A program made the position numbers and the translations under genes. The notes beneath the pieces were generated by a model that worked only from the letters and a program-made list of their open reading frames with translations, searched no databases and had not been told where the DNA came from. This document shows, one piece after another, positions 1 to 64,000 of a stretch of 64,000 nucleotides of DNA (position 1 is the stretch's first letter; the number at the start of each line of letters is the position of its first letter). The stretch lies in the NCBI GenBank assembly GCA_942492815.1, contig OW818658.1, positions 5,996,284-6,060,283 on the forward strand, written 5' to 3'. The DNA comes from Candidatus Hydrogenedentales bacterium (GTDB taxonomy: Bacteria; Hydrogenedentota; Hydrogenedentia; Hydrogenedentales; JAEUWI01).

Positions 1-501
1 GCCTATCTCGGCGAGGGCCTCCGCACGGCCTCCGTGCGCAGCGTCATGGCCACCTTTACGCTCAAACTCAAACCGGCCCATCTGGACATCATCATGGACA
101 GCTTCCCCGGTTTCACGCGCATCCTCTGCCGCCAGTTTGCCCTGCGCCTGCGCGAGGCCAATGTCTTCATAAAGCGCTACCAGACCAACAACACCATGGC
201 TGTGGAGCAGCGATTCCTGAGCCCTGGCGAAGTGCTCGTGGACGCGGGTGCCCCGGCCGACAAACTATTCCAGCTCGTGGACGGCGTGTTGCTCGAAAAG
301 GGCGACCCCGATACGTCCATCCGAGCTTCGGACGACGGTCCCGTATTCGTCGGGACGCGTCCCTTCTTCAAAGGTGGTACCCATGAAAAGCGCGTAGTGG
401 CGAAGACGCAGGCCATAATCGTCGCCCTGGGCAAATCCCGCGAGGCGGCCATCATTCGCAACTTCCCCGAGCTCGCTCTGGAGTTGATCAGAGAGCCATA
501 G
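1..501 (+). CDS. cyclic nucleotide-binding domain protein, 5' partial (open at window start); phosphate-binding-cassette-like RTASVRSV and a second cNMP-like domain (GEVLVDAGAPADKLFQLVDGVLLE)
   Basis: Frame 1 is open from nt 1 with no upstream stop. The motifs fit the cNMP-binding (CAP-family effector) fold. The stop codon lies immediately before the start of repeat array A. Confidence 0.55.
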   Translation, partial: AYLGEGLRTASVRSVMATFTLKLKPAHLDIIMDSFPGFTRILCRQFALRLREANVFIKRYQTNNTMAVEQRFLSPGEVLVDAGAPADKLFQLVDGVLLEKGDPDTSIRASDDGPVFVGTRPFFKGGTHEKRVVAKTQAIIVALGKSREAAIIRNFPELALELIREP

Positions 502-1500
502 GGACGTACCGCCGCAAGCGCACTGCGAGCAGGAAAAGTGAAACCACGGGCACTCTCGCCGCGTCTTCGAGCGCAGCGCACCACAGCGCGGAGGCATGTC
601 CCTGGGGATGTAACGTCGCGACGTGAACGTCGAAGTTGCCAAACGGGAAGTTACTTTTCTTCCCCGTCATCCCACCCATCCACCGGGACAGGCCCACGCA
701 TCAAACACACGCCGTCAATGGTAAACGGCTTTTGCTGCATCGAGTTTTTCGCGCTATCGGACGACTATTGAGCGCGGGTCCGTCCCTTGGGGACGTACCG
801 CCGCAAGCGCACTGCGAGCAGGAAAAGCGAAACCACAGGCATTCTCGCCGCGTCTTCGAGCGCAGCGCACCACAGCGCGGAGGCATGTCCCTGGGGATGT
901 AACGCAGCGACGTGAACGTCGAAGGTGTCGAGCAGGAAGTCTCTTTTCTTCCCCGTCATCTCACCCATCTACTGGGACAGGCCCACGCATCAAACACACG
1001 CCGTCAATGGTAAGCGGCTTTTGTCGTATCGAGTTCTTCGCGTTATCGGACAACTCTTGAGCGCGGGTCCGTCCCCAGGGGACGTACCGCCGCAAGCGCA
1101 CTGCGAGCAGGAAAAGTGAAACCTCAGACACTCTCGCCGCTTCTACGAACGCAGCGCACCACAGCGCGGGGGCATGTCCCTGGGGATGTAACGCCGCGAC
1201 GTGAACGTCGAAGGTGTCGAGCGGAAGGTGACCTCTCATTCCCGTCATCGCACCCATCCACTGGGGACGTACCGCCGCAAGCGCACTGCGAGCAGGAAAA
1301 GTGAAACCTCAGACACTCTCGCCGCTTCTACGAACGCAGCGCACCACAGCGCGGGGGCATGTCCCTGGGGATGTAACGCCGCGACGTGAACGTCGAAGGT
1401 GTCGAGCGGAAGGTGACCTCTCATTCCCGTCATCGCACCCATCCACTGGGGACGTACCGCCGCAAGCGCAATGCGCGGAGGCAAAGCAAGGCCACAACGA
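501..1500. repeat. composite direct tandem repeat array A. Units are 184-296 bp and mosaic (a short unit with or without a ~100 bp insert), about 5 units. The last two 184-bp units are identical. Contains the palindrome CGCGACGTGAACGTCGAAG.
   Basis: Seen directly: the unit start GGGACGTACCGCCGCAAGCGCACTGCGAGCAGGAAAAG recurs at ~501, 797, 1078, 1263 and 1447. The array sits between the cNMP gene stop and the RAYT stop. Confidence 0.9.
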
Positions 1501-1503
1501 CAA

Positions 1504-2130
1504 TTACTTGTCGGGCAGCCATCGCTTGAAGTAGGTCCGATCACCGAGAGGTTTTCCATTTCGCGTATGTTGCCGGATCTTCTCCAGAAAGCCCTTGTTT
1601 TCCATCTCTACCGTCAGGCCGTCTCGCCATTCGGAATCCGCGAAATGGCTGAACCATCGATTCAAATCGAGCAGAGTATCGTGATCGCGACTGCCACAGT
1701 GCGCAGGAGCACTGGACCACGTGTAGTCCCACGGCAATGCAACCATTCCGGCTCTCACCGGATTCAATTCGACATAGCTCAACGCGCTAACTATGTGGTC
1801 CAAATCCATCGGGCAGGAGTAAAATCGCCCATGCCAGAGATGGCCAAAACGCCCGTACTTCTGATTGATGTAGCTGGCGTGCTCAAGCTGCGAAGACTTC
1901 ATGGCCCGGCTTAAGCTCTCCTTCTCAGCCGGTACTGCAACGATATGTATGTGGTTGGTCATGAGGCAGTAGCCGAGAATACGTACGCCGTATTCCTGGC
2001 TGTACTTCTCCAGGAGATTGATGTAGCGCATTCGGTCTTCGTCTTCGAAAAAGACCGGCTCTCGATTGTTTCCTCGATGGGTAATATGGTGCGCAACCCC
2101 GGGAAGCACTATGCGTTGTTCGCGTGGCAT
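1504..2130 (-). CDS. REP-associated tyrosine transposase (RAYT, TnpA_REP; IS200/IS605-like Y1 HUH transposase)
   Basis: 208 aa. Carries the HUH motif (MTNHIHIVAV) and a catalytic Tyr region (WHGRFYSCPMD), typical of the Y1 transposase / RAYT family. Flanked on both sides by repeat arrays. Confidence 0.85.
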   Translation of the reverse strand: MPREQRIVLPGVAHHITHRGNNREPVFFEDEDRMRYINLLEKYSQEYGVRILGYCLMTNHIHIVAVPAEKESLSRAMKSSQLEHASYINQKYGRFGHLWHGRFYSCPMDLDHIVSALSYVELNPVRAGMVALPWDYTWSSAPAHCGSRDHDTLLDLNRWFSHFADSEWRDGLTVEMENKGFLEKIRQHTRNGKPLGDRTYFKRWLPDK

Positions 2131-2159
2131 AGCAGCAGGGTATCGAGCATGCTCGGGTT

Positions 2160-3215
2160 TGTCAAGACTTGACGTGAACGTCGAAATCGCCGAGCGGGAA
2201 GTCTCTTTTCTTCCCCGTCATCCCACCCATCCACCGGGACAGGCCCACGCATCAAACACACGCCGTCAATGGTAAACGGCTTTTGCCGTATCGAGTTTTT
2301 CGCGCTATCGGACGACACTTGGGCGCGGGTCCGTCCCCCAGGGGACGTACCGCCGCAGAGGCCCCATACCAAATCAGAAAGCACCCGAATCTGATGCCTG
2401 TTCCAACAGGGCGCAGCGCACTACAGCGCGGGGGCATGTCCCTGGGGATGTAACGCCGCGACGTGAACGACGAAGGTGTCGAGCAGGAAGTCTCTTTTCT
2501 TCCCCGTCATCTCACCCATCCACCGGGACAGGCCCACGCATCAAACACACGCCGTCAACGGTAAACGGCTTTTGCTGCATCGAGTTTTTCGCGCTATCGG
2601 ACGACACTTGAGCGCGTGTCCGTCCCCCAGGGGACGTACCGCCGCAGAGGCCCCATACCAAATCAGAAAGCACCCGAATCTGATGCCTGTTCCAACAGGG
2701 CGCAGCGCACCACAGCGCGGAGGCATGTCCCTGGGGATGTAACGTCGCGACGTGAACGTCGAAGTTGCCAAACGGGAAGTTACTTTTCTTCCCCGTCATC
2801 CCACCCATCCACCGGGACAGGCCCACGCATCAAACACACGCCGTCAATGGTAAGCGGCTTTTGTCGTATCGAGTTCTTCGCGTTATCGGACAACTCTTGA
2901 GCGCGGGTCCGTCCCCAGGGGACGTACCGCCGCAAGCGCACTGCGAGCAGGAAAAGTGAAACCTCAGACACTCTCGCCGCTTCTACGAACGCAGCGCACC
3001 ACAGCGCGGGGGCATGTCCCTGGGGATGTAACGCCGCGACGTGAACGTCGAAGGTGTCGAGCAGGAAGTCTCTTTTCTTCCCCGTCATCTCACCCATCTA
3101 CTGGGACAGGCCCACGCATCAAACACACGCCAGCAAAGGCAATCGGCTCCTGCCGTATTGAGTTATCGCGCTATCGGACGACACCGGGGCGCGGGTCCGT
3201 CCCTTCGGCCATCCT
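2160..3215. repeat. composite direct tandem repeat array B. Same family and orientation as array A, about 4 units. The last unit overlaps the 3' end of the GH5-like gene.
   Basis: The same modules recur: GACGTGAACGTCGAAG, CATCCACCGGGACAGGCCCACGCATCAAACACACGCCGTCAATGG and GGGGACGTACCGCCGC. The array ends ~3215, inside the GH5 gene's last ~11 codons. Confidence 0.9.
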
Positions 3216-4387
3216 CTTGTTCGCTTCCTGTAGCACCTTCAGATAGCCGCTGCGTGCGTTGGTCGCGGTCACGTTCATCGAGGACTCCTGCCAGGAAAAA
3301 TCAAATACCCAGTAGGCCGCGAGCTGAACCGGACTTGCTTCGATCGCCTCGAAGAGCTTCAGTCCCTCGGCCATGGCGGTCTCGGGGGTCCAGGGTACTT
3401 CGTTGTCCGGCGGTGCACCGAACTCACCCACGAAGAGGCCCTTGCCCGCACCGCGCGACACCTGGTAGGCCGCATCGAGGATCTTGCCGTAGGGCACACC
3501 GACCTCCCCGAAGCGCTTGCCTGTGGGCTCCGGATAGATGTGAATGGAGATGAGGTCGTTCGGGTCGGGCGTCATGAAGGCGAGGTTCCCCTGAAGCTCT
3601 TCCACGCTGTCCTGGCCCCAGCTCAACTCGGTGTGTTGGTGGTGGGCCGTGGGACGGGGAAGGCTGTGGCCCGTGGTAATGGGGCGGGCCGTGTCAATCT
3701 TTCGGATCTCCACCGCGAAGGCCGTCGTGGCCGCGCGAATGATCTCGGAAGTCAGATCATCGGCCGCGCTCCGCGATTCGGGCGAGCCGAGTGAAGGAAC
3801 GATGGGCGGGCGGTTGTCGGCCGCGTTGGGCAGATCCGCCGCAAGGGAGTACTCATTGCCGAATTCCCAGGCCCAGATGGCGGGCGAATTCACATAGCGC
3901 GAAACCACCTGCTGCACGTAGGTGCGCATGAAGGCCTGGGTCTTACTCTCGGGATCGCCCCACTTGCTCAGAGGCTCGCCGACAAGGTCCGGCACGCCCG
4001 CCGTCCACCAGAACAGCGAGGGAATGAGCCCCACGCCGGTCTCTTCGGCGGCCTTGACCACGCCGTCCATCAGCGCGAAATACTTGTCCGGGTCGGATTG
4101 ATACAGGGCCCAATTGATGGCATAGAAGCCGCCAAACTGCAAGCGCACGAAGGGAATGTCGTGGGCGGCCAGCGTCTCGAAGCCCGCCCGGTACGACGTG
4201 TCCTCCGGATTCTCCAGACAGCGCGAGAAGGCGTCCATATAGTTCACACCCAGGGCGCGGATGGGCTGGCCGTCTTTCAGAATCACGCCACCCTCACCAA
4301 TGCGCAAGCCGGGAATCTGCGACTCCTGGGCAACAACAGCGATGGAAACGGCGGCGGCGAGGAACGCCGCGAGGTATTTTAGCTGCA
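3171..4387 (-). CDS. secreted glycoside hydrolase, clan GH-A (GH5-like; cellulase/mannanase type)
   Basis: Signal peptide MQLKYLAAFLAAAVSIAVVAQ at the chosen start. WEFGNE catalytic-acid motif typical of clan GH-A. The ORF-track start at 4562 would run through the hairpin repeat, so the Met at 4387 was chosen. Confidence 0.7.
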
Positions 4388-4408
4388 TGGCTGATTGGGT
4401 GCTTTCTG

Positions 4409-4507
4409 GTACTACAGGGACATCAGAGACGACAGGGACTACAGATTGAGCTTGCGGCGGGCAACATCTATTTCCTGCCGTCTCTGTAGTCTCTGCCGTC
4501 CCTGCAA
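4409..4507. repeat. REPIN-like hairpin element, copy 1: two inverted arrays of 3-4 copies of the 9-mer NNCAGRGAC, separated by a ~25 nt spacer
   Basis: Left arm TACAGGGAC ATCAGAGAC GACAGGGAC TACAG. Right arm is the reverse complement of TGCAGGGAC GGCAGAGAC TACAGAGAC GGCAGG. Intergenic. Confidence 0.85.
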
Positions 4508-4533
4508 ACTCGAGGAACCAGCCTCGGTGTATT

Positions 4534-7500
4534 TTAGCTCCGCCGATAAAGCGGATCGGCACCCAGCGTACCTTTCAGGCTCTCGAGATAGTTTGGGTGC
4601 TCCAAGCGGTATAGCTCTGCCTTGGCCTCTGCGAGGCGTCCGACGATGTCGAGGCGTTCGGCCTCTTCGACGTAGTTGGGCTTCTCCAGGAACGCCGAGA
4701 GGTTCTTGATGTGCCGTTTCCACAGGGCGCAGTCGCGCTCCTGCTTGATTCGGAGGCGCTCATGATACCAGTCACTTTCCATCAGGTACTCGCGGGTGAA
4801 AAGCTTGCGAATTTCCGGGTCCTGCACCGACTTGCCCTCATAGTGACCATGCACCATGATGTGGAGGAGGGCCGCCAGGGGCGGGCAGGCCGCCGTGATG
4901 CTGCCGTCGTCGAAGAAGGCCTGGGCGCAGCGCTGCTGGGCCTCCGTGATATTTTTGATACCGTCCACGTAGGCGTCCATGTCCTGGAGCTCGGGCCGGA
5001 GCATTTCGTCGTTGAACACCGTCGAGGGACTGTCAAACACGCGGCCGAAGTAGTGGCTCAGGAAGGTGCGGGTCATGCGGTAACCCAGGCGGCTCGCCAG
5101 GATCGTCTCGCCCTGGTATTCGAAGTCATCCACTTTCTCGAAGCACCCTTCGCGGAGCAGGTGTGCGGGATCCCGCTCCACTTCGGAAAGGCGGCACCAC
5201 ACTTCGGGAATCAACAGGCTCACGTCGTGGTCCACGCGATACTTCGGGCCGATGTAGCCCGCCGCCGTGGTGAAGCTCTTGTATTCCGTCAGGATGTACG
5301 ACACCAGTGCGTTGTTCAGATCGCTGGTGGGCGTGAGGCAGTTGAAAGGCCCCTTGGTCAGGGCGCCTTCCGATCCCGCACCCGTGGTCGAGGGTGACTT
5401 GCCGGTCAAGCTGGCGATGAAGTCCATGAAGAGCTCCGGGAGCTCCTGGTGGTGAATCGGGTTGTAGACCGCCAGCGGGCGGATCCCGGCCTTCACGTCG
5501 GGCGGGTTATTCCGCCGGCCGGGCAGCACGGCATTCACCGGGTGTAGCACGGGCTTGTCCATGGGCACGCGGCGGTGAAGGCGCGTGGCCACTTCGCCGA
5601 TGTATTTGTCCCGCGGGTTGGTCAGATCGGGGCGCAACTGCAGATAGCGCGGGTTCTTCGACGGCGCGCCATCCACGATGCGCGGGTGTGCCGACGACAC
5701 GAAGTATTCTATATCGTCGCTGTCCGCCACGCGGTTGATCAAATCCTGCATCGGCTGGCTGTAGGCCTGGAAAGTGATCGTGTGCTGCTGTAGCTTCCGG
5801 GCGTCTTCGCGGGTCAGGGGCTCGAAGTTGGAGATGAAGTTCTCGTCTTCCGAGAGGTCCCGCTCCGTCTGTTTGTCGTGGCCCCGGTGGATCGCGTCGT
5901 CGGGACGCTGGAACAGGCGCATCTCGCAATTGTCCACGATCTTGACGCTCGGGTTCTTGTACTCCGGGCAGAGGTGCGAGAGGCTACTGGCCGGTACCAC
6001 CACCGACGCGGAGATATCGTCTTCTTTCTGAATCTTCGCCGCAGGCAGGAAATCCTGGCGCAGCTTGTAGGTGCGCCACGACCCGTCGCTCACCAGGCCC
6101 ACGCGCAGATAGCTCGCCACCAGCTTGCGGCCGTTGAACTTCAGCTCATGGCCCGGCTTGCCGTTGATCACGTCGGCGCTGAAATGGCTGCGCCAGTCCT
6201 CGCCCCACTCGGGGCGGTAGAAGCGCTTGATGATGAAGATCATCGCCTTCACATAGTCCGGGATCGTGTTGAGCCAGGCGTTGTACTCGGGCGTGTAGTC
6301 CTCTTCCGAGGGTGTCAGCAGCCGGATCACCGAACCCAGCGAACGGTTGGCCGCCAGCAGGGGACGGCCCTTGGATACGATGCGCTTGTCCTGGAAGCGA
6401 TCGCTGAAATGATGGGCCATGACCGCCTGAATGCGATTGAGATCTTCCTTGTAATCGGCCACGAAGAAGGGGCCGTAGTGCACGGCATCCAGCAGGGATT
6501 TCGAGATCTCGGACTTGCCGCCGCCCGACACGGTGCAGGGCTTGTGACAGAAGGTGCCTTCCACGCCCGTGCCCACCAGACGCCAGCTCGGGGCGCCGGG
6601 GTGCTTTTCCATGTGGACGTTGTAGCCGTCCGGGTTGAGGTACACGTAGCCCGGCCGCAGGGGGATTTCCTGCTCCACGCCGTCCCGCTCCCAATACACC
6701 CGCTGGGTATTGAGATCGATATGGACGTTCTCCGGCACGTAGATGACGTCCGGGTAAGCCCGGTCGACGGCATAGCCCTCGGGCTGTACCTCCATCAGCT
6801 CGCCATACTTGGCGACCATCTCGTCAAAGCCGTGGCCTTCCTTGGTATAGCGGAAGTCCATGAAGAATTTATCGCCCAGGTTGAAACGGGCGTAGGCCAG
6901 CGCACCGCCCGCGTGCTCTTCTTCGCAGTTGCCGTAGAGGTTCGCCGCATAACTGAGCTGGGTTTTCACTTCCTTCTTGCAGTAACCAAAATAGTTGTCC
7001 GCAATCAGCGTCACCATCACGCCCCGGTCGTCGCGGCAGGCAATCTTGAAGGCGTTGCCGTCGTTGTACAACTCGCCCTCGTCCTTCCAGCACATACCCT
7101 CCTTGCGCTGGCGCTCCGTGGCGTCGTCGAAGTAAGGAAGCCCCAGTTCCTTCTTGCGCAGGTGGGTCAGGTGTGGGGCCAGCACCACGCAGCCCGTGTG
7201 GCCCGTCCAGTGCTCCGCATCGAGGGCGGCATCATTTTCCGCCAGTGTCGGATCGCCCGCGTTGCCGAAAATGGTTTCCACGAAGTCGAGGTTGCTCACC
7301 AGGCTGCCCGGCACGAAGAACCGGGTCTCCATCGTCTTCGCGGGGAGCAGGCCCGGGATCTCGGCCGAGACCAGCGGCCGCATCATGAGCGACACCATCG
7401 TGTGGGCCTGATCGTCCTCTTCAGCGAGGAAGGGCAATTGGAGCAGGTCGCGCGGCGGGTTCAGCGCCGCCACCATCAGATTCCCGAAGACCCGCTTCGG

Positions 7501-8001
7501 CACTTCCTTCTTGTCCAGCGGTACGGGCAGGCCCCCGTCCGCCACGTGGAAGACGCCTTTCGTCGTGCGCCGGTCGCTGCTCGGGTTGTGCAGCACACCT
7601 TGGGCAATCCGGTAGGAGGACACACACCCGTTCTTGAAGCAGTGCCCGTCCACCGGAAGAGAGAGTTCCCGTGCGAGGCCCGGCCGGTCCAGTACGAACG
7701 TGGTGCTCGGCAGGCGCAGCGGCGCGTGGAGCGTCTCTCCGGCCAGGTACTCCTCCAGAAACGCCTGGATGCGCTGGTCGATGGGGCACAGGTGGCCGCG
7801 CAGGAGACGGCTCTTTTCCTTGTAGCTCTGGATGAGCCCGTCGGTGAGGCCGAGGAACTCGGTGCTGGCCTTGGTATAGGTCGGCAGATCCAGGGCGGCC
7901 AGTTTCAGGCTGATATAACGGACCAAATGCCGGCGTTCGTAGGGCTGGGTATGCCCTTCCTGTAGAAAGGGTAATCGGGCGGTCTGGTTACCTTGCGTCA
8001 C
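4534..8001 (-). CDS. large conserved cytoplasmic protein (1155 aa); possibly a PPi-dependent phosphoenolpyruvate carboxykinase family member (tentative)
   Basis: Single uninterrupted 1155-aa ORF with globular, non-repetitive composition. The size matches the ~1150-aa PPi-PEPCK family, but I cannot verify motifs from memory. The antisense 695-aa ORF is rejected. Confidence 0.75.
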   Translation of the reverse strand: MTQGNQTARLPFLQEGHTQPYERRHLVRYISLKLAALDLPTYTKASTEFLGLTDGLIQSYKEKSRLLRGHLCPIDQRIQAFLEEYLAGETLHAPLRLPSTTFVLDRPGLARELSLPVDGHCFKNGCVSSYRIAQGVLHNPSSDRRTTKGVFHVADGGLPVPLDKKEVPKRVFGNLMVAALNPPRDLLQLPFLAEEDDQAHTMVSLMMRPLVSAEIPGLLPAKTMETRFFVPGSLVSNLDFVETIFGNAGDPTLAENDAALDAEHWTGHTGCVVLAPHLTHLRKKELGLPYFDDATERQRKEGMCWKDEGELYNDGNAFKIACRDDRGVMVTLIADNYFGYCKKEVKTQLSYAANLYGNCEEEHAGGALAYARFNLGDKFFMDFRYTKEGHGFDEMVAKYGELMEVQPEGYAVDRAYPDVIYVPENVHIDLNTQRVYWERDGVEQEIPLRPGYVYLNPDGYNVHMEKHPGAPSWRLVGTGVEGTFCHKPCTVSGGGKSEISKSLLDAVHYGPFFVADYKEDLNRIQAVMAHHFSDRFQDKRIVSKGRPLLAANRSLGSVIRLLTPSEEDYTPEYNAWLNTIPDYVKAMIFIIKRFYRPEWGEDWRSHFSADVINGKPGHELKFNGRKLVASYLRVGLVSDGSWRTYKLRQDFLPAAKIQKEDDISASVVVPASSLSHLCPEYKNPSVKIVDNCEMRLFQRPDDAIHRGHDKQTERDLSEDENFISNFEPLTREDARKLQQHTITFQAYSQPMQDLINRVADSDDIEYFVSSAHPRIVDGAPSKNPRYLQLRPDLTNPRDKYIGEVATRLHRRVPMDKPVLHPVNAVLPGRRNNPPDVKAGIRPLAVYNPIHHQELPELFMDFIASLTGKSPSTTGAGSEGALTKGPFNCLTPTSDLNNALVSYILTEYKSFTTAAGYIGPKYRVDHDVSLLIPEVWCRLSEVERDPAHLLREGCFEKVDDFEYQGETILASRLGYRMTRTFLSHYFGRVFDSPSTVFNDEMLRPELQDMDAYVDGIKNITEAQQRCAQAFFDDGSITAACPPLAALLHIMVHGHYEGKSVQDPEIRKLFTREYLMESDWYHERLRIKQERDCALWKRHIKNLSAFLEKPNYVEEAERLDIVGRLAEAKAELYRLEHPNYLESLKGTLGADPLYRRS

Positions 8002-8246
8002 GGTGAGTGTACTCCCCTGTCGTGTTAAGGGTTGTGCGGTGGTATGCGCGTTGGCGCTCGGGCCCCGGTTGCCGGCTATTGGGTGACCGACCGGGGTTAA
8101 AACAGCGGAAAAAGCCCGTCTGCCTGTGCCCGACCACAGGGATGGAGATGTCCCGGCAATCCTGTATCCTGAGGATCAGGAAGCTTCCCTATTCTAAAGG
8201 ATCGCGGGGGTCATAATCGACCCCGCGATCCCCGATTCAATGAAAA

Positions 8247-8284
8247 CGCGGACGCACCCGGCTGGGTGCGCCCGCGCAAAAAAA
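8247..8284 (-). terminator. Rho-independent terminator for the 8299-8889 gene
   Basis: On the minus strand: GC-rich hairpin CGCGGGCGCACCC-AGCC-GGGTGCGTCCGCG followed by a T-run. Confidence 0.6.
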
Positions 8285-8298
8285 CTTAACTTCGGCGA

Positions 8299-8889
8299 TC
8301 AGCGGCCCGGAGGCAGCAGGTGGCCGTAGCTCATCGTGGTCGGAAAGCGCGCGTCGCCGCTGGCCGGGATGAAGGTCTGGTAGTACACGAAGGTGCCCTG
8401 CACGTCCGTCGGGTCGCCCGTCCACGAGATGGTGAGAGAGCCGTTAAATTTGCCGTCATTCAACTGTCCCCCGAGGGCGCGGACGCTGTTTACGCCCGTG
8501 CGCGGACGATCCGGAACGAGCGTCGCGGTGGCGCTTTCCTGGCCGCCAGGCGTGGCATCGGGATCGCGGCGCGCCGGACGGAATGCGACCGACGAGTAGG
8601 GAGGAATCACGAAGGAGTTGTTCTGATCCGCCAGGGTGCTGTTGTTGGCGGGTCCGAGGGGCACACCGGTCTGACTGAAGTACTCGATCGAGCAGTTCAG
8701 GTTATAGCCTACGTTACTCTTGAGGTAAACAATACCCGTCACCCCGCTGATAACACCGGGAATGTCATTGGCCACGGGCGCATTGTCGACAAACCAGGGG
8801 ACACTCAGGGAACTTGCGAAAGCTACCGTGGTGCCGGCCAGGGCGGCAACCAGAACACCTATCTTTCTCATCTTCTGCCTTCTCCTCAT
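8299..8889 (-). CDS. secreted hypothetical protein (signal peptide MRKIGVLVAALAGTTVAFASS)
   Basis: ORF with an N-terminal signal peptide. No recognizable domain. Start chosen at MRRRQKMRK. Confidence 0.55.
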   Translation of the reverse strand: MRRRQKMRKIGVLVAALAGTTVAFASSLSVPWFVDNAPVANDIPGVISGVTGIVYLKSNVGYNLNCSIEYFSQTGVPLGPANNSTLADQNNSFVIPPYSSVAFRPARRDPDATPGGQESATATLVPDRPRTGVNSVRALGGQLNDGKFNGSLTISWTGDPTDVQGTFVYYQTFIPASGDARFPTTMSYGHLLPPGR

Positions 8890-9185
8890 TGGGCTGAATC
8901 CCTGTGTACCATGACCGCAGAATTCACCCGCGCTGGTTGTTGGATTGCGATGCGCCATGCATCACCGACTACGCTGTCTCCCGAAAGCCGCAGCCAGCAC
9001 TCGTTCTGAGTTCTTGCCCGACTCCCTCCAATTTCACTGTGCCCCAGTATATCGGATATCTCCCAAACTTCCAAGGGCTTTTTCTGGTACGGCCTGTCGA
9101 TATTCTCATTTTTCATAGTCACCCCGAAGGGAGGCCTGATTCTACCCGGTTGTAACGGCCGGGCGACCTTTCGCATAATGCCCCC

Positions 9186-10820
9186 ATGCAGCCCATCCAA
9201 CGACGCGAATGGTGTTTCCCTCTGGCCTTGGCCGTCGCTTTCGCGGTATTCGGCTCCCTGCCCTACCTCTATGCAATGCGCGCGGAAGGCCCCACCGAAA
9301 CCTTCATGGGCTTCGTTGGCCGGGGCACCCCCGGCGCCAACAGCTATTTCGCCTTTTCGCGCCAGGTGGCCGAAGGTAGTGCCTTCACGACCAATTTGTA
9401 TAGCCCCCACGCCCCTTCCCGGGCCTACTTCAATCCCGAATGGTGGGTCATCGGGGCGGCAGCCCGGGCCACGGGCCTCTCCCTGACCACCCTATTCCAT
9501 GTGGAGCGCGTGATCGCGGCGTTCGCGTTTCTCCTGGCCGCTTACTACCTCTGTGCCGTCGTGTTGGCCACGTCGCGACACCGCCAACTCGCGCTCGCCC
9601 TGATCGCCTTCGGCGGCGGCTTCGGCTGGCTGGTGGAGAGCCTGAACGCCGTCTTTCACGGGAACCTGGCCGTACCTGTGGATACCCAGGGGGTTACCGT
9701 CTTCGCCTATCTCGTGAACAAGCCACACTTCATTCGCGCAGCGGCCTGCGCGGCCCTGCAATATGCCTGGCTCATCCGTGGCGCACAATCGGGCCGTTGG
9801 GGCTTCTTCTGCGCCGCCGGCTTGGCCGCCTCGGCCCACAGCCTCATCCGGCCCTACCAGATTCCCGAGTCCTGCCTCGTGCTACTCCTTTATGTCGTCG
9901 CCCGTTCACTCGAGAATCCAGGCGTACTCCGTCAAGCGATTGGCCAAGCGGGATGGACCGTCCTCGGACATCTCCCGGTGATCGGCTGGCACACCTGGAT
10001 CCTGCTGGACAATCCGCTGGGCCTCGGCCCCATGCTGGCCTGGCAGCCCATGCTTCTCCTGCCCCAAATGCTCTGGCTGGGGCTGCCCTTCTGCGCCGTC
10101 CTTGTTTATGCGGGTCTTCGGTGCATTCGGGGGCACTGGAGCCCAGAACTATCCATCCCCGTGCTATGGCTGGCCGCCGCCATGCTCCTGTTGCAGGCCC
10201 ACCCCTACTATCCCTGGGGCGTCGAAAGCTATTTCCCCTGGGTACTCGCACCGCCCCTGCTCTTCGTGAAGCACATCGTTCCCACTGCGGCGGACTGGCT
10301 CAAATCACGCCGCGCCGCAACGACCCTGCGGCCCCTCGCCGTGGTGCTGATGGGCGTCCTGGTGTTGCCCGGCAATGCCCTCAACTACGCTCGCTTCTTC
10401 ACCACCCTTCACGAGCCCGTGGCCCCCTGGCGCTACTACCTGGCCGACGACCTGCTGCAGGGACTGGACTGGCTGAAGAAAAACGCCGCGCCGGAGTCGG
10501 TGGTTCTCGCGAGCCACGACACGAGCCAATTCATCCCGCGCCTGGCGAACCTTCGGGTCGTTTCTGGTCAGGACGTGCTCACGGATCGCTACCGCGAGGC
10601 GAATGCCTCCGTCCTCCGCTTCTTCGTTACGCCCGGCGATGACGCTTTCAAGCAGGGGTTCTGCCGGGAACAGTCGGTGGCGTGGATGGTCCTCGGGCCT
10701 TTCGAAAAAGCCTTCGCGCTCCTGGATCCCGCCGACCACCCGTGGATGCGCCCGGAGTTCACCGATGGCGACGTCTCGATTTACCGCGTGGACCTGCCCC
10801 CTCAGAACGGCGGTAAATAA
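9186..10820 (+). CDS. polytopic integral membrane protein (~12 TM) with a C-terminal soluble domain; GT-C-fold glycosyltransferase-like (uncertain)
   Basis: 544 aa with many hydrophobic helices and a C-terminal ~130 aa hydrophilic domain. No DD/DE motif confirmed. Confidence 0.5.
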   Translation: MQPIQRREWCFPLALAVAFAVFGSLPYLYAMRAEGPTETFMGFVGRGTPGANSYFAFSRQVAEGSAFTTNLYSPHAPSRAYFNPEWWVIGAAARATGLSLTTLFHVERVIAAFAFLLAAYYLCAVVLATSRHRQLALALIAFGGGFGWLVESLNAVFHGNLAVPVDTQGVTVFAYLVNKPHFIRAAACAALQYAWLIRGAQSGRWGFFCAAGLAASAHSLIRPYQIPESCLVLLLYVVARSLENPGVLRQAIGQAGWTVLGHLPVIGWHTWILLDNPLGLGPMLAWQPMLLLPQMLWLGLPFCAVLVYAGLRCIRGHWSPELSIPVLWLAAAMLLLQAHPYYPWGVESYFPWVLAPPLLFVKHIVPTAADWLKSRRAATTLRPLAVVLMGVLVLPGNALNYARFFTTLHEPVAPWRYYLADDLLQGLDWLKKNAAPESVVLASHDTSQFIPRLANLRVVSGQDVLTDRYREANASVLRFFVTPGDDAFKQGFCREQSVAWMVLGPFEKAFALLDPADHPWMRPEFTDGDVSIYRVDLPPQNGGK

Positions 10821-10878
10821 GAAAGGCGCTGTCGCCCGGAGCGGCAACAGCGCCTTGAAAAGCTTCGGGATGGGTTAC

Positions 10879-11859
10879 CTACCAGCGGATGATCGCCGAG
10901 GCCCAGGTCAGGCCGCCACCAAAGGCCGCCAGCAGCACGGTGTCGCCTTCTTTGATCCGGCCTTCCTTGCGGGCCTCGTCGATGGCGATCGGGATGGATG
11001 CCGCGCTCGTGTTGGCCACCTTCATGACGTTGAGATAGATCTTATCGTCCGTCAGGCCCACGCGCTTTGCTGCGGAATCTATGATCCGCTTGTTCGCCTG
11101 GTGGGGGATGAAGAGGTCGATATCGTCGACCGTGAGACCAGTCTGCTCGAGCGCCACCTCAATGGCGTCGCCGAAGGCACCGATGGCGCGCTTGTACAGC
11201 TCGCGGCCGTTCATGCTCACGCCGCGCTCCACCGTGTTCACATTCTCAGGGGTGATGGGGGTGCGCGTGCCGCCGGAGGGCACGGAAAGAATATCGGCCG
11301 CGCTGCCGTCGGACCGGGTGTAGGTGGAGAGAATGCCGTGCTCGCCTTCGCTGGCGCGCAGCACCGCGGCCCCGGCACCGTCGCCGAAGAGTACCGCCGT
11401 GTCCCGCTTCTCCCAGTAGAGGTGGTCCGAAAGCTTTTCCGCGCCAATCACCAGAATGGTCTTGTGAACCCCGGCTCGGATCAGGGCGTCGGCATGCTGC
11501 AGCGCGTAGACAAAGCCCGAGCAGGCCGCGTTGAGATCGCTCGCACCGGCGCGGTTGGCACCCAGGTTGCTCTGGATAATGCAGGCGGAGGAGGGCATAT
11601 TATGATCGGGCGTAAGGGTGGCGCAGATGATATAGTCCACGTCTTCCGGCGCAACACCGCCGTCTTCAAGGGCCCGGCGTGCGGCCTCGGTTCCCAGATC
11701 GGACACGGCCTGTTCCGCCGAAGCGAAATACCGCTGTTCGATGCCGCTGCGCTGGCGGATCCACTCATCGGAAGTGTCCACGAACTTGGACAGATCGTCA
11801 TTGGTTACCAGCTTTTCCGGCAGGTAGTGCCCCGTGCCTACGATACGGGCATGTATCAT
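10879..11859 (-). CDS. fabH: 3-oxoacyl-[acyl-carrier-protein] synthase III (KAS III)
   Basis: 326 aa. Contains the active-site Cys region (NAACSGFVYAL), HQAN and AAFGGGLTWAS motifs. Full-length, classical FabH. Confidence 0.92.
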   Translation of the reverse strand: MIHARIVGTGHYLPEKLVTNDDLSKFVDTSDEWIRQRSGIEQRYFASAEQAVSDLGTEAARRALEDGGVAPEDVDYIICATLTPDHNMPSSACIIQSNLGANRAGASDLNAACSGFVYALQHADALIRAGVHKTILVIGAEKLSDHLYWEKRDTAVLFGDGAGAAVLRASEGEHGILSTYTRSDGSAADILSVPSGGTRTPITPENVNTVERGVSMNGRELYKRAIGAFGDAIEVALEQTGLTVDDIDLFIPHQANKRIIDSAAKRVGLTDDKIYLNVMKVANTSAASIPIAIDEARKEGRIKEGDTVLLAAFGGGLTWASAIIRW

Positions 11860-12178
11860 TGTAAAGCGTCTCCACGAACCTGATTGTTACCCCCGCATGG
11901 TGATCCAGATGCAGGTAAAGCGCCATAGGCGAGGAAACCGCTGCGGAAGGATGGGTAGGTCGCCGCTATTGTGTCATACCCAAGGCCCAAAAAGAAACTT
12001 TACGGCATTTTCGGACATGAAAAACCGCTTAAAACTTACCGCCCGGTAGGTACAAGTGGGACGCTTTTCGGCGACCCCTCCCCCCCAATCTCGCGCCGCA
12101 TTGATACCACCGCCTCCCGTCCTTTATCGTAGACTACAGATCGCTTTCTCGTGCGTGGCTGGCAGGCCCCCCGAGAAG

Positions 12179-12763
12179 ATGCGACGCTTCGACGCGACTT
12201 ACGGCACTCGCTTCGCCGCAGGAAAGGGACTGTCCACCGTGGAACAACTGCAATACCCCATCGGGCGCTTCGAAGCGCCCGTGCCTATCAACCTTCCCCA
12301 GGTCGCCCATTGGATCGAAGAAATCCGGACCCTGCCCGCGCGGCTCGAAGCCGCGGGGATCGGTCTGCAGGATCAGGATCTCGACACACCCTATCGCCCC
12401 GGCGGCTGGACCATCCGTCAGGTGGTACACCATCTGGCCGACAGTCACATGAATTCCTATATCCGCTTCAAACTCGCGCTCACGGAAGACAACCCCACGA
12501 TCAAACCGTACTTTGAAGATCGCTGGGCCGAGCTGCCCGACAGCGGCGGACCGATTGTCCACTCCCTCTCGCTAATCCACGCCCTGCACCGCAAATGGGT
12601 GCGCCTGATGTGGAGCCTTTCGGAAGATCAGCTCGCCCGTACCTTCCACCACCCCGAAGCGAACAAGGATTACCGGCTCGACTATGCCATCGGGCTCTAT
12701 GCGTGGCACGGAAATCACCACCTCGCCCATATTCTCTCGTTGCGGGAGCGCATGGGCTGGTAA
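12179..12763 (+). CDS. DinB/YfiT-family metal-dependent hydrolase/transferase; close match to bacillithiol S-transferase YfiT (BstA-like)
   Basis: DTPYRPGGWTIRQVVHHLADSHMNSYIRFKLALTE and LYAWHGNHHLAHI match the YfiT signature. Confidence 0.75.
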   Translation: MRRFDATYGTRFAAGKGLSTVEQLQYPIGRFEAPVPINLPQVAHWIEEIRTLPARLEAAGIGLQDQDLDTPYRPGGWTIRQVVHHLADSHMNSYIRFKLALTEDNPTIKPYFEDRWAELPDSGGPIVHSLSLIHALHRKWVRLMWSLSEDQLARTFHHPEANKDYRLDYAIGLYAWHGNHHLAHILSLRERMGW

Positions 12764-12787
12764 GGGATTGCAGGGACGTATCCAGCG

Positions 12788-12841
12788 CGAATGCCGGGTG
12801 CCACCTCAATCGAGCGACGCTCGTTTGGGTGCGTTGAGGGG
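12788..12841 (+). terminator. conserved gene-end motif: CGAATGCCSGGGTGCCACCTCAATC, then a GC hairpin, then GTTTGGGTGC
   Basis: Directly downstream of the YfiT stop. The same motif recurs at 22620 with a different but still palindromic hairpin sequence (covariation). T-rich tail. Confidence 0.4.
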
Positions 12842-13039
12842 CTTGGATCCGCATTCAACAACGAAGCTTTCAATCCGGCTTGTGGACCTCGGAAGGGTAA
12901 GGCGACTTGGACCCAAATCCATCAACCCATCCACAGGGACGGGCACGCGCGTTGACGGTCTCGCTGCGCGGTATAGACACCTGAAAACTACCGCAGAGCA
13001 TGTACACGGAAAAGCGGCGGGCGCGAGTCCGTCCCTTCC

Positions 13040-14419
13040 CTACGCCATCGCCGACAGCAGTTCGTAGTGGCGCTTTCGATAGCGCGCCAGGGTTTCGGCG
13101 TGGTCTGAGGCACCCGCAAGATTGTTTCTTTCCCATGGGTCATGACCCAAGTCGTACAATTCTTCCGCGCCGGGCGCGCCGTCGATCCAGCGGATATACT
13201 TCCAATCGCGCGAGATGACGCCCTCACTCCTGGGAATCTGGGGGTGCTTGAAGTGGTGATGGTAGAGACAATCGTCCCGCCATTCCAGGGGCTGGTCCTC
13301 CATCAAAGGTCGCAGGCTCCTGCCCTGCACGCGCTCCGGAATCGCGATGCCCGCGAAGTCCAGAATCGTTGGCGAGACGTCCAGTTCATTCACCAGGCGA
13401 TCCACGGTAACGCCTCGGCGCGTGGCGTCGGCCTGGGGGTTGAAAATGATCATGGGCACGCGGATGGAAAGTTCGTAGGCGTACCACTTGCCCTCCAGGC
13501 CGCGTTCGCCAAGGAAGTAGCCGTTGTCGCCCAGATAGACGATGACGGTGTTGTCGGCGGCACCGCAGCGGGCCAGGGTCTCGCGCAGGCGACCGATATA
13601 AGCGTCGATGCCGGTGATCGTGCGGTAGTAATTTTTCACCGACTCCTGGAAGCGCTCCGCACCGCCGAAGTTGTGCTTGAAGCGCCGGACGCCCTCGCTG
13701 TCCTGCAGGAAGGGCGGAAGCACTTCGAAACCACCCGCCTCCGAAGCGGCGGGATCGGGCACGTTCTGATCGGCGTAGAGCGATTGAAACTCGGGCGCGG
13801 GCTGATAAGGTTTCTCCGCGTAGTCCAGGGCGTGAGGCGATTGAAAGCCAAGGGAGACGCAGAAAGGGCGGCCCGCCGCGACTTCGGCCTCGATAAATCG
13901 CTCCGCCGCTTCGGTGTGGAGGTCATCGGCATGACGCGCGCCCGAATTGTCCTTCGGAAAATACAGGCCACCATGGGCCGGCGCCTGAACGACGTCAAAC
14001 GCGCCTTCGGCCGCGCCGTAGCCGTTCACGCCATGCTTCCCGAAGCACCCCGTGCGCCAGCCCGCCGCACGAAACTGATCCGGATAGCTCGCCTTCTGAT
14101 CTTCATCGCGAATGGCCGTGGCGAAATCGATCACACGGTGTCGCGCCGGGTGCATGCCCGTGAAGATACTCGCCCGGCTCGTGCAGCAGATTGCCGTGGT
14201 GACGCAGGCGTTGGTAAAGCGCACCCCCTCCGCCGCGAGGCGATCCAGATTGGGCGTCTGGAGAAAGGGATGGCCCGCGCAACCCAGCGCATCCGCGCGA
14301 TGGTCGTCGCCCACGATCACAACCACGTTCATGGGCCTGGGCTGGGCCGTGGCGGGTAATGCGGCCAAGGCGGCAGCGCCGCCGCACGCGGTTAAGAAAT
14401 GCCTTCTGGAAAACTGCAC
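13040..14419 (-). CDS. sulfatase (arylsulfatase family), TAT/Sec-secreted
   Basis: RRHFLTACGGAAALAALPATA twin-arginine signal. C-T-S-R-A-S formylglycine motif (CCTSRASIFTG). Sulfatase N-domain motifs are present. Confidence 0.85.
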   Translation of the reverse strand: MQFSRRHFLTACGGAAALAALPATAQPRPMNVVVIVGDDHRADALGCAGHPFLQTPNLDRLAAEGVRFTNACVTTAICCTSRASIFTGMHPARHRVIDFATAIRDEDQKASYPDQFRAAGWRTGCFGKHGVNGYGAAEGAFDVVQAPAHGGLYFPKDNSGARHADDLHTEAAERFIEAEVAAGRPFCVSLGFQSPHALDYAEKPYQPAPEFQSLYADQNVPDPAASEAGGFEVLPPFLQDSEGVRRFKHNFGGAERFQESVKNYYRTITGIDAYIGRLRETLARCGAADNTVIVYLGDNGYFLGERGLEGKWYAYELSIRVPMIIFNPQADATRRGVTVDRLVNELDVSPTILDFAGIAIPERVQGRSLRPLMEDQPLEWRDDCLYHHHFKHPQIPRSEGVISRDWKYIRWIDGAPGAEELYDLGHDPWERNNLAGASDHAETLARYRKRHYELLSAMA

Positions 14420-14455
14420 GGTTTTCTCCGTGGCGGCGCGACGGCCGCCGATTCT

Positions 14456-14516
14456 ATCGGACTGATCAGACTGATCGGACCGATCAGATCAGTCCAATCC
14501 GTCTGACCGGTCGGAT
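14456..14516. repeat. GATC-rich palindromic element (GATCAGAC(T/G)GATCGGACCGATC family), copy A; overlaps the stop of the downstream minus-strand gene
   Basis: ATCGGACTGATCAGACTGATCGGACCGATCAGATCAGTCCAATCCGTCTGACCGGTCGGAT. It encodes the C-terminal SDRSDGLD plus the stop of the 14489 gene. Confidence 0.85.
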
Positions 14517-16303
14517 AGGCTATATTGTTCTGGCACCACACCATCGCGCAGGCCGGCAAAGTATCCCGCCGCCGCCGCCATGGCTCCGCGACCGCATTCG
14601 CGCCCGATAGGACGGCTTGCCACGGTGTCTACCCGGGGGTGAACGCCACACATCAACCGCCCGAGCCCGCCATCGTCCGCGATATCCTGATAGGTCGCCC
14701 ATTGGAGGGTGACGGGTTCCGAAGGGGCCTCATCGAAAGGCAACTCCGTCACGATCCACTCCATCAAGCCGCCGGGCACGTAGACGTCCTCCGTATACGC
14801 CTCCATCACTTCCTTGAAGCTCCAGCCGAAGGCCGCATGTCCGGAAGTGTAACCCGGGAAAGGTGGCGTTACAAACGTCGGATGCTGATAGGGCATCCAG
14901 TCCTCCGGAAGCATCCAGCCCACGCCCGAATAGGGGCCACGCCACGCCTTGATCTTTACCCTGCCCACCTGCTCGCCCTCGGGCCCCGCGAGCGGGTCGT
15001 CCTCGCCGATTAACTCCACCACACCTTCGCGCAGGGGCAGTTGGTTGTACTGGCCGAGCCAGCGGATCGCTGTGATGGGGCGCACCCAGTCGTATTGGCG
15101 TTTCACGTCCCACACCGCGATCGCCGTGTCGTGCATGGCGCCGCCCAGTGCGAAGTAGAGCTTCACATCGTATTCGAGATCGTGATGCGCGGGCTTGTTG
15201 GCTGGTTGTGCGTTGACGAGGCCCCCGCCCGCCAGCACGTCGGTCGCGATCTCGAACCACCAGGGCCCCGGCATGTTGAAACGGTTCCCGTCGAGAAAGG
15301 CCGCCTGCGCCCGGTAGTAGTCGCCGCGCCGGACAAAGTTGTCGGCGTAGGCCTCGCCCGTGGCAGGATTCACGGGGTGCCCCGTGCCGTCGTCGGTGGG
15401 AAAAGGATTGTTTCCGCGAACACCCGGCGAGATGTTGATCAACTCGCTGCCCAGACCCTCGGCGGGATCGAGGGACGCGCTGTAGACCAGCACCTCCATA
15501 AAGTTGTCGACAAATTCCCCCATGGTGGCGCCGCCGAATTGAGGCGGCGCACCGGGGTCGATGCGGAGACCGGACTCGTCGTAGGGCGCGAGGGCGAAAG
15601 GCGTCACGAAACACCATTGGGGCGTGAGGAATGGTTGCACCTCGCCGTCCGGCATTCGGATAGGCTGCCAGGCATTGATATCCATGATGGCGGGCGTCCG
15701 GTAGTCCAGTTCCAGCGGCGGATTCACCGACTCGTAGCCACTGGTGTCCCTGTAGTCACCCGGTTCATTGGCCCCGTCGTCCTCGCAGAAATCCAGCACG
15801 ATCCGGGCAATTTTCGCGCCCAGCGCCTGCGCGGGGGATGGCCTGGGATTGCCCAGTTCGTCGAGATAGCCCAGCGTCCGCATGTGTACCCGAAAGGCGG
15901 CATAGGCCTCATAGCCCGATGTCCCCGGCGGGTCGTCCGCCAGCACCTTGAAACCCTCGCGCAGTACCGGGTACACCGCGTGACTCAGGGTCTCCGCGAC
16001 ATTCTCCAGGGTCTTCGGCCCGGCCTCGCCCTTCAGCCGCTTGCCGGTGAAATAGCCCGACGCCGTATCGTCGTAGACGGCCCAAGCCTCGTACATCGCC
16101 GCGCTCGCGTGCCACAGTTTGCGCGCCTCCACCGTGGGTCCCTGCGCCTCCGCACGCGTCGCTTCGAGCGCGAGACGCATCCAAGCCTGAGAGAGGTCGT
16201 TCAGCCGCGCCGCGCGCTCGACCCTGGGGCAGCCACTGAGGCCCGCCAGAAGCCCCAGGCCGATGCAGAGGACTCCGAGTCTGCGGGTAAGCGGGTATTG
16301 CAT
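14489..16303 (-). CDS. vanadium-dependent haloperoxidase / PAP2-superfamily-like lipoprotein
   Basis: PGYTSGHAAFGWSF and CGVHPRVD motifs are characteristic of vanadium haloperoxidase/acid phosphatase. Lipobox LAGLSGC. Start taken at MQYPL. Confidence 0.6.
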   Translation of the reverse strand: MQYPLTRRLGVLCIGLGLLAGLSGCPRVERAARLNDLSQAWMRLALEATRAEAQGPTVEARKLWHASAAMYEAWAVYDDTASGYFTGKRLKGEAGPKTLENVAETLSHAVYPVLREGFKVLADDPPGTSGYEAYAAFRVHMRTLGYLDELGNPRPSPAQALGAKIARIVLDFCEDDGANEPGDYRDTSGYESVNPPLELDYRTPAIMDINAWQPIRMPDGEVQPFLTPQWCFVTPFALAPYDESGLRIDPGAPPQFGGATMGEFVDNFMEVLVYSASLDPAEGLGSELINISPGVRGNNPFPTDDGTGHPVNPATGEAYADNFVRRGDYYRAQAAFLDGNRFNMPGPWWFEIATDVLAGGGLVNAQPANKPAHHDLEYDVKLYFALGGAMHDTAIAVWDVKRQYDWVRPITAIRWLGQYNQLPLREGVVELIGEDDPLAGPEGEQVGRVKIKAWRGPYSGVGWMLPEDWMPYQHPTFVTPPFPGYTSGHAAFGWSFKEVMEAYTEDVYVPGGLMEWIVTELPFDEAPSEPVTLQWATYQDIADDGGLGRLMCGVHPRVDTVASRPIGRECGRGAMAAAAGYFAGLRDGVVPEQYSLSDRSDGLD

Positions 16304-16400
16304 GTGTGGTCTCCTCGCCTTCGAAGCACCCGGCTTCAATCGAGGATACAATGTCGCGAGGGGGCCCATGGAGTCAAGAAGGAGACCGAATACGTCACGC

Positions 16401-17747
16401 TCAGGCCAGGCTGCACACCTGATTGCGACCGTGTCGTTTCGCGTCGTACATGGCCTTGTCCGTGAGGTTGATCAGGGCGGCGCTGTCCTGTTCGCCCGGC
16501 TTGTACTGGGAAAGACCGATGCTGCACGTCACCACGAGCGAGCGGGCGTTGGGAAAACGAAATTCCTGTTCGCCGATCTTTTCGCGCAGGCGGTTGCTGA
16601 AGAGTTCCGCCTTGTGCAGGTCGGTATTGATCAGCAGAATCATAAACTCCTCCCCGCCGTAGCGCCCGGCAATGTCGGGGCTGCGCACAGTCTGCTGGAG
16701 CGTGCGGGCTACGGAACGCAGCACGGTATCGCCCGCCTCGTGCCCATGGCAGTCGTTCAACTGCTTGAAGTGATCCAGGTCGAACATACACAGCGTCAGG
16801 GGCTGCTCATAGCGCCGCGCGCGGTTCAACTCGGTCTCCAGGGACTGCATGAGGTAGCGGCGGTTGAAGAGGCCGGTGAGCTCGTCCCGCGTGGCCATCT
16901 CTGCGAGGTGGCGGTGGGCGGACTGCAATTCCTGGCGCAACCGAACGCGCTCCAGCGCCGCGAGAATGCTCTGGATCAGGCGGTCCTGATTGAGCCCCAA
17001 CTTGGGCAGATAGTCGCAGGCGCCGCGGCGCACCGCCTGGGCAACGAGGTCTTCGCTGCCCTGGCCGGAAATGAGGATGAACGGGGGCAGCTCGATCTGG
17101 AGCGCCAGCCGGGTGAAGAGATCAAGTGAGGTGCCGTCGGGCAATTGATAGTCCGAAAGGATCAGGTCGAAGCGCGTCGCCAGCAAGGCCTTTTCGGCGC
17201 TGGCGCAATCCGTCGCGCGACCCAGATCCAACGTGGCGGACCAGGGCTCGAGCAGATCGCACACACTCGAAGCAAAGACGTCCTCGCCCTCCACGATCAA
17301 CACGCGGTAGCGGCCTTCCGGCACATCCATCGAGGTGGCTGAATTCACGGGAAGCAGGAGGTCCGCCTGCACGTGCTGGATCCGGTCAATGATCTGCTGC
17401 ACCTGTTTCGCGTGCATTTTCAACGCGGAGATTTTCGCACTGAGGGAGGGCGTGCATGAGGAGTCCGTTTCGAGATCGGCGCTGACGCGCAGCAACTCCA
17501 CCAGGGGCTGATCGAGCTCGGCGGTTGTGGCCCCCGCCATCTGCAGCACGACTTTCAGCCGCTCTTCTTCAATGCGCCGCTCCGTGGCCTCGGACATCTG
17601 TCCGCGAATCAGGGCAAGTTGGTTGGAGCGCAGGCCCAATTCGTGGGTCACGGCGGCAAGTCGCTGCTCCGTGCTCCGGAGCTTGCGCTCGTACACTTCC
17701 GTGCTTTCCCAAGTGTCCCGGGCATCTATACCACGGTGTTCTCGCAT
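16401..17747 (-). CDS. response-regulator receiver + GGDEF diguanylate cyclase with an N-terminal coiled coil
   Basis: REC domain (RVLIVEGEDV...DLILSDYQLPDGTSLDL). GGEEF active site; RYGGEEF. Confidence 0.88.
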   Translation of the reverse strand: MREHRGIDARDTWESTEVYERKLRSTEQRLAAVTHELGLRSNQLALIRGQMSEATERRIEEERLKVVLQMAGATTAELDQPLVELLRVSADLETDSSCTPSLSAKISALKMHAKQVQQIIDRIQHVQADLLLPVNSATSMDVPEGRYRVLIVEGEDVFASSVCDLLEPWSATLDLGRATDCASAEKALLATRFDLILSDYQLPDGTSLDLFTRLALQIELPPFILISGQGSEDLVAQAVRRGACDYLPKLGLNQDRLIQSILAALERVRLRQELQSAHRHLAEMATRDELTGLFNRRYLMQSLETELNRARRYEQPLTLCMFDLDHFKQLNDCHGHEAGDTVLRSVARTLQQTVRSPDIAGRYGGEEFMILLINTDLHKAELFSNRLREKIGEQEFRFPNARSLVVTCSIGLSQYKPGEQDSAALINLTDKAMYDAKRHGRNQVCSLA

Positions 17748-17982
17748 GTGCCGCCTAGCCGCACCCCGGATTCGGGTGCGCGTGCCCGCCGGACCCCTGC
17801 CAGGCCGACGAGTTTTTACCGTTCACTGAAAGCATTATACACGTATTCCTGAAAATAGGGGGGATACATTTGAATACCTTCCGACTTCAGCGTAAGAATA
17901 TATACCGTTTGACTTCTAACTGTTTTGTGGTACACTTGACCCATACCAGCGTGGTACCCTGTGGATTGAGGAGGCCCTTACC

Positions 17983-20900
17983 ATGAACAATCGCGATGAG
18001 ATCAGCCAGATTCGGGCGGAGCTGGAGCGCGTGCAGCGAAACGTCACGCGCCTGGCCCAACGCCTCGATGACGTGGAGGCACGGGAGAGTGCAGGCGCGG
18101 AACCGCCGGTGGCAACGGTCAAAGCGGTGACGCCGGAAATACCGCCGCAGCTGCCCGCTTCTGCCTTTGCACCCGCGCCCGCCGCAGTGAAGAGCGACGC
18201 AGCGCCTTCCTTCCCGCCCGAGGCGAAGGTTGTCCCGACGACCCCAATACCTCCGGTGCTTCCCCGACGTCCCCTCGTGCCGCCGCCAGCTCCCAAAGCG
18301 CCCCGCCGTTTCGGCCCGCCGGAAGGCATGGGCTGGGAAATGGCCCTCACCACCTGGTGGCTCCCGCGCATCGGCGTGCTCATGCTCGCGCTTGGCACCG
18401 TCTGGGGACTCACCTTCATTTCGAATGAATACACCGATTCGCCTTGGATGCCCTTTGCGCGCGTGGCCCTGGGCTATGCGCTCGCGTTGGGTCTTGGCGG
18501 CATCGGCTGGAAACTGGAAAAGAAATACGCGGGTTACGCCCGGGTACTCATGGGCGGCGGCTTCGGGCTCCTCTACTTTGTCACCTTTGCCACGTGGTAC
18601 ATCCCGCCAACGCGCATCGCACCGAGCCAGGAGTTCACCCTCCTGTTGCTCGCGCTGTTGGTCACCGCGTGGGGTGCCGTGGCCCAATGGCGCAAATCCC
18701 AGCTCATCGCTTTGTCCATGACGCTCCTCGGTCACTTCACCGTGGCCCTGTCCACCCTTTCCCTCGAAAGTCCGAGCCGCGCGGCCGTGGGTGGCTTGTT
18801 GATCCTCGGTATCGGCAGCGCTTTCTTCCTAATCCGCAATGGCTGGTACAGCGTGGCCATGAGCGCCATGATCGGCAGCTATCTCAACCAGTTTTTCTGG
18901 CTGGCCCAGGCGCCCCCGAGTGGCGCGCCCATGGATTTTGCGCTGGGCATGTTGGTGCTGGCGACCTATCTCGTGCTCTATGCCCTGGCCGATCGCTTCA
19001 CGCCCCACGAACACGCCGCCACGCGAACGCGGACCCGCAATATCTACTGCGGTCTGAACACGGGCGGTTTCCTGCTCCTCGGCCTCGCGCTGATGCAGGG
19101 CTTTGAATTCGCTCAGGGGAAAGAGTACCTCCTCTACTTCGCCACAGCCCTCTTTGCCGCGGGCATGGGCTGGAGCTACACACTGCGCCCGGCGCCCGAA
19201 AGCAGGCACACACCCGATTCCCTCGCGAACATCTACTACACCAAGGCCTCCATGCTGGCCACGGCCGGCCTGGCCGCGTGGCTCGATGGTCCTTCCGTGA
19301 CCCTCGCCATCGCCCTGCAATCGCTCGCGCTCCTCGCGGCGGCGCGGCGTTCTCAACGCCCCGTGGGACGGCTCCTGTCCCTGGGCACGGCGCTGGTGGC
19401 CTTCGTCCACGGCTGGTACACCCTCGATCAGGGCGGGTTTCCCGCCTTCGGTGATCCTGGCCACACGGGGCAGGTGCTCGTGGGGCTGCTCACGATGTCG
19501 GTGTTCTGGGCCATCGCGGAGTTGTATCGCGTGACGCCGTGGCACACCTTTTCCCAAGGTCCCTGGGGGGGCCCGGATCTTTTCCGCGACTTCTGCGCCA
19601 GTCTTGAGATGGTGGCGCAGAAGGAAGGCGCCCCCATCCTTCCGAGCCGCATGATCTTCTCCCATGTGCTCGTGGCCTTTGGCGCCCTGCTCATCGCGGG
19701 CCAGGCCCGCGCCCTCTTTCCCCTGTACTACAGCGCGCCCGCCTTCTGCGTGCTCGGCCTGGCGGCAGCGGCACTGGGTCTGGCCCTCCGTTCCGCGCCC
19801 GTGCTCGCGGGCTGCGCATTCTACCTGACCTTCGGCCTCGCATGCTGGCTGATTCAGATCCTCGGCGGCCATGCCCCGGAACCCAATGGGCTCCTCGTGG
19901 CCGTGGCGTGCGTGGCCGCCTTTGTCGCGACCTCGGAACTCTTCCGCCGCTTCCTGCCCGCGCGCTTTGAGACGCATGCGCTGGACAGCGGCATTCAGGG
20001 CGCCTGGAAACGCAACCACCTGCTGCTGGCCCACCTCACGGCCGCTGGCGCGGCAGTGATTATCGCCACGGGCCTTCAGGAACGCACCGGTCCCCCCATG
20101 GCGCTCCTCGGCGCCGGGGCCGTCGCTCTCCTCGCCACAGGCTACGCCGCCGCCACGGGCGCGGCCAACCTGGGACTCCTCGCGGTGCTGTTGACGGCTT
20201 TCACCATCGTCGTATCGCCTCAGGTCGCATTCGAGACAATAGACGGCTTCCGGGCCCTTCGGGGCGTAATCCTCGCCGCCGCAGCCGCCACAGCGGTGGA
20301 GCATCGCGGATGGGGCGTCCGGCGGCCTGGCCTCGCCTTTCACCGCCTGTTGCCCATGCCCTATCTGCTCTATGGCTGCGCGGCGTGGAACACCATCTGG
20401 ATGGTCGATGCGTACTGTCCCGACCATCTTCATGCCGTTGTCCTCGCTGGTGCCGCAGCCGCCTTCGCCGTCGCGCTGCTGGTACTTCACGCACGCGCCA
20501 TGGCCAGTCTGGGCGCGGTCCTCATGGCGGTGGCGCTGGTGGCGTGGCTGTCGAATCAAAGTCTCGCGGAAACCCGCTGGTGGCACATCGGAGCCCTCGC
20601 CATTGTGGCGCTGTCCATCGCCGGCGATCGCTTCCTCACCCTGCGCAATCCCTTCAACAGACCCTGGCCCGCGCGGGTGATGCTCTGCTGCGCCTGGGTG
20701 GTCTGCCTGGCCTGGAACGGGAGGATGGGCGATCACGGCTGGCACTACAGTGGCATGGCCCTCATCGCCGGGGCCTTCCTGGCCTATGCCGCCCTCTTCC
20801 GAAGCCGCACCGCCGGCGCTTTGTCCCTCCTGGCCGGAGCCCTCGCCACCTTTCCGCTTATCGTCGCCACGGAGCACGGCATGACCCTCGGGGCGTTGTG

Positions 20901-21366
20901 GGCCGGCTATAGCGCCCTCATCGTGTACTGGCTCGCCGCTGAACGTGGCGTTACGATGGTACTGAACCGGATTCGCGTTGCCATCGAACCAGCACAGGTC
21001 ACCACAATCACGGTGCTGCTCGCGGGCACGCCCACGCTGCTCGGCGTGCTCTGTCTCTCCCGTGTGGACACCATTCAAAATTTCTACCTCACCATGGCCT
21101 GGACGGCCTGGGGTCTGGCAATCTTCTGCTGGGCCCTCTTCACACGCCAGCCCTGGTTCCGCTACATGGGCCTCGGCGTTTTCGCCCTCGCCCTGGCCCG
21201 CGCCTTCCTTATCGACGTGTGGCGTCTCCAGGGCCTCTACCGCGTCGGTGCCATGCTCTTCCTGGGCGCGGCTCTGCTCGCCGTGGCCTATGGCTACACC
21301 CGCTGGCGCGCCAGCCAGGCCGACAAGACCGAAGAAGATGCCGCACCGGAAGAGGATCGGCCATGA
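17983..21366 (+). CDS. giant polytopic membrane protein (1127 aa) with an N-terminal coiled coil and Pro-rich linker; DUF2339-like
   Basis: N-terminal MNNRDEISQIRAELERVQRNV coiled coil, a Pro/Ala-rich segment, then >20 hydrophobic helices. Divergent from the GGDEF gene. Antisense 853-aa ORF rejected. Confidence 0.7.
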   Translation: MNNRDEISQIRAELERVQRNVTRLAQRLDDVEARESAGAEPPVATVKAVTPEIPPQLPASAFAPAPAAVKSDAAPSFPPEAKVVPTTPIPPVLPRRPLVPPPAPKAPRRFGPPEGMGWEMALTTWWLPRIGVLMLALGTVWGLTFISNEYTDSPWMPFARVALGYALALGLGGIGWKLEKKYAGYARVLMGGGFGLLYFVTFATWYIPPTRIAPSQEFTLLLLALLVTAWGAVAQWRKSQLIALSMTLLGHFTVALSTLSLESPSRAAVGGLLILGIGSAFFLIRNGWYSVAMSAMIGSYLNQFFWLAQAPPSGAPMDFALGMLVLATYLVLYALADRFTPHEHAATRTRTRNIYCGLNTGGFLLLGLALMQGFEFAQGKEYLLYFATALFAAGMGWSYTLRPAPESRHTPDSLANIYYTKASMLATAGLAAWLDGPSVTLAIALQSLALLAAARRSQRPVGRLLSLGTALVAFVHGWYTLDQGGFPAFGDPGHTGQVLVGLLTMSVFWAIAELYRVTPWHTFSQGPWGGPDLFRDFCASLEMVAQKEGAPILPSRMIFSHVLVAFGALLIAGQARALFPLYYSAPAFCVLGLAAAALGLALRSAPVLAGCAFYLTFGLACWLIQILGGHAPEPNGLLVAVACVAAFVATSELFRRFLPARFETHALDSGIQGAWKRNHLLLAHLTAAGAAVIIATGLQERTGPPMALLGAGAVALLATGYAAATGAANLGLLAVLLTAFTIVVSPQVAFETIDGFRALRGVILAAAAATAVEHRGWGVRRPGLAFHRLLPMPYLLYGCAAWNTIWMVDAYCPDHLHAVVLAGAAAAFAVALLVLHARAMASLGAVLMAVALVAWLSNQSLAETRWWHIGALAIVALSIAGDRFLTLRNPFNRPWPARVMLCCAWVVCLAWNGRMGDHGWHYSGMALIAGAFLAYAALFRSRTAGALSLLAGALATFPLIVATEHGMTLGALWAGYSALIVYWLAAERGVTMVLNRIRVAIEPAQVTTITVLLAGTPTLLGVLCLSRVDTIQNFYLTMAWTAWGLAIFCWALFTRQPWFRYMGLGVFALALARAFLIDVWRLQGLYRVGAMLFLGAALLAVAYGYTRWRASQADKTEEDAAPEEDRP

Positions 21367-21395
21367 CGGAAAGGTGAGAGAATTCAGCATTCCCT

Positions 21396-21469
21396 CTTCC
21401 GTGCTTTTCCGTGAAATTCCGTGGTCAAAAATTTATTGACCACGGAAGGGCACGGAATTTCACGGAACG
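21396..21469. promoter_or_regulatory. long imperfect stem-loop with three direct TTCCGTG repeats and an inverted partner (CCGTGAAATTCCGTGGTCAA / TTGACCACGGAA...GGAATTTCACGG)
   Basis: Seen directly, 30 nt after the stop of the 17983-21366 gene and upstream of the small membrane-protein gene. Candidate terminator/attenuator or regulator-binding site. Confidence 0.45.
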
Positions 21470-21568
21470 TAGTGGCGAAAAATTCGAGGTCGGATCGGCA
21501 GATGTGGTGGTACACTGATGCCGAGGGTATGGGAATGCCTGCCCACTTCAATCAGGAGGGTGCCCATT

Positions 21569-21862
21569 ATGTCCATTTTGATGCTCACCATTTTGCTAAC
21601 ACTGCTCGCGCTCATCGCCGGGGCCGGGCTCTGGCTTCTTGGACGCAACGCGCCCCTCTTCACCCTCGGCGGCCCGATTCAACCGGATGGGAAGGACGAA
21701 TTGGACGTTGATACGCTCCGGGCCTATGCCGCGAATGTTCAAGCCGCAACGGGTGGCCAAGACCTCGGGACACTGGTCCGGCGGCGGCTGTTCCTTTCGC
21801 TCGCTGGTCTCGTGCTGGTGTTGGGTGCCATCGCGGGAACACTTTGGGTTGTCCAAGGATAA
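21569..21862 (+). CDS. small two-TM membrane protein, hypothetical
   Basis: MSILMLTILLTLLALIAGAGLWLL and a C-terminal hydrophobic helix. An alternative upstream start exists at 21518. Confidence 0.4.
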   Translation: MSILMLTILLTLLALIAGAGLWLLGRNAPLFTLGGPIQPDGKDELDVDTLRAYAANVQAATGGQDLGTLVRRRLFLSLAGLVLVLGAIAGTLWVVQG

Positions 21863-21870
21863 CAAGAGAT

Positions 21871-22602
21871 ATGAAGAACATGACCCGATACGCAAGCATT
21901 CTCGTCCTGGTCGTCGCCGCGCAGTTCACTTTCGCGGAAGACACGGTCCAGATCCTCCGAACCGGCCTGTGGCATGGCGACAACGTCACCGCCGAGTCGG
22001 GTCCCGACTGGTGGGGCATCTTCCCGGAGGGCGACGGCTTCACGCTGCAGCAGGCGCCGGTGACGATCACGGCCGAGTTCGATGCCATGATGGACCAGGA
22101 AGGCCAAGCCACGGGCAAGCTGGTAAAGGTCCCGCAGGAAGCGGAACCCGTGCTGTTGGTGTACGGGATCAAGGGGCTCAAGGAAGGTCGACTTAGTACG
22201 ACGAAACGTAGAATTTCTGAAAACATGGTCGAGCCAGGCCAGAGCATCGATTTGGAATTGACTGGTGATGAATCCCACATCTCGACGAAGCTTGAGATTT
22301 CAGGCAGCATGATCGCACCGGAGGGTCAAAGTGACCGATTGCCGGAAGACTTCGAGTTTACGTTGGTGCGAATATCTGGCTCGAGAACCGTGAGACAGTC
22401 TCTTGCCAAGCTTCCTGGTATAACCGATGGCAAACCACGGCTCGTCTGGGCGGGCGATCTCGACCGGGATGGAAGGGTGGACGTCTTGCTCAACACTACT
22501 GACAAGTACTTCGTAACTCATCTCGTGCTCTATCTCTCCAGTGCGGCGAAGAAAGGTCAACTCGTCGGCAAGGTGGCGGAATGGAGAAGGGCGGCCTGCT
22601 GA
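21871..22602 (+). CDS. secreted hypothetical protein (signal peptide MKNMTRYASILVLVVAAQFTFA)
   Basis: Signal peptide. No recognizable domain. Overlaps the upstream small ORF. Confidence 0.55.
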   Translation: MKNMTRYASILVLVVAAQFTFAEDTVQILRTGLWHGDNVTAESGPDWWGIFPEGDGFTLQQAPVTITAEFDAMMDQEGQATGKLVKVPQEAEPVLLVYGIKGLKEGRLSTTKRRISENMVEPGQSIDLELTGDESHISTKLEISGSMIAPEGQSDRLPEDFEFTLVRISGSRTVRQSLAKLPGITDGKPRLVWAGDLDRDGRVDVLLNTTDKYFVTHLVLYLSSAAKKGQLVGKVAEWRRAAC

Positions 22603-22619
22603 GAAACGACAGCGAGTAT

Positions 22620-22676
22620 CCCGAATGCCCCGGGTGCCACCTCAATCCCGCCTCAGCGGGTTTGGGTGCCCTGAGC
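22620..22676 (+). terminator. second copy of the conserved gene-end motif (CGAATGCCCCGGGTGCCACCTCAATC + CCCGCCTCAGCGGG hairpin + TTTGGGTGC)
   Basis: 18 nt after the stop of the 21871-22602 gene. Hairpin CCCGC-CTCA-GCGGG followed by TTTGGG. Confidence 0.45.
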
Positions 22677-22842
22677 CGGGAGCCCCTGCTTACACGGATG
22701 ATCAGACCGGGCTTTTTGTGCCTTCTGTGCGATGCCTGAAGGATTCACACCCGCAACGACTCTCCACTTTGTTGATCGCGTCCCCACTTGCTACACTGGG
22801 TTTCTGGACAGCAGCACCCCAATCCCAACCAAGGACGCGCCC

Positions 22843-24270
22843 ATGAAACGCCATTCCGCCGCCCCCCTCAGCCGCCGCTCTTTTATCCGCCGCACCCTCG
22901 GGGCCGGGGCCGCCCTGGGCGCCTTCACGGGCCCGCAGATTCTTTCTTTTGCCCAGGGCGACATGACGCTGCGCGCGGGCGAAGCGACGGTGGACTCTAC
23001 GCCGCCGAAGGGCATCGAGCTGGCCGGCTTTCACTATCCCATCGGTGGGAATCCGCGCTTTATCACCGATATTCGCCAGCCCACCGCCGTCCGCGCCCTG
23101 GTGCTGCAGCAGAACCTGACCCAGGTCGCCATTTTGTCCATCGACATCCTCGCGGTGACCACGCCCATGGCCGAGCGGGTACAGAAGGCCGTGGAGGCGA
23201 AGACGGGCATCCCCGCGGCCAATGTGCGCCTATGCGCGACCCACACCCACTCCATGCCGACCTTTGCCTACCTGCGCCAGTGGGGCACGGTGCCGGAGGA
23301 GTACATGAAGATGGTGGAGGAGAAATGCCTGGAGGCCGTGACCCTGGCGCAGGCGGACTGCGGGTCGGCGGTGATGTTCACCGGCGGAAGCCAGGCCGAG
23401 GGTGGCAACTTCAACCGCACGGTGAAGGGCTCGAAATCGGACAAGGACTTCACGGCGGAATCGACGGACGACGAGCGATGGCTGGACACGCTGCTGCAGG
23501 TGCTCTACTTCGAGCGGGCCGAGGGCAAGCCGGGCATTCTGTGGTATCACTTTTCCTCCCATCCCGTATGCTATGGCGACGGCCTGGCGGGACCAGACTG
23601 GCCCGGCCTCGTGGCGAGTCGGGTGCGGGAAACCCACAAGCTGACGCCCTCTTTTCTCCAAGGCCACGCGGGCGATGTGAACCCCGGCGACGGCGTCAAG
23701 TGGATCGGCGAGGCGGAACCTTCGGCCAATGCGGTCATCGCCGCGATCGATCGCGCCATGGCCAAGCTGGAGAAGGTGGACGTGGACGTGTTGCGCTCCA
23801 TGACCCGGCCCTTCGACATGCCCCTCGACATCGCACTGTACGACCAGTGGCTGAAGGAGTATGAAGCCGCACCGGAAAAGTGCAACAACGGCAACTGGGT
23901 GGACGCGGGCTTCGCGAAAGACTGGTTTGAGGCCAGCCGGGCCAAGGCCTGGACGAGCCCCACGCTCGCGGCGCCCATCAGTTGCATCCAGCTCGGCAAC
24001 ACGGCCCTGGCCTTCCACGCCTCCGAACTGTACAGTTTCTACGGCCTCGACATCCGCCACAAGTCGCCCTTTGAAAATACCCTCGTCGTGGGGTACGCTG
24101 ATGGCGCCCTTGGCTATGTGACGGATCCCAAATCCTACGATCCGGCCGACGGCGGAAACTACGGCGCGGTGGTGGTGCCGAAGATTCTCGACATTCCCCC
24201 TTTCACCCGGGAAACCGGGCGCGCCCTGGCGGCGGGCATCGGCTCGCTCCTGCGCGACACCGCCGTGTAA
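22843..24270 (+). CDS. neutral/alkaline ceramidase-like hydrolase, TAT-secreted
   Basis: SRRSFIRRTLGAGAALGA twin-arginine signal. ATHTHSMP and GDVNPGDG motifs resemble the neutral-ceramidase THTHSGP and GDVSPN motifs. Confidence 0.6.
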   Translation: MKRHSAAPLSRRSFIRRTLGAGAALGAFTGPQILSFAQGDMTLRAGEATVDSTPPKGIELAGFHYPIGGNPRFITDIRQPTAVRALVLQQNLTQVAILSIDILAVTTPMAERVQKAVEAKTGIPAANVRLCATHTHSMPTFAYLRQWGTVPEEYMKMVEEKCLEAVTLAQADCGSAVMFTGGSQAEGGNFNRTVKGSKSDKDFTAESTDDERWLDTLLQVLYFERAEGKPGILWYHFSSHPVCYGDGLAGPDWPGLVASRVRETHKLTPSFLQGHAGDVNPGDGVKWIGEAEPSANAVIAAIDRAMAKLEKVDVDVLRSMTRPFDMPLDIALYDQWLKEYEAAPEKCNNGNWVDAGFAKDWFEASRAKAWTSPTLAAPISCIQLGNTALAFHASELYSFYGLDIRHKSPFENTLVVGYADGALGYVTDPKSYDPADGGNYGAVVVPKILDIPPFTRETGRALAAGIGSLLRDTAV

Positions 24271-24306
24271 TCACTCGGCATAAGAACGGTACTACGAGGA
24301 ATCCCC

Positions 24307-25305
24307 ATGATTTTCCTGGCCTTTATCCTGCTCATCACCTGCGGCGCCCTGGGCTTCATCTACTGGCAGATCCAGAAAACCACGGCCCTCACCACGCCCT
24401 CCGAAGTGCTCGCGTACCATGCCCAAGAGCACAAGTACTTCGTGGACAATCACTCGCCCACCGTTTCAGAGCTGGCGGAGTCGCTCCGTGCCAACGGTTT
24501 TGAAGAAGTGGCCGCCGCCGCTGAGCGCGCCTCGAAGCCCTGCTTCCGGCTGGTGCCCGCCGCGGAGGAGGATATCAGCCCACGCAGCCACTTGGGCGGC
24601 GCGCCCGACCTCCCGGATTTCGCCCTCTGGCCCCAGTGGGAGGGCGTTCCTCTCGCCTTCCTCGCCCAGATCGATCTGGGCGAACTGGCCGAACTGAACC
24701 CCGACACGCCCTTGCCAAAGGAGGGCCTCCTGTCCTTTTTCTACGACGCCGACCAGCGCACCTGGGGCTTCAAGCCCGAAGATCGCGGCAGTTGGCGCGT
24801 GCTCTATTTTCCCAACCCCTTCGAACCCGTGGCCATCAACGAATGGCCCACGGGCCTGCCCGAACACGGCTGCTACCCATTGGCTTCCATGTTCGTCGAG
24901 CACGGAGAGTCCCTGCCCGATGATCTGATTGACGATTTCCTCGCCGCGAGAAGTCCGCGGGAAGCCGCCATGCTCGAAGACATCATGGATCAATACCAGC
25001 AATGCTACGAAGGCGCGGCCCACCAGGTCCTCGGCTACCCCTACGCCATCCAGGGCGATATGCGCCTCGAATGCCAGCTCGCCAGCAATGGCCTCTTCTG
25101 CGGCGACGAATCGGGCTACAAGGATCCCCGAGCAAAAGATCTGGAGCCCGGCGCCGCCGACTGGCACCTGCTCTTCCAGCTCGACTCCGATGATCGCGCC
25201 AGCATGATGTGGGGCGATATGGGCACGCTCTATTTCTGGATCAAAGACCAGGATCTCGCGGCGAAGCGCTTCGATCAGGTGTGGATGGTGCTGCAGTGCG
25301 CGTGA
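24307..25305 (+). CDS. DUF1963 (YwqG-like) domain protein with an N-terminal membrane anchor
   Basis: C-terminal WGDMGTLYFWI motif typical of DUF1963. N-terminal TM MIFLAFILLITCGALGFIYW. Confidence 0.6.
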   Translation: MIFLAFILLITCGALGFIYWQIQKTTALTTPSEVLAYHAQEHKYFVDNHSPTVSELAESLRANGFEEVAAAAERASKPCFRLVPAAEEDISPRSHLGGAPDLPDFALWPQWEGVPLAFLAQIDLGELAELNPDTPLPKEGLLSFFYDADQRTWGFKPEDRGSWRVLYFPNPFEPVAINEWPTGLPEHGCYPLASMFVEHGESLPDDLIDDFLAARSPREAAMLEDIMDQYQQCYEGAAHQVLGYPYAIQGDMRLECQLASNGLFCGDESGYKDPRAKDLEPGAADWHLLFQLDSDDRASMMWGDMGTLYFWIKDQDLAAKRFDQVWMVLQCA

Positions 25306-25311
25306 GGCGGA

Positions 25312-27774
25312 CTAAACCATCCGCGCTACACCCGAATCCCCATCCACCTCAATCATAGCCCCCGTCGTAATTCGCTCCGTCGCCTCCGGCACGCCGATGA
25401 CTAACGGAATCCCATATTCCCGTGCAATGATTGCCGCGTGGGACAGCAGCCCGCCACGCTCGATTACGAGGCCCGCCACGTGACGCAGTACCGGGGTCCA
25501 GGCGGGATCCAGGCAGGGCAGCACGAGCACGCACCCTTCGGGCAGACACTCGGTCAGGGCATTCAATTGCTGAAAAACCTGGGCCGGGCCTCGCGCCACG
25601 CCTGGTGAAGCGCCCACACCCCGGAGCACCGTGGCGGTCGGGTCGTCGCCCTCCGGTTTCCACGGCCCGAGGTGGGTCGGTCGCCGCACGGGCACGTTGA
25701 TGCGGTGCTCACGTCTACGCTGAGCGATGCGGGCCGGGTCGGCTGCGTGCCCCTCGGTCAGGGCCTGTCGCAATTCGTCCCACGTGATCCACCAGAGGTC
25801 ATCGGCCTTTTCCAGCAGGCCTTTCGCCTCCAGGGAGCGGCCCGCGCTCAACAACAGCGCGCGCTGTCGCGCGAGAATACGCTCCCAATGAAATCGCTGT
25901 TCCTCGCGCATTTCCAGCAGGCGTGCGAGGACGTTGCGGGACTGTGGCGATGTCATGGCGAGCGTTGGATGTGTCGAATCAAGCTCCGTACTCACAGAAG
26001 TGTCGTCATTCCCGCGCATGCGGGAATCCAGTGCGTTTGCGCAGTCTGCGATGTCCGGTCGCTGGATTCCCGCTTTCGCGGGAATGACTGAAGCGTCGAA
26101 ATCTTTTTCACCAGTCGAGTCTGGGCTTGAATCGAGAGACCCGAAAGGCGGGATCTCCGCCCAGGTCGGCGCGGCATAGTCCAGCGATGAGGATCGATGG
26201 CCGCAGTTGCGCAGGAACGCCGCCACGGTGGTCTGATCGCCGACGTAGGCTACCTCACGGGCGGCATTGGCTTCGGCCGTAACCAGGCGCACCTGCCCGT
26301 GCAGCCGCCGGCGCAGACTCTCCCGGAGCGCGCGGGGCAGCGGACGCGTCAGCATCAGAAAGGCGTTGTAGGCGTAGTCCGCCAGCATGATGCTCCAGCG
26401 GTGCAGGCACAGAAACTCTTCTGTCAATGCGTCCAGTTGCGCCCAGGCCTCGTACCAGACCTCCGCATCGTCGCCGTCCTTCGCCTCGGGAATCGCGGCC
26501 AGCCGCGTGCCGAGGCCATCGCGGAATCGATCCCAGGCGCGGAGGTTGCCGAGCACGCGTTTGCGCTCGCGCCAGAGCACGGGAAGTCCGGTCCAGAGCA
26601 AACCGGGACCGGGCAGGCGACCCGGCGCCTTGCCTGCGGGATAGAGCTGGCGCAGGTCGGGCGTGAGCAGCCACGCGGGCAGATTGCGAAGGAGCCGGTG
26701 GTACGCCTCCAGGGACACGTAGACTTGTCCGCTAAAATCGAAGGTCAGGGGCGCTGGCACGGCGATACCGCGCAACTGAAGCGCGTCTTCAACGCCGGTG
26801 CGCACGATGAGGGGCAGCAGCGTGGTCCGCGTGATGGGGTGAATCGGTTCATGGAATCGCTGATCTAGAAACCACGACGTGGCCGGCACGGGCGGGCGAA
26901 GCGAAGCCTCCAGCGCGAGGCGCGTGATGGGCCGGGCCTGAAGGAGCCAGAGCCCCGAAGCGTCCGCGGCCCATTCGATGTCCAGGGCGGCGTCGAAAAC
27001 TTCTTCCAGCTTGAGCAGCCAGCCGAGCAACGCCGCGACGAGTTTTTCATCAAGTTGATCCGGTCCCTGCGCACCCGTTTCGACCTGCGCGATCGCACTG
27101 CTCTCGATATCCACTTCAAAGCGGCTGGGCGTTGCGGTCCCATCCACCAGAGCGCCGCACTCCCCGAGGACGGCCTCTATCAGCACCCGATCATAACGCG
27201 CGCGACTTGGATGGGCGGAGAATGCAACACCGGAGAGGACAGGCGTGATACGGCGCTGGAGGATGACGGCCATGGCGCCCGGACCATGGGCGTTGCGGTA
27301 GGCCGAGGCACGCTCCGCGCGTGCGCTACTGAGCACGGCATCGATCGCCTCGGGAAGTTCAGCCGCGCTCGCGCAGAACAAGGTTTCGTAAATTCCCGCA
27401 GCGGAGGCGCCGGACTGATCTTCCGACAGTCCGGAGGAGCGCACGGCCAAGCCTTCGCCATTGGGACTTAGCTCCGCAAAGAGGGCGTCGAGCGCCAGGC
27501 GAGATTCAGCGGTGTCTGGATGGAAATGGACCGCCGCGTCCGCCGGCAGAACCACCCAGGGGGGCACGGGTGCCCCGGCCGCGTGGAGCCGCAGCAGGCC
27601 AGCGGCCTTCCCGCCGATGGACAGCGGAGACTCGCCATCAAGATCTTCGGGTTTTTTGAAGAGCGCGTGATCCAAGGTGCCCTGGAATTCTGGCGGATGC
27701 ACCGCCACGGGATGGGTCGAATGGGTCGAATGGGTCGAAAAGGCCCGCAAAGTTTCGAGCCCCCTCGCTGTCAA
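25312..27774 (-). CDS. PEP-utilizing phosphotransferase family protein (PpsA/PPDK-like ATP-grasp N-domain + C-terminal swivelling phosphohistidine domain; rifampicin-phosphotransferase-like architecture)
   Basis: C-terminal GGLLSHAAIIAREYGIPLVIG is the PEP-utilizing mobile-domain His motif. N-terminal GGKAAGLLRL is ATP-grasp-like. A low-complexity insert encoded by a palindromic repeat separates the two. The true start is uncertain (possibly a non-ATG start downstream of the STHSTHSTH repeat). Confidence 0.75.
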   Translation of the reverse strand: MTARGLETLRAFSTHSTHSTHPVAVHPPEFQGTLDHALFKKPEDLDGESPLSIGGKAAGLLRLHAAGAPVPPWVVLPADAAVHFHPDTAESRLALDALFAELSPNGEGLAVRSSGLSEDQSGASAAGIYETLFCASAAELPEAIDAVLSSARAERASAYRNAHGPGAMAVILQRRITPVLSGVAFSAHPSRARYDRVLIEAVLGECGALVDGTATPSRFEVDIESSAIAQVETGAQGPDQLDEKLVAALLGWLLKLEEVFDAALDIEWAADASGLWLLQARPITRLALEASLRPPVPATSWFLDQRFHEPIHPITRTTLLPLIVRTGVEDALQLRGIAVPAPLTFDFSGQVYVSLEAYHRLLRNLPAWLLTPDLRQLYPAGKAPGRLPGPGLLWTGLPVLWRERKRVLGNLRAWDRFRDGLGTRLAAIPEAKDGDDAEVWYEAWAQLDALTEEFLCLHRWSIMLADYAYNAFLMLTRPLPRALRESLRRRLHGQVRLVTAEANAAREVAYVGDQTTVAAFLRNCGHRSSSLDYAAPTWAEIPPFGSLDSSPDSTGEKDFDASVIPAKAGIQRPDIADCANALDSRMRGNDDTSVSTELDSTHPTLAMTSPQSRNVLARLLEMREEQRFHWERILARQRALLLSAGRSLEAKGLLEKADDLWWITWDELRQALTEGHAADPARIAQRRREHRINVPVRRPTHLGPWKPEGDDPTATVLRGVGASPGVARGPAQVFQQLNALTECLPEGCVLVLPCLDPAWTPVLRHVAGLVIERGGLLSHAAIIAREYGIPLVIGVPEATERITTGAMIEVDGDSGVARMV
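26005..26089. repeat. intragenic REP doublet: two self-palindromic 25-mers in inverted orientation (GTCATTCCCGCGCATGCGGGAATCC ... GGATTCCCGCTTTCGCGGGAATGAC), inserted in frame within the PEP-utilizing enzyme gene
   Basis: Seen directly. It encodes the low-complexity peptide ...SVIPAKAGIQRPDIADCANALDSRMRGNDDTS... between two folded domains. Confidence 0.85.
27713..27740. repeat. tandem 9-mer (GGGTCGAAT x3) at the 5' end/N-terminus of the PEP-utilizing gene (encodes STHSTHSTH)
   Basis: Seen directly. Confidence 0.85.
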
Positions 27775-27798
27775 CTATCAACTGTCAACTATCAACTG
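27770..27798. repeat. tandem heptamers CAACTAT/CAACTGT x4, overlapping the stop codon of the SpoU-family gene
   Basis: GTCAACTATCAACTGTCAACTATCAACTG. The minus-strand TGA stop of the 27785-28315 gene lies in the first heptamer. Confidence 0.85.
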
Positions 27799-28315
27799 CT
27801 TTCCTCTTCCCCAAGATATCATAGAGCACGATCCCGAAAGCATTGGCCACGTTGATGCTGTTCTTGTAGCCGTGCATGGGGATCTTCACCACGTGGTCAC
27901 AGCGGGCGATGTTGCGCTCGTGAATGCCGTTGACCTCGTTGCCGAAGACGATGGCCACGGGGCCGGGCCACTGAAAGTCGTGCATGTCTTCCGCGCCTTC
28001 GGCCACTTCGATGGCGACGATGGGAATGCCCTGTTCCTTCAGGGCGGCGAGGCAGTCCTTGGTGCGCTCGTAGTAGGTCCAGGGGACATAGGCGAAGGCG
28101 CCGAGGGCCGTCTTTTCCAGTTTTTTGTGGGGCGGGTGGGCCGACATGCCGCACAGGTGGATATGCGCCACGGCGCCCGCGTCGCAGGTACGAAAGATGG
28201 AGCCCACGTTGAAGGCGCTCCGAAGATTGTCGAGCACCACGTGGACCGGGTTGCGTGGGATGGGCGCGAGGTTGGCAATGTCGATATCGGCGTAATGGGG
28301 TTCCAGTTCGGCCAT
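27785..28315 (-). CDS. SpoU/TrmH-family RNA 2'-O-methyltransferase (SPOUT)
   Basis: 176 aa. Motifs VVLDNLRSAFNVGSIFRTCDAGAV, VAIVFGNEVNGI and NSINVANAFGIVLY are typical SPOUT motifs. Confidence 0.8.
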   Translation of the reverse strand: MAELEPHYADIDIANLAPIPRNPVHVVLDNLRSAFNVGSIFRTCDAGAVAHIHLCGMSAHPPHKKLEKTALGAFAYVPWTYYERTKDCLAALKEQGIPIVAIEVAEGAEDMHDFQWPGPVAIVFGNEVNGIHERNIARCDHVVKIPMHGYKNSINVANAFGIVLYDILGKRKAVDS

Positions 28316-28349
28316 GATGGGAGGATCCTGAAAGAGGGTTAAGGAATGG

Positions 28350-28433
28350 TGTTACAGGGACAGCAGGGACGACAGGAATAAAACAGCCTGGGTCCCTGCC
28401 TGCCGTCTCTGCTGTCCCTGCTGTCCCTGCGGC
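28350..28433. repeat. REPIN-like NNCAGRGAC inverted-array hairpin, copy 2
   Basis: TTACAGGGACAGCAGGGACGACAGG ... CCTGCCGTCTCTGCTGTCCCTGCTGTCCCTGCGG. Confidence 0.85.
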
Positions 28434-28516
28434 TTCGCGCCAGTCACTCGCCACCTCCAAATAAAAACCGGCCTTCCCGCAGTGGAGAAGGCCGGTCGTA
28501 CATTCAAGAAATGGGC

Positions 28517-30559
28517 TCAGGGATTGGCCGGGGCCGTCTCCGCCGCAGGTGCTTCGGCGGCGGGGGCTTCGGCAGCCGGAGCGGCTTCCGCGGGAGCGCC
28601 GGTGGCCGGGGTCACGCCCGAGTCCGCAGCGGGGTTCGCGGGCGTTTCGGTGGCCGTGGTGTCTTCGCGACCGATGATCGCGTCGTAGACCTTCTGATCG
28701 ATGCTCCAGTCCACGCGCTCCAGTTCACGCTCGCGCAGGTCCTTCAAGTAGTCCTGCAGGAGCTGCATGCCGGCCATCTGGCGACGCTGGTCGCGCAGGG
28801 CCTTGCCCTCTTCGCCCCACTTGGCTTTCGCCTCTTCCGTGGGCTCTTCACGCTTGGTGAGTGCGATGAGGTAAGAAGCGCCGAGGAAGTCCGTAAGGGG
28901 ACCGGCCAGTTCGTTCTCCGCCTTGCCTTCCAGCGCCGTGTAGATGTCCTGGGTCTGGAGGTAGATCTGCTGCTGGAACAGGAACTCGCTCTTGGCGAAG
29001 GGAGCCGTCTCCTTGATTTCGAGGTTCAGGTCGGGGAACTTCTCCTTGACCTCGTCCAGCGTCTTCGCCTGGGCTTTGATCTCGTTGGCCAGCGCGGTAA
29101 TCTCCGCCTTGTAGGCCTCGCCCTGCTTGCGCTCGGCAACCACGTCGTCCGTCACCTGGGTGCGGACTTCGTCCAGCGCCGGAATCGCGCCTTCGGTCGT
29201 CAGCACGGCTTCGGCCACATAGAGGTTTTCGCTCGCGGCGATGACGGGGAATTCAAAGGGCTGCTTGTTGAACTTCTTCATGCCTTCTTCGTCCACCACG
29301 CGGCGGAACTGGAACGCATCGACCCGGGGAATCCCGTTGATCTCGGCGGATTCCACGTTGAAGCCTTCGGCCAGGCTGGTCTTGTAGCCCAACTCCGCAG
29401 CGGCGGTGGAAAGGTTGCCCTTTTCTTTCGCTTTGGCGGAGAGTTCCTGGGCCTTCAACTCCAGCGCGGCCTTGGCTTCCGCAGGGATCTCAACTTTGAT
29501 GTAGATGTGGCGCGCAAGAATCTCGCGCACCTGAGGCGTCGCAGCGGGGGCCGCTTCGGCCGGGGCTTCCGCAGGGGCGGCGGGATCGGCCGGGGCAGGC
29601 GTCGCCGCCGGGGCTGCTTCGCCACCGGTCATGCGCTCATCTTCCACTTTGTATATGTAGAAGCCACCGGGACCGCGCACGGGTTCGCTCACACCGCCCT
29701 TGGTCAGTGCGAAGAGGGGCTTGCGGTAGTCCAACTCGGTCGGGCGCTCGGAGATCCAGCCCAGTTCACCGCCGTTCTTCGTTTCCAGCTCGGAATACTG
29801 ATCGGCCAGGGCCGCGAAATCCTCGCCAGCCTGGGCCTTCGCCAGCACTTCCTTCACCTTGTCGTTCGGCTCGGCCAGCAGCGACAGGGCCACATATTCG
29901 GCCGAATGATTTGCGGGCTTCTGATAACGCGCCTTGTTCGCTTCATAATACGCGGCAATCTCTTCTTCCGTGGGGACCACGGGCTTCTCGATCTTGGCAT
30001 ATTTCATCTGGATCTTGGTGGCGTTGTCCTTCAACTCCTGCTCGATGTCCTTGTCGAGCACGCGGTTGGCGGCCGCCAGCACCGTTTCCATGTAGACCTG
30101 GCGGGAAACCTGCTCTTCAACGCCCGCGAAGACCTCGTCCCAGTCGATGTTCGCATCGTTGTTATTGGTAACCCAGGCGTTGTAGCGCGCCGGAATAAAG
30201 GTGCCCGCGTCATCCTTGAAACTCGGATCGTCGCGCAGCCGCTCTTCGAGCAGGGGCTGGTCCACTTTGAACTTGCGCTTCTGCTCGTCGCGCTTGATAA
30301 GGGCGGAGGCGAGCATTTCCTGCATCACTTCGCCCGCGATGCCCTGCTCTTCAAGCTGAAGATAGGAGGGCTGCTCGCCGCCCCGGGCGGAGCGCCGCGC
30401 GGCCATTTCCAGGTTGCGACGGAACTCGGACGCCATGATGGGGACACCGGCTACCTTGGCCAGTTCCACGTCCACGCCCTGATCCATGCCCGGATTGGAC
30501 GTGGGGACGCCGAAGAACAACATGGGCAGGCCAATAGCGACAAACATGAAAATGAGCAT
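28517..30559 (-). CDS. ppiD: periplasmic chaperone / peptidyl-prolyl cis-trans isomerase PpiD-like (SurA-N domain + parvulin), with Ala/Pro-rich repeat tails
   Basis: N-terminal TM MLIFMFVAIGLPMLFFGV. Parvulin motifs GGELGWISE and GGFYIYKVED. C-terminal PAAEAPAAEAPAAE pentapeptide tandem. The ORF-track start at 30853 is rejected, so an internal Met was used. Confidence 0.75.
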   Translation of the reverse strand: MLIFMFVAIGLPMLFFGVPTSNPGMDQGVDVELAKVAGVPIMASEFRRNLEMAARRSARGGEQPSYLQLEEQGIAGEVMQEMLASALIKRDEQKRKFKVDQPLLEERLRDDPSFKDDAGTFIPARYNAWVTNNNDANIDWDEVFAGVEEQVSRQVYMETVLAAANRVLDKDIEQELKDNATKIQMKYAKIEKPVVPTEEEIAAYYEANKARYQKPANHSAEYVALSLLAEPNDKVKEVLAKAQAGEDFAALADQYSELETKNGGELGWISERPTELDYRKPLFALTKGGVSEPVRGPGGFYIYKVEDERMTGGEAAPAATPAPADPAAPAEAPAEAAPAATPQVREILARHIYIKVEIPAEAKAALELKAQELSAKAKEKGNLSTAAAELGYKTSLAEGFNVESAEINGIPRVDAFQFRRVVDEEGMKKFNKQPFEFPVIAASENLYVAEAVLTTEGAIPALDEVRTQVTDDVVAERKQGEAYKAEITALANEIKAQAKTLDEVKEKFPDLNLEIKETAPFAKSEFLFQQQIYLQTQDIYTALEGKAENELAGPLTDFLGASYLIALTKREEPTEEAKAKWGEEGKALRDQRRQMAGMQLLQDYLKDLRERELERVDWSIDQKVYDAIIGREDTTATETPANPAADSGVTPATGAPAEAAPAAEAPAAEAPAAETAPANP

Positions 30560-30844
30560 GGCCCGCTTGTGATCTCGAAAGATATGCACCGAAAAAAACC
30601 TCCACAGTAAGTAAACAGGCCGCGATGGGACCCGACCGGCATGAAACGGCCCTTGGCCGCTAGTTTCACAATTTGGTAAACCTGACGAATTTAGCACATG
30701 CCGGTCAATGGGTGCAAATAACCCCTGTAAAATGCAAGGGTTAGATGCCAAGTGCCCTCCGAAATGTGCTACACTCAGGCTTCTGCCGATTTCGTCGCCG
30801 GCCCGGCCCTCTCCCCCCGCCGCAAGCCGGCTGGAGGTACCCCT

Positions 30845-31867
30845 GTGAAACATGTCGGGAGCGAAGAAGTGTTTGACCTGCTCGCCGTCGGCGCCGGGCC
30901 CGCCGCGCTGGTGGCCCTACGCGAAGCCCAGATCAAGGGCCTGCGGGCCGTCGCCATAGACAAGGGGCCCGTCTGTGGCGCCCTGCTCAAGCACCCGACC
31001 TACATGCGCTGGTTCTCCACCTTCGACAAGCTCGAACTCTGCGGCTTTCCCCTGCTGATCGATGAAAAGAACCCCACGCGCCGGGAGTACCTCCGCTACT
31101 GCCGCGCCTTTGTAACGTATTTCGGACTTGAGGTTGTCACCTATCGAGAAGTGACGCGAATCGAAGAGGTGGACGGCCTGTTTCACGTCATCACCCGCGA
31201 TCTCTTTGGCCGGGAGCAGCGCTGGGCCGCCCGCAATGTGGTCTTTGCCACGGGATTCTACGACAGTCCCCGCCCGCTGGGCATTCCCGGCGGCGATTTG
31301 CCGAAAGTGAGCCACCGCTACTCCGAATCCCACTACTATGCCGACCACAAGGTGCTGATCATCGGCGCGGGGTCCTCTGCGGCCGAAGTGGCGCTTGAAC
31401 TCTACCGCGAGGGTGCCGACGTGACGGTGGCTATGCGGGGGGACCGCTTCCACACCAAGTACTGGGTCGAGCCCGATATCGAGAACCGCATCAAGGAAGG
31501 GTCCATCCAGGCCTACCGGAACTGCGAAGTCCTCGAGATCGGCATGGATGACGCCACCCTCCGCACCGAGTCGGGGGATATTGTCCACGTTCCGAATGAA
31601 TTCGTGCTGGCCATGACGGGCTACGAGCCGGACACGACGCTTCTGGAGAGCACCGGCGCTATCGTGGACAGGGCCACCGGAAAACCTATTCTGGATACGG
31701 CCCACGAGACGACGGTACCGGGAATCTTTGTGGCCGGGACCCTCTGTGCGGGGTGTGAGGCAAATGTAGTTTTTGTGGAAAATAGTCGCGAGCATGGCCC
31801 CGCCATCGTTCGCCGGATACTGAGCCGCCGGGAGGTCCACGCCCTTCCCGCTGGACGACCGGAGTAG
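30845..31867 (+). CDS. FAD/NAD(P)-dependent pyridine nucleotide-disulfide oxidoreductase, YpdA-like (putative bacillithiol-disulfide-reductase family)
   Basis: Two Rossmann motifs (LAVGAGPAAL, VLIIGAGSSAAEVALEL). Segments DLPKVSHRY, FVLAMTGYEPD and VVFVENSREHG align with Bacillus YpdA as I recall it. GTG start at 30845 assumed (the ORF track allows an ATG at 30752). Confidence 0.65.
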   Translation: MKHVGSEEVFDLLAVGAGPAALVALREAQIKGLRAVAIDKGPVCGALLKHPTYMRWFSTFDKLELCGFPLLIDEKNPTRREYLRYCRAFVTYFGLEVVTYREVTRIEEVDGLFHVITRDLFGREQRWAARNVVFATGFYDSPRPLGIPGGDLPKVSHRYSESHYYADHKVLIIGAGSSAAEVALELYREGADVTVAMRGDRFHTKYWVEPDIENRIKEGSIQAYRNCEVLEIGMDDATLRTESGDIVHVPNEFVLAMTGYEPDTTLLESTGAIVDRATGKPILDTAHETTVPGIFVAGTLCAGCEANVVFVENSREHGPAIVRRILSRREVHALPAGRPE

Positions 31868-31871
31868 TCCC

Positions 31872-32594
31872 ATGCATTGGCACATTATCGAAGGGGAAGC
31901 GGGCTGTGAGTTTGCGGTGGCACACAAGTGCACCGCCATTATCGTGGACGCACTGCGAGCCAGCGCCACCGCCGCCATGCTCTGCGATCAGGGTGCCAAG
32001 TCCATCCTGGTGGTACGCGAAGTGGAGGAGGCCCTGCGCGCGAAGGCGGTGCATTCCGGTGCGCTTCTCTTTGGCGAGCGCGGGGGCGTGCCCCCCGAGG
32101 GCTTCGACTATGGCAACAGCCCCCAGGACGCGGGACATGCCCGGGGCCGGAGCGTCATTTTCACCACCACCACCGGCGCGGGACGTCTGATCTCCGCCTG
32201 GGGCGCCCACGCGGTGCTCATGGGCACGACCATCAACGCCTCGGCGGTTGCGAGGGCGGCAGCCGGTTTGGAGCATGACGTGGTCATCATCCCCGCCGGA
32301 TTCGCAGGCGATCCCGAGTTCGACGCCCAGGAAGACTGGTGCGCCTCCACCGCCATCGCCATGAAGGCCGGCGTGAACATTGGCGAGGGCCGGGAAACCT
32401 TCGAGGCCTGGCGTGATCGCATCGACGCCGAAGGCATTGAGGCCATCTTCAGCGGCGCGCCCCACGCCGCCAAACTGCGGAAAATCGGAATGGAGTCCGA
32501 CATCGCCTGGTGCGCCCAGGTCGACGTGACCCATGCCGTTCCCCAGGGCGTCGCCCGGACTGAGCTGGGCGTGGTGCTGGAGGCGATGGAATAG
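31872..32594 (+). CDS. 2-phosphosulfolactate phosphatase (ComB) family protein
   Basis: AIIVDALRASATAAML matches the ComB (D-x-L-R-A-S/T) signature. ~240 aa. Starts 4 nt after the ypdA-like stop (operon). Confidence 0.65.
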   Translation: MHWHIIEGEAGCEFAVAHKCTAIIVDALRASATAAMLCDQGAKSILVVREVEEALRAKAVHSGALLFGERGGVPPEGFDYGNSPQDAGHARGRSVIFTTTTGAGRLISAWGAHAVLMGTTINASAVARAAAGLEHDVVIIPAGFAGDPEFDAQEDWCASTAIAMKAGVNIGEGRETFEAWRDRIDAEGIEAIFSGAPHAAKLRKIGMESDIAWCAQVDVTHAVPQGVARTELGVVLEAME

Positions 32595-32600
32595 TCGCGG

Positions 32601-32676
32601 ATTAGTCCGCGGGCCAATCAGACTGATCAGACTGATCGGACCGTTCCGATCAGTCTGATCCGTCCGATCGGTCTGA
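32601..32676. repeat. GATC-rich palindromic element, copy B
   Basis: CCAATCAGACTGATCAGACTGATCGGACCGTTCCGATCAGTCTGATCCGTCCGATCGGTCTGAT. Confidence 0.85.
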
Positions 32677-32778
32677 TGGGCATCGCTGCCACTGTCGGCT
32701 TCTCGCGATATCCTTCCCTTTTTCGCTATACTGTCGGGCCATTGCACACCCCAACCACCCGCCCGAGGAGTTTTCCCC

Positions 32779-34476
32779 GTGAATCCCTTTTCCAGCCTTA
32801 TCCCGCCGATCCTGGCCGCTTTTCCCGACTTGAGCGCGGAGGATATCTCTTTCGGCCCGCCGCCGAAGCTCGAACTGGGCGATGTGGCCATTCCCATGTT
32901 CCTGGCGGCGAAGAAGCTGAAATCCGCGCCGCCGAAGCTGGCCGCCGAGATCGCGGAGAAGGTAGCTTTCGGCCCGGAAGTACTTGAAGCGAAGCCCATG
33001 GGGCCTTACCTGAACCTGAAACTCGATCGCGGGGCCTTCGCCCGGAAGATCGTGGGCGGCGTACTCGAAGCGGGCGACGCCTTCGGTGCGAACGGGATCG
33101 GCCAAGGCAAGAAGGTCGTGCTGGAGCACACCAGCATCAACCCCAACGCCAGCCCCCACGTGGGCCGGGCGCGCAACGCCATGATCGGCGACAGCCTCGC
33201 GCGCCTCTTCCGCTTCGAGGGCCACGACGTGGAAGTGCACTACTACGTGAACGACATGGGCCGGCAGATCGGCCTGCTCGTGCTCATCGCGGAAGAGCTG
33301 CAGAATCTCAAGTTCGAGCAGATCCTCGACGCCTACGTGGAAGCCAACGAGCGCGCCAAGGTGGACGAGGCCTTCGCCCAGGCGGGTTATGAGCTGCTTT
33401 CGAAAATGGAGCAGGGCGACCCTGAAACCCAGAAGAAATTCACCGCCGTCACCGACCTGTGCCTCAAGGGCCAGTTGGAAGTCTTGCACCGCCTCGGCGG
33501 CACCTATGACGTATTCGATCATGAATCGAAGTACGTGAAGGATGCGCGCCTCGACGAGATCGTGGCGAAGCTGAAGGAAAAGGACGCGGTCTTCATCGAC
33601 GAAGACCAGCGGCTCGTCGTGGACCTGTCCAAGCTGGGCTACACCCAGGAAGAGGGCCGCTATTTCGTGCTCCTTCGCGGCAATGGCAGCTCCATGTATG
33701 GCTTCCGCGATCTGGCCTACACGCTGGACAAGGAAGCCCTCGGCGCGGACATCAACCTCATGGTCCTCGGCGAAGATCACAAGCTCTACGCCCAGCAGCT
33801 CGCGCTGATCCTCGAAGCGGCGGGCCACCCGGCACCGGAGCCCATTTACTACTCCTACATCCTGCTGAAGAGCGGCAAGATGTCCACCCGTCAGGGCAAG
33901 GTCGTGCTGTTGTCCGACTTCCTCGACGAAGCCTCCGGCCTGGCCCGCGAGCGCGTGGCCGAGCAGTGCAAGGATCTCTCCGCCGAAGAGCAACACGCCA
34001 TCGCCGAGCAGGTCGCCGTCGCGGCCATCCGCTTCAGCGTGCTGCGGGTCACGCCCAACAAAAACGTGATCTTCGACATGGAAGAAAACATGAAGTTTGT
34101 CGGCGACACGGGCCCCTACGTACAATATTCCTGCGCGCGCATCAACTCCATCATGCGCAAGAACGACGGCGAAGTGTCCAACGCGCCTGCGGAGCTGTTC
34201 CCCGTCACCGCCGACGCCGAGTGGGCGCTCCTCACCAAGATCGCCGACTTCTCCAGCGTCGTCGCCAGCGGCCTCAGCCAGCGCACCTGCGCACCCATTG
34301 CAAACTACACCCTCGAACTCGCACGCTTGTTTTCCAGCTTCTACAACGACTGCCCCGTGCTCAAGGCAGAAAACGAAGCCCTGGTCACCGCACGCCTCCA
34401 GATCTGCAAGGCGACCTTGCAGACCCTGAAAAACGCCTTGGGCATTTTGGGGATTGCCGCGCCCGAGAGGATGTAG
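32779..34476 (+). CDS. argS: arginine--tRNA ligase
   Basis: 565 aa. HIGH-region HVGRARNAMIGD. Class-I aaRS architecture. C-terminal ...LGIAAPERM. Initiates with GTG in the sequence. Confidence 0.93.
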   Translation: MNPFSSLIPPILAAFPDLSAEDISFGPPPKLELGDVAIPMFLAAKKLKSAPPKLAAEIAEKVAFGPEVLEAKPMGPYLNLKLDRGAFARKIVGGVLEAGDAFGANGIGQGKKVVLEHTSINPNASPHVGRARNAMIGDSLARLFRFEGHDVEVHYYVNDMGRQIGLLVLIAEELQNLKFEQILDAYVEANERAKVDEAFAQAGYELLSKMEQGDPETQKKFTAVTDLCLKGQLEVLHRLGGTYDVFDHESKYVKDARLDEIVAKLKEKDAVFIDEDQRLVVDLSKLGYTQEEGRYFVLLRGNGSSMYGFRDLAYTLDKEALGADINLMVLGEDHKLYAQQLALILEAAGHPAPEPIYYSYILLKSGKMSTRQGKVVLLSDFLDEASGLARERVAEQCKDLSAEEQHAIAEQVAVAAIRFSVLRVTPNKNVIFDMEENMKFVGDTGPYVQYSCARINSIMRKNDGEVSNAPAELFPVTADAEWALLTKIADFSSVVASGLSQRTCAPIANYTLELARLFSSFYNDCPVLKAENEALVTARLQICKATLQTLKNALGILGIAAPERM

Positions 34477-34683
34477 GGGACGGACCCGCTCAAAGGCCCT
34501 TTGGTCTGGCGGCACGATCAGTCACGCCCATCAAAGTCACGCCAGAACGAAACACGCTACAGCGCGCGGGCCTGTCCTCAACGGGATCAGTGGAAGGGAC
34601 CGAGTGCAAGTCCGGCCTTTTTCGACAGACTGCAACTTTCAAATTCGGACGTAGAGCAGGCTCAATTTTGACTTTCAACTCAC

Positions 34684-35193
34684 TTGCGTGGAGATCGCGT
34701 TATGTTGCCGGAATCACTCGATGACATGGTTGCAATTGCGGCTGCCAAACTCACCCTGGGCCAACTTTCAGGCGAAGAAGTACACGCCGTCGCGATGAAT
34801 GCACTTCTGACTGGCATCGATTGCGAAGAAGTTCTTGTGTTGGTTGATATGAGAAAACCTTTCGCATTTGACTTGGAAGAACTTTTCATTCGATTGATCG
34901 ACAAGCTTGGAGTCAAGCTTCCAAACGTTCAAGAGGCTACTCTTCGCGTTGCCAGAGAAGTCGCCACCCGGATAATATCGGGGAGTGTAACTCCCTATGA
35001 TGGGGCGCGCCATATTTGGTGGAAGTTGGCCAACTTAGAAGGATGCGATCAACGCTTGAACGTATTCGTCGGCTTGGCAAGTGAGATTGAAGACTGTATA
35101 TCGGAAGAAACTCGCGCAGAATATGTGCTCGATATAGTGCGGGAGGCGAGGGCGCTCTTGGTAGAGGATTCCCGCTCGCTTGGAGCATCATAA
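34684..35193 (+). CDS. hypothetical protein in a low-GC (~47%) islet
   Basis: 169-aa ORF. GC is markedly below the ~65% flanks. No recognizable domain. The start may be the Met at 34702. Confidence 0.5.
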   Translation: MRGDRVMLPESLDDMVAIAAAKLTLGQLSGEEVHAVAMNALLTGIDCEEVLVLVDMRKPFAFDLEELFIRLIDKLGVKLPNVQEATLRVAREVATRIISGSVTPYDGARHIWWKLANLEGCDQRLNVFVGLASEIEDCISEETRAEYVLDIVREARALLVEDSRSLGAS

Positions 35194-35299
35194 ACCTCTT
35201 TGCCTGCGAAGACGCATTGGGAGATCGCCCCGACGGCCTGATACTAATCATGGGCGCGACGGCGGACCGGCAACAGACTGTACTTGCGCCGCAATAATT

Positions 35300-35599
35300 T
35301 CAGTTTGGCCGTAAGACCTCGGTAATTGGATGAACAATGATGGAGTCCGCCCGCTTTCGCACAAGGCTCAGGTCGTAGTTCATCTGAAGACGCAACCAAC
35401 CATCGGCAGTGCCCCAGCCCATCTTTTCGAGCCGCACAGACATCTCGGGAGATATCCCTGACTTCTCGTTGAGCAGGTTGTTTAATGTTTGTCTTGCCAC
35501 CCCCAGGGCTTTGGCACCATCGGACACGGTAATCCCCAAGGGTTCGAGACAATTGACTCGCACGTGCCGTCCCGGATGCGGTGGGTTCTTCATTGGCAT
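35300..35599 (-). CDS. higA: HigA-family antitoxin (XRE-type HTH)
   Basis: MPMKNPPHPGRHVRVNCLEPLGITVSDGAKALGVARQTLNNLLNEKSGISPEMSVRL matches the HigA consensus (HNPPHPGE...LGV.RQ.L..LLNG...IS.EMA.RL). Confidence 0.85.
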   Translation of the reverse strand: MPMKNPPHPGRHVRVNCLEPLGITVSDGAKALGVARQTLNNLLNEKSGISPEMSVRLEKMGWGTADGWLRLQMNYDLSLVRKRADSIIVHPITEVLRPN

Positions 35600-35613
35600 A
35601 TTCTGCGACTCCC

Positions 35614-35892
35614 TTAGTGATAATCCACAAGATCGATTTCCAAGGCAAGGCCGACCTCGAATCGAAAAACGATGCGCCAGTTTCCAGAAACAATAACGGC
35701 GTACTGACCACGACGGCTACCGCGCAACTCGTGCAGTCGATAGCCAGGTTGTCGCATGTGCTCGATCGTATCTGCGGCGTCTAAATCGGCAAGAATCAAC
35801 TCAATCCTGGCCAGCAGGTTAGGGTTGACCTTACTGACATCACCGTGTTCGTAGAGGCGCTTCAGCCCCTTGTGTTTGAAGCTACCGACCAT
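35614..35892 (-). CDS. higB: HigB toxin (RelE/ParE superfamily mRNA interferase)
   Basis: FKHKGLKRLYEHGDVSKVNPNLLARIE...HELRGSRRGQYAVIVSGNWRIVFRF...VDYH matches HigB. Immediately upstream of higA. Confidence 0.85.
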   Translation of the reverse strand: MVGSFKHKGLKRLYEHGDVSKVNPNLLARIELILADLDAADTIEHMRQPGYRLHELRGSRRGQYAVIVSGNWRIVFRFEVGLALEIDLVDYH

Positions 35893-35935
35893 GTTTTAGT
35901 TTACCATAGACAATTGTCACTTGTCAGATCGACTC

Positions 35936-36000
35936 ATAAAAAATCCGGCGCGGCCGGTCACAGAGGTCCCGTAAGACCTTTTCGACCCGCCGCGCCGGTC
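35936..36000 (-). terminator. Rho-independent terminator of hcp (CCGGCGCGGC / GCCGCGCCGG stem followed by a T-run on the minus strand)
   Basis: Hairpin 20 nt after the hcp stop, followed by ATTTTTT on the minus strand. Confidence 0.6.
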
Positions 36001-36020
36001 AGGGCGCAATTAGAGTTTTA

Positions 36021-37328
36021 TTACAGCGAAGCCAGCAGCGCTTCCACGTCGGCTTTCGCATCCGTGCCCACAGGCTTGAGGTTGTAGTTCTTCTGCAGCA
36101 GCGCCAGCACGTTGGGCGTGACGAAGGCGGGCAGGTTCGGGCCGAGGTGAATGCCCTGGACGTTCAGATAAAGGAGGGTCAACAGCACGGCCACGGCCTT
36201 CTGCTCGAACCAGCTTATCATCAGCGTGAGGGGCAGGTCATTTACGCCGCAATCGAAGGCTTTCGCCAGCGCCAGGGCCACCTGGATCGCGCCGTAGGCG
36301 TCGTTGCACTGGCCCATGTCGAGGAAGCGGGGCAGGCCCGCCACCGTGCCGTAGTCATAGTCGCGGATGCGGAACTTGCCGCAGCCCAGCGTGAGCACCA
36401 GGGAGTCCATGGGCGTGGCGTGGGCAAAATCGGCGTAGTAGTTACGTCCTGGCTCCGCGCCGTCGCAACCGCCGATGAGAAAGACGTGGCGGATATCGCC
36501 ATCCTTGAAAGCCTTCACCAAGGTGTCCGCCAGATTGAGAATCTGGGTGTAGTGGAAGCCGATCGTGGACTTCTTCAGCTCGGTAGGCTTCAGCGGGCCG
36601 ATTTCCAGCGCGCGCTTGATGATGGGCGTGTAGTCGTTGTCCGTAATCCGCATCGCGCCGGGCACCGCCGTGGTGCGGGTGGTGTAGAAACGGTCGAGGT
36701 AGGTGTTGGAGTCCCAGGGGATCAGCACGCAGTTGGTGGTGCCGAGGATCGGCCCGCCGAAGCGCTCAAATTCCACGCGCTGCTTTTGCCAGGCCGAGCC
36801 GAAGTGGCCCTTGAGGTGGGGGTATTTCTTCAGACCGGGATAGCTGTGGCCAGGGAGCATTTCGCCGTGGGTGTAGACGTTCACGCCCGCGTTGTTGGCC
36901 TGTTCCAGCAGGTCCTTCAGGTCCATCAGGTCGTGGCCCGTGATGAGGATGCCGGGGCCTTCCTGGATGCCTTCGGTCACTTCCGTAGGTTCGGGAAGCC
37001 CGAAATTTTCCACGTGTCCGTCGTTCAGGAGCTGCATGGTTTTCAGGTTCATGCGCCCGCATTCCAGCGCCATCTCCACCAAAGTCATCAGGTCGAAGTT
37101 CACGTTCGTCATGGTGGCGAAGAGAGCCTCTTCGATGAAGGCCTCCACTTCCGGGTCGGTCTTGCCCAGGCGCCGCGCGTGGTGCTTATAGGCCGCCATG
37201 CCCTTCAGGCCATAAAGCAAAATCTTCTGTACGGACTCCACGTCCGCGTCCTTTCCGCAGATGCCGCGATCGACGCAGCCCGTGCCGCGAAAGGTTTGTT
37301 CACACTGGTCGCAATGCATGGTGGCCAT
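36021..37328 (-). CDS. hcp: hybrid cluster protein (hydroxylamine reductase), short class
   Basis: N-terminal MHCDQCEQTFRGTGCVDRGICGK cysteine cluster. 435 aa. Hcp-family motifs throughout. Confidence 0.85.
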   Translation of the reverse strand: MATMHCDQCEQTFRGTGCVDRGICGKDADVESVQKILLYGLKGMAAYKHHARRLGKTDPEVEAFIEEALFATMTNVNFDLMTLVEMALECGRMNLKTMQLLNDGHVENFGLPEPTEVTEGIQEGPGILITGHDLMDLKDLLEQANNAGVNVYTHGEMLPGHSYPGLKKYPHLKGHFGSAWQKQRVEFERFGGPILGTTNCVLIPWDSNTYLDRFYTTRTTAVPGAMRITDNDYTPIIKRALEIGPLKPTELKKSTIGFHYTQILNLADTLVKAFKDGDIRHVFLIGGCDGAEPGRNYYADFAHATPMDSLVLTLGCGKFRIRDYDYGTVAGLPRFLDMGQCNDAYGAIQVALALAKAFDCGVNDLPLTLMISWFEQKAVAVLLTLLYLNVQGIHLGPNLPAFVTPNVLALLQKNYNLKPVGTDAKADVEALLASL

Positions 37329-37537
37329 AAATCCGGTCCTTTTTCCTGTCGCCCCGAGGGGTCGTTAAAGATGTATTTGTGATCTATGTTACACCTCTTT
37401 TCAGGATTTTGCAAGCGGTATGCTTAACAAACGCACGCGGCGTGGGCAGGTGGCGGGCACTACGATGGGACTGCTCTGGAAATAAGCGGTCACGACGCGA
37501 AGAGGTATGTGATGACTACCGTCAACGCTGGAACTTA

Positions 37538-37577
37538 CCCCCCCTCCCCCCCCGCAAGCGGGGGGGGTAGGGGGGGT
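37538..37577. repeat. G/C homopolymer palindrome C6TC9-GCAAGC-G8TAG7 (hairpin / G-quadruplex-prone) in the hcp upstream region
   Basis: Seen directly: CCCCCCTCCCCCCCCCGCAAGCGGGGGGGGTAGGGGGGG. Confidence 0.9.
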
Positions 37578-37738
37578 AAAGCTCGGATATGACTTCCACC
37601 CTCTATGGGTGACGCGAAGCGTCATGAATGACTGTCCAGAAAAGGCGGCGGTGAAGAGCGGGATTGGCGCTGAAAGGTAGTCAACCGCAAGGAGGTGGAC
37701 GTAGGCGGGTGGGCGGGACTGTCCCACGCTGTTAAAGT

Positions 37739-38240
37739 CGCGGGACAGTCCCGAATGGCACTAACTTAAGGGCAATGCCTGGATGCTTCAACGGGTAACC
37801 TGGGGTGCCACCCTCAAACGCAATCGCGTAGCGATGAAGTTTGTGGGTGTTGGGATTTCACCGTGTGACACGATTTTCTTTGAAAATTGGAGCCTCTTCA
37901 CCCACAAGTCGCGACCGCCGGTGGCGGGGGTTCGAGAAAGAAAACGCCGGGCTGTAGTCTTCAGGCTGTAGGAAGTTGTGTTCGGCTATTGAGTGAACTG
38001 TGTTTGGTTAAAGTCACCTCACCCACAAAGTTCCCCCGCTTCGCTCCTCCCTTTGAGGGTGGCACCCGCAGGGCCCTAAGGGGATCTGGGTGGGGCTTGG
38101 GTCGGTTGAAGTCCGGTGTTTTCTTAGCAGCAGCTCCCCCGCTGCGCTCCTCTGCTTGAGGGTGGCACCCGCCATTAACTTCGAAAAGCTTAGAGCGCCT
38201 TTCTCTTATGTTAGTGCCATTCGGGACAGTCCCGAACGCG
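37739..38240. mobile_element. MITE-like non-autonomous element, ~500 bp, with ~28-bp terminal inverted repeats (CGCGGGACAGTCCCGAATGGCACTAAC / GTTAGTGCCATTCGGGACAGTCCCGAACGCG) and an inner inverted repeat (GGGGTGCCACCCTCAA / TTGAGGGTGGCACCC); no ORF
   Basis: Terminal inverted repeats seen directly. The GGGACNGTCCC palindromic core is shared with the tandem array at 57.1-57.8 kb. Additional GGGAC(A/T)GTCCC copies flank it at 37711 and 38309. Confidence 0.6.
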
Positions 38241-38325
38241 CAGGAGGCCGCGGCGCTCCAGAAAGTTCATGCGGCACGCATTCGCAATGCGTACTCCAGG
38301 TGCCTTGGCGTTCAGGACAGTCCCG

Positions 38326-39960
38326 TCACTTCTCGATGTAGAAATCCTGAAAGCGGTGGTAGCCCAGCAGATTGGGAACATAACCCTTCACTTCCGGGGC
38401 TTGGAGGTACTTCCGGGTGTAAAAGTAAATCGGGACGATGGGTAGATCCTCCAGCACGATGTCTTCGGCCTGCTTCAGCAAAGCAAAGCGCTTGGCGGTG
38501 TCGGGCTCGGCGTAGGCCTGCTGGATGAGGGCGTCGTAGGCCGGGTTGGCGTAGCCGGTGCGGTTATTGCCGCCATCGGTGAGCCACATCTCCAGGAAGT
38601 TCATGGGGTCCATCACATCGCCGATCCAGGCGGCGCGGGCGAGGTCGTAGTCCAAGCTGTTGGTGCTGTCGAGGTAGACCTTCCAATCCTGATTCAACAG
38701 TCGCACTTCCAGGCCGAGATTCTTCCGCCACATCTGCTGCATGACTTCGGCAATCTTCTTGTGCTGCTCGGAGGTGTTGTAGAGAATCTCCACGGGTGGC
38801 AGACCTTTGCCGTCGGGGAAGCCGGCCTCGGCCAGGAGCGCCTTGGCTTTTTCCGGATTGAACTCCAGGCGGGGCGTCCCCTCATAGCCCGGAATGCCCG
38901 GGGGCACATAGCTCGCTGCCGGCGTCTGCCCGCCCTTGGTCACGTTGCGGGCAAGTTCCTCTCGATCCGTCGCCAGCGACAAAGCCTGGCGCACGCGCTT
39001 GTCGTTGAAGGGTGGGCGCGTGGTGTTGAGGCGATAGAAATAGACGCCCAGGTAGGGATCGATATGGATGAGTCCCGGATCTTTCTCCCGATACTCCGCG
39101 ATTTTGTGCTCGGGGACGTCGCCGGTCAACTGGATCTTGCCGGAACGGAAACTACGTTCTTCGGTGCTCAGATCGTCGATGGGATAGAACTCGATACCAT
39201 CGAGCCGGACCTTGTCGCGCTCCCAATAGTGATCGTTGCGCGCGACCCGGATGATTTCATTCGGACTCCACTCCGTAAGGCGGAAGGGGCCGTTGCTCAC
39301 GTGATTCCCGCCCCGTGTCCACGGCGTACCCCGTTCATCCATTCGTCCGTAGGCCTCGATGGTGGCCTGATGCACGGGAAACCACGCCTGGTGAATCTGC
39401 ATGGCGAGCAGGTACGGCGTGGGGTATTCCAGCGTAAGTTCCAGCGTGTGATCGTCGATAGCCTTCGCGCCCACCTCGTCAATATTCGTTATCGTGCCCT
39501 GATTGAAGCCTTTCGCATTCTTGAGGCAGAAGAGCAGGTAGGCGTAGTCCGCCGCCAGTGCCGGGCTCAGCATGCGCTTGTAGCTGTAGATAAAATCCTT
39601 CGCCGTCACCGGATCGCCGTTAGACCACTTGCCATCAGCCCGCAATTTGAAGGTGTAGACCCGTTTGTCCTCCGAAATGGTCCACGACTCCGCCGCTGCC
39701 GGTAAGGGATCAAAGGTTGCCGGATCGACCCCGGTGAGTCCGTCAAACAACGAGGCCAGCACGCGATGTTCCGGCACGCCCGTCACCAGATGGGGGTCGA
39801 GATCTTTCACTTCGGCGTTGATGTTAATCCTGAGCACCTTCGCCGATTCCGTCGCCGAACCGGACTCCCCGCCCTGTACATCTTCTTTCGGAGAGCCGCC
39901 GCACCCCGCCAGAAGCAGTGTTGCGACGCCGATTACGGTATAAACGGAAAACTTGCGCAC
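38326..39960 (-). CDS. ABC transporter substrate-binding lipoprotein, family 5 (oligopeptide/dipeptide-binding, OppA/DppA-like)
   Basis: Lipobox LLLAGCGG. SBP_bac_5 architecture. GTG start preceded by AGGAA chosen. The repeat motif GGACAGTCCCGTCA abuts the stop codon. Confidence 0.8.
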   Translation of the reverse strand: MRKFSVYTVIGVATLLLAGCGGSPKEDVQGGESGSATESAKVLRININAEVKDLDPHLVTGVPEHRVLASLFDGLTGVDPATFDPLPAAAESWTISEDKRVYTFKLRADGKWSNGDPVTAKDFIYSYKRMLSPALAADYAYLLFCLKNAKGFNQGTITNIDEVGAKAIDDHTLELTLEYPTPYLLAMQIHQAWFPVHQATIEAYGRMDERGTPWTRGGNHVSNGPFRLTEWSPNEIIRVARNDHYWERDKVRLDGIEFYPIDDLSTEERSFRSGKIQLTGDVPEHKIAEYREKDPGLIHIDPYLGVYFYRLNTTRPPFNDKRVRQALSLATDREELARNVTKGGQTPAASYVPPGIPGYEGTPRLEFNPEKAKALLAEAGFPDGKGLPPVEILYNTSEQHKKIAEVMQQMWRKNLGLEVRLLNQDWKVYLDSTNSLDYDLARAAWIGDVMDPMNFLEMWLTDGGNNRTGYANPAYDALIQQAYAEPDTAKRFALLKQAEDIVLEDLPIVPIYFYTRKYLQAPEVKGYVPNLLGYHRFQDFYIEK

Positions 39961-40076
39961 AGGGAAATTCCTTCCTGGTTTATGCAAAAACTCACGGTTG
40001 CTTCTGGGCACGGGGGCCATGTGCCGCGCCAAGTATTATAAATGTATTCGCGGCTGGGGTTAAAACCGTATCGGCC

Positions 40077-41042
40077 TCACTTCACTGCGGTCTTCCGAAG
40101 GTCCTCGAGCACCGCGCGGGGCGCGACAAATACGGTGCCGTGCCGGATACCCTCCGGCATCACGATCTGCTCCGAAACATCTTCCCAGGAATTCCGATCG
40201 ACCGAGCGCACCGCGCCATAGCGGTGGTCCATATACTTGTCGAAATAGACCAGCCACTGGCCCTTCCAGTTCACTGCGGAGGGACCTTCGGCCCAGTAGT
40301 CGCCCGTAATTTTCGGCGAGGCGGCGCTCCAGGGACCTTCCGCTTTCTCCGCCGTGGCCACGCGGATATTCTTCTCCTCGGGCTTGAGGGTCTCGTTCTT
40401 AAGAAACATGACGTACTCGTTCCCCGCCTTCACCACCGTGGAATCGATCACATTGAAGCCGAGATCGTAGAAGAGCTTCGTCTCGCTGAACGTTTTAAAG
40501 TCCTTCGTGGCCGTGTAATAGATCCGGTGATTGTTTTCGCCGTCCCCCTGGCCTTCCGTCGCGGGGAAGCGCCCGGGTATCGTGGTGGCCCAGAAAATGA
40601 GGTACTGGCCGGTGGCGTCATCGTAGAAGGCCTCCGGCGCCCAGGCATTCTGCGCGGTGGGCTCGTGCATCATGACCGGAACATACTGCTGCTCCGACCA
40701 GTGGATCAGGTCTTTCGAGCTCGCATGGCCGATGCCCCGCTCCTGCCACCCCGGTGTCCACACCATGTGAAACAGGCCGTCCGCGCCGGTGATGATGCAG
40801 GGATCCCGCATGAGCACCGACTCGCCTACCTTCGGCGCAAGCCAGACGTGGTCCCTGCGAACCTCCTCCCAACGGAGGCCGTCTTCGCTTGTGGCGAGAT
40901 ACAGCCCCGCCTCGCCGTTGTTGCGAAAGAAGGAAAAGAGGAGGACATTGTCCGGCTCTGCGGCGTGCATCGGAACGGTGGACAGCAACGCCATCGCTAT
41001 GAAAACAAAGCACGAGTACCGAAGTGCGCTGAAAGAAATCAT
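40077..41042 (-). CDS. glycoside hydrolase family 43-like five-bladed beta-propeller hydrolase, secreted
   Basis: Signal peptide MISFSALRYSCFVFIAMALLSTVPMHA. Motifs RDPCII (DP base), WAPE and WAEGP match the GH43 catalytic triad. Confidence 0.65.
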   Translation of the reverse strand: MISFSALRYSCFVFIAMALLSTVPMHAAEPDNVLLFSFFRNNGEAGLYLATSEDGLRWEEVRRDHVWLAPKVGESVLMRDPCIITGADGLFHMVWTPGWQERGIGHASSKDLIHWSEQQYVPVMMHEPTAQNAWAPEAFYDDATGQYLIFWATTIPGRFPATEGQGDGENNHRIYYTATKDFKTFSETKLFYDLGFNVIDSTVVKAGNEYVMFLKNETLKPEEKNIRVATAEKAEGPWSAASPKITGDYWAEGPSAVNWKGQWLVYFDKYMDHRYGAVRSVDRNSWEDVSEQIVMPEGIRHGTVFVAPRAVLEDLRKTAVK

Positions 41043-41511
41043 GGCTGTTTCCCTTTCTGTTCGCTTAGCGAAGCGACGCCACCATAGTACCCCACACGCC
41101 ACGGAATGGAAAATGACCTGGCGACCAAACCACGCCGTTGCTCCTTGCATCCTGATTCACAAAAAAAAGACCTGTCACCACGAAGGCACGAAGTTCACGA
41201 AGAAAAACGGGAAGTCGGACGTTTACCCACGCTTGGCATGCCGTCTTTCGAATGATCTCTGCACGCAAAGGCGCAAAGATATTGGGGACGTCGGTTCAAT
41301 ACGTTTTGCCTGACTTACCGGGTAGAATCGCGGCTGCGAAATGTTTCCTTCTCCCTTTTTTCTTCGTGCTCTTCGCGCGTTTCGTGGTGAAAGTTCTGGT
41401 TGCGGCCCGAGGCCGCTTCAATTACCTCGTGGTGGGGTTTCCCGGCCCCGCGTTGCCCCGTCGCGCCGCGCTCCATTACAATAGCGGTCTTCGCAGTCCC
41501 GAAAGGCCCCC

Positions 41512-42168
41512 ATGAACACCATCGAACGCACCTGGATGACGTTGAAACACACGTGGAAGTTCGCCCGCAAGGGCAAACGCTGCCAGTTTCCCATTCCCAG
41601 CCTCCATGTGGACGGCCATGTGGAATTGGGCGACCTGTGCCGCTTCCGCAACAACGTGACCCTGCGCACTCGAGGCGAGGGCAAGATCATCTTCGGCAAC
41701 CGCTCCGGCTTTAGCTGGGGCTGTACGGCGGAAGCGCATCAGCTCATCCAGATCGGCAACTACACGGCCATCGCGGAGTACTCCTGGATCTGCGACACCA
41801 TGCCCGTGCTCAAAGGCTCCACGAAGGGTTGCCGCGAGGTGGAGTACGTTTCGAAGCCCATCTACATCGGCAACGACGTATTCGTCGGCAGCGGCTGCAT
41901 CATCGGCCCCGGCGTCACCATTGGCGACGGCGCCGTGGTGGGCCCCTTCAGCGTGGTGACGCGCGATATTGGCCCGCTGGAGATCTGGGCGGGCACGCCG
42001 GCGCGCAAGCTCGGCCACCGCACCGAGGGAGTGACCGAGACTCAGCTCCAGTCGCTGCGAGATCTGGTTGCCGAGCAGGGCATCCAGGGAAATCGCTACG
42101 AGAGCCCTTCAATCGCGCAAAAGATTGTAAAAAAGATCTTCCGGAAACTGAAGAAACTGGTTCGCTAG
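41512..42168 (+). CDS. hexapeptide-repeat (left-handed beta-helix) acetyltransferase
   Basis: Repeated [LIV]GxxxxIGxxxx[IV] hexapeptides (IYIGNDVFVGSGCIIGPGVTIGDGAVVG). Confidence 0.75.
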   Translation: MNTIERTWMTLKHTWKFARKGKRCQFPIPSLHVDGHVELGDLCRFRNNVTLRTRGEGKIIFGNRSGFSWGCTAEAHQLIQIGNYTAIAEYSWICDTMPVLKGSTKGCREVEYVSKPIYIGNDVFVGSGCIIGPGVTIGDGAVVGPFSVVTRDIGPLEIWAGTPARKLGHRTEGVTETQLQSLRDLVAEQGIQGNRYESPSIAQKIVKKIFRKLKKLVR

Positions 42169-42179
42169 AAGGTCTGCCC

Positions 42180-42887
42180 ATGCCCATTCGCGCCATTACA
42201 TTCGACTACTGGATGACCCTCTTTCGCGAGCAGGATCGCGCGCTGCGCCACGAGCACCGTTCGGAAGCCTTCGCCAGGGCCACCGGCGCACCCCAAGCCG
42301 ACGTAAGCCGGGCGCTGCAGGCCGCCCACGAATACTTTTTTACGATCCACGTTGCCGAGCAGCGCACGCTGGAACCCATCGACGCGGTGCGCATGGTGTG
42401 CCGCGATCTGGATCTCACCATTTCGGATTCGCTCGCCGACGAACTTGCCCGCGCCTTTGGCACGTCCATTCTGGTCTACCCGCCCGGGCTGATCGAGGGC
42501 GCCCTTGAGGCCGTGAAAGCCGCCGCCGCACGGGGGCCCGTCGGCATCATCTCCGACAGCGGCATGAGCCCCGGATCCTCATTGAAGAAACTATTGGATC
42601 TGCATGGATTCACACCCTATTTCACCCACATGACCTTCTCCGACGAACTGGGCGTGGCCAAGCCCCAAGCGGCCATGTTTGAACAAACCGCCGCTGCCCT
42701 CGGCGTGGCGACACACGAACTCCTGCACATCGGCGATCTGGAGCCCACGGATATTGCCGGAGTTCACGCAGTGGGCGGAGTGGGCGCTCTCTTCGCCGGA
42801 GCGAATGATCGCTTCGCGGAGAATACGACCGCGGAGTACGTGTTCCGCCACTGGGATGAATTCCTCGACGCGCTGCCTGACATTTGA
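42180..42887 (+). CDS. HAD-superfamily hydrolase
   Basis: N-terminal ITFDYWMTL (DxD-type motif I), and GIISDS... / HIGDL motifs. The ORF-track entry 41829-42887 reads through from upstream; the ATG at 42180 was chosen. Confidence 0.65.
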   Translation: MPIRAITFDYWMTLFREQDRALRHEHRSEAFARATGAPQADVSRALQAAHEYFFTIHVAEQRTLEPIDAVRMVCRDLDLTISDSLADELARAFGTSILVYPPGLIEGALEAVKAAAARGPVGIISDSGMSPGSSLKKLLDLHGFTPYFTHMTFSDELGVAKPQAAMFEQTAAALGVATHELLHIGDLEPTDIAGVHAVGGVGALFAGANDRFAENTTAEYVFRHWDEFLDALPDI

Positions 42888-42906
42888 AAAGCGAGCGCGT
42901 TCCCTC

Positions 42907-43533
42907 TTACCCCAGCTTTACCCGCTCCAGCGTTGCGTTCCACGGCGTGTCTTCCGTGCTGATCAGCGCGTAGCGCGCGAATCCCTCTTCCGCCATGAGC
43001 GATCCCGGCGCGACGAAAAGTGCACCGTCCACGTGGCGCGTGAAGAAATCTTCCGTGCCTCCGCTGACGATGATATCCGCGCGCGTTATCTCGCGCTGGC
43101 GTTTCAACTTTGCGACGGGCGTATCAGCGGTGATGACTTCCCGCGGATTACCGGGCGAACCGTGGCACACGATTCCCGAGAGCCCTTCCACGATAAAAGT
43201 GCGCGTCTTCCGCCAGTCGCGGAGCCGCTCGAGATTCTGGCTGCTCAGGTATTCATGGGCCGCGCGCAGCGCGGGAAGGAGCGCTTCATCGACCTTTCGA
43301 TCCAGCGTTTCCTGCTTGCGCGAATAGCGAACAACCATGCGATCCTTGTTGCCCTGCACGCAGATCACACCGTATTTTTCCAGCAACGCAATGACTTCAT
43401 TGCCCCCATCGCCGCCCATAATGGCGTCGCCCGTGTGCAGAATCGTCTGAATTCCGGTGTCCGCGATTGCGTTCAGCGCGCATTCGAGCGCGTTTTTGTT
43501 GCCATTGATGCTGCCAATTGCGGCGAAGATCAT
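42907..43533 (-). CDS. metallophosphoesterase (calcineurin-like, YfcE-type)
   Basis: ILHTGDAI, GNKD and IVCHGSPG phosphoesterase motifs. Confidence 0.7.
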   Translation of the reverse strand: MIFAAIGSINGNKNALECALNAIADTGIQTILHTGDAIMGGDGGNEVIALLEKYGVICVQGNKDRMVVRYSRKQETLDRKVDEALLPALRAAHEYLSSQNLERLRDWRKTRTFIVEGLSGIVCHGSPGNPREVITADTPVAKLKRQREITRADIIVSGGTEDFFTRHVDGALFVAPGSLMAEEGFARYALISTEDTPWNATLERVKLG

Positions 43534-43599
43534 GAATTTGTTCCTTCCCGGAAAAAAAATTTCTGGCCGCCTCGGGCGGCGTTGCGAACTATACGCGCT

Positions 43600-43903
43600 T
43601 CAACAGCGGCCTTCAATGAAATTGTAAGATGTTGCAATTAAAGGTGTTGCAAAAACTAAATCAATTTTTTTACTTTTGAGACCGCCGATGAGCCTGTAAA
43701 ATAAGGGCGATTTCGCACCCAAAAAAATTTTAGCATTGAAAATAGGGCTTGACAAATCATTATTTAGACGTTAATCAATACACCATTGCTGAAGGCGCTT
43801 CCGGTAGTTGCGCGCAGCACCGGAGAGAGCATACGTCTGTCGCGTATCTTGGGCCGGCGCCGACAGCTTCCAAGACCAATTCGATTTCAAAGGAGAAACG
43901 ACC
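43600..43903 (+). promoter_or_regulatory. AT-rich promoter/leader region of the HU-like gene, with a TTGACA -35-like hexamer at ~43749 and two TTGCAA direct repeats at ~43633-43655
   Basis: Local GC drops sharply. AGGAG ribosome-binding site 8 nt upstream of the ATG. The -10 element is not convincing. Confidence 0.35.
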
Positions 43904-44224
43904 ATGACCATTAAGAAAGCCAAGCCGACCGACAAGGCCCTCACGAAGTCCAAAGTGATCGAAGCCCTGGCCGAAGAAACCCAGCTTTCGAAGAAAGACG
44001 TCGGTACTGTCCTCGCGGCGCTGACCGAGCTGTCCTACGCGCAGGCCGCCGTGGGTTTCACCATCCCCGGCCTCGGCAAGCTGGTCGTCCAGCAGCGCAA
44101 GGCGCGCAAGGGCCGCAACCCGAAGACGGGCGAGACCATCAAGATCGCTGCCAAGAAGGTGCTCAAGTTCCGCATCGCCAAGGCCGCGAAAGACGCGATC
44201 ACGCCCGCCAAGGAAAAGAAATAA
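43904..44224 (+). CDS. HU/IHF-family DNA-binding protein with a Lys-rich N-terminal extension
   Basis: VIEALAEETQLSKKDVGTVLAALTE...GFTIPGLGKLVVQQRKARKGRNPKTGETIKIAAKKVLKF is a classical HU fold sequence. Confidence 0.85.
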   Translation: MTIKKAKPTDKALTKSKVIEALAEETQLSKKDVGTVLAALTELSYAQAAVGFTIPGLGKLVVQQRKARKGRNPKTGETIKIAAKKVLKFRIAKAAKDAITPAKEKK

Positions 44225-44248
44225 CCAATACCGCACAATTGCGGCGCT

Positions 44249-44290
44249 GACCCGGCCCGGTCTTCACTTCGGTGAGGCCGGGCTTTTTAA
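44249..44290 (+). terminator. Rho-independent terminator of the HU-like gene
   Basis: CCCGGCC...GGCCGGG stem followed by CTTTTT. Confidence 0.6.
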
Positions 44291-44413
44291 TTGACAATGT
44301 ACAATTGACAATGAAAAGACTGAGCAACCTGCCAGCCAGAGATTTTCCGCCCGATTCTCATTGTCAATTGTCAATTGTCAATTGTCAATTGTCAATTGTC
44401 AATTGTCCATTGT
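44289..44413. repeat. heptamer repeat element: AATTGACAATGTACAATTGACAATG, then a 45-nt spacer, then (CAATTGT)x7 in inverted orientation. The tandem part overlaps the 3' end of the TolC-family gene.
   Basis: Seen directly. The tandem heptamers encode the C-terminal ...NNGQLTIDN of the 44385-45803 gene. Confidence 0.9.
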
Positions 44414-45803
44414 TGGTCGCGCGCTGCAACGACGCATAGGCCACGAAGTAATCGCGAATGGCCTGCACCAGCGCGGTCTTCGCCTGGGTGCGCGCCAGCT
44501 CGGTATCGATGATTTCGGTCTGCGTGCCCGCGCCTTCCTTGTAGCGCAGCTCCGCCAGACGCACGCTTTCCTCCGCCAGCGCCACCGTCTCTTTGCCCGC
44601 GCGCATGGACGCCGTCGCTTCATCGAGCCGCACGCAGGCCTGCTCCACATCCGCCGCCACAAGCCGCTCCAGATCGTCCAACTGAATCCGAAGGCTATCC
44701 GCGCGCGCGCGCACCTCGCCCAGTTCATGCTTGCGCTGGCCGCCGAGATAGAGATCCCACTGAGCGCCCACGTTCACCTGCCAGCCATCCGTCAATACAC
44801 GCCCGCCATTGTCCACACTCTGCCATTTCACCGTGGCCGCGGCCTGAGGCAGATACTTCCCCTTCACCCCTTTTTCCTGCTGGCCCGTGGCCGCCACCGC
44901 TTCCTGCAATGCGAGCACCTCCGGGCGCTTCTCGCGGGCCTGCGCGATCAGTTCCGAGGCCTTCAGCGCCACGGGCGACCAGGGCAGAGACGCATCGTAG
45001 CTCAGGGGCTGTTGTTCCGGCAGCGCGAGGATGCGGCGCATGTTGATATCCGCAAGTTTCGCCCCGGCGCGGGCCGCTTCAAGATCGGAGCGCCGCGAGC
45101 CCGCTTCGGTCTTTGCGCGCATCACCTCGAAGTTGGTAATGGCGCCCTCCCGCAGCAGGGCCTCGGTGTCCTTCACATGGCGCTCGAAGGCCTCCAGGGC
45201 CTCCGTGGCCACCGCTACCAGCGAAGAGGCCAGCAGGGCATTGTGGTAGGCTTCCCGGGCCTGGTAGGCAATCTCCGCGCGGACGGCGTCGCGGCGCCAG
45301 ACCTCCGATGCCGCGAGATACTCGGACGCCTTCACCGCCGCCTGCACTTGGCCACCCGCATAGATCAGTTGCGTGATGCTCAGACCCGTGGTGGTGGTTC
45401 CCTTCTCGGGCGCATAGCCTTCGGCGCCGATCAGCTTTTGAATGCCCGGGCGGCCGATCCCCTGGTCGAGCTCCTCGATGTAGTTGTAGGCCACCTGCCC
45501 CTTCACCTGGGGCAGACGCCGCGCTTTCGCCTGGCCCGTCTGGGCCTCGCGCAGCGCGATGTCCGTGTCGGCTTCGAGCACCTGGGCATTGTTTTCGAGT
45601 GCCAGCGCCACGCACTGATCCAGCGTCAGGGCCAGCGTTTCCAGGGCCTCGCCCCCCTCGCCACCCGTGTGATATGCTTCGGGCTCCGCAAGGATCGGCC
45701 CAGCCTGCTCAAGAAGTTGCTCAAGTTTTGGATCGGCCTGAGCCCCTGCGGAAAGCAGCGCGGATGAGCAAAAGACAAGGCGAAAAAGCGTGGAAGATTT
45801 CAT
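44385..45803 (-). CDS. TolC-family outer membrane efflux protein
   Basis: 472 aa. Signal peptide. Two OEP repeats with coiled-coil-rich alpha-barrel segments. Confidence 0.8.
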   Translation of the reverse strand: MKSSTLFRLVFCSSALLSAGAQADPKLEQLLEQAGPILAEPEAYHTGGEGGEALETLALTLDQCVALALENNAQVLEADTDIALREAQTGQAKARRLPQVKGQVAYNYIEELDQGIGRPGIQKLIGAEGYAPEKGTTTTGLSITQLIYAGGQVQAAVKASEYLAASEVWRRDAVRAEIAYQAREAYHNALLASSLVAVATEALEAFERHVKDTEALLREGAITNFEVMRAKTEAGSRRSDLEAARAGAKLADINMRRILALPEQQPLSYDASLPWSPVALKASELIAQAREKRPEVLALQEAVAATGQQEKGVKGKYLPQAAATVKWQSVDNGGRVLTDGWQVNVGAQWDLYLGGQRKHELGEVRARADSLRIQLDDLERLVAADVEQACVRLDEATASMRAGKETVALAEESVRLAELRYKEGAGTQTEIIDTELARTQAKTALVQAIRDYFVAYASLQRATNNGQLTIDN

Positions 45804-45927
45804 GGGGGCAGACTCCCGAAAGGGTTATGGCAGCGCCTGATTTTAATGCCCCCGGCTTGGGGCAGTCAAAGGCCCGCCCTTGCACGCCCATCCGGCAAAG
45901 AGAAATCAGCAGTATCGGAGCATATCC

Positions 45928-46647
45928 ATGAGTGAGCTCATCATCGTGCGCCACGGCCAGGCGTCCTTCCTTTCGGGCAACTACGACCAGCTTTCCGAGC
46001 TCGGCGCAGAGCAGACCCGACTCCTGGGCGAATTCTGGGCCGCGCGGGGCCTCCGCGCCGCGCGCTTCGTCGTGGGTCCGCGTAAACGACACCAACAATC
46101 GGCCGATGCCATCCTGGCCGCACTGGCCGACGCGGATTTGGCCCCGATGGAAGTGGTCGACGATGATCGGCTCGATGAGTTCGACTGGGACGGCCTCTAC
46201 CGCTATGCCAGCAGCACCCTCGCGGAGCGCGACCCCGCCATCGGCGCGCTGAAGCACGCCTTCGAATCGGCGTCCGACATCACGGCGAAGCGGCGCACCA
46301 TTCAGCACTATATGGAAGCCGTCACCGCGCAGTGGGCGGCGGGGGCCTTTCACGAAGACGGTCTTGAAACCTGGGACGAGTTCCGCAGCCGCGTGGAGGT
46401 CGCCATGAGACAACATATACAGGATCTGCCGAGCGGGAGCCGCGTGGTCCTGGTGACCTCGGGCGGCGTGGCGGCGGCCTCGGCGGGTCATGTGCTCGGT
46501 CTGGACGCCGCGCGAACCCTGGGACTCATCTGGACTTTGCGCAATGGCGCCCTCGTGGAGTACCTCTTCGGGAAGGGCCGCATATCTCTCAGCAGCTTCA
46601 ACAACGCGCCCCACCTGCCCGAAGCGCGGCACTGGACCTATCGGTAG
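45928..46647 (+). CDS. histidine phosphatase family protein (phosphoglycerate-mutase-like)
   Basis: N-terminal LIIVRHGQASF (RHG catalytic motif). Confidence 0.75.
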   Translation: MSELIIVRHGQASFLSGNYDQLSELGAEQTRLLGEFWAARGLRAARFVVGPRKRHQQSADAILAALADADLAPMEVVDDDRLDEFDWDGLYRYASSTLAERDPAIGALKHAFESASDITAKRRTIQHYMEAVTAQWAAGAFHEDGLETWDEFRSRVEVAMRQHIQDLPSGSRVVLVTSGGVAAASAGHVLGLDAARTLGLIWTLRNGALVEYLFGKGRISLSSFNNAPHLPEARHWTYR

Positions 46648-46655
46648 CGAAGTTT

Positions 46656-46683
46656 AATCAGACGGATCAGATCAGTCCGATGA
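46656..46683. repeat. GATC-rich element, short copy C (AATCAGACGGATCAGATCAGTCCGATG)
   Basis: Seen directly. Follows the stop of the 45928-46647 gene. Confidence 0.7.
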
Positions 46684-46746
46684 ACTCCCAGAAAATGAAA
46701 ACGGCCTTCCGCCACATTGGCAGAGGGCCTCTAAATTTTCGGGCGC

Positions 46747-47817
46747 CTATTTTGTGTGCCCCAGGATCGCCTCTTCCTTGAAACTCGTCAGCATCACCGT
46801 GGCGCGCGAATCCGTCGTATAGACCACGTGGATTGTGCCGTCCTTCGCCTGGATCGCCATGGGATAGGCAAAGGTATTGCCCGGGGCGACGATATCGCGG
46901 CGATGGGGCCACGTCTTGTCGTTGTCCTCGGAAATCGCGATGGTCAGGGGAATCCGCTCGTTCATGTTGTCGTTGTAGGCCAGCAGCAGATGCCCGTTCT
47001 GCAGCTTGATGAAACCTACGGCCGCATTGGGGTTCGGAAACTGGGAATCTTTACCGCGTTTCCACGTCTGGCCGCCGTCATGCGATTCCGAGCGCACCAG
47101 ATAGCGGTTCGTGCTTGGTTCGTAGCCGCCACCCACGCGGCAATAAGCGATCAGGCAATCGTCCGTGATCTGCACCGCCTCGGGCTGGAGATTGCCCTTC
47201 TTCGACTTGATCCGCTTCGTCGGCGTCCACGTGCGCGTCTTCGGATCGTGCCGGAGGAAGTAGGACGTCGTGTCCCGACCGATCACCTCCCGGTCGCTGC
47301 CCGTCTCGTGGTAGACCGGCAACAGGTACTCGCCGTTGTTCAACACAATCGGACGGCCCCGCACCATCGTGCCCATTTCAAAACCCAGATTCATCGAATC
47401 GGACCACGTATGGCCACCGTCCTCGGAGATCTTGGCCTTGATGAGCGTCTCCGACCAGGTGGCGCCGAAACGCTGCACGTAAAACAGCCACACCAGACCA
47501 TCCGGCGCCTGCCACACGATGCCGTTACCCTCGCCCTGGAAAGGCGTGTCCGCCAGCAACTGCGGCTCCGACCAGGCCGTCTGCCCCGGCGAACGGCGGA
47601 TGCCATAGACCTTTGATTCGTCCTCATACTCGCCGCCGCCACCATAAAAAGTGATGTACAGATCGCCGTTGTCCAACTCCGTGATCGCGGCGGGGTGCTT
47701 ATAGGCCCCCGGCTTCTCGGTGCCGATCACCTTCTCCACGATGATGTCATCCGCCGCGAGGACGGGGACCGAAAAAAAGGCCAGCGCCAGCGCGCAGGAC
47801 AGGGAATTACGCCACAT
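46747..47817 (-). CDS. BNR-repeat sialidase/neuraminidase-like glycosyl hydrolase, secreted (paralog 1)
   Basis: BNR Asp-box motifs SEDGGHTW and SHDGGQTW. Signal peptide. ~65% identical to the adjacent paralog. Confidence 0.75.
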   Translation of the reverse strand: MWRNSLSCALALAFFSVPVLAADDIIVEKVIGTEKPGAYKHPAAITELDNGDLYITFYGGGGEYEDESKVYGIRRSPGQTAWSEPQLLADTPFQGEGNGIVWQAPDGLVWLFYVQRFGATWSETLIKAKISEDGGHTWSDSMNLGFEMGTMVRGRPIVLNNGEYLLPVYHETGSDREVIGRDTTSYFLRHDPKTRTWTPTKRIKSKKGNLQPEAVQITDDCLIAYCRVGGGYEPSTNRYLVRSESHDGGQTWKRGKDSQFPNPNAAVGFIKLQNGHLLLAYNDNMNERIPLTIAISEDNDKTWPHRRDIVAPGNTFAYPMAIQAKDGTIHVVYTTDSRATVMLTSFKEEAILGHTK

Positions 47818-47930
47818 GAAAGATACTCCTTGTTGGGGTCGATTGGACGTCATAGACACCGGGGTAGGATAAAGGGTGGCCGGGGCGAAACTCAATTAAA
47901 ACTCGAATTCACCACGTCTTCCCGCCGCGC

Positions 47931-49004
47931 CTACTTCGTGTGCCCGAGTATCGCCTCTTCCTTGAAGCTCACCAGGATCACCGTGTCCCGAATACCCGTC
48001 GTGCAAATCACGTGGATGGTTCCATCCTTCGCCTGGATCGCCATGGGATAGCCGAAGGTGTTGTCCGTTCCGCTCGTGGCGAGATCGCGGCGGTGGGGCC
48101 AGGTCTGGTCGTTGTCCTCGGAGATGGCCGCAGTCAGGGGTGTGCGATAGTTCATGCTGTCATTGAAGACCAGCAGCAGCTTGCCGCTCTGCAGCTTGAT
48201 GAAGCTCACCGCCGAGTTCGGGTTGGGAAACGGGGAGTTCTTGCCCCGGCTCCACGTCTCGCCGCCGTCGCGCGATTCGGACCGGAGGATGTAGCGCGAC
48301 GTGCTCGGCTCGAAATCGCCGCCGGGGCGGACATAGGCGATCAGGTGCTCGTCCGAAATCTGCACCGGCTCGGGCTGGAGATTGCCGTGTCGCGAACGGA
48401 TACGACCGGTCGGGGTCCACGTGCGCGTCTTCGGGTTGTGGCGCAGGAAGTAGGATCGTGTGTCGGGAAAGGTCCGGTCGATGTCGCTGCCCGTTTCATG
48501 ATAGACCGGAAGGAGGTAGTCGCCGTTGTTCAGCACGATGGGCAGGCCGCGGCACATGGTGCCCAGTTCGAAGTTCAGCACCATCGAGTCGGACCACGTC
48601 TCGCCGCTGTCCTCCGAGATCTTCGCGAGGGTCCGCGATTCCGACCACGTGTCGCCGTAGCGCTGCACGTAGAAGAGCCACAGCAGGCCGTCCGGCGCTT
48701 GCCAGGCGATGCCATTCCCCTCGCCGAGGAAGGGCGTGTCCGCCAGGAGTTTCGGCTCGGACCACGCGGTCTCCCCCGCTTTCCGGCGAATGCCCCAAAC
48801 CTTTGAATCCTCCTCATACTCGCCACCGCCACCGTAATAGGTCGCAAAGAGATCGCCATTGGTCAATTGCGTAATCGCAGCGGGGTGCTTGTACTTCCCG
48901 GGATGCTCCTTGCCAATGACGTGCTCGATAAGGATGTCCTCCGCGGCGAAGGCGGTGAACGAAAAAAGGAAGGCCATTGCGCAAAGCGTGGATGTGTACC
49001 GCAT
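47931..49004 (-). CDS. BNR-repeat sialidase/neuraminidase-like glycosyl hydrolase, secreted (paralog 2)
   Basis: BNR motifs SEDSGETW and SRDGGETW. Tandem duplicate of the 46747-47817 gene. Confidence 0.75.
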   Translation of the reverse strand: MRYTSTLCAMAFLFSFTAFAAEDILIEHVIGKEHPGKYKHPAAITQLTNGDLFATYYGGGGEYEEDSKVWGIRRKAGETAWSEPKLLADTPFLGEGNGIAWQAPDGLLWLFYVQRYGDTWSESRTLAKISEDSGETWSDSMVLNFELGTMCRGLPIVLNNGDYLLPVYHETGSDIDRTFPDTRSYFLRHNPKTRTWTPTGRIRSRHGNLQPEPVQISDEHLIAYVRPGGDFEPSTSRYILRSESRDGGETWSRGKNSPFPNPNSAVSFIKLQSGKLLLVFNDSMNYRTPLTAAISEDNDQTWPHRRDLATSGTDNTFGYPMAIQAKDGTIHVICTTGIRDTVILVSFKEEAILGHTK

Positions 49005-49200
49005 AGGTAGAGCTCCGTTGAAGTGCGGGTTCGACGTCATCTTGCTGGAAGAATATCGGCTGGCCGCGACGGATCGCAACAGGCGGCACGACTGCTGGGG
49101 AGCGACTGACTTCGTGGTGCCGAGGTACGACTTCCGGATGCGCGAATCGAATCTGGAAAATGCCCGGCAATCAACCGCCGGCCGCTGATGGTATGTTCTC

Positions 49201-50109
49201 TTAGCCCGTGAAGTCGGGCAAATAAATCAGCAACCCACAGGCCACGGCCCACAGCACCACCGTGGCACCCAGGGGACGATCTTTAATCAGCGTGCTGCTG
49301 GGATCGCCGCCGCCGGTCTCATGGTGGATCAGGTGGAGATAACGGAAGAGTCCGTAGACCACGAAGGGCAGGGTGATGTAGAGCTTGTCGGTGCCGAGGC
49401 GCTGAATCACTTCGGGGGAGCAGGTATAAATCGTGTAGGTGATCAGCGTGCCCCCGGCCATGATGAGGATAAGCTGATCGAGGTAGTTCACCGTGTAGTG
49501 TTGCAACACCTGCCGGTGAGACTGGGCACCTTCCTCCAGCAGGAGGATTTCCTGGCGGCGCTTGCTCAGGCCGAGGAAGGTGGCGAGGAAAAGGGTGCAC
49601 ACCACGAGCCAGTTGGAAAAGGGCACGTCCAGGGCAATGGCGCCGGCCACGGCGCGGATCACGAAGCCCAGCGCAATGGCGAGCACGTCCACGATCATGA
49701 CGTGTTTGAGCTTGAGCGTATAGGCGAGGGTCAGCACGACATAGGCCAGCAGGGCCACCAGAAACTCCTGCCGGATGGCCCAGGCGATGACCAGGCTCGC
49801 GCCGAAAAGGAGCACCAGCAGCACGCGCGCGGCGGCGGGGCTCATGGCGCCGCTGGCGAGGGGGCGGTGGCATTTCTTGGGGTGTTCGCGGTCGCTCTCG
49901 ATATCGAGGAGGTCGTTGAAGACATAGGTGGCGCTGGCGGCCAGACAGAAGGCGGCAAAGGCCGCCAGGCTCACGAGGGCCTGGCTCGGGTGGCTCAATT
50001 CGCCGGCGAAGACGAGGGCCGCAAAGAGCAGCAAGTTCTTCGTCCACTGGTAGGGACGCATCGCTGCGATGCAGGTCACGATGAAGGGCGGGTGCTTGGT
50101 CTCGGCCAT
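49201..50109 (-). CDS. UbiA-family prenyltransferase; decaprenyl-phosphate 5-phosphoribosyltransferase (DPPR synthase, Rv3806c-like)
   Basis: 302 aa (same length as Rv3806c). YVFNDLLDIESDREHPKKCHRPLASG prenyltransferase motif. Start codon overlaps the dprE2 stop. Confidence 0.75.
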   Translation of the reverse strand: MAETKHPPFIVTCIAAMRPYQWTKNLLLFAALVFAGELSHPSQALVSLAAFAAFCLAASATYVFNDLLDIESDREHPKKCHRPLASGAMSPAAARVLLVLLFGASLVIAWAIRQEFLVALLAYVVLTLAYTLKLKHVMIVDVLAIALGFVIRAVAGAIALDVPFSNWLVVCTLFLATFLGLSKRRQEILLLEEGAQSHRQVLQHYTVNYLDQLILIMAGGTLITYTIYTCSPEVIQRLGTDKLYITLPFVVYGLFRYLHLIHHETGGGDPSSTLIKDRPLGATVVLWAVACGLLIYLPDFTG

Positions 50110-50867
50110 TACATGCTCATCTTCTTGAAGACGCGACGGGGGATATTGCGGATGATCAGCATGATGTAGCGCCAGAAGAAGGGCACATAGGCCTCGTCCT
50201 TACCGGTGCTTACCGCTTTGAAAATGGCCTTGCCCGCCTGGGCCGGCGTGGCAACGAGGGGGCCGGGGAGCGGCAGGCCGAAGGTCATTTTGGTGTCCAC
50301 AAAGCCGGGCTGGATCGTGGTCACGGTCACGTTGGACTTGGCCAGCCGCACGCGGAGCCCTTCGAGGTAGCAGGTCAGCCCCGCCTTCGTCGCACCGTAA
50401 ATGTAGTTCGTCTGTTTGCCGCGATCGCCCGCGACGGACGAAAGGACGCCCAGGAAACCGGAACCGCGATGCTCAAAGACCGCCGCAAAGGCTTCCAGAA
50501 TGGAGATGGCGCTGGTGAGGTTGACCGAGATCATCTTCTCCACTTCGGCCATGTGTTTCTGAGCTTTTTCCTGCTCGGCCATATAGCCATAGCCCAGCAC
50601 GATGCCCGTGGGCTTGGTACCGATGGCGGCCTCGCAGGCTTCCACGAATTTGCCATGGGAGGGGAGGTCTTCGGCGTCGAAATGCAGGGCATGGCAGGGC
50701 ACGCCGTGGCGCACGGCGATATCCGCCGCGAGAATGGCGTTCTCTTCGTCATCCCGCGCGGCGAGCACGAGGGTGTAGCCCGCCGCGGCAAAAGCCTGGG
50801 CCGTGGCCCGGGTGATGCCCGAGGTGGATCCGAGAATGACGGCGCTGGGCCGGAAGTCGGTGCTCAT
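50109..50867 (-). CDS. dprE2: decaprenylphosphoryl-2-keto-beta-D-erythro-pentose reductase DprE2 ortholog (SDR)
   Basis: 252 aa. LGSTSGI Rossmann motif and YGATKAG. The C-terminal ...FWRYIMLIIRNIPRRVFKKM closely parallels Mtb Rv3791 ...FRYVMMVLRHIPRSIFRKL. Confidence 0.8.
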   Translation of the reverse strand: MSTDFRPSAVILGSTSGITRATAQAFAAAGYTLVLAARDDEENAILAADIAVRHGVPCHALHFDAEDLPSHGKFVEACEAAIGTKPTGIVLGYGYMAEQEKAQKHMAEVEKMISVNLTSAISILEAFAAVFEHRGSGFLGVLSSVAGDRGKQTNYIYGATKAGLTCYLEGLRVRLAKSNVTVTTIQPGFVDTKMTFGLPLPGPLVATPAQAGKAIFKAVSTGKDEAYVPFFWRYIMLIIRNIPRRVFKKMSM

Positions 50868-50926
50868 GAGGGATACGCTCTACGTTGGCATTCATTGTGA
50901 TTCGCGGAGTATTGCGCGCAATCGTG

Positions 50927-51000
50927 CAGAGACAACAGGGACGTCAGCGACAGCAGGGTACGCAATTCCTGCTGTCGCTGCTGTCTCTGACGTCCCTGAA
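50927..51000. repeat. REPIN-like NNCAGRGAC inverted-array hairpin, copy 3 (between dprE2 and dprE1)
   Basis: CAGAGACAACAGGGACGTCAGCGACAGCAGGG ... CCTGCTGTCGCTGCTGTCTCTGACGTCCCTGAA. Confidence 0.85.
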
Positions 51001-51033
51001 AAACAGCGGGGTAAGTGTTGGGCATATTGAGCA

Positions 51034-52377
51034 TCACACCAGCCCCAATCGCCGTGCCATGTTGGAGGACAGCACGCCTTTGGGATCGAGGCGCTTCTGT
51101 ATGGCTTTGAACTCGTCCAGGCGCGGGTACATGGCCGCGATGGTCTCCGGACTCGCCACGGCGTCTTTCGCCAGGTAGAGACGTCCATCGTGATCGAGAA
51201 GGATCCGCTCCAGCTCGTGGAGGAAGGGCGTGAGGCCACGGTGGTTTGGCAGATCAAGCGTGAGGGTGTAACCCTTCATGGGATGGGACAACAGGCCGGG
51301 ATTCTGCTCGCCGAAGGTCTTCAAGACGGCGAGGAACGAAGCGCGGCGCGAATCGGCGAGTCGCTGGAGAATGCGGATGAGGCCCTGCTTGCTCTCGTAG
51401 GGCAGTGTGGCCTGAAACTGGGCAAAGCCCTTGCGCCCATAGAGCCGGTTCCAGTGGTGGATGGCGTCCAGGGGATAGAAATACTTGTCGTAGTGCACCA
51501 GCTTGCCGATGGTCGTGGGGTGCGCGGCGTAGAAGACCTTGTTGAAGGCCGTCACGCTCAGGGGATTCAGCACAAACTGGGGGCAGTTGAAGGGCACGTT
51601 CTTCGGGAATTCCCGCTTCAGAGCGAAGGGTGTATTCGCGCGGGCCGGATCGAGCTGGGAAAGCCTCGCGTGATTGCCCTGCATAAGTACGGAGCGGCCC
51701 AGACTCGCGCCCCGCGCCAGGCAATCGACCCAGGCCACGGAATATTTGTGGGCGCCGTCGGTCGCCGCCATGGCATCCAGCGCGTGATCCAAATCGCGGC
51801 ACTGGGTGTAATCCGTCACGATCCAGGAGCTTTCCACGGGCTGAAGCCGCACGCGGGCCGTGAGGATGAACCCCGTGAGTCCCACACCGCCCGCCGTGGC
51901 CCAGAAGACATCGGCGTTCTCGGTTTTCGAGCAATTCAGGATCTCGCCGGTAGGCAGGAGCAGCGTGAAGGATTCCACGAATTCGCAGAAGGTCCCGTCG
52001 CAGTGATGGTTCTTGCCGTGGACGTCATTGGCAATGGCGCCGCCGATGGTCACAAATTTGGTGCCGGGCGTGACCGGGACGAAATAGCCGCGCGGCACAA
52101 AGACGTCGAGAATGTCGGCCAGGCTGACGCCAGCCTCGCACTCGAGTACGCCGGTTTCCTCGTCGAAGCTGATCATGCGGTCGAGACGAGTGGTGTTGAC
52201 CACGCCACCGCCACCGTTGACGGCGGTATCGCCGTAGCTTCGGCCCAGTCCTCGGGCGATGATCGAAGAGGAAGCGTGACCCCCGATGAGGTCGTTCAGG
52301 GTGCGGCGTTTTTCCGGGCGAAAGACGTCACACTTCTCGGGATCCAGGCCGCCCCAGCCGCTGAGGGACTGGTGCAT
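51034..52377 (-). CDS. dprE1: decaprenylphosphoryl-beta-D-ribose 2'-oxidase DprE1 ortholog (FAD-dependent)
   Basis: Motifs IARGLGRSYGD, VTIGGAIANDVHGKNHH, FWATAGGVGLTG and C-terminal YPRLDEFKAIQKRLDPKGVLSSNMARRLGL all parallel Mtb Rv3790. Start chosen at MHQSLSGWGG to match the DprE1 N-terminus. Confidence 0.85.
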   Translation of the reverse strand: MHQSLSGWGGLDPEKCDVFRPEKRRTLNDLIGGHASSSIIARGLGRSYGDTAVNGGGGVVNTTRLDRMISFDEETGVLECEAGVSLADILDVFVPRGYFVPVTPGTKFVTIGGAIANDVHGKNHHCDGTFCEFVESFTLLLPTGEILNCSKTENADVFWATAGGVGLTGFILTARVRLQPVESSWIVTDYTQCRDLDHALDAMAATDGAHKYSVAWVDCLARGASLGRSVLMQGNHARLSQLDPARANTPFALKREFPKNVPFNCPQFVLNPLSVTAFNKVFYAAHPTTIGKLVHYDKYFYPLDAIHHWNRLYGRKGFAQFQATLPYESKQGLIRILQRLADSRRASFLAVLKTFGEQNPGLLSHPMKGYTLTLDLPNHRGLTPFLHELERILLDHDGRLYLAKDAVASPETIAAMYPRLDEFKAIQKRLDPKGVLSSNMARRLGLV

Positions 52378-52642
52378 GGAGGAATCGGCCACGGGTATTC
52401 TCCTGGGTTGGTGTGAAGGTCTCGGCTGTGAAGTGTACTCGGGTGTATATACCCGCCGCAGGCGAAAGTATAACGCCATCGGTCGGATACAAACAAGTCC
52501 GACTGGCGCTATCTGCTTTGTTGACAGGGAATTAGAGGGAAAAACGCATGAAAAAAATGGGGCCCATACGACCTATACGACCCATGTAAGCCATCGCCGG
52601 TGGCCTGCTTCCCGGTCCAGCGCCGCCCCCGGCGATCCACTT

Positions 52643-53449
52643 TCACTGCTCCGGTGTCTTCGGGGACTTGTTCTCCATCAGGATATCATCCAGAATCAGG
52701 ATTCGTTCGCACCAGATCATGAGCAGGGTGCACAGGTAGCGGCGGCCCATTTTGCGCAGGCGCAGGTTGCTGATGCCCCAGGTGCGGCCGGACCAGGTGA
52801 TGGGGACCTGGGCAATGCGGTAGCGCCGGATCAGGCTCGACAGCGACATTTCGATAGTGATGTTGAAGTGGGCCGCCTGCAGCGGAAGGATGCTCTGGAT
52901 CACATGGCGCCGGTAAACCTTGAAGGCGTTGGTGAGGTCGTTGTGGTGGGTCAGGAAGAGCACCTGCATGGCATGGTTCACGATTCGGTTGACCACCAGC
53001 TTCACGGGCGGATAGTGGGTGACACTGCCGCCCTTCATGAAGCGCGATCCGAAGACGCAGTCGTAGCCCTCTTCAATCTTGCGATAGCAGCGCACCACGT
53101 CCAAAGGGTTGTCCGAACTGTCCGCCATGACCACGGCGAGCACGTCGCCCCGGTAGTGGTGTAGTCCGCAGCGGATAGCGCGGCCGAGGCCGCCGGGGGG
53201 CCAGTTGTGGACCAGGTGGATCTCGGGGATTTCCTTCGCCTTCTCCTCGATCACCGCCGTGGTGTTGTCCGTGCTGTTGTCGTTGACCACGAGGAGCTCA
53301 AAGGGGATAGATTCCGCGCGCAGGGCGGCGGCGAGGCTTTCCAGCGTGGGTATGATGTTCTTCTCTTCGTTGTACGCGGGTATAAGAACGGAGTAGAGAA
53401 GGGTATTCTTCTCCACCGGCTGCAACTTAGATTCGGCCTTCGAAACCAT
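52643..53449 (-). CDS. GT2 polyprenyl-phosphate glycosyltransferase (DPM1/GtrB/ArnC-like)
   Basis: [24 protein letters not shown] and DSSD motifs of the GT-A GT2 family. C-terminal extension. The ORF-track 5' extension was rejected in favour of the internal Met. Confidence 0.75.
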
Positions 53450-54488
53450 GGTAGATCTCCCCCAGAAGAGCGTCAATATCGTAGGCGTAGCGCCAGTTCG
53501 GGTAGTGGGACTGAAATTTGCCCACGTCGCTGATCCACCAGATGTGATCGCCGATGCGGTTGTCGTCCTCGTAGCGGATATCCATTTTGTTCCCGGTGAT
53601 GACCTCGCACTTGGCGATGGCTTCCTGCATGGAGCAGTTGCTGTGGCGGCTCCCGCCGATGTTGTACACCTCCCCCGAGCGCGGCGCGCGAAGCACTTCA
53701 AAAAAGCAGTTGACCAGGTCGCTGGAGTGGATATTGTCCCGTACCTGCTTGCCCTTGTAGCCGAAGATGCGGTATTCCTTCTTCGTGATGGCGCATTTCA
53801 TGAGGTAGGACAGAAATCCGTGGAGCTCTGCGCCGGAGTGGCCCGGTCCGGTGAGGCAGCCGCCCCGGAAAACGGCGGTCTTCATGCCGAAATAGCGGCC
53901 ATATTCCTGCACCATGACATCGGCAGCCACCTTGGAAGCACCGAAGACCGAGTGCTTGCACTGGTCGATGGACATGGTCTCGTCGATGCCGTCCTTCGCG
54001 TAGGGGTGGCTCTCGGCCACTTCCCAACGGGTTTCCAACTCCACCAGGGGCAGGTTGTTGGGCGTATCGCCGTAGACCTTGTTGGTCGAGGTGAAAATGA
54101 AAGGCGCTTCTGGGCAATGTTGACGCGTGAGTTCCAGGAGGTTCAGCGTACCCACCGCATTCACGCCGAAATCGGTCAGGGGTTCTTTCGCCGCCCAGTC
54201 GTGGCTCGGCTGGGCCGCCGTGTGCACCACGAGTTCTATGGACGAGCTATAGGATTTGAAGATAGCCTCCAGGGCGCCAAAGTCGCGAATATCCGCCTCG
54301 TGGTGCGCGTAGTTCGCGTGGTCCGCGCGGAGCCGCTCCACCGCCCAATGGGTCGAGGCTTCCTCCCCGAAGAAGTACGCGCGCATGTTGTTGTCCACGC
54401 CCGCCACAGTGTACCCTGCTGCGATGAAGCGGCGGACCGTTTCCGCACCAATCAGACCGGCCGAACCGGTTACCAGAACCACACCCAT
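53427..54488 (-). CDS. NAD-dependent sugar epimerase/dehydratase family protein (extended SDR)
   Basis: [15 protein letters not shown] Rossmann motif. ~350 aa. CDP-paratose-2-epimerase-like. The catalytic YxxxK is not clearly canonical (FGASK). Confidence 0.65.
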
Positions 54489-54631
54489 AAACGCTCCCGA
54501 TGAACGGCACGATACGTAGAAGGAAGAAAACGGCGAAATGCGAGACGCCATTCTAGCGCACAATCGTGCGAGGCTGTCAACCGGCGCGGCGACCCCGAGG
54601 CGGTGTGTTTGGCGCGAGTCGACTTCCTTCA

Positions 54632-54735
54632 CTGCAGGGACGAGAGCGACATCAGGGACGGCAGGCTGCGATGGCCGGAATTTGCTGTCGTTTGCAGAGT
54701 TCCTGCTGTCTCTGCCGTCCCTGACGTCCCTGCAA
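54632..54735. repeat. REPIN-like NNCAGRGAC inverted-array hairpin, copy 4 (divergent promoter region between the two epimerase genes)
   Basis: CTGCAGGGACGAGAGCGACATCAGGGACGGCAGG ... CCTGCTGTCTCTGCCGTCCCTGACGTCCCTGCAA. Confidence 0.85.
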
Positions 54736-54800
54736 CCATCGGCCAGATGCTACGGCTGCTTTGCATTGCCGGTCTCTCGTACCGTTCCCGGAGCCCGCCC

Positions 54801-55865
54801 ATGAAAACCATCCTCGTCACCGGCGGCGCCGGCTTTGTGGGCTCCTGCCTGGCCATGGGCCTCAAAGCACGCGGCGAGAACACCCGCGTGGTCGCCTTCG
54901 ACAATCTCCGCCGGCGCGGCTCCGAGCTGAATCTGCCCCGACTCAAGGCGGCGGGCGTGGAGTTCCTCCATGGCGACATCCGCTGTCCCGGCGACCTGGA
55001 AGAAGTTGGTCCCTTTGACGTGCTCATCGAGTGCAGCGCGGAGCCTTCGGTGCTGGCCGGCTATGGCGGCTCACCCAAGTATGTGCTGGAGACCAACCTG
55101 ACCGGCACGTTGAATTGCCTGGAAGCCGCCCGGCAGCACGGGAGCGACATCCTGTTTCTTTCCACGAGCAGGGTCTATCCCATGGAGACCATTGCGAGCC
55201 TGCGCTACCGCGAGACGGAGACCCGCCTGGAGCTGGAAGCGGAGCAGCCCGTGTCGGGGGCCAGCGCCGAGGGCATCGCGGAGGACTTTCCCCTCGAAGG
55301 GGTACGCTCCCTCTATGGCGCAACCAAACTGGCCTCAGAACTGGTGATGGCGGAGTACCTGTCCATGTACGGCCTGCGGGGCGTCATCAACCGCTGCGGC
55401 GTGCTGACCGGACCCTGGCAGATGGGCAAGGCCGATCAGGGCGTGGTGGTCCTCTGGGCCGCGCGCCATGCCTATGGCGGCGCATTGAAATATATCGGCT
55501 ACGGCGGTCAGGGCAAGCAGGTTCGGGACATGCTCCATGTGGAAGATCTCCTCGATCTGGTGTGTATCCAGCTCGCTCGATTGGACGAGTTCAGCGGGCG
55601 GACCTTCAACGTGGGCGGGGGCCGCGCCGTGAGCACCTCGCTTCAGGAATTGACCGGACTGTGCCAGCGCTTTACAGGCAATACCATCCCCATCGCGGGT
55701 GAAGTTGCGAACCGTGCTGCCGATATACCCCTCTACCTAACAGACAACCGGCGCGTGACGGCGGCCACGGGCTGGACACCGGCGCGCACGGCAGATATGA
55801 TTGTGGAGGAGGTTTGCGCGTGGCTGAGGGACCACGAAGGGGCGCTGCGGCCGCTATTGAGTTGA
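54801..55865 (+). CDS. NAD-dependent sugar epimerase/dehydratase family protein (extended SDR)
   Basis: ILVTGGAGFVGSCLA Rossmann motif. YGATKLASE catalytic YxxxK. Confidence 0.75.
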   Translation: MKTILVTGGAGFVGSCLAMGLKARGENTRVVAFDNLRRRGSELNLPRLKAAGVEFLHGDIRCPGDLEEVGPFDVLIECSAEPSVLAGYGGSPKYVLETNLTGTLNCLEAARQHGSDILFLSTSRVYPMETIASLRYRETETRLELEAEQPVSGASAEGIAEDFPLEGVRSLYGATKLASELVMAEYLSMYGLRGVINRCGVLTGPWQMGKADQGVVVLWAARHAYGGALKYIGYGGQGKQVRDMLHVEDLLDLVCIQLARLDEFSGRTFNVGGGRAVSTSLQELTGLCQRFTGNTIPIAGEVANRAADIPLYLTDNRRVTAATGWTPARTADMIVEEVCAWLRDHEGALRPLLS

Positions 55866-56016
55866 CGGGGGGCGCAGTTTACACGGTCAGATTACACAGT
55901 TTACGCCCTATCCTCTTTTCGGCATGGGAGTTAGACCGAGAATAGGATTGACCGTTTGGGCGGTCGGTGGTATCATGAACATATCTGAAACCCTTGAAAT
56001 ATCGGGAGATGCAAGC

Positions 56017-57045
56017 ATGAAGAAGCCCAGTGGTGTGGAAATGAAGTCCAGCGCGGCCCGCGCCGGTTTCACGCTCATAGAACTCTTGACGGTAATCGCG
56101 ATTATTGCGATCCTCGCGGGGATGACGGCCGTGGCCGTGCCGCGCTATCTTGAAAAGGCCCAAGTTACCAAGGCCAAGACCAATATTGAAAACGTGGCCA
56201 AGGCCCTCGCCGCGAAGTCAGCCGAGTCAGGCAATACCACGGGCTACCCCGTGGCCTACGGCTTTGTGCTGCCCGAAGCCCGGGAAGTTGCGCCTGCCAC
56301 ACTGCTTCTCAACCCGGAGCTTTATTATCAGTTGCGCCCCTATACGGCTGAGATCGGGCTTCACCAGGATCTGAATGTGTACGAGCTACCCCGCTGGATG
56401 CTGTCGGCCTATGACAGCGACAACAACGGCCAGCTCGGGCTCCTGGAGTACTCGCCGATCGGCGAGAAGGATTCCGGCACCAATACCTATACGTTTTCTT
56501 TGGAGATGTACTCCGGTCCGAATGGCGAATTCCCGGGTGCGGGCGCGAGCAACAACCCGGCTATCGTGAGTCTGTCCGAAGTAACCCTGCAATCCAAGGA
56601 CGGCATTCAACGGCCCTTTGCCTATGTGCCCTTCAACAAGCGCCAGCTCTCCGCAATTCGTCGCTACTGGACGAATCAACTTGATGAGTTTGGTACGACG
56701 GTGGACGCGGCGGACCCCGACCTCCAGGGTCGGCTTTTCTTCCCACCGCCGAACTATGACGGATTCGTACTCGTCGGCAATGGCCCCGGTGGTACCAACG
56801 GTGGCGTGGTAGCCGATCCTCCCGCGAAGAGCGGTGCTGGCTACGATGATGCGTACGTTTACCACATGGCGGCGTTGCGCACGGCTTTCCTGGCCACGCG
56901 CGACTGGGATCGGGACGGAGTCGGTGGCGGACAGCCCGACGGCAAACGGGACTTCGACTTCGAGGCCCGCAAGGACGCGCAGGAACTGAACATGCTGCCC
57001 GACGGCACCAACGGGGCTGGTGCCTTCATCAAGGTGGTTGAGTAA
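56017..57045 (+). CDS. type IV pilin/pseudopilin-like protein with a prepilin-type N-terminal cleavage/methylation motif and a large C-terminal domain
   Basis: Motif ...ARAGFTLIELLTVIAIIAILAGM, followed by a GspG-like alpha1 helix (AVPRYLEKAQVTKAKTNIENVAKAL). 343 aa; Ser/Thr/Gly-rich C-terminal part. An alternative start lies at 56041. Confidence 0.75.
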   Translation: MKKPSGVEMKSSAARAGFTLIELLTVIAIIAILAGMTAVAVPRYLEKAQVTKAKTNIENVAKALAAKSAESGNTTGYPVAYGFVLPEAREVAPATLLLNPELYYQLRPYTAEIGLHQDLNVYELPRWMLSAYDSDNNGQLGLLEYSPIGEKDSGTNTYTFSLEMYSGPNGEFPGAGASNNPAIVSLSEVTLQSKDGIQRPFAYVPFNKRQLSAIRRYWTNQLDEFGTTVDAADPDLQGRLFFPPPNYDGFVLVGNGPGGTNGGVVADPPAKSGAGYDDAYVYHMAALRTAFLATRDWDRDGVGGGQPDGKRDFDFEARKDAQELNMLPDGTNGAGAFIKVVE

Positions 57046-57072
57046 CCCGTTATCCACATAGCACGTAAATCT

Positions 57073-57108
57073 CGCGGCAGGTCTTCGGACCTGCCGCGTT
57101 TCTTTTGG
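57073..57108 (+). terminator. Rho-independent terminator of the pilin-like gene
   Basis: CGCGGCAGGTC-TTCG-GACCTGCCGCG followed by TTTCTTTT. Confidence 0.7.
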
Positions 57109-57109
57109 G

Positions 57110-57812
57110 CCCGGGGGGGGACCGTCCTGCACGAACAAAATCGCCTTCCGCAAGTGCCGCGTTGCAACAGGAAGTACCCTCCAACCGAGGGAGATCAACC
57201 ACCCGTGCGGGACCGTCCCCCGCTTTAAAAGCGCGGGACGGTCCCGAACGCGCAGAGGTCTTGCGGCGCGCTGCCGTGATTCGCACGACCCACGGACCTC
57301 ACCCGTGACACCGTTGCCCGGACGTTCAGGACGGTCCCGTCGTAACGCGGGGACTGTCCTGCACGAACAAAATCGCCTTCCGCAAATGCCGCGTTGCAAC
57401 AAAAAGCACCCTCCAACCGAGGGAGATCAACCACGCGTGCGGGACCGTCCCCCGTTTTAAAAGCGCGGGACGGTCCCGAACGCACAGGGGGCTGCGGCAG
57501 GCTTCCGTGGTCCGTATGACCTGCGGACCTCACCCGTGACCCCGGTGCCCGGACGTTCAGGACGGTCCCGTCGTAACGCGGGGACTGTCCTGCACGAACA
57601 AAATCGCCTTCCGCAAATGCCGCGTTGCAACAAAAAGCACCCTCCAACCGAGGGAGATCAACCACGCGTGCGGGACCGTCCCCCGTTTTAAAAGCGCGGG
57701 ACGGTCCCGAACGCATAGTGTGCTTCGTCCAACCGGGTTTCACCGATCGAACCACACTACCTATCATAAATCAAGAGCCCCTGCGTTCAGGACGGTCCCG
57801 TCGTTGCGCTAT
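57110..57812. repeat. direct tandem repeat, ~240-bp unit x ~2.6 copies, each carrying several GGGAC(C/T)GTCCC palindromes (related to the MITE-like terminal inverted repeats at 37.7 kb)
   Basis: Unit boundaries at ~57113, 57353 and 57593. Motifs CGCGGGACGGTCCCGAACGC, CGTTCAGGACGGTCCCGTCG and GGGGACTGTCCTGCACGAAC recur. Confidence 0.9.
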
Positions 57813-57851
57813 ACTACGCCCCCGATGTCTCTCCACTAGAAAGCCTTTCCC

Positions 57852-58679
57852 ATGTTTCATGACTTCATCGAGCCCGGCGTTCCGGTCGTGCTCTTCTGGA
57901 TCTTCGTCTCCGTCGCCATCATCATCCAGGGCATCAGCAAATCCGGCTTTGCGGGCGGTGCGGGGATCCTGTCACTGCCGCTGATGATGCTGGTGATGCC
58001 CGTCGACAAAGTCGCGGCGACGCTGCTGCCCCTGCTGATCCTGTGCGACTTCAACGCGATCTACCACCACCGGCACAACAAGGACTGGACACAGGTGATG
58101 CGGATCTTTGTGCCGTCGTGCCTCGGCATCGTGCTGGGAGCGCTGGTGTGGTGGAAGATCGGGCGCGAGGGTGTGGAGTTTTACAGCCTCTTGATCAAGC
58201 GCATGGTGGGCGTGATCGCGATTATCTTCGGACTCTACATCGCCGCGAAGGACCAATCCATGGCGTGGGTGGCGCACCACAAGGCGGGGCGGAAGACGGC
58301 GGTGATCGTGGGTATCGTGGCCGGCTTCACGTCCACCATTGCCCACGCTGCCGGGCCCATCGTGAGCCTGTATATATACTCTCAGGGCTTCAACAAGACC
58401 CTCTTCGTGGGAACGGTGGCCTGGACCTTCACGCTGATCAACCTGACCAAGCTGCCCTTTTATGCCTGGGCCGGACTCGTGGATACGAGCGTACTCTGGT
58501 TCGACGCATGCCTCGTGGCGCTGATCCCGGTGGGCTCGTGGCTCGGCCACTGGATGCACCACCGGGTGTCGAAATGGTGGTTCAGCCGGATCATCATGGT
58601 GCTGACCCTGGTGGCGGGCGTGCAGTTGTTGTTTGACGTGCAGGTGATCCAGTGGGCGCTGGAACTGCTGGTGCGCTAA
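57852..58679 (+). CDS. TauE/SafE-family (DUF81) sulfite-exporter-like membrane protein
   Basis: 275 aa, ~8 TM. Duplicated four-TM halves with GxGGG-like motifs (FAGGAGILSLPLM, AHAAGPIVSLYI). Confidence 0.7.
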   Translation: MFHDFIEPGVPVVLFWIFVSVAIIIQGISKSGFAGGAGILSLPLMMLVMPVDKVAATLLPLLILCDFNAIYHHRHNKDWTQVMRIFVPSCLGIVLGALVWWKIGREGVEFYSLLIKRMVGVIAIIFGLYIAAKDQSMAWVAHHKAGRKTAVIVGIVAGFTSTIAHAAGPIVSLYIYSQGFNKTLFVGTVAWTFTLINLTKLPFYAWAGLVDTSVLWFDACLVALIPVGSWLGHWMHHRVSKWWFSRIIMVLTLVAGVQLLFDVQVIQWALELLVR

Positions 58680-58722
58680 GCGGGACAGACCGCAACTCAT
58701 ACTCCGGTGATTTTTCGCTGAT

Positions 58723-58811
58723 TTCAGGGACAACAGGGACTTCAGAGACGGCAGTAAAAGAAGCTCTTAACGATCTCACTGCTGTCCCTGTTGTCCCTGC
58801 TGTCTCTGCAA
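58723..58811. repeat. REPIN-like NNCAGRGAC inverted-array hairpin, copy 5
   Basis: TTCAGGGACAACAGGGACTTCAGAGACGGCAG ... CACTGCTGTCCCTGTTGTCCCTGCTGTCTCTGCAA. Confidence 0.85.
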
Positions 58812-58897
58812 CCTCCTAACGACGCCAGCGGTATGCATCGTGCCCACTAAGGTATACGCGCGCCCCCAACCCGCGCCAACCTGGAAGGACCATACCC

Positions 58898-59425
58898 GTG
58901 GAAATTGAAACGCCCCGCCTGCGATTGCGCCCCTGGCGTTTGGAAGACAAACCCGCACTGCTGCGCCACGCGGACAACCCGAACGTTTCGCGCAACCTCT
59001 GCAACATGTTCCAATCGCCCTACACCGAGGCGGATGCGGAATCGTGGATTCAGAGCTGTCTGGCCACCGAGGGCCCGTGCAGAAAATTCGCCATCGAGAT
59101 CGAGGGCGAGGTGGTCGGGGGAATCGGAATCCACCCGCGAGAGGACGTCTTGGCGCAGACGGCGGAGATCGGTTACTGGCTCGGCGAATCCAACTGGGGC
59201 CGGGGCTACATGACCGAGGCGCTCCGCGCGATCGTGATTCATGCCTTCGAGACCTTTGAGTATCACCGGCTGGAGGCGGGCCATTTCGGGTGGAACCCGG
59301 CCTCGGGGCGCGTGCTCGAAAAAGCGGGCTTTCAACTGGAAGGCTGCCAGCGCGAGCGATTCTTCAAGAACGGCGAGTTTACCGACAACATGATCTATGG
59401 CCTGTTACGTGACGAGATCGTATAA
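58898..59425 (+). CDS. GNAT-family N-acetyltransferase (RimJ/RimL-like)
   Basis: TPRLRLRPWRLED... and the acetyl-CoA-binding core (IGYWLGESNWGRGYMTEALRAI). Confidence 0.75.
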   Translation: MEIETPRLRLRPWRLEDKPALLRHADNPNVSRNLCNMFQSPYTEADAESWIQSCLATEGPCRKFAIEIEGEVVGGIGIHPREDVLAQTAEIGYWLGESNWGRGYMTEALRAIVIHAFETFEYHRLEAGHFGWNPASGRVLEKAGFQLEGCQRERFFKNGEFTDNMIYGLLRDEIV

Positions 59426-59444
59426 CACGTGACTAGCCACTCAT

Positions 59445-59545
59445 GGGACGGATCAGACGGATCGGACCGATCTGCTTGATTAGATCGGTCTGATCCGTCC
59501 GATTGACTACGCGCCGTCAATTGTCCATTGTCCATTGTCAATTGA
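59445..59545. repeat. GATC-rich palindromic element copy D (59445-59505) immediately followed by (CAATTGT)-type heptamers (59516-59545), 10 nt upstream of the ABC exporter start
   Basis: GGGACGGATCAGACGGATCGGACCGATCTGCTTGATTAGATCGGTCTGATCCGTCCGATTG, then GTCAATTGTCCATTGTCCATTGTCAATTG. Confidence 0.85.
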
Positions 59546-59556
59546 TATAATCCGCC

Positions 59557-61329
59557 ATGACCTTCGGCTCCCCCACATTCTGGCGCTTTCTCCGCTACGC
59601 CCGCCCCTACCGCTTTTACATTCTCGGCTCGGTGGCGACGGGCGTGGTGAAGTTTACCCTCGCGCTCCTGCTTCCCTTTGCCATGGGCTATTCCCTGGAC
59701 CATATTATCCTGGCGAATATCCCCGGTGACGAGAAGATGAACCGGCTCCTCCAGATGTCGTGGATTCTCATCGCGGTGTTCATCGCCCGCATCCCCATCG
59801 CTTACTACCGCTCCTACTGGGCGGAACTGGCGGGCAATCGCACCATCTTCGACATCCGCAACGCCCTCTACGCCCACGTCCAATCCCTCGGGCTCGCCTA
59901 CCACGCGGGCCAGCGCACCGGCGCCACCACCTCGCGCCTGACGAACGACATCAACCAGGCCCAGGGCATCCTCGATCGGGGCGTCATGTCCGTGGCGGTC
60001 GATTTCATTTTTCTTGTGGGCGTGGTGATCTTTCTCTTCTTCAAAAACTGGCAACTGGCCACGGCGAGCCTTTTCACCCTGCCCATGTACGCCCTCGTCT
60101 TCGGTCTGCTCAACCCGCGCCTTCGCGTGGCGTCCCAGCGCTCCCTTGACGAGATGTCCCACCTTTCCGGCGAGATCAACGAAAAGCTCACGGGCCACAG
60201 CGTGGTCATGTCCTTCGTGCGCGAGCGCTCCGAGCGCCTCCGCTTCATGAAGTTGCACCGGAAGTACTATGACGAAGTGATGGTGCGCACCCGGATCCAC
60301 GTCTCCATGTTTCAAGTGGGCGAGTTCTTCACCATGGTCGGCCCGCTGGTGGTTACCCTGGTGGGCACCTGGCTTGCCGTGAATGGCTCCCTCACGCCCG
60401 GAGAACTGGCGGCCTTCAGCGGCTACCTCGCCCACCTCTATCTGCCCACGCGCCGCCTGGCCGACGCCTCCGCCGCCGTTCAGATGCAGCTCGCAGGCAT
60501 GGACCGCGTCTTCGCCATTCTCGATGTACGGCCCGACATCGCCGACACGCCCGACGCCAAGCCCCTTCGACTCACCGAGGGCCGCATCACTTTCGACAAC
60601 GTGTACTTTTCCTACCTCGACGACCAGCCCGTGATCGAGGGCATTTCCCTCGAAGTAGAGCCCGGCCAGGCCGTGGCCATCGTGGGTCGCAGCGGTGGCG
60701 GCAAGAGCACCCTGGTGAAGCTCGTGCCCCGATTCTACGACGTAAAGAGCGGCGCAATACGCATCGACGGCCAGGACATCCGCGACGTCACGCTCCACTC
60801 TCTGCGCGAGAAGATCGGCATGGTGATGCAGGACGCGATCCTCTTCGGCGGCTCCGTGCGCGAGAACATCCTCTATGGTCGCCGCGGCGCCACGGAAGAA
60901 GAGATGCTCGAAGCGGCCCGCATGGCCCACGTGGACGAGTTCGTGGACGAATTGCCCAAGGGCTACGACACCCTCATCGGCGAGCGCGGCGTGACCCTCA
61001 GCGGCGGCCAGAAGCAACGCCTCAGCATCGCCCGGGCTTTCCTGCGCGACCCGGAAATCCTCATCCTCGACGAAGCCACCTCCAGCCTCGACTCCCACGC
61101 GGAAAACGTGATCCAGGAAGCCCTGGAGCGCCTCATGAAAGGCCGGACCACGCTGGTCATCGCCCACCGCCTCGCCACCGTCGTGGACTGCGACCGCGTT
61201 GTCGTGATCGAAGACGGCCGCATCGTCCAGGACGGCGCCCACGACGCCCTCATCAACGAAGAAGGCCCCTACCGCGCGCTGTGCGAAGAGCAATTCGGCG
61301 CAGTGCAGTTGGAAGATCTGGCGGGTTAA
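59557..61329 (+). CDS. ABC exporter, fused permease/ATPase (MsbA-like half-transporter)
   Basis: Six-TM N-terminal domain. Walker A GRSGGGKST. Signature LSGGQKQRLSIARA. Walker B ILILDEAT. Confidence 0.9.
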   Translation: MTFGSPTFWRFLRYARPYRFYILGSVATGVVKFTLALLLPFAMGYSLDHIILANIPGDEKMNRLLQMSWILIAVFIARIPIAYYRSYWAELAGNRTIFDIRNALYAHVQSLGLAYHAGQRTGATTSRLTNDINQAQGILDRGVMSVAVDFIFLVGVVIFLFFKNWQLATASLFTLPMYALVFGLLNPRLRVASQRSLDEMSHLSGEINEKLTGHSVVMSFVRERSERLRFMKLHRKYYDEVMVRTRIHVSMFQVGEFFTMVGPLVVTLVGTWLAVNGSLTPGELAAFSGYLAHLYLPTRRLADASAAVQMQLAGMDRVFAILDVRPDIADTPDAKPLRLTEGRITFDNVYFSYLDDQPVIEGISLEVEPGQAVAIVGRSGGGKSTLVKLVPRFYDVKSGAIRIDGQDIRDVTLHSLREKIGMVMQDAILFGGSVRENILYGRRGATEEEMLEAARMAHVDEFVDELPKGYDTLIGERGVTLSGGQKQRLSIARAFLRDPEILILDEATSSLDSHAENVIQEALERLMKGRTTLVIAHRLATVVDCDRVVVIEDGRIVQDGAHDALINEEGPYRALCEEQFGAVQLEDLAG

Positions 61330-61419
61330 AGTCTGTCGCACATACGCCACGATTGTTGATGCATGTCATAGTGACCAATGGTACAATGGCGAAGAGGTAG
61401 AATCCCGAGGAGGCCGCGC

Positions 61420-61635
61420 GTGTCAAACATCAAGAAGCAAATTGTGACCGACGAAAGCGGCCGCCCGATAGCCGTTCAGATTTCCTACGACGACTGGGTT
61501 CGGCTGGAGGCACGATTGGCCGAGAAAGGCGAGCCGCCCGCAAAGACCGGCGATCTGAGCAAGCACTTCGGAGTCATGCCGCTCCGCTTCGACCCCATGG
61601 AGTTTCAGCAACGGGCACGTAGCGAATGGCCGTAG
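61420..61635 (+). CDS. type II antitoxin (VapB/Phd-like) paired with the downstream PIN toxin
   Basis: Small ORF with GTG start after a GAGGAGG ribosome-binding site. Overlaps vapC by 10 nt. Motif QIVTDESGRPIAVQISYDDW. Confidence 0.6.
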   Translation: MSNIKKQIVTDESGRPIAVQISYDDWVRLEARLAEKGEPPAKTGDLSKHFGVMPLRFDPMEFQQRARSEWP

Positions 61636-62024
61636 GCCAGGTGCTCGATACCAACGTCGTGCTCTACCATCTTGGCGGACGATTGGCGGAGCCAATTAGC
61701 GGCACGCAGTGCTGCGTGTCTATTGTCACGCAATTGGAACTCCTGTCATATCCGGACATCACTCCAGCGGAAGAATCATTCATCCGCACCTTCCTGGCGG
61801 ACCTCACCATTGTCGACTTGAGTTCGGAAATTTGTCAGTCAACGGTCTATCTCCGCCGGGCCTATCGCTTGAAGCTTCCCGACGCTATCATTTGCGCCAC
61901 CGCTCTCGCGCTGAATGCAACGCTTTTGACAAACGACAAGCAACTTGCGGCAGTCTCCGAAATCCGCATGGAACGTGTAGCCCTCAGTTCCCAGGAAGGA
62001 CAGGGCACCCCAGACCCCAACTAG
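61626..62024 (+). CDS. vapC: PIN-domain ribonuclease toxin
   Basis: LDTNVVLYHL (first conserved Asp). ...TNDKQLAA (C-terminal acidic residue). 132 aa. Confidence 0.75.
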   Translation: MAVGQVLDTNVVLYHLGGRLAEPISGTQCCVSIVTQLELLSYPDITPAEESFIRTFLADLTIVDLSSEICQSTVYLRRAYRLKLPDAIICATALALNATLLTNDKQLAAVSEIRMERVALSSQEGQGTPDPN

Positions 62025-62069
62025 CAAGGGGCAAGAACGGGAATCACATTGAGAAAGGGAGGCCTTGTG

Positions 62070-63332
62070 ATGAAATCGATTAGAAACCCGCTTCTTGTAC
62101 TTGACCGGAAATCCTGGCCGGGGGGCTTTCGCCTATTCCCGATCGCATTGCTCGCGGTGCTGGCGGCGGGTTGTTCGTTGGAGCCCACTCACAAGATCTA
62201 TTACACCGAGACGGTGTCCGCCGTGGATTCCACAAATAAAGTGGGCGTCGACATTTACAAGATCCTGGCAAAAGACGAGGGAAATCTGTGCATCTCGCCG
62301 CTGAGCATCGCGATGAACCTTTCGACCGTCCTGGCCGGCGCGCGCGGGAAGACGGCGAATGAGATCAACGCCGTCCTGGGCATCCCGCCGGGCGGTGGCA
62401 TTCACGAAGGGTTCAGCGAACTTCGCGCGATGATCGAAGGGAGCAACTCCGAGGATTGCCAGACGATATTGGCCAATGTGCTGGCGTATCAGGAAGGCAT
62501 GGACCTGAACGCCCAGTTTTTGGGAATTCTGGACAAGAATTATTCTGCCGCACGACTTCCATTGAATTTCGCGAATCGCTCGGACGATGCGAGGGATCGG
62601 CTGAATACCTGGATCGCAGAAAACACGAAGGGCCGAATCCGGGGCTTTTTGACGGGGGACGATATAACTCCGTACACCAGGGTTATACTTGCGAACGCTC
62701 TTACCTTCGACGCCAAGTGGGATCGGGAATTTGATCCGAAGGTTACAAAGGAAGCACCGTTTTTCCCGGAAGACGAGCGCGAAGTATCCGTTCCCATGAT
62801 GAAGCGGAAAGGTGTCTTCCGCTTATCGGCTCCAGCGGACGGCGTTCAAGTTCTTCGCCTGCCCTATCGCGGAGGACAAGTGGAAATGGTACTGGTGCTG
62901 CCCGTAATGGGTGAAAAACTGAAAACGGTGGAACGGGCGCTTTCCGCCCGGCAGCTTCAACAATGGGTAGATCAGTGCCAGAGCGAGCCATCCGAGGTTT
63001 ACTTACCACGTTTCACAGGTCATACACGTAGCGATCTGCTGGGCGCGCGCTCCCAATTAGGCATGGCATGCGCGTTCAAGCCGACTTGCGCCGACTTTTC
63101 GGGCATCACAAGCGAGCCCTACCACGTTGGTCTGGTAAAGCATGGCTGTTACGTGGAGGTGGATGAGGAAGGCACCAAGGCGGCGGCAGTAACCGCAACT
63201 GGGTTGCTCGGTGGCGGGGCCGGAGATGAATTTCGCGCCGTCCGGCCCTTCCTGTATTTCATCCGCGAAACCACGTCCGGAGCAATCTTGCTGATGGGGC
63301 GTGTCACGAATCCGATGGCGCTGGAAACGTGA
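62070..63332 (+). CDS. serpin-family serine protease inhibitor, lipoprotein
   Basis: Lipobox LAAGCS. Serpin motifs NALTFDAKWDREF, hinge EEGTKAAAVTATG and C-terminal FLYFIRETTSGAILLMGRVTNP. Confidence 0.85.
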   Translation: MKSIRNPLLVLDRKSWPGGFRLFPIALLAVLAAGCSLEPTHKIYYTETVSAVDSTNKVGVDIYKILAKDEGNLCISPLSIAMNLSTVLAGARGKTANEINAVLGIPPGGGIHEGFSELRAMIEGSNSEDCQTILANVLAYQEGMDLNAQFLGILDKNYSAARLPLNFANRSDDARDRLNTWIAENTKGRIRGFLTGDDITPYTRVILANALTFDAKWDREFDPKVTKEAPFFPEDEREVSVPMMKRKGVFRLSAPADGVQVLRLPYRGGQVEMVLVLPVMGEKLKTVERALSARQLQQWVDQCQSEPSEVYLPRFTGHTRSDLLGARSQLGMACAFKPTCADFSGITSEPYHVGLVKHGCYVEVDEEGTKAAAVTATGLLGGGAGDEFRAVRPFLYFIRETTSGAILLMGRVTNPMALET

Positions 63333-63530
63333 GACCGAAGTAAGCCCGTAACATTCTACCCATCCACCGGGACGGGCACGCGCGTTGACGGCCACAATCA
63401 CGTATTTGGCCAATGCCGCGCGGCCGAAATCCGATAGTGGAACCGCGGACGCGCAAAGCTTACAATACAACCCCAATGTGGGAACCAAGGCAAAGCCAAT
63501 GGCCCGAAGCGATTTAAGGAGAGAGTTCGG

Positions 63531-64000
63531 ATGGGGAATATGACCGGCGTGCTCAGCGAGGTGGACGTCACCCGTGACGTGGGAGCAATCGTATTGGGGG
63601 GCGGTCGGGGGACGCGCCTTTATCCCCTGACCAAGGTGCGCGCCAAACCCGCGGTGCCCCTGTGCGGCCGTTACCGGCTCGTGGACATTCCCCTGAGCAA
63701 CTGCCTCAACTCCCAGATCAACAAGATCGCGGTATTGACCCAGTACAACAGCCACTCCCTCAACCGCCACATCAACAACACCTACCGCTTCGACATGTTC
63801 AGCGGCGGCATGGTGGAGGTGCTGGCCGCCGAGCAGACCGATTTGGCCAGCGGCAACGAATGGTTCCAGGGCACGGCGGACGCCGTGCGGAAGCAATTTG
63901 TCCACATCCGCGATCAGGGCGTGTCCCACTATGTCATTCTTTCGGGCGATCAGCTCTATCGCATGGATTACCGGGAACTCCTCGAAACCCACTTTAACAA
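63531..64000 (+). CDS. glgC: glucose-1-phosphate adenylyltransferase (ADP-glucose pyrophosphorylase), 3' partial
   Basis: Hand translation gives [61 protein letters not shown], a classical GlgC N-terminus. Open to the window end, so it is absent from the ORF track. Ribosome-binding site AAGGAGAG upstream. Confidence 0.85.

Follow-up and report, generated by a model that had tools for sequence, protein, structure and literature searches.

Tandem GATC-containing 9-mers form short hairpins just past gene ends in a Hydrogenedentales genome, a possibly REP-like intergenic family

The 64-kb window considered here (the whole stretch of DNA analysed) carries about 45 genes and four short hairpins built from tandem 9-mers of the type GATC-N-GAC-N, placed just past gene ends. 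These elements, termed F1a to F1d (Table 1), were first reported as GATC-clustered palindromes; all four exist close to where they had been located, and their boundaries are refined here. F1a is flanked by two minus-strand genes, encoding a VCPO-like protein (14489-16369) and a sulfatase (13040-14419). F1b lies between comB and argS (32779), about 100 nt ahead of the latter, and F1c between two convergent genes. F1d is found 52 nt ahead of the ATG of an ABC exporter gene (59557), next to a heptamer array, as originally described. The placement directly 3' of stop codons also holds for every copy, since the elements start 3 nt past the ancestral stop of the VCPO-like gene, 20 nt past that of comB (32594), 9 nt past that of the gene at 45880-46647 and 18 nt past that of a GNAT gene (59425). 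They are nearer to the preceding stop than to the next start, at three tandem (co-directional) junctions and one convergent junction.

Table 1. Coordinates of the F1 elements and of the adjoining heptamer array in the window.
Feature	Position	Strand	Description
F1a	14454-14518		Hairpin; RNA fold; orthologous copy in L324
F1b	32612-32678		3 GAC-type and 3 GTC-type 9-mers, 4-nt loop
F1c	46656-46683		Minimal or degenerate copy, AATCAGAC-GGATCAGATCAGTCC-GATG
F1d	59443-59505		22-nt arms, 91% complementary, 8-nt loop
Heptamer array	59516-59544		4 units GTCAATT/GTCCATT, beside F1d

The repeat unit, initially taken for an octamer, is 9 nt long (GATC-R-GAC-N): one arm is made of GATC[A/G]GAC[N] and the other of the reverse complement, N-GTC-Y-GATC. 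GATC is invariant in units of this type and G-W-C is equally conserved; the general form GATC-N-GWC-N is nearly self-complementary, GATC and GWC each being palindromic. With up to 2 mismatches allowed, the two-unit pattern GATCRGACNGATCRGAC gave 16 matches, every one within the four F1 sites, against a chance expectation of 0.18 ± 0.39 (100 dinucleotide shuffles), which places the elements far beyond chance. GATC runs (at least 4 sites, spacing of at most 20 nt) are confined to three F1 sites in the window, and the window as a whole shows no GATC enrichment (397 observed vs. 384 Markov-expected). Other details had to be corrected: the GC content of the window is 61.4% rather than about 65%, and the original intervals contain 4, 5, 2, and 5 GATC sites instead of 5-8 each. 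The TCGGACCGA centre attributed to the element is carried by two copies and missing from the other two.

Three copies (F1a, F1b, and F1d), whose arms comprise 2-4 units each, fold strongly: the element by itself reaches -35 to -46 kcal/mol, z-scores with flanks are -4.8 to -6.5, and the loops measure 3-8 nt. The values are -40.8 (sense) and -34.9 kcal/mol for F1a (z -4.8), -41.9/-45.8 kcal/mol for F1b (27-nt arms, 89% complementary, z -6.5), and -38.4/-36.0 kcal/mol for F1d (z -6.0 with flanks). F1c, a stub of 28 nt, folds weakly (z -0.4) and has a single 2-mismatch match to GATCRGACNGATCRGAC. A small hairpin or degenerate unit (32597-32611) precedes F1b. Overall, the copies range from 28 to 67 nt, vary in unit number and loop, and are not replicas of one master.

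F1a, laid out as CTATC-GGAC-TGATCAGAC-TGATCGGAC-CGATC / loop / GATCAGTCC-AATCCGTC-TGACCGGTC-GGATAG, lies in a gap of 69 nt; the Shine-Dalgarno sequence (GGAG) of the following gene is found about 22 nt beyond the element. According to the initial annotation, this copy encodes the C-terminus of the VCPO-like protein; this is true in the window, but merely as the consequence of a TAA>TAT stop-loss. The orthologous copy in L324 is preceded, 3 nt ahead, by an intact TAA, whereas the window has TAT at this position, and its reading frame continues for 11 codons within the hairpin. The orthologous products all end in GVVPEQ followed by the stop, and the 11-codon extension is missing from 7 orthologues.

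Turnover of F1 among relatives is fast, with both gain and loss. F1a is present in L324 and absent in L325, F1b is missing from the same comB-argS spacer in L111, L113, and L115, and F1d is absent in L110. In L049 (about 90% identical to the window), the F1d orthologue has one additional 9-mer on both arms and, compared with the window copy, is better conserved than its flanks; the arrays change by whole 9-nt units. The sampling of F1 comprises the four copies in the 64-kb window, plus those in L049 and L324. The heptamer array beside F1d is the right arm of another element type (F3) and is conserved in both L049 and L110; in L110, the place of F1d is taken by the corresponding left arm (AATTGACAATGGAC...). 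This array is followed by a -10-like TATAAT, then by the ATG 7 nt on.

The window holds at least five families of this one design (F1 included), namely inverted arrays of 7-10-nt units, of which at least four are devoid of GATC (CAGGGAC, AATTGAC, TTCCGTG, and CACGAAG units). In these sibling families, spacers of 10-160 nt are tolerated, and the internal spacers are mutually unrelated. Among the sibling elements, F2b is kept at one site in three relatives, with a unit number that varies in L113 and L115, and F2d shows an indel of about 130 nt between relatives. Canonical T-tract terminators (about 28470-28500 and 44250-44290) adjoin sibling elements, and an HU/IHF-family gene (43808-44224) adjoins the largest heptamer pair. 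All families combined, arrays occupy 13 of the 44 intergenic junctions, at similar rates in tandem (8/26), convergent (3/9), and divergent (2/9) positions; the 3'-end bias, therefore, rests on the few F1 copies and on crude ORF calls elsewhere.

The same 9-mer is found in arrays in many distant phyla. The pattern GATCNGWCN was detected at 116 loci, including 16 contigs with at least three arrays, while control 9-mers yielded 61 (GTAC variant) and 29 loci (GATC..CAG variant), with single, coding-type arrays only. GATC, G, and C are conserved in the unit whatever the pairing, N5, N9, and W being variable. Arm polarity is fixed per lineage: the GAC arm comes first in the window lineage, in Lentisphaerae, and in a Myxococcales MAG, and the GTC arm in loci of Deltaproteobacteria/Desulfobacterota type. 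N5 and N9, the free positions, tend to show higher inter-arm complementarity than randomised ones in copies from Hydrogenedentota and Myxococcales. The observed energy was reached by a fraction of 0.005-0.03 of the randomised versions for L002, L028, L092, and L049; for the two window copies tested, this fraction was 0.085-0.10. Lentisphaerae arrays lack inter-arm complementarity at these positions.

Arrays on phage contigs start a median of 7 nt past a stop codon and finish 25 nt ahead of the next start, and none was found between divergent phage genes. Of the 9 gaps in a co-directional structural operon of phage L233, 7 are filled by arrays that lie directly ahead of AAGGAG and span exactly the stretch from stop codon to Shine-Dalgarno sequence; some overlap the stop itself (TAGATC). 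This distribution speaks against termination and favours an intercistronic role. Phage arrays combine GAC and GTC units without orientation, and since it is the unit core that is conserved there rather than pairing, protein recognition of duplex DNA would fit them equally well.

F1 is tentatively interpreted as a REP-like family of intergenic hairpins, evolving by slippage and acting as intercistronic or 3'-end RNA structures. Slipped-strand mispairing would create and resize the arrays, while symmetry between the arms would be maintained. Co-transcribed with the upstream gene, a 20-30-bp stem-loop would begin within the footprint of the terminating ribosome and might constitute a barrier to 3'-exonucleases or a site for a double-strand RNase, thereby tuning the relative expression of neighbouring cistrons, presumably without acting as a terminator. 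GATC would then be a structural portion of the unit, and not necessarily a methylation target. REP/BIME elements and the intercistronic RNase III sites of phage T7, an inter-gene repeat system of phages, act as such RNA structures. The RNA role is offered as an inference. Among the observations that weigh against it, mismatches between arms (23 G.U on the sense strand vs. 19 A.C) have no strand bias, and the sense strand gives the better fold in no more than 7 of 11 cases. These figures do not demonstrate selection acting specifically on the sense RNA.

The absence of RNA-strand asymmetry would be expected if the arrays were duplex-DNA sites for a cooperative dimeric protein (nucleoid-associated or regulatory), each 9-bp unit, with its GATC and GWC cores, being one site, and the convergent layout setting the geometry of a filament. 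The arrays can be likened in this respect to MetJ metbox arrays, omega-protein heptads, and mycobacteriophage stoperators. This alternative, which is somewhat unlikely, would account for cores conserved independently of pairing, for the non-complementary Lentisphaerae arms, for the mixed unit orientation in phages, for constant arm polarity, and for the long spacers tolerated in sibling families. The recurrence of the 9-mer across many phyla and phages also suggests a conserved reader, and the HU/IHF-family gene beside the largest heptamer pair can be cited in its favour. Nevertheless, no candidate protein has been identified, and duplex binding needs neither tight 3-8-nt loops, nor concerted unit gain on two arms, nor the above-chance arm complementarity of the window lineage. 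Rapid presence/absence at orthologous sites would also be odd for the control of conserved housekeeping genes. Similar paired sites in Geobacter were read by their authors as global-regulator or IHF/HU sites (PMC2700814).

Alternatively, F1 could be a functionless by-product, i.e., a self-complementary long-unit microsatellite expanded by replication slippage and hairpin-templated copying in tolerant non-coding space, filling the gap from a stop codon to the signals of the next gene. The uneven unit numbers, loops, and lengths of the copies, the differences in unit number between relatives, fast gain and loss, the exact fit of the L233 arrays, and the 11 codons of translation into F1a tolerated in the window are all compatible with this idea. 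It is nevertheless judged unlikely, as one specific unit recurs at numerous loci within a genome and in different phyla, well above the control 9-mers, compact phage genomes retain arrays in most gaps of a structural operon, and F2b is kept at one site in three relatives.

A non-autonomous mobile element of the MITE or REPIN type, for which a transposase or RAYT would act in trans upon recognition of the inverted arrays at its ends, is very unlikely. Presence/absence polymorphism (including the F2d indel), constant arm polarity, and the dispersed multi-copy distribution would suit it, and IS elements insert at fixed distances from the analogous Geobacter sites (PMC2700814). However, neither transposase nor RAYT is encoded among the window genes, internal spacers and lengths point to no master element, and empty sites align poorly. 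Classification as a MITE was rejected, since inspection by eye of the flanks of the four copies revealed neither target-site duplications nor defined termini, empty sites are not clean, and lengths are uneven.

The Dam-methylation-sensitive regulatory or replication-associated role first envisaged for the GATC clusters appears highly improbable. It would be in line with the invariance of GATC in the unit, with the 4-5 GATC per 60 nt, and with the proximity of phage arrays to translation or promoter-proximal signals, and calls to mind pap, agn43, oriC/SeqA, P1 pac, and the Vibrio RctB 12-mers. Yet no DNA methyltransferase is encoded among the roughly 45 genes of the window, GATC is at expectation overall, G-W-C is conserved as strongly, siblings of identical architecture are devoid of GATC, and the elements are missing at orthologous sites in close relatives. 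Four copies per 64 kb of housekeeping genes, together with this presence/absence, argue against a replication origin. Factor-independent (bidirectional) terminators are barely credible and were rejected: stable GC-rich hairpins close behind stop codons, one of them between convergent genes, would fit, but no T/U tract follows any copy, a terminator scan around F1a found none, canonical hairpin and T-tract terminators occur nearby, F1a sits in a short gap just ahead of a Shine-Dalgarno sequence, and phage arrays punctuate a single structural operon.

REP, BIME, and REPIN elements of Enterobacteria and Pseudomonas are dispersed imperfect palindromes, co-transcribed at gene 3' ends and within operons, and their RNA hairpins affect mRNA stability, as well as upstream translation when close to a stop codon. 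Each REP consists of one palindrome of 20-40 nt whose sequence is fairly constant, and is linked to a RAYT transposase. The early suggestion of another REP family is broadly borne out, as F1 is dispersed, intergenic, hairpin-forming, located at gene 3' ends, and gained or lost among relatives. Strict membership in REP/REPIN was rejected, because copy length is uneven, each arm is a tandem array whose number of units varies, and RAYT is missing from the window.

Closer parallels are provided by short tandem units on opposite strands. Xanthomonas GGGAATC heptamers occur as tandem arrays, which include 70-75 convergent inverted pairs per genome. About 90% of the arrays are intergenic, on average 28 nt past the upstream ORF, and they mainly separate co-directional genes, divergent neighbours being rare; the number of units differs between related species while the type is kept, 83% are shared by two species, and G-quadruplex formation was proposed (Rehm et al. 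2015, PMC4692102). In Geobacter metallireducens, classes 1-3 comprise paired opposite-strand sites of 3-5 tandem 7-9-nt repeats each, at variable pair distance, with dozens of intergenic copies and several sequence classes in the genome; they occur in one species of the genus, and IS elements insert beside them (Aklujkar et al. 2009, PMC2700814). F1a, F1b, and F1d share the convergent opposite-strand arrays in intergenic DNA, close behind ORF ends, mostly at co-directional junctions, and with unit numbers varying among related genomes (F1d in L049; F2b). Like the Xanthomonas repeats, F1 consists of stem-loop-capable arrays of 7-9-nt units, but the Xanthomonas heptamer is G-rich, without GATC/GWC cores, and more positionally conserved (PMC4692102). 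The coexistence of several classes is shared with Geobacter, whose units differ (GTTGCTYN, TCTCCGTS[Y], MTYCTGA) and were assigned to IHF/HU or regulators without tests (PMC2700814). Cyanobacterial STRR heptamers and Beggiatoaceae TAACTGA repeats are abundant intergenic tandem heptamers, patchy across phyla like F1 and suspected of a post-transcriptional role; unlike F1, they are mostly oriented direct repeats ending just upstream of starts, inverted pairs being rare (PMC4679880).

The layout of the GATCNGWCN arrays in L233 and L196 matches that of phage intergenic repeats, such as Cluster A stoperators, Cluster K start-associated sequences, and Cluster O 17-bp palindromes of mycobacteriophages, with many motif copies in short inter-gene gaps (PMC4351075). 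These are single 13-17-bp sites or individual hairpins, rather than tandem 9-mers, and are not known to recur on host chromosomes of different phyla. More speculatively, and with doubtful prospects, GATC-N-GWC-N arrays might serve as cis-sites for a nucleic-acid-binding or processing factor, hitherto unrecognised but widely distributed, that would mark cistron boundaries directly after stops in hosts and phages. Its candidate hosts would include Hydrogenedentota, Lentisphaerota, Verrucomicrobiota, Planctomycetota, Myxococcota, Desulfobacterota, and Acidobacteriota, among others; if so, factor and arrays would constitute a previously undescribed operon-punctuation code shared by hosts and phages. 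No Rfam family matched the window at the gathering score. In Oligosphaera loci, Acido-Lenti-1 matches adjoin the arrays and do not overlap them.

All four GATC-clustered elements reported in the initial annotation are present in the window at about the positions given there, and form one family (F1; see the table). Each site is an imperfect hairpin with a 5' arm of tandem GATC-[A/G]-GAC-N units and a 3' arm of the complement, N-GTC-Y-GATC. The repeated unit is a nonamer rather than the octamer first described, the copies hold 4, 5, 2, and 5 GATC sites instead of 5-8, and the proposed TCGGACCGA centre is found in two copies and is missing from the other two. The GC content of the window is 61.4%, below the ~65% quoted. 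Searching for two F1 units with at most two mismatches returns 16 matches, all within the four sites (0.18 expected from dinucleotide shuffles), and GATC itself occurs window-wide at expectation (397 observed vs. 384 expected). Folded alone as RNA, from either strand, three F1 copies reach -35 to -46 kcal/mol; with flanks included, the three strong copies have z-scores of -4.8 to -6.5, and F1c, a 28-nt stub, has a z-score of -0.4. The placement just after stop codons holds for all four copies, as does that of one copy (F1d) about 50 nt upstream of an ABC exporter gene, with a heptamer array directly after it. Rfam, at its gathering threshold, has no match in the whole window. The genes are ordinary chromosomal ones (sulfatases, BNR sialidase-like, ArgS, FabH, the ABC exporter, and others), and two of their proteins have homologues named Candidatus Hydrogenedentes/Hydrogenedentota.

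Inverted arrays in the window: position, unit, and gene context
Array	Position	Unit or arrangement	Left neighbour	Right neighbour	Past stop	To next feature
F1a	14454-14518		VCPO-like gene (minus)	sulfatase (minus)	3 nt (ancestral stop)	~22 nt to sulfatase GGAG
F1b	32612-32678		comB	argS	20 nt	~100 nt to next gene
F1c	46656-46683		gene 45880-46647	convergent gene	9 nt	
F1d	59443-59505		GNAT gene	ABC exporter	18 nt	52 nt to ATG
F2	4415-4506, 28355-28431, 50927-51000, 54635-54734, 58725-58810	CAG-R-GAC-NN (9 nt), G-rich arm first, spacers 10-40 nt				
F3	44289-44413, 27768-27798, 59516-59544; in relative contig L110, 4475-4610	AATTGAC / GTCAATT (7 nt), partly inverted pairs				
F4	21397-21467	TTCCGTG (10 nt), near-perfect palindrome, three 10-mers per arm, between convergent genes				
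F5	41179-41202 and 41361-41386	three CACGAAG facing three CTTCGTG, 160 nt apart, divergent promoter region				

Besides F1, the window contains at least four further inverted-array families of short tandem units (F2 to F5); the F2 pattern gives 28 matches, at five sites, against 1.9 expected. Arrays of any family occupy 13 of the 44 intergenic junctions (8/26 tandem, 3/9 convergent, 2/9 divergent). Because about 30% of junctions carry an inverted short-unit array, elements of a type that annotation pipelines ignore shape the gene boundaries of this uncultured phylum. An HU/IHF-family gene (43808-44224) and its terminator immediately precede the largest F3 array. Three genomes share the F3 array that precedes the ABC exporter; it borders a -10-like TAnAAT, located 7-10 nt ahead of the ATG. 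This hints that the exporter gene may have a leaderless or short-leader start. The heptamer array itself was set aside as a promoter: its TTGTCA resembles the -35 TTGACA, but a hand check found poor spacing to TATAAT.

Orthologous loci were obtained from relatives through the proteins flanking the arrays. L049, a Hydrogenedentales MAG contig, is ~90% identical to 57.8-61.3 kb of the window; its hairpin and heptamers thus belong to an orthologous locus by BLAST, which rules out an independent recurrence, and a metagenome scan with the GNAT protein retrieved one locus only. In L049, F1d has exactly one more 9-mer per arm and is more conserved than its flanks. L110 lacks F1d and has a complete F3 heptamer pair in its place. 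F1b is missing from the comB-argS spacer in L111 (94% amino-acid identity), L113, and L115 (87%), and only the argS-proximal part of that spacer is conserved across the three. F1a is common to the window and L324, and absent from L325 (a 79% orthologue); no F1 array occurs in the ~49 kb of L110-L115. Among the F2 arrays, F2b keeps its position in three genomes, including L113 and L115, and its units show changes without strict compensation, F2d differs by the presence or absence of ~130 nt (absent in L110), and F2e is degenerate in L110. Array turnover is thus seen at a protein divergence of about 6-20%, with changes in whole units.

F1a was first described as encoding the C-terminus and stop of the VCPO-like gene. 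The ORF does overlap the element, but only through a stop-loss. All seven VCPO-like orthologues end in ...GVVPEQ*, and the window ORF (14489-14521 region, minus strand) has 11 further residues, YSLSDRSDGLD, derived from the 5' arm of the hairpin, before stopping at a TGA within a CTGATC. In L324 (87% amino-acid identity), the hairpin is found at the matching position and the TAA 3 nt upstream is intact, where the window has TAT; the overlap is, therefore, a read-through into F1a, which did not evolve to encode a C-terminus.

Beyond the window, the exact two-unit F1 pattern was scanned over species-representative genomes and gave at least 109 loci, where ~17 are expected by chance (our estimate). 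About a quarter of the matches listed are coding coincidences (e.g., a conserved Streptomyces gene) and the remainder are intergenic arrays. Among these listed matches, long arrays and hairpins occur in Oligosphaera/Lentisphaerae, eight loci in a Myxococcales MAG, and intergenic arrays in Verrucomicrobiota, Planctomycetota, other Hydrogenedentota, Deltaproteobacteria/Desulfobacterales-type MAGs, Thermoanaerobaculia, Nitrospiraceae, and others. Arm polarity in the listed matches is lineage-specific, with GAC first in the window lineage, Lentisphaerae, and the Myxococcales MAG, and the GTC arm first in Deltaproteobacteria/Desulfobacterota-type loci. The arrays listed among the 109 bacterial loci lie at 23 tandem, 13 convergent, and 4 divergent junctions, a weak trend, because ORF-context classification is noisy in high-GC MAGs and places many arrays spuriously inside ORFs. 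Rfam on 18 array-bearing loci found only rRNA, tRNA, and Acido-Lenti-1, the latter beside the arrays and never on them. The cultured Lentisphaerae member Oligosphaera ethanolica (L004 1380-1445 and 1860-2180; L091, L052, L104) has very long GATC-nonamer arrays, reaching 19 units, alongside arrays of other nonamers (CTGTCCATA, 6 copies); Acido-Lenti-1 RNA motifs occur nearby, and a 16S rRNA gene follows one array at a distance of ~660 nt. Complete genomes that carry the arrays include those of O. ethanolica DSM 24202 and Limisphaerales OZ260084.

Phages carry such arrays as well. In IMG/VR, a 2.5-unit pattern of the generalised nonamer GATCNGWCN (W = A/T) matches 116 loci, and 16 contigs have 3-10 separate arrays; control nonamers gave 61 (GTAC variant) and 29 loci (GATC..CAG variant), nearly all single arrays resembling coding repeats. 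Two of the contigs, L233 and L196, are genuine fragments of phage head modules. In seven of the nine co-directional gaps of L233, the stop codon is followed, after 0-10 nt, by 3-6 GATCNGWCN units, an AAGGAG Shine-Dalgarno sequence, and the ATG. Over the multi-array viral contigs, arrays begin a median of 7 nt past the stop, leaving 25 nt to the next start, and none lies between divergent genes. A blastn search of one array against cultured phages gave no match, under a low-complexity filter that may mask matches.

Tentatively, F1 can be read as a REP-like, hairpin-forming inverted microsatellite: the self-complementary nonamer would grow and shrink by slippage, be co-transcribed close to the stop within an intercistronic or 3' region, and form a long stem-loop that influences how stable the mRNA is, how it is processed, and how neighbouring cistrons are coupled. 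Of this reading, the positions, the turnover, and the change by whole units are observed, and the role as RNA is inferred. Short loops (3-8 nt) and the paired unit gain on both F1d arms count for a genuine hairpin in the window lineage. So does the complementarity of the arms at free positions, which tends to be higher than in randomised controls (fraction reaching the observed energy 0.005-0.03 in L049 and three array loci of the Hydrogenedentota/Myxococcales set, L002, L028, and L092; 0.085-0.10 in the two window copies tested). Sense and antisense minimum free energies (7:4) and sense G.U versus A.C mismatches (23:19) give no strand signal, and neither supports sense-RNA-specific selection. 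The arrays could instead be bound as duplex DNA by a protein, like metbox, omega-heptad, or stoperator arrays, a doubtful but serious alternative: Lentisphaerae arms are non-complementary at free positions and unit orientation is mixed in phage arrays, both favouring unit recognition over pairing. That the arrays are functionless slippage products is unlikely. A MITE or REPIN is improbable: the copies are non-uniform, the spacers of a sibling family are unrelated, target-site duplications and clean empty sites were not seen, and the window genes include no transposase or RAYT; the suggested REP family is broadly supported, as REP-like hairpins. Dam-linked control is very improbable, as no DNA methyltransferase is encoded in the window and F2-F5 share the architecture without any GATC, which, therefore, does not define it. 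Intrinsic termination is scarcely credible, since no T-tract follows any of the four F1 copies, a terminator scan around F1a was empty, arrays lie within operons and fill the majority of gaps in one phage structural operon, and canonical hairpin-plus-T-tract terminators adjoin F2b and F3a, so the arrays are not simply the organism's terminators. Resemblances to the CsrA (GGA) and IHF consensus sequences were not adopted.

The architecture of F1 matches that of the Xanthomonas inverted heptamer pairs (PMC4692102) and of the paired tandem-repeat sites of Geobacter metallireducens (PMC2700814). A literature search with six representative GATCNGWCN unit-junction strings returned no relevant paper, and no mention of its cross-phylum spread or use in phage gaps was found in the literature on comparable repeats. 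The nonamer is, thus, classed as new within a known but poorly understood architecture. Inverted arrays can alter proteins (the 11-codon read-through at F1a), confuse gene calling, and change between close relatives; a common reader or processing step behind the GATC nonamers, if true, would constitute a new, widespread layer of operon organisation.

Other repeats were also noticed in the window. Large non-coding tandem repeats at 501-1486, 2171-3203, and 57117-57715 have periods of 289/185, 289, and 231 nt, respectively, with 87-98% identity; the 231-nt unit holds a REP-like palindrome, GCGTGCGGGACCGTCCCCCG...CGCGGGACGGTCCCGAACGC, and is present in one copy in L110 vs. 2.6 in the window. The PPDK-like gene (25312-27774, minus) contains an in-frame palindromic repeat pair at 26005-26088 (GTCATTCCCGCG..GGGAATCCAG / CTGGATTCCC..CGCGGGAATGAC), reminiscent of Rickettsia palindromic elements, which adds ~50 residues (..VIPAKAGIQ..SRMRGND..) absent from the L115 orthologue. 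Three perfect ATGGGTCGA copies (27712-27739) lie just upstream of the likely true start of the PPDK-like gene; they read STHSTHSTH in the long ORF call and precede the start of the orthologue. The segment 34476-36021, after argS, has a lower GC content, and in relatives an HTH/HigB-like toxin-antitoxin pair is found at this place (L111 3491-4083); it may, therefore, be an inserted accessory island.

Follow-up and report, generated by a model that had tools for sequence, protein, structure and literature searches.

Host gene and repeat pair

The window, that is the whole 64-kb stretch of DNA analysed, contains an intact gene for a PEP-utilising, rifampin-phosphotransferase-like (RPH-like) enzyme, and within this gene lies an inverted pair of REP units (Table 1). 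The encoded protein has an ATP-grasp PPDK_N domain (aa 101-287; PF01326, 2e-36) and, after a central helical region, a swivelling phosphohistidine domain (aa 744-815; PF00391, PEP-utilizers, 4e-25) with the catalytic His motif GGLLSHAAIIAREYGIP intact, and the SpoU-methylase gene upstream of it is common to orthologues. The AlphaFold model has a pTM of 0.80, and the best PDB fold matches identified by Foldseek are the RPH-Lm structures 5HV1 and 5FBS (E about 3e-31), which share its three-part architecture, with an ATP-grasp part, a helical domain in the centre and a swivelling His domain at the C-terminus, at an identity of just 18-19%. With both Pfam domains and an RPH-like fold, the host gene belongs to the PEP-utilising / rifampin-phosphotransferase-like enzymes.

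Table 1. Features of the locus, with positions numbered along the window
Feature	Position	Strand	Details
RAYT-like Y1_Tnp gene	1504-2130		Pfam 1.5e-14
Host gene, PEP-utilising enzyme, rifampin-phosphotransferase-like	25312-27774	-	intact ORF, 820 codons
Lineage-specific segment	25951-26142	-	64 codons (GSLDSS...TLAMT); protein alignment and codon alignment with L001, L002, L003
REP unit A	26004-26031	+	CGTC head, 8-bp stem ATTCCCGC, 4-nt loop GCAT, stem GCGGGAAT, CCAG tail
Inter-unit spacer	26032-26061		30 nt; translation RPDIADCANA
REP unit B	26062-26089	-	AGTC head, stem ATTCCCGC, loop GAAA, stem GCGGGAAT, CCAG tail
Small adjacent hairpin	26136-26157		GAGACCCG-AAAGG-CGGGATCTC

Both REP units lie within the host ORF and are read without a stop as ...DASVIPAKAGIQRPDIADCANALDSRMRGNDDTSVSTELDS..., unit A giving the peptide LDSRMRGND on the coding strand and unit B the peptide VIPAKAGIQ. 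The 28-nt palindromic units, each built on ATTCCCGC-N4-GCGGGAAT (26008-26027 and 26066-26085), are inverted, with the heads pointing outward and the CCA tails inward; including their flanks, the arms are 27 nt each (26005-31 and 26062-88), 93% complementary and 30 nt apart. Folding of the 216-nt stretch gives -92.8 kcal/mol (z = -5.6), and the 93-nt core alone forms a single long hairpin of -52.8 kcal/mol. An earlier sequence-only reading of this DNA had quoted the two palindromes, interpreted them as a REP doublet that leaves the reading frame unbroken and expected a strong internal hairpin pair in the mRNA; the palindromes are present where they were placed, the REP doublet and its unbroken frame are likewise borne out, and in place of a hairpin pair one long hairpin is predicted.

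In stem, loop, tail and CGTC-type head, the units conform to the published definition of CGTC-1 REPs (PMC3733652), which asks for a CGTC or TGTC-type head at the 5' end, a CCA tail at the 3' end and, between them, an 8-bp stem that starts with AT and encloses a 4-nt loop. Each also differs by one mismatch from the NTS consensus CGTCATTCCCGCGMAVGCGGGAATCYRG, unit A at the loop position V (V=T) and unit B at the first head base, and one mismatch is tolerated in that consensus (PMC11893778). By sequence, the doublet belongs to the CGTC-1 REP family, which is also that of the Neisseria dRS3/NTS repeats, Rickettsia RPE-6 and the "Ssn-related motif", RPE-6 having been equated with CGTC-1 (PMC3733652). 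Doublets with exact 27-nt arms occur at at least 120 loci in other genomes from many phyla. In 123 other doublets among the matches listed, the spacers measure 24-36 nt, a range set by the search pattern itself, and their sequence is not conserved; outside the arms, conservation among the doublets listed is confined to positions -1 (C) and +1 (G). BLAST matches in Neisseria, Azospirillum and Sphingopyxis are restricted to the core. The earlier attribution to proteobacterial REPs identified a REP family with known peptides correctly but was too narrow, given the many phyla and the Hydrogenedentota-like genome in which the doublet is found here.

The doublet flanks GIY-YIG (Ssn-type) genes in three other genomic loci (L034, L062, L118). 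No ssn-like ORF was found in the window, the best tblastn match (E = 0.048, 22417-22593) falling within an unrelated 252-aa ORF, and no Rfam family reached threshold, either at the insert, where matches below gathering were generic hairpins or miRNA-like, or across the window. The motif count in the window is two, both in this doublet, where shuffles predict 0.03, and there is no further copy of the repeat. Given that the doublet stands alone in the window, activity of the repeat family in this genome, past or present, is not established.

Whichever strand is read, two of the three frames of the repeat are free of stops. With the 70-aa insert as query, short spurious ORFs bearing REP peptides were recovered (P0121-P0124; their parent proteins were not recovered), and Additional file 3 of PMC3733652 tabulates intragenic CGTC-1 dimers encoding "VIPAKAGI...DSRFRGND", in agreement with the earlier statement that such repeats typically translate into IPAKAGIQ and RMRGNDD. 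Annotators should treat these peptides as repeat-derived. For the 820-aa product, the predicted tryptic peptides from the repeat region are DFDASVIPAK and AGIQRPDIADCANALDSR. Elsewhere, Sphingopyxis indica ileS has two in-frame copies of the doublet, and hsdS (L086) and cobN (L025) have one each. Long ORFs span nine doublets elsewhere, and only 2/9 (hsdS and cobN) are convincing real genes, the remainder looking like antisense ORFs rich in arginine or like copies that precede the true start codon. Translated repeats of this sort were first described between 2000 and 2013 (Ogata et al. 2000, as cited in PMC3733652; Di Nocera et al. 2013, PMC3733652), and since the latter study had already tabulated intragenic CGTC-1 dimers, the present case is a further example of a known phenomenon.

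Insertion into a variable loop

Comparison with orthologues identified two carriers of the extra segment, the window allele and P0002, the latter on an independent MAG contig. Given its presence in this second assembly, the insert is not an assembly artefact, a possibility that the sequence-only reading had itself raised. Two syntenic alleles, P0003 and P0004, are 87% and 86% identical to the host gene outside the insert and are without the segment, as are 15 more distant orthologues, and the REP core was not found at up to 4 mismatches in L002 or L003. In repeat-less orthologues the place of the segment is taken by a 16-codon loop, so that the net gain is 144 nt or 48 aa, which agrees with the insertion of ~50 aa that had been expected. 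The loop predates the insertion: it comprises 16 residues in the empty alleles and 24-27 linker residues in more distant orthologues.

In the AlphaFold model, the insert is sited in a variable loop of the central helical region. The pLDDT falls below 50 exactly at residues 547-610 and is 87-95 in the flanks, and the inserted segment is predicted to be a disordered surface loop. The previous description of a linker between the ATP-grasp and phosphohistidine domains holds loosely at best, the distance from this loop to the phosphohistidine domain downstream being ~135 residues.

The extra segment is composed of 54 nt, the 84-nt doublet and a further 54 nt, and the recognisable repeat accounts for just 84-93 nt of the 144-192 nt of extra DNA, or about 28-31 of the 64 codons. 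The outer 54+54 nt have no counterpart in the 120 other doublet loci listed or in JGI metagenome contigs, and the 30-nt spacer of this doublet has 0 matches in the latter. In the absence of spacer matches there are no sister copies from which to fix the borders of the element, and neither the precise ends of the insertion nor a target duplication could be delimited. The idea of a larger MITE, 176 nt long and bounded by outer inverted repeats (25967-84 / 26125-42), was considered and rejected: with the core removed the outer arms fold like shuffles (z = -1.25), and they too have no match in the other doublet loci listed or the JGI contigs.

The third, small hairpin, which the sequence-only reading had counted with the doublet, is real, but half of it is not repeat. 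Its coding-strand upstream half (+ strand 26143-26157) consists of the conserved host codons EIPPF, and in the codon alignment GAGAT(C/T)(C/G)CGCC(T/C)TTC is present in filled and empty alleles alike. It is weaker in P0002 and, from this alignment, probably lies outside the repeat element. As a separate observation, the hairpin looks like a degenerate REP: the empty alleles have ATTGCGCCCTTCGCGGGCGT, with 11/16 core positions, and the peptide IAPFAGV at this position compares with the REP peptide IPAFAGM. The estimated chance probability of such a resemblance is about 0.05-0.1, and a third REP unit is hence kept as a lead only.

A probable tolerated passenger and its alternatives

The reading with the highest probability, roughly 85%, is that a CGTC-1 doublet was inserted in a hypervariable surface loop of an RPH-like enzyme in one Hydrogenedentota-like lineage, where it is a tolerated passenger and not a domesticated module. 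The doublet would have entered the pre-existing loop, and its net gain, being a multiple of three, would leave the frame intact; given this length and a repeat that is stop-free in two of three frames, the gene stays open and acquires ~48 extra residues predicted to be disordered. Downstream of the insert, columns 608-645 show 0/37 amino-acid changes against 9/20 at 4-fold sites, and column 750 to the end shows 12/71 amino-acid changes against 14/39 synonymous ones. This purifying selection downstream of the insert indicates that the insertion is tolerated. How the doublet arrived can be inferred only from what is known of the family: Ssn is the sole protein known to be associated with CGTC REPs, and its genes are flanked by them. 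Ssn as the mover of the repeats is unproven, and the window itself has no ssn gene. The mRNA hairpin of about -53 kcal/mol and a possible cleavage of ssDNA by Ssn at this site, as read from the letters, are putative functions.

Domestication of the repeat as a linker, as proposed earlier, finds no support. The loop is older than the insertion and the insert is predicted to be disordered. Furthermore, the carriers differ within the insert by 8 nonsynonymous and 4 synonymous changes, and in P0002 unit 2 is decaying: a stem pair has gone, as has the C that follows the palindrome, and the hairpin is 7 kcal/mol weaker; this pattern suggests no selection on the insert at the protein level.

Nevertheless, the divergence between the two carriers is not what a purely neutral, anciently shared passenger would be expected to show. 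The insert differs at 12/192 nt, against 29 and 44 differences in the adjacent 192 nt on each side and a divergence of 0.21-0.45 at local 4-fold sites; it is three to four times less diverged than nearby neutral sites. No other 64-codon stretch of the gene is as similar in the two carriers (6.2% divergence overall, 9% at third positions); third positions diverge by 28-39% in the immediate flanks and by as little as 12-16% in other blocks of the gene. The differences in the insert are distributed 5/1/6 over the codon positions, which is not coding-like.

It is possible that the insert postdates the separation of the carrier lineages and moved between them by homologous recombination, for example through a large-loop heteroduplex escaping mismatch repair, in which case the low divergence reflects age and not constraint. 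Such a transfer would be in keeping with the mosaic structure of the host gene: in the left flank the four close alleles form a star-like tree, with a 4-fold divergence of about 0.2 for each pair, the right flank places the window allele with the empty allele P0004 so that the tree switches at the right insert border, and over columns 645-750 P0002 differs from the other three close alleles by ~40% and is similar to P0006. The near-neutral substitutions in the insert point the same way. Two points count against this scenario, which is rather less likely than not: first, the low-divergence tract would have to stop no more than about 10-15 nt from either edge of the insert, and homologous recombination seldom leaves limits so tight. 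Second, no donor or intermediate allele was found in searches of orthologues and JGI metagenome contigs.

A further explanation is that the doublet is kept by selection at the level of nucleic acid, either for mRNA structure (a pause, or an RNase or stability site) or as a DNA site (Ssn cleavage or a recombination boundary), the peptide being a by-product. The low divergence of the insert, its non-coding pattern of differences, the very stable hairpin and the change of tree at the right border of the insert in a mosaic gene are consistent with this, as is the finding that cutting by Neisseria SsnA at NTS shortens recombining ssDNA (PMC11893778). This explanation is improbable given that two carriers alone provide weak statistics and other blocks reach 12-16% at third positions, that the P0002 unit has lost the C reported as most important for binding by Ssn, a GIY-YIG ssDNA endonuclease associated with NTS repeats (PMC11893778), together with a stem pair and hairpin strength, and that close orthologues function without the insert. 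In addition, the unique outer 54+54 nt are conserved like the repeat, for which hairpin selection alone cannot account. A combined version, in which the translated NTS/CGTC-1 doublet is conserved or repeatedly exchanged as an Ssn-type nuclease site and/or an mRNA hairpin that sets recombination boundaries, is speculative and carries little more than an outside chance; if true, it would account at once for the mosaic gene, the least diverged insert and the tree change at its border.

It is very unlikely that the insertion inactivated the gene and left a decaying pseudogene, its open frame a mere accident of GC-rich sequence. At 62-64% GC, spurious ORFs of great length are frequent, but here the full ORF is kept in both carriers, amino-acid changes downstream fall far short of synonymous ones, the catalytic motif and the Pfam His domain are intact and AlphaFold is confident on either side of the insert. 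Lastly, the palindromes might be chance features of a native low-complexity linker, the product of a chimeric assembly or a two-repeat CRISPR array in degenerate form. The presence of just two copies in the window and a CCCGC/GCGGG stem loosely resembling type I-E CRISPR repeats could be cited, but these readings are scarcely credible against an expectation of 0.03 copies, identical 27-nt arms in at least 120 loci elsewhere, the same insert in an independent assembly, units that by their non-palindromic head and tail are inverted and not direct, only two in number and inside a conserved CDS, and an Rfam search without a family at threshold or anything CRISPR-like.

With the tolerated passenger as the preferred reading, the locus provides a clean, datable case of selfish palindromic DNA absorbed into a protein as a disordered loop, for which filled and empty orthologous alleles are both at hand for comparison. 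Intragenic copies of this kind are natural test cases for effects of the repeat on recombination or translation.

Comparison with known systems

The closest likeness is to the CGTC-1 REPs of Di Nocera, De Gregorio & Rocco (2013, BMC Genomics 14:522; PMC3733652), with which the doublet shares the CGTC-type head, the AT-starting 8-bp stem, the 4-nt loop, the CCA tail and the inverted pairing of units, the spacer of 30 nt falling within the published 20-100 nt. In-frame copies in that study encode VIPAKAGI, DSRFRGND or SFPRKRES, for example in MICA_2230, SIPAKAGIQTGPSMDSRLRGNA, and such inserts were proposed to be neutral through their location in flexible loops (PMC3733652). The published list differs in covering five phyla, without Hydrogenedentota and without a dikinase or PEP entry, and the extra segment here is 64 codons long with merely about 28-31 of them repeat.

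Both units are within the one-mismatch tolerance of the Neisseria dRS3/NTS repeats recognised with Ssn (Nat Commun 2025; PMC11893778), and the NTS-ssnA-NTS arrangement of that paper recurs in the other genomes in which the same repeat surrounds small GIY-YIG genes. Unlike the Neisseria NTS, which are clustered between genes, the present copy is within a coding sequence, in a window without an ssn gene. Through this locus, the long-known "REP peptide" (VIPAKAGIQ / DSRxRGND) is tied to the motif that was identified in 2025 as the target of Ssn single-strand nucleases.

The REPIN/RAYT system, in which GTAG REPs are moved by Y1 transposases, is similar in that two inverted REPs form one long hairpin in a short, non-autonomous element, but the head is GTAG there and CGTC here, and no RAYT association of CGTC REPs has been reported in the literature. 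A RAYT-like gene is present in the window (Table 1); there is no match between the doublet and the repeats around this gene, which form arrays that use CCGTCCCC-A-GGGGACG.

The Rickettsia palindromic elements (RPE; Ogata et al. 2000, cited in PMC3733652) are likewise in-frame palindromic repeats that add a peptide, to genes which, as that work is cited there, stay functional. RPE-1 elements are longer and have no sequence relation to the doublet, and Rickettsia is obligately intracellular whereas the present host is of a large-genome (7.9 Mb), free-living type. The insertion nevertheless has the features of an RPE-like in-frame event: it lies within a CDS, the frame is kept, there is no stop and repeat-less orthologues exist. 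A Hydrogenedentota-like genome and a new enzyme family are thereby added to in-frame repeat insertion as known from Rickettsia and Proteobacteria.

Host gene and insertion site

Both palindromic units of the doublet lie within a minus-strand ORF and are read through as the peptide ...DASVIPAKAGIQRPDIADCANALDSRMRGNDDTSV..., and the sequences quoted in the sequence-only reading match window 25800-26400 exactly. Given the Pfam domains of the ORF and the structure matches of an AlphaFold model (19 orthologues as input, pTM 0.80), the product is predicted to be a dikinase-like enzyme with three domains; the closest solved structures are those of Listeria rifampin phosphotransferase (5HV1 and 5FBS; E ~3e-31, 18-19% identity). 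Its distant named orthologues come from Hydrogenedentota, and likewise the top named relatives of the SurA-like neighbour gene are Candidatus Hydrogenedentota MAGs, so that the window probably belongs to this phylum and not to the proteobacteria. At the 5' end of the ORF (window 27712-27738, minus strand), a 9-nt tandem repeat present three times encodes STHSTHSTH, within an N-terminal extension of pLDDT below 30 that is missing from close orthologues.

Alignment of the orthologues (A1) indicates that the segment is present in the window's enzyme and in one close orthologue, P0002, and missing in two further close orthologues, P0003 and P0004, and in 15 more distant ones. The loci of P0002, P0003 and P0004 (L001-L003) share an upstream SpoU-methylase gene and are therefore syntenic orthologues. 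Between the conserved ...PPF and SPQSRNV..., the codon alignment places 64 codons in the filled alleles against 16 in the empty ones, a net gain of 144 nt, and given that the equivalent loop in outgroups has 24-27 residues, the ancestral state is the loop without the insert. An assembly artefact is ruled out, as P0002 carries the insert in an independent assembly (GCA_041859365.1). In the model, pLDDT is below 50 at residues 547-610 and 87-95 on both flanks; this drop at the insert suggests that it enlarges an already present variable loop in the central helical region, and the true hinge toward the His domain lies apart from that loop, at ~residues 700-715. The P0002 contig also holds an additional 825-aa gene (L001 3366-5843; faint AAA_16 match) between the enzyme gene and a DUF1963 gene, which is missing at the equivalent place in the window (24307-25311).

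Coordinates of the doublet, its host gene and the RAYT-like gene in the window
Feature	Position	Strand	Basis or detail
RAYT-like Y1 transposase gene	1504-2130	-	Pfam Y1_Tnp 1.5e-14; 42% identity, Pseudomonas RAYT fragment
Enzyme ORF	25312-27774	-	820 codons
PPDK_N domain	aa 101-287 of ORF 25312-27774	-	Pfam
PEP-utilizers phosphohistidine domain	aa 744-815 of ORF 25312-27774	-	Pfam
Insert	25951-26142		64 codons
Unit A	26004-26031	+	
Unit B	26062-26089	-	
20-mer ATTCCCGC-N4-GCGGGAAT, two copies	26008-26027 and 26066-26085		

The inverted arms of the doublet are 27 nt long (the 20-mer plus flanks), 93% complementary and separated by a gap of 30 nt. Both copies of the 20-mer motif in the 64-kb window belong to the doublet, against 0.03 expected from shuffles, and no further convincing copy of the REP core was found in the window, even with four mismatches. 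As RNA, the 216-nt region has a predicted energy of -92.8 kcal/mol (z = -5.6), and the 93-nt core alone forms a single long hairpin of -52.8 kcal/mol. At most four of the six frames of the repeat lack a stop, because AATGAC yields TGA in one frame per strand, and in the window copy two of three are open on each strand; the repeat thus appears well suited to read-through.

No more than 84-93 nt of the added DNA can be recognised as repeat, which leaves a further 51-60 nt, and window ~26001-26093 (positions ~78-170 of a 231-nt extract) is the sole part common to other doublet loci. The outer 54+54 nt are unmatched in the other doublet loci listed and in JGI contigs, where a sister copy with an identical spacer was likewise not found, and their apparent palindromy falls short of significance. 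Directly after ...TWAE, both close empty alleles read GAG ATT GCG CCC TTC GCG GGC GTG; the encoded EIAPFAGV resembles the REP peptide WIPAFAGMT, and the DNA agrees at 11/16 REP core positions. A degenerate REP of greater age may occupy this site, or the likeness may be due to chance.

Passenger or domesticated element

Between the two carriers, amino-acid changes number 0/37 against 9/20 4-fold-site changes at columns 608-645, and 12/71 against 14/39 from column 750 to the end, a pattern that points to clear purifying selection on the protein downstream of the insert. Given this selection and the unbroken catalytic motif GGLLSHAAIIAREYGIP of the window's enzyme, the gene appears to be functional with the insert present. 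Within the insert itself, 12/192 nt differ between the carriers, 8 nonsynonymous and 4 synonymous, distributed 5/1/6 over the codon positions, which is substitution of a non-coding type. Furthermore, the second unit of P0002 (CTGAATTCCCGCATGCGCGGGGATGAC) has one stem pair changed to T·G and has lost the C after the palindrome, the base reported to matter most for binding by the GIY-YIG nuclease SsnA (PMC11893778), and its hairpin is 7 kcal/mol weaker than that of the window. Neither a new protein function for the insert nor maintained nuclease recognition finds support. The sequence-only observation is correct, and the core of its reading is upheld, namely the in-frame insertion of a REP doublet that a flexible region tolerates; its description of the element as domesticated is unsupported, given the non-coding pattern and, in P0002, the lost C and the change to T·G.

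Along the enzyme gene (window 25312-27774, L001 775-3171), the window and P0002 diverge at third positions by 0.12 to 0.65. At columns 645-750, P0002 is ~40% diverged from the three other close alleles and its protein resembles another orthologue, P0006. To the left of the insert, distances among the four close alleles are roughly equal; to its right, the window clusters with the empty allele P0004, so that the local tree shifts at the insert's right border. The gene is a recombination mosaic. The insert is the 64-codon window of lowest divergence between the carriers (6.2% overall, 9% at third positions): the adjoining 192 nt have 29 differences on the left side and 44 on the right side, 4-fold sites nearby diverge by 0.21-0.45, and Fisher's test of 12/192 in the insert against 29/116 gives p = 7e-6. 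It is possible that the insert spread among the lineages after their split, that its DNA or RNA is under constraint, or that, with two carriers, this is a small-sample effect. The significance of the case is modest, and the low divergence of the insert is its one small evolutionary puzzle.

Repeat family, associated genes and precedents

BLAST against plasmids gave matches confined to the central ~85 nt; they come from Azospirillum, Sphingopyxis, Neisseria gonorrhoeae and Photobacterium. With each species represented by one genome, a scan requiring both exact 27-nt arms and a gap of 24-36 nt found at least 120 loci. The matches listed include Alpha-, Beta- and Gammaproteobacteria, Planctomycetota, Hydrogenedentales, Verrucomicrobiia, Elusimicrobia, Ignavibacteriae, Nitrospiraceae, Binatia, Patescibacteria/Parcubacteria and Desulfobacterota-type MAGs and Desulfobulbaceae, a range that far exceeds the five phyla given in 2013 (PMC3733652), with binning contamination possible since the loci are often from MAGs. 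Outside the arms of the 118 copies listed, conservation is limited to the preceding base (C, 67%) and the following base (G, 69%), and the spacer is variable in sequence.

SsnA binds and cuts NTS only as single-stranded DNA, and NTS lie on both sides of the ssnA gene itself (2025; PMC11893778). This association is reproduced in three fetched loci: in L034, a 95-aa GIY-YIG ORF (Pfam 7.6e-16) is flanked by a doublet on each side, and L062 and L118 hold ssn-like ORFs with a repeat at most 60 nt away. No ssn gene is present in the 64-kb window. The doublet-ssn-doublet array of L034 (5587-7308, a Tepidisphaeraceae MAG) directly follows an N6-adenine methylase (HsdM-like) ORF; this neighbour, together with an hsdS doublet in L086 (7078-7159), raises the possibility that the repeats are linked to type I restriction-modification loci. 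The RAYT-like gene of the window is embedded in tandem arrays (window 1000-3100) whose periods are 185 nt and 289 nt; every array unit carries the palindrome CCGTCCCC-A-GGGGACG, differing from that of CGTC-1. The arrays are a second system, REP/BIME-like, and bear no relation to the CGTC-1 doublet. In Viridibacterium curvum (L067 5330-5781), a CGTC-1 doublet lies 12 nt from the end of a RAYT-like ORF (51% identity to the Pseudomonas RAYT fragment), in conflict with the literature, according to which no tyrosine transposase is associated with CGTC REPs.

Intragenic REPs are known from several species, and it has been suggested that such inserts may be neutral because flexible linkers or loops are their sites (Di Nocera et al.; PMC3733652). 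Additional file 3 of that study has translated CGTC-1 inserts such as VIPAKAGI, DSRFRGND and SFPRKRES, and among them the dimer SIPAKAGIQTGPSMDSRLRGNA in a DNA polymerase I family protein of Micavibrio; its CGTC-1 insert list has no entry for a PEP-utilising enzyme (PMC3733652). Only 2/123 of the doublets listed in the scan are convincingly intragenic. The annotated isoleucine-tRNA ligase gene ileS of Sphingopyxis indica pMC4 (404-kb replicon; L124 1015-4086) holds CGTC-1 doublets in frame at two separate places, RHPRESGDPERASANPTLDSRFRGND and RHPRESGNPERASADANMDSRFRGNDE, with peptides RHPRESG[DN]PE...DSRFRGND inside or adjoining Pfam domains; hsdS of a Pseudoxanthomonas MAG, the L086 locus, has one in frame between both specificity domains, and a cobN gene has one within its CobN domain. 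The earlier literature already has the repeat family, the peptides typical of it and copies in frame within genes. In the window units a CGTC head is followed by an 8-bp stem beginning AT, a loop of 4 nt and a CCA tail. The same layout defines the CGTC-1 REP family, which Di Nocera et al. 2013 (PMC3733652) regard as equivalent to Neisseria dRS3 and Rickettsia RPE-6, and each window unit differs from the 28-nt NTS consensus CGTCATTCCCGCGMAVGCGGGAATCYRG by one mismatch.

Follow-up and report, generated by a model that had tools for sequence, protein, structure and literature searches.

What kind of DNA is a segment of about 500 bp that is bounded by inverted repeats and shares a palindrome with a tandem array beside a pilin gene? 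It lies in the 64-kb window (the whole stretch of DNA analysed here, from a Hydrogenedentes-like genome) and was originally predicted to be a MITE-like element without ORFs. GC3-based gene calling places no gene in 37364-38326, in agreement with that prediction, and the short ORFs that can be read in the segment are absent from its 300-bp and 102-bp relatives, with no ORF common to the copies. The other sequence features of the original prediction are likewise all present, at or a few bases from where it had placed them. The locus is laid out as follows, P denoting the palindrome GGGAC-N-GTCCC:

37460-38324: strain-specific composite block, 865 bp, flanked by the solute-binding-protein gene (on its stop-codon side) and by the conserved promoter region of hcp
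37535-37579: C-run/G-run hairpin within that block, its 19-nt arms being 95% complementary
37712-37755: hairpin in which the P palindromes at 37715 (GGGACTGTCCC) and 37742 (GGGACAGTCCC), inverted relative to each other, enclose the loop TGTTAAAGT
37742-37752: left copy of the 11-bp target-site duplication GGGACAGTCCC, identical to 38223-38233
37753-38222: miniature transposon proper, 470 bp, with inverted repeats GAATGGCACTAACTTAAG at 37753-37770 and its complement at 38205-38222, 17/18 matching
38223-38233: right copy of the 11-bp target-site duplication GGGACAGTCCC
38234-38324: b-type unit, with GAACGCGCAGG first, GGCGTTC and AGGACAGTCCC last, and a variable stretch of ~70 nt in between; directly next to the upstream gene's stop codon
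38326-40032, minus strand: solute-binding-protein gene, stop codon 38326-38328

The inverted-repeat arms at 37741-37778 and 38197-38234 span 38 nt and are 87% complementary, and both ends of the element carry GGGAC-N-GTCCCGAATGGCACTAAC, the same apart from its central base. This base reads A at either end on the plus strand, which makes the palindrome part a direct and not an inverted repeat, and the perfect 28-bp terminal inverted repeat of the original prediction is therefore slightly overstated: a repeat is present, but it consists of an 11-bp duplication followed by an IS4-like inverted repeat of ~18 bp. The duplicated target is itself a palindrome, and thus appears to extend the inverted repeat. 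GGGACNGTCCC is the 11-bp target-site duplication and lies outside the terminal inverted repeat, which begins at GAATGGCACTAACTTAAG. Neither TTAA nor duplications of 2-9 bp, both of which had been proposed, occur outside the 28-bp repeat at the window, L004 and L005 loci; the duplication found is 11 bp. The 470-bp element folds into one long hairpin (z = -7.5 and -6.7 for the two strands), and excision of 37756-38236, which is equivalent to the element plus one duplicated palindrome, yields GTCGCGGGACAGTCCCGAACGCGCAGG, colinear with an uninterrupted array unit.

We consider 37753-38222 to be probably a non-autonomous transposon (MITE) with ~18-bp inverted repeats and an 11-bp duplication, served in trans by an IS4-family transposase. 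A DDE transposase, supplied from elsewhere by an IS4-family insertion sequence, would bind the inverted repeats, cut the element out and paste it into GGGAC-N-GTCCC with an 11-bp staggered cut, which would leave the palindrome duplicated in direct orientation on either side of the inserted element. The target at this locus was one palindrome of a REP/BIME-like repeat unit, of which the pilin-side 231-bp array is an expanded form. As cargo the element has a separate hairpin module, M, present as an inverted pair and a further, partial duplicate. It is the transposase family and the cut-and-paste chemistry of this scheme that we infer.

The terminal repeats are not confined to the window. Four copies of the element are known, ranging from 102 to 470 bp (window, L004, L005 and L132): the 64 kb of the source genome examined hold one, and further copies with the same ends are found in the Hydrogenedentales MAG JBHEKR01 (two) and in the phage-like contig L132 (one). 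The two MAG copies, both miniature, are all that was added by scanning 185,579 species genomes for the exact ends. The 11-mer GGGACNGTCCC is the same on either side of the element in the window, L005 and L132, and matches at 10/11 positions in L004; the insertion target is GGGAC-N-GTCCC at 4/4 sites, with unrelated flanks. Four viral matches to the 18-nt end were rejected as chance, as they lie in low-GC contigs and have no partner end. The other 71 loci matching GGGACNGTCCCGAAYG have one match each, none with the GAATGGCAC extension, and by our estimate their number is about that expected by chance.

The copy in L132, a metagenome assembly (sample 3300048586), is 102 bp long, has end repeats that pair at 17/19 positions and lies inside an M15 endolysin gene. 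Removing it together with one GGGACTGTCCC (113 bp in total) creates a single ORF of 185 amino acids whose alignment to the Ply500 peptidase 2VO9 (E = 7e-20) runs through the joint and which regains the Pfam Peptidase_M15_4 domain, while deletions of 102 bp or 124 bp break the reading frame. The predicted uninterrupted endolysin sequence reads ...CAATGGGACAGTCCCCTGATG... at this point. With further same-ended copies, one of them bearing a clean insertion signature, the original prediction of a non-autonomous MITE-like element within a modular mosaic is borne out.

The L132 copy also bears on an account in which the locus never transposed on its own and is a mosaic of recombination, slippage and duplication among palindromic repeats, the flanking palindromes being neighbouring copies. 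The region is indeed rich in such repeats, the 231-bp array grew by tandem duplication, the element contains a 103-bp internal duplication, the M pair of contig L015 is repeated at 390 bp, and the window locus has no clean empty site. However, the L132 copy interrupts a coding gene whose frame is restored exactly, at a locus with no other perfect P palindrome, and the same ends are found at four unrelated loci. We regard a pure mosaic as distinctly unlikely.

The ends provide the clue to the family of the transposase. A DDE transposase with the YREK motif is characteristic of the IS4 family. Members of the IS4 subgroup share the end pattern -AATR--------WTW----, make direct repeats of 10-13 bp (PMC2266710, Table 1) and have striking target specificity (PMC2266710). 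The element ends fit this pattern, with GAATG at positions 1-5 and TTA at positions 14-16, and, in the register set by the duplication, are identical to the E. coli IS4 repeat TAATGCCGATCAGTTAAGG at 13/19 positions; the 11-bp duplication falls inside the 10-13 bp range. The resemblance of the aligned ends to IS4 is modest (13/19 plus a 7-position consensus), with p ~1e-4 by our own estimate, made without a tool. An autonomous partner with matching ends, as originally suggested, was sought at three levels and not found: the Y1 transposase described below is the sole mobile-DNA enzyme in the 64-kb window, which holds no insertion sequence with matching ends; tblastn with InsG gave no match to an IS4 transposase in 1.1 Mb of fetched loci; and the exact-end scan of the 185,579 species genomes revealed no autonomous insertion sequence with such ends.

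Comparison with the nearest relatives (L002 and L003, from samples SRR34411017 and 3300037671, hcp identical at 98% and 97% of amino acids) reveals that the entire block 37460-38324 is absent from these sister strains, which have only 56-62 bp at its position, with an intrinsic terminator. The 865 bp of the block replace those 56-62 bp, which leaves no clean empty site at the window locus. The block is a composite that includes P-bearing modules. The 37712-37755 hairpin, which as DNA folds at -17.1 kcal/mol (z = -6.5), recurs in the 231-bp array as its P2-P3 pair. The b-type unit has ends that recur in array units and in L004 around unrelated interiors, and its flanking palindromes pair together (fold z = -4.6). 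At every locus the right-hand palindrome of b-type units has AGGAC instead of GGGAC, which simple duplication does not predict and which speaks against our leading model. Across the window, GGGACAGTCCC with at most one mismatch has 28 strand-hits against 1.7 expected, a number reached by 0/100 shuffles, and the nine perfect GGGAC-N-GTCCC sites are confined to two loci. Both outlying palindrome copies that had been reported are real, a perfect one at 37715 and AGGACAGTCCC at 38314. Blastn found no match to the locus among plasmid and phage records, a literature search for the motif strings returned nothing, and a tRNA scan found none. Promoter and terminator scans of the element and array loci were uninformative.

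The second P locus lies beside the pilin gene:

57117-57803: REP/BIME-like array, 231-bp period, 2.6 copies, with alternating P orientation

The tandem repeat proper (57117-57715, 94% matches) is ordered as P4-P1 hairpin, linker a, P2-P3 hairpin and linker b, and the last palindrome lies at 57789-57799. The same gap holds a single P1-a-P2-P unit in the relatives L048-L050 and no P palindrome in L053-L055; L051-L052 have none in the whole contig. The array plainly expanded through tandem duplication. Its 2.6 copies and shared palindrome had been described correctly, but the period is 231 bp and not 240 bp, and its units are not copies of the element: the array is tied to the element solely via the target palindrome, and is a REP/BIME-like mosaic.

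Could the joints at these palindromes have been made by a different enzyme? One candidate is encoded in the window:

1507-2130, minus strand: gene for a RAYT-like HUH Y1 enzyme (REP-associated tyrosine transposase); no other gene for a mobile-DNA enzyme was found in the window
501-1486 and 2171-3203 (501-3203 overall): arrays of 289-bp units, one on each side of the RAYT gene, with joints GCGCGGGTCCGTCCCC-A-GGGGACGTACCGCCGC

The product of this gene matches Pfam Y1_Tnp (2e-14) and scores 64 bits with NCBIfam REP_Tyr_transpos (cut-off 80) as against 19 bits with IS200; the best PDB match of its homologue profile is 4ER8 (1.2e-5), and the NHIH (HUH motif) and Y..NP (catalytic Tyr) motifs are invariant in 21 RAYT homologues. 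It is predicted from these matches to have a Y1 HUH fold and to be nearer TnpA-REP than IS200 TnpA.

An HUH enzyme such as this one could cleave GGGAC-N-GTCCC at hairpin tips and join segments ending in half-palindromes (GTCCCGAAYG...CRTTCRGGAC), with the palindrome rebuilt on either side as a recombination joint. The RAYT gene does lie between palindrome-rich arrays, whose joints carry a P-like site with one mismatch (14/15 identity to P2), the sole link between RAYT and P. Further points fit such joining: GTCCCGAACG and CGTTCAGGAC bound units whose interiors are unrelated; b-type units always have the A of AGGAC, which so looks element-borne; at the pilin locus, a palindrome that relatives have once is split into its halves by the extra DNA; and the M stem has an invariant A-A mismatch, conserved stem mismatches being recognised by Y1 transposases (PMC8266576). 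Against this, the RAYT gene and its five homologues in L056-L060 are flanked by the same boxes of their own (CCTGTCCCGG, GGGACATnCC and GGTACGTCCC), and both P and M are absent from those five contigs. Characterised RAYTs, moreover, depend on a GTAG tag and cut at CT next to the hairpin instead of within the loop (PMC8266576), neither of which is seen here; CGTC follows the array P4 copies and the palindrome at 38324, is absent after the other P sites, and GTAG does not occur. The 11-bp duplication and the IS4-like ends explain the same joints through two independent matches to a known family. We rank cleavage at the palindrome centre below transposition, because the L132 insertion and the IS4-like ends give a simpler account, and judge it unlikely.

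Units of unrelated content with common ends, set in arrays with the palindrome regenerated at each joint, would also be expected of integron-like cassettes that a site-specific recombinase of the tyrosine or serine type moves by using the palindrome as core site. The 64-kb window yielded no recombinase gene, the ends resemble those of IS4, and the palindrome has a single central base, in contrast to the 6-8-bp spacers of tyrosine recombinase sites. Such cassettes are highly improbable.

Inside the element, the string GGGTGCCACCCTCAA is found at 37803 (plus), 38053 (minus) and 38156 (minus), where 0.2 occurrences are expected; the two minus-strand copies lie within a 41-nt duplication, 103 bp apart. 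It marks a hairpin module, M, for which a covariance model (R1) finds the following copies in the window:

37803-37853, minus strand: M with a diverged loop and inner stem ATCGC/GCGAT (46 bits, E = 4e-11)
38016-38067, plus strand: canonical M, CACCCACAAAG-TTCCCCCGCTTCGCTCCTCC-CTTTGAGGGTG-GCACCC (80 bits)
38121-38170, plus strand: 5'-truncated M from the 103-bp internal duplication (33 bits)
12796-12835, minus strand: short M-like hairpin, 34 nt past a gene stop (20.8 bits, E = 8e-4)
22632-22672, minus strand: short M-like hairpin, 29 nt past a gene stop (18.6 bits, E = 3e-3)

The second inverted pair of the original prediction is thus present, with one member duplicated ~100 bp apart, but it belongs to a separate and widespread module that mostly occurs without the element ends. 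The related motif that had been noticed at two gene ends is recovered by the model at both, in hairpins carrying GGGTGCCACCTCAA, with one C fewer. M is an independent module of 48-52 nt, a REP-like dispersed intergenic repeat of Hydrogenedentes-type genomes: it is present in 42 metagenome contigs, intergenic and in both orientations relative to the flanking genes. Its stem covaries (AU 16 / GC 14 and CG 27 / GC 4 at two pairs, reached by 0/500 shuffles), its 20-nt loop is nearly invariant, and in L015 an M pair is tandemly repeated with a 390-bp period. A 25-nt direct repeat at that pair was considered as a long duplication and rejected, being merely part of the tandem array. GTCCC as a general tag upstream of M was also rejected (6/43 contexts), and a gene between M copies in L028 has, on inspection by eye, no features recognisable as those of a transposase.

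Compensatory changes had been named as grounds for abandoning a mobile element. They occur in the M stem and are no argument against mobile DNA, because REPIN hairpins likewise covary (PMC3116915). They are nonetheless among the attractions of an account in which the locus is not selfish DNA but is maintained by host selection, as a structured RNA or as a 3'-end element that acts as terminator, insulator or mRNA stabiliser. The near-invariant loop adds to these; so do the repeat blocks of the window, L004 and L005, which start 0-7 nt past a TGA stop, the preference of the repeats for convergent over divergent gaps (~11 versus 2, by our count) and the replacement of the relatives' intrinsic terminator by the block. 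Yet no Rfam 15 family reaches its gathering score anywhere in the window, and relaxing the search to E up to 10 gives only sub-threshold hairpin noise at the locus (including 37535-37579). M occurs in both orientations, the two strands fold equally well, there is no T run of the kind seen in terminators, close strains differ in presence, and a gene is disrupted by one of the copies. A host RNA role is, in our view, quite improbable.

A broader reading, which we hold to be possible but doubtful, would make P palindromes, b-type units and M a new Hydrogenedentes-specific repeat system, for which the IS4-like element would be no more than an outer shell. Either a Y1/HUH enzyme would shuffle half-palindrome-ended segments at hairpin tips, or M would act at the protein or RNA level as a functional element, conserved between genomes. 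The invariant 20-nt M loop is common to populations with different flanking palindromes.

As an IS4-like MITE, the element belongs to a well-documented, ordinary class of mobile DNA; its host phylum has been little studied and to our knowledge has no cultured model. It documents active-looking mobile DNA in Hydrogenedentes, with a strict 11-bp palindromic target and a disrupted phage endolysin, and reveals nesting of three layers: palindromic repeats of the host, the transposon that uses them as targets, and a further hairpin repeat. The original picture of a modular, recombining family of non-autonomous elements holds for the modular mosaic, but the array and M are separate repeat families. 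The duplication of a palindromic target is easily mistaken for part of an inverted repeat, a caution for similar loci. Such repeats account for assembly breaks at these loci and are usable as strain-typing markers, and the strict 11-bp target could serve transposon tools if the transposase is found.

Among known systems, the element is most readily compared with IS4-derived MITEs (type element E. coli IS4). Like them it is short, non-coding and hairpin-forming; its terminal repeats carry TTAAG at positions 14-18, its 11-bp duplication compares with 10-13 bp in the IS4 subgroup and 12 bp at an E. coli K-12 IS4 copy, and it shares the strong target specificity of the subgroup. It differs firstly in that no cognate transposase was found here; secondly, in that its target is an exact 11-bp palindrome belonging to a host repeat family; thirdly, in that it carries an unrelated hairpin-repeat pair as cargo; and fourthly, in its host phylum, Hydrogenedentes.

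The P palindromes and M hairpins resemble REP, REPIN and BIME sequences in being short, extragenic and inclined towards gene 3' ends, in inverted doublets that fold as hairpins, in arrays of alternating orientation and in covarying stems, and the window, like REP/RAYT systems, has a RAYT gene bracketed by repeat arrays. Unlike in those systems, this RAYT gene has its own boxes on either side in place of P or M, a GTAG tag is not evident and CGTC follows just some of the P sites, and M has a 20-nt near-invariant loop and a fixed 3' tail, both unusual for REP. Pneumococcal BOX and Neisseria Correia elements are mosaic, hairpin-forming, non-coding units of reusable modules; Correia elements are flanked by a duplicated TA, and no defined duplication is known for BOX elements. 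The window repeats are likewise modular intergenic hairpins, without sequence similarity to either.

IS1397 and IS621 are insertion sequences that target REP sequences. The element is like them, and like ISPpu9 of Pseudomonas putida (PMC8450116), in its specificity for a palindromic repeat of the host. These three are, however, full-length insertion sequences of other families (IS3, IS110), whereas the element described here is miniature, has IS4-like ends and is flanked by an 11-bp duplication that covers the whole palindrome.

The repeat segment occupies a gap of ~1 kb on the minus strand, in a window whose G+C content is 61% and whose genes have their nearest matches among Candidatus Hydrogenedentes MAG proteins. 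Two genes border this gap:

38326-40032, minus strand: family-5 solute-binding-protein gene; its stop is the upstream border
36021-37328, minus strand: hybrid-cluster protein gene (hcp); its start is the downstream border

A GC3-based gene call placed no gene within 37364-38326. Two relatives, contigs L002 and L003 (encoded hcp 98% and 97% identical), align on both flanks of 37460-38324 and hold 56–62 bp with a normal hairpin-plus-T terminator in its place, as compared to 865 bp in the window. This comparison argues that the 865-bp block is a recent, strain-specific composite rather than one simple insertion. Inside the block, at 37535-37579, lies a C-run/G-run hairpin (TTACCCCCCCTCCCCCCCC / GGGGGGGTAGGGGGGGTAA) that is absent in the relatives. 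Just past the stop codon, L003 reads TGACGTTTTCGTTTTGAACGCC (693-720) and the window TGACGGGACTGTCCTGAACGCC (38309-38328); the common TGAACGCC suggests that the relative also once had a palindrome, now decayed, or some older repeat. The window also carries two toxin-antitoxin pairs (35300-35892 and 61375-62024): the pair downstream of hcp is HigB-like with an HTH protein, and such genes follow hcp in L001 and L002 too; in the second, a RelB-like component is paired with a PIN protein. Positions 62025-63332 hold a serpin gene. A perfect 7-bp tandem repeat of ATTGTCA (7.7 copies, 44360-44413) forms overlapping AATTG-N-CAATT palindromes; an HU-like DNA-binding protein gene (43808-44224) lies on one side of it and an outer-membrane efflux gene ends on the other.

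The original prediction read the segment as a non-autonomous mobile element within a modular repeat landscape, and this core idea was right. The inverted arms it described are present. So are the second inverted motif, which includes a 103-bp duplication, and two further palindromes, at 37715 and at 38314; related sites at 12796 and 22632 carry GGGTGCCACCTCAA and are recognised by a covariance model built later. Palindrome hits in the window number 28, far above the 1.7 expected by chance. The palindrome's central base is A at both segment ends on the same strand, which makes this part of the ends a direct repeat.

Searching one genome per species for exact copies of GGGACNGTCCCGAATGGCACTAAC gave two loci, L004 and L005, both in one Hydrogenedentales MAG; these ~300-bp elements have the same layout as the window element, and each folds into a single long hairpin from either strand (z −6.7 to −10.2). 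Among viral contigs, 72 loci match the palindrome plus GAAYG: 71 have a single match with the rest of the end missing, which we estimate to be about the number expected by chance, and in the one remaining, L132, two matches face each other in inverted orientation at a distance of 108 bp. L132 is a phage-like contig: inspection of its translations shows portal-like and terminase-like ORFs, and its endolysin was confirmed through Pfam and PDB matches.

L132, 7740-7841: 102-bp element inside the endolysin gene, with GGGACTGTCCC flanking each side

Removing 113 bp (the element and one 11-mer copy) yields a single 185-aa ORF that aligns unbroken over the joint with the Listeria phage Ply500 L-alanyl-D-glutamate peptidase (2VO9, E = 7e-20) and regains the Pfam Peptidase_M15_4 domain across it; alternative deletions of 102 or 124 bp destroy the reading frame. 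Hence GGGACNGTCCC is an 11-bp target-site duplication, and the true inverted repeat starts at GAATGGCAC. The earlier parsing of the whole ends as an inverted repeat was thus mistaken, as was the 2–9-bp duplication it expected. The duplication copies are identical in the window (37742-37752 and 38223-38233), L005 and L132, and match at 10/11 positions in L004; the same palindrome is targeted at 4/4 sites, with unrelated flanks. Within the window, excising 37756-38236 (the element and one duplicated palindrome) leaves a sequence that is colinear with an uninterrupted array unit. The split M15 endolysin spans 7573-8243 of L132; it may mark a defective phage or prophage, or else a very recent insertion.

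The duplication sets the register, in which the end is GAATGGCACTAACTTAAGG and satisfies 7/7 constrained positions of the IS4-subgroup pattern -AATR--------WTW----; this subgroup makes direct repeats of 10–13 bp, and its striking target specificity has been remarked (PMC2266710). The E. coli K-12 IS4 copy has ends TAATGCCGATCAGTTAAGG and TAATGCCAGTCAGTTAAGC and a 12-bp duplication; the window element is identical to these ends at 13/19 positions, the TTAAG block included, a match with a chance probability of ~1e-4 by our own binomial estimate. From the family assignment, transposition would proceed by cut and paste through an IS4-type DDE transposase with an 11-bp staggered target cut. Neither the window nor 1.1 Mb of fetched DNA yielded a transposase for the IS4-like element. 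We conclude that this is an IS4-type miniature element targeting a host palindromic repeat, a kind already known.

The array near the pilin-like gene exists (57117-57715, 2.6 copies, 94% matches), with a period of 231 bp rather than the 240 bp claimed. Its proposed relation to the element did not hold: it consists of P palindromes in alternating orientation and linkers. Linkers of 70–85 nt separate short hairpins formed by P pairs, whose loops are TTTAAAAGC and TCGTAACGC, and the P copies on both sides of linker b pair together. The b-type units of the window, the array and L004 have only their ends in common (GAACGC... and ...CGTTC), the right-hand palindrome being AGGAC in every case; these units may form another tiny family of elements, or be decayed copies. 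At the pilin locus, three contigs whose downstream TauE gene is 94% identical (L048-L050) have a gap of 252 bp versus 806 bp in the window, with one minimal unit, P1-linker-P2-TTTTAAAAG-P. The matching gap of L053-L055 has no palindrome, and L051-L052, with other genes beside TauE, lack it throughout the contig.

The inner motif of the segment belongs to a separate repeat, the hairpin module M. Its conserved core retrieved 42 contigs from metagenomes; these, with the window, L004 and L005, hold 60 instances. M is sharply bounded, CACCCACAA[AG][CG]TTCCCCCGCT[TG]CGCTCCTC[CT][GC][TC]TTGAGGGTGGCACCC, and its stem of 11 positions includes an A-A mismatch that never varies. Compensatory change is seen at two base pairs (AU 16 / GC 14 and CG 27 / GC 4), and paired cells reach 98.8% overall, a value that 0/500 shuffles and no slid register attained. 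The centre of the M loops in either arm of the element reads GCGAAGC or, as its complement, GCTTCGC, which recurs in TGACGCGAAGCGTCA at 37606-37620; d(GCGAAGC) is a DNA mini-hairpin of unusual stability. M is intergenic in both orientations and favours convergent-gene gaps (~11 versus 2, our count from the table). The covariance model finds 5 M copies in the window, 72 in 250 kb of loci and none in the window's closest relatives. Around most M copies both the palindrome and the IS4-like ends are missing; the L132 element shares the ends of the window element and lacks M, and the two outer shells that enclose the M pair in the window sum to 102 nt, as long as the whole L132 element. From this arrangement, M appears to be cargo or to have inserted inside the element. 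On other contigs, arrays of 300–350 bp join M to other palindromes (GGGGCNGTCCCC, GGTGCAGTCCCC); L011, L019, L033, L038 and others embed it among GTCGGGGCTGTCCCCCTC and the perfect palindrome GGTGCAGTCCCC-GGGGACTGCACC.

The window also encodes a REP-associated tyrosine transposase (RAYT) between two arrays:

501-1486: array of 289-bp units
1507-2130, minus strand: RAYT gene
2171-3203: array of 289-bp units, same orientation as the first

The ORF matches Pfam Y1_Tnp; its top NCBIfam match is the REP-associated tyrosine transposase at 64 bits (below the 80-bit cut-off) versus 19 bits for IS200. A profile of 21 homologues, in which the HUH motif and tyrosine are invariant, ranks E. coli TnpA-REP (4ER8) above IS200-type enzymes. 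A TTGACA promoter of its own lies ahead of the gene. The same three GGGAC-containing boxes lie on both sides of RAYT homologues on five other Hydrogenedentes contigs. Since these boxes differ from P and M, and the sole link to P is that every array joint, GCGCGGGTCCGTCCCC-A-GGGGACGTACCGCCGC, matches a P site at all but one position, we treat RAYT as a side finding: it would be a weak candidate for the mobilisation of P or M, rather than the IS4-like element's partner. By eye, the gene appears to sit at the joint of two repeat units in L056 (4890-5640) and L059 (4850-5570), with palindrome halves ...GGTACGTCCC / GGGACGGAC... around it. For many of the RAYT homologues listed the longest contigs are only ~1 kb, and we suspect that assemblies break at the flanking repeats.

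Within this uncultured phylum, the M hairpin and the palindrome mosaics represent new families of REP-like type, and they are the part most deserving more work. Compensatory changes are common in hairpins of REP-type repeats too (PMC3116915), and the layout of the P array agrees with REP doublets, REPINs and BIME-type arrays as described in PMC3116915 and PMC2817692.
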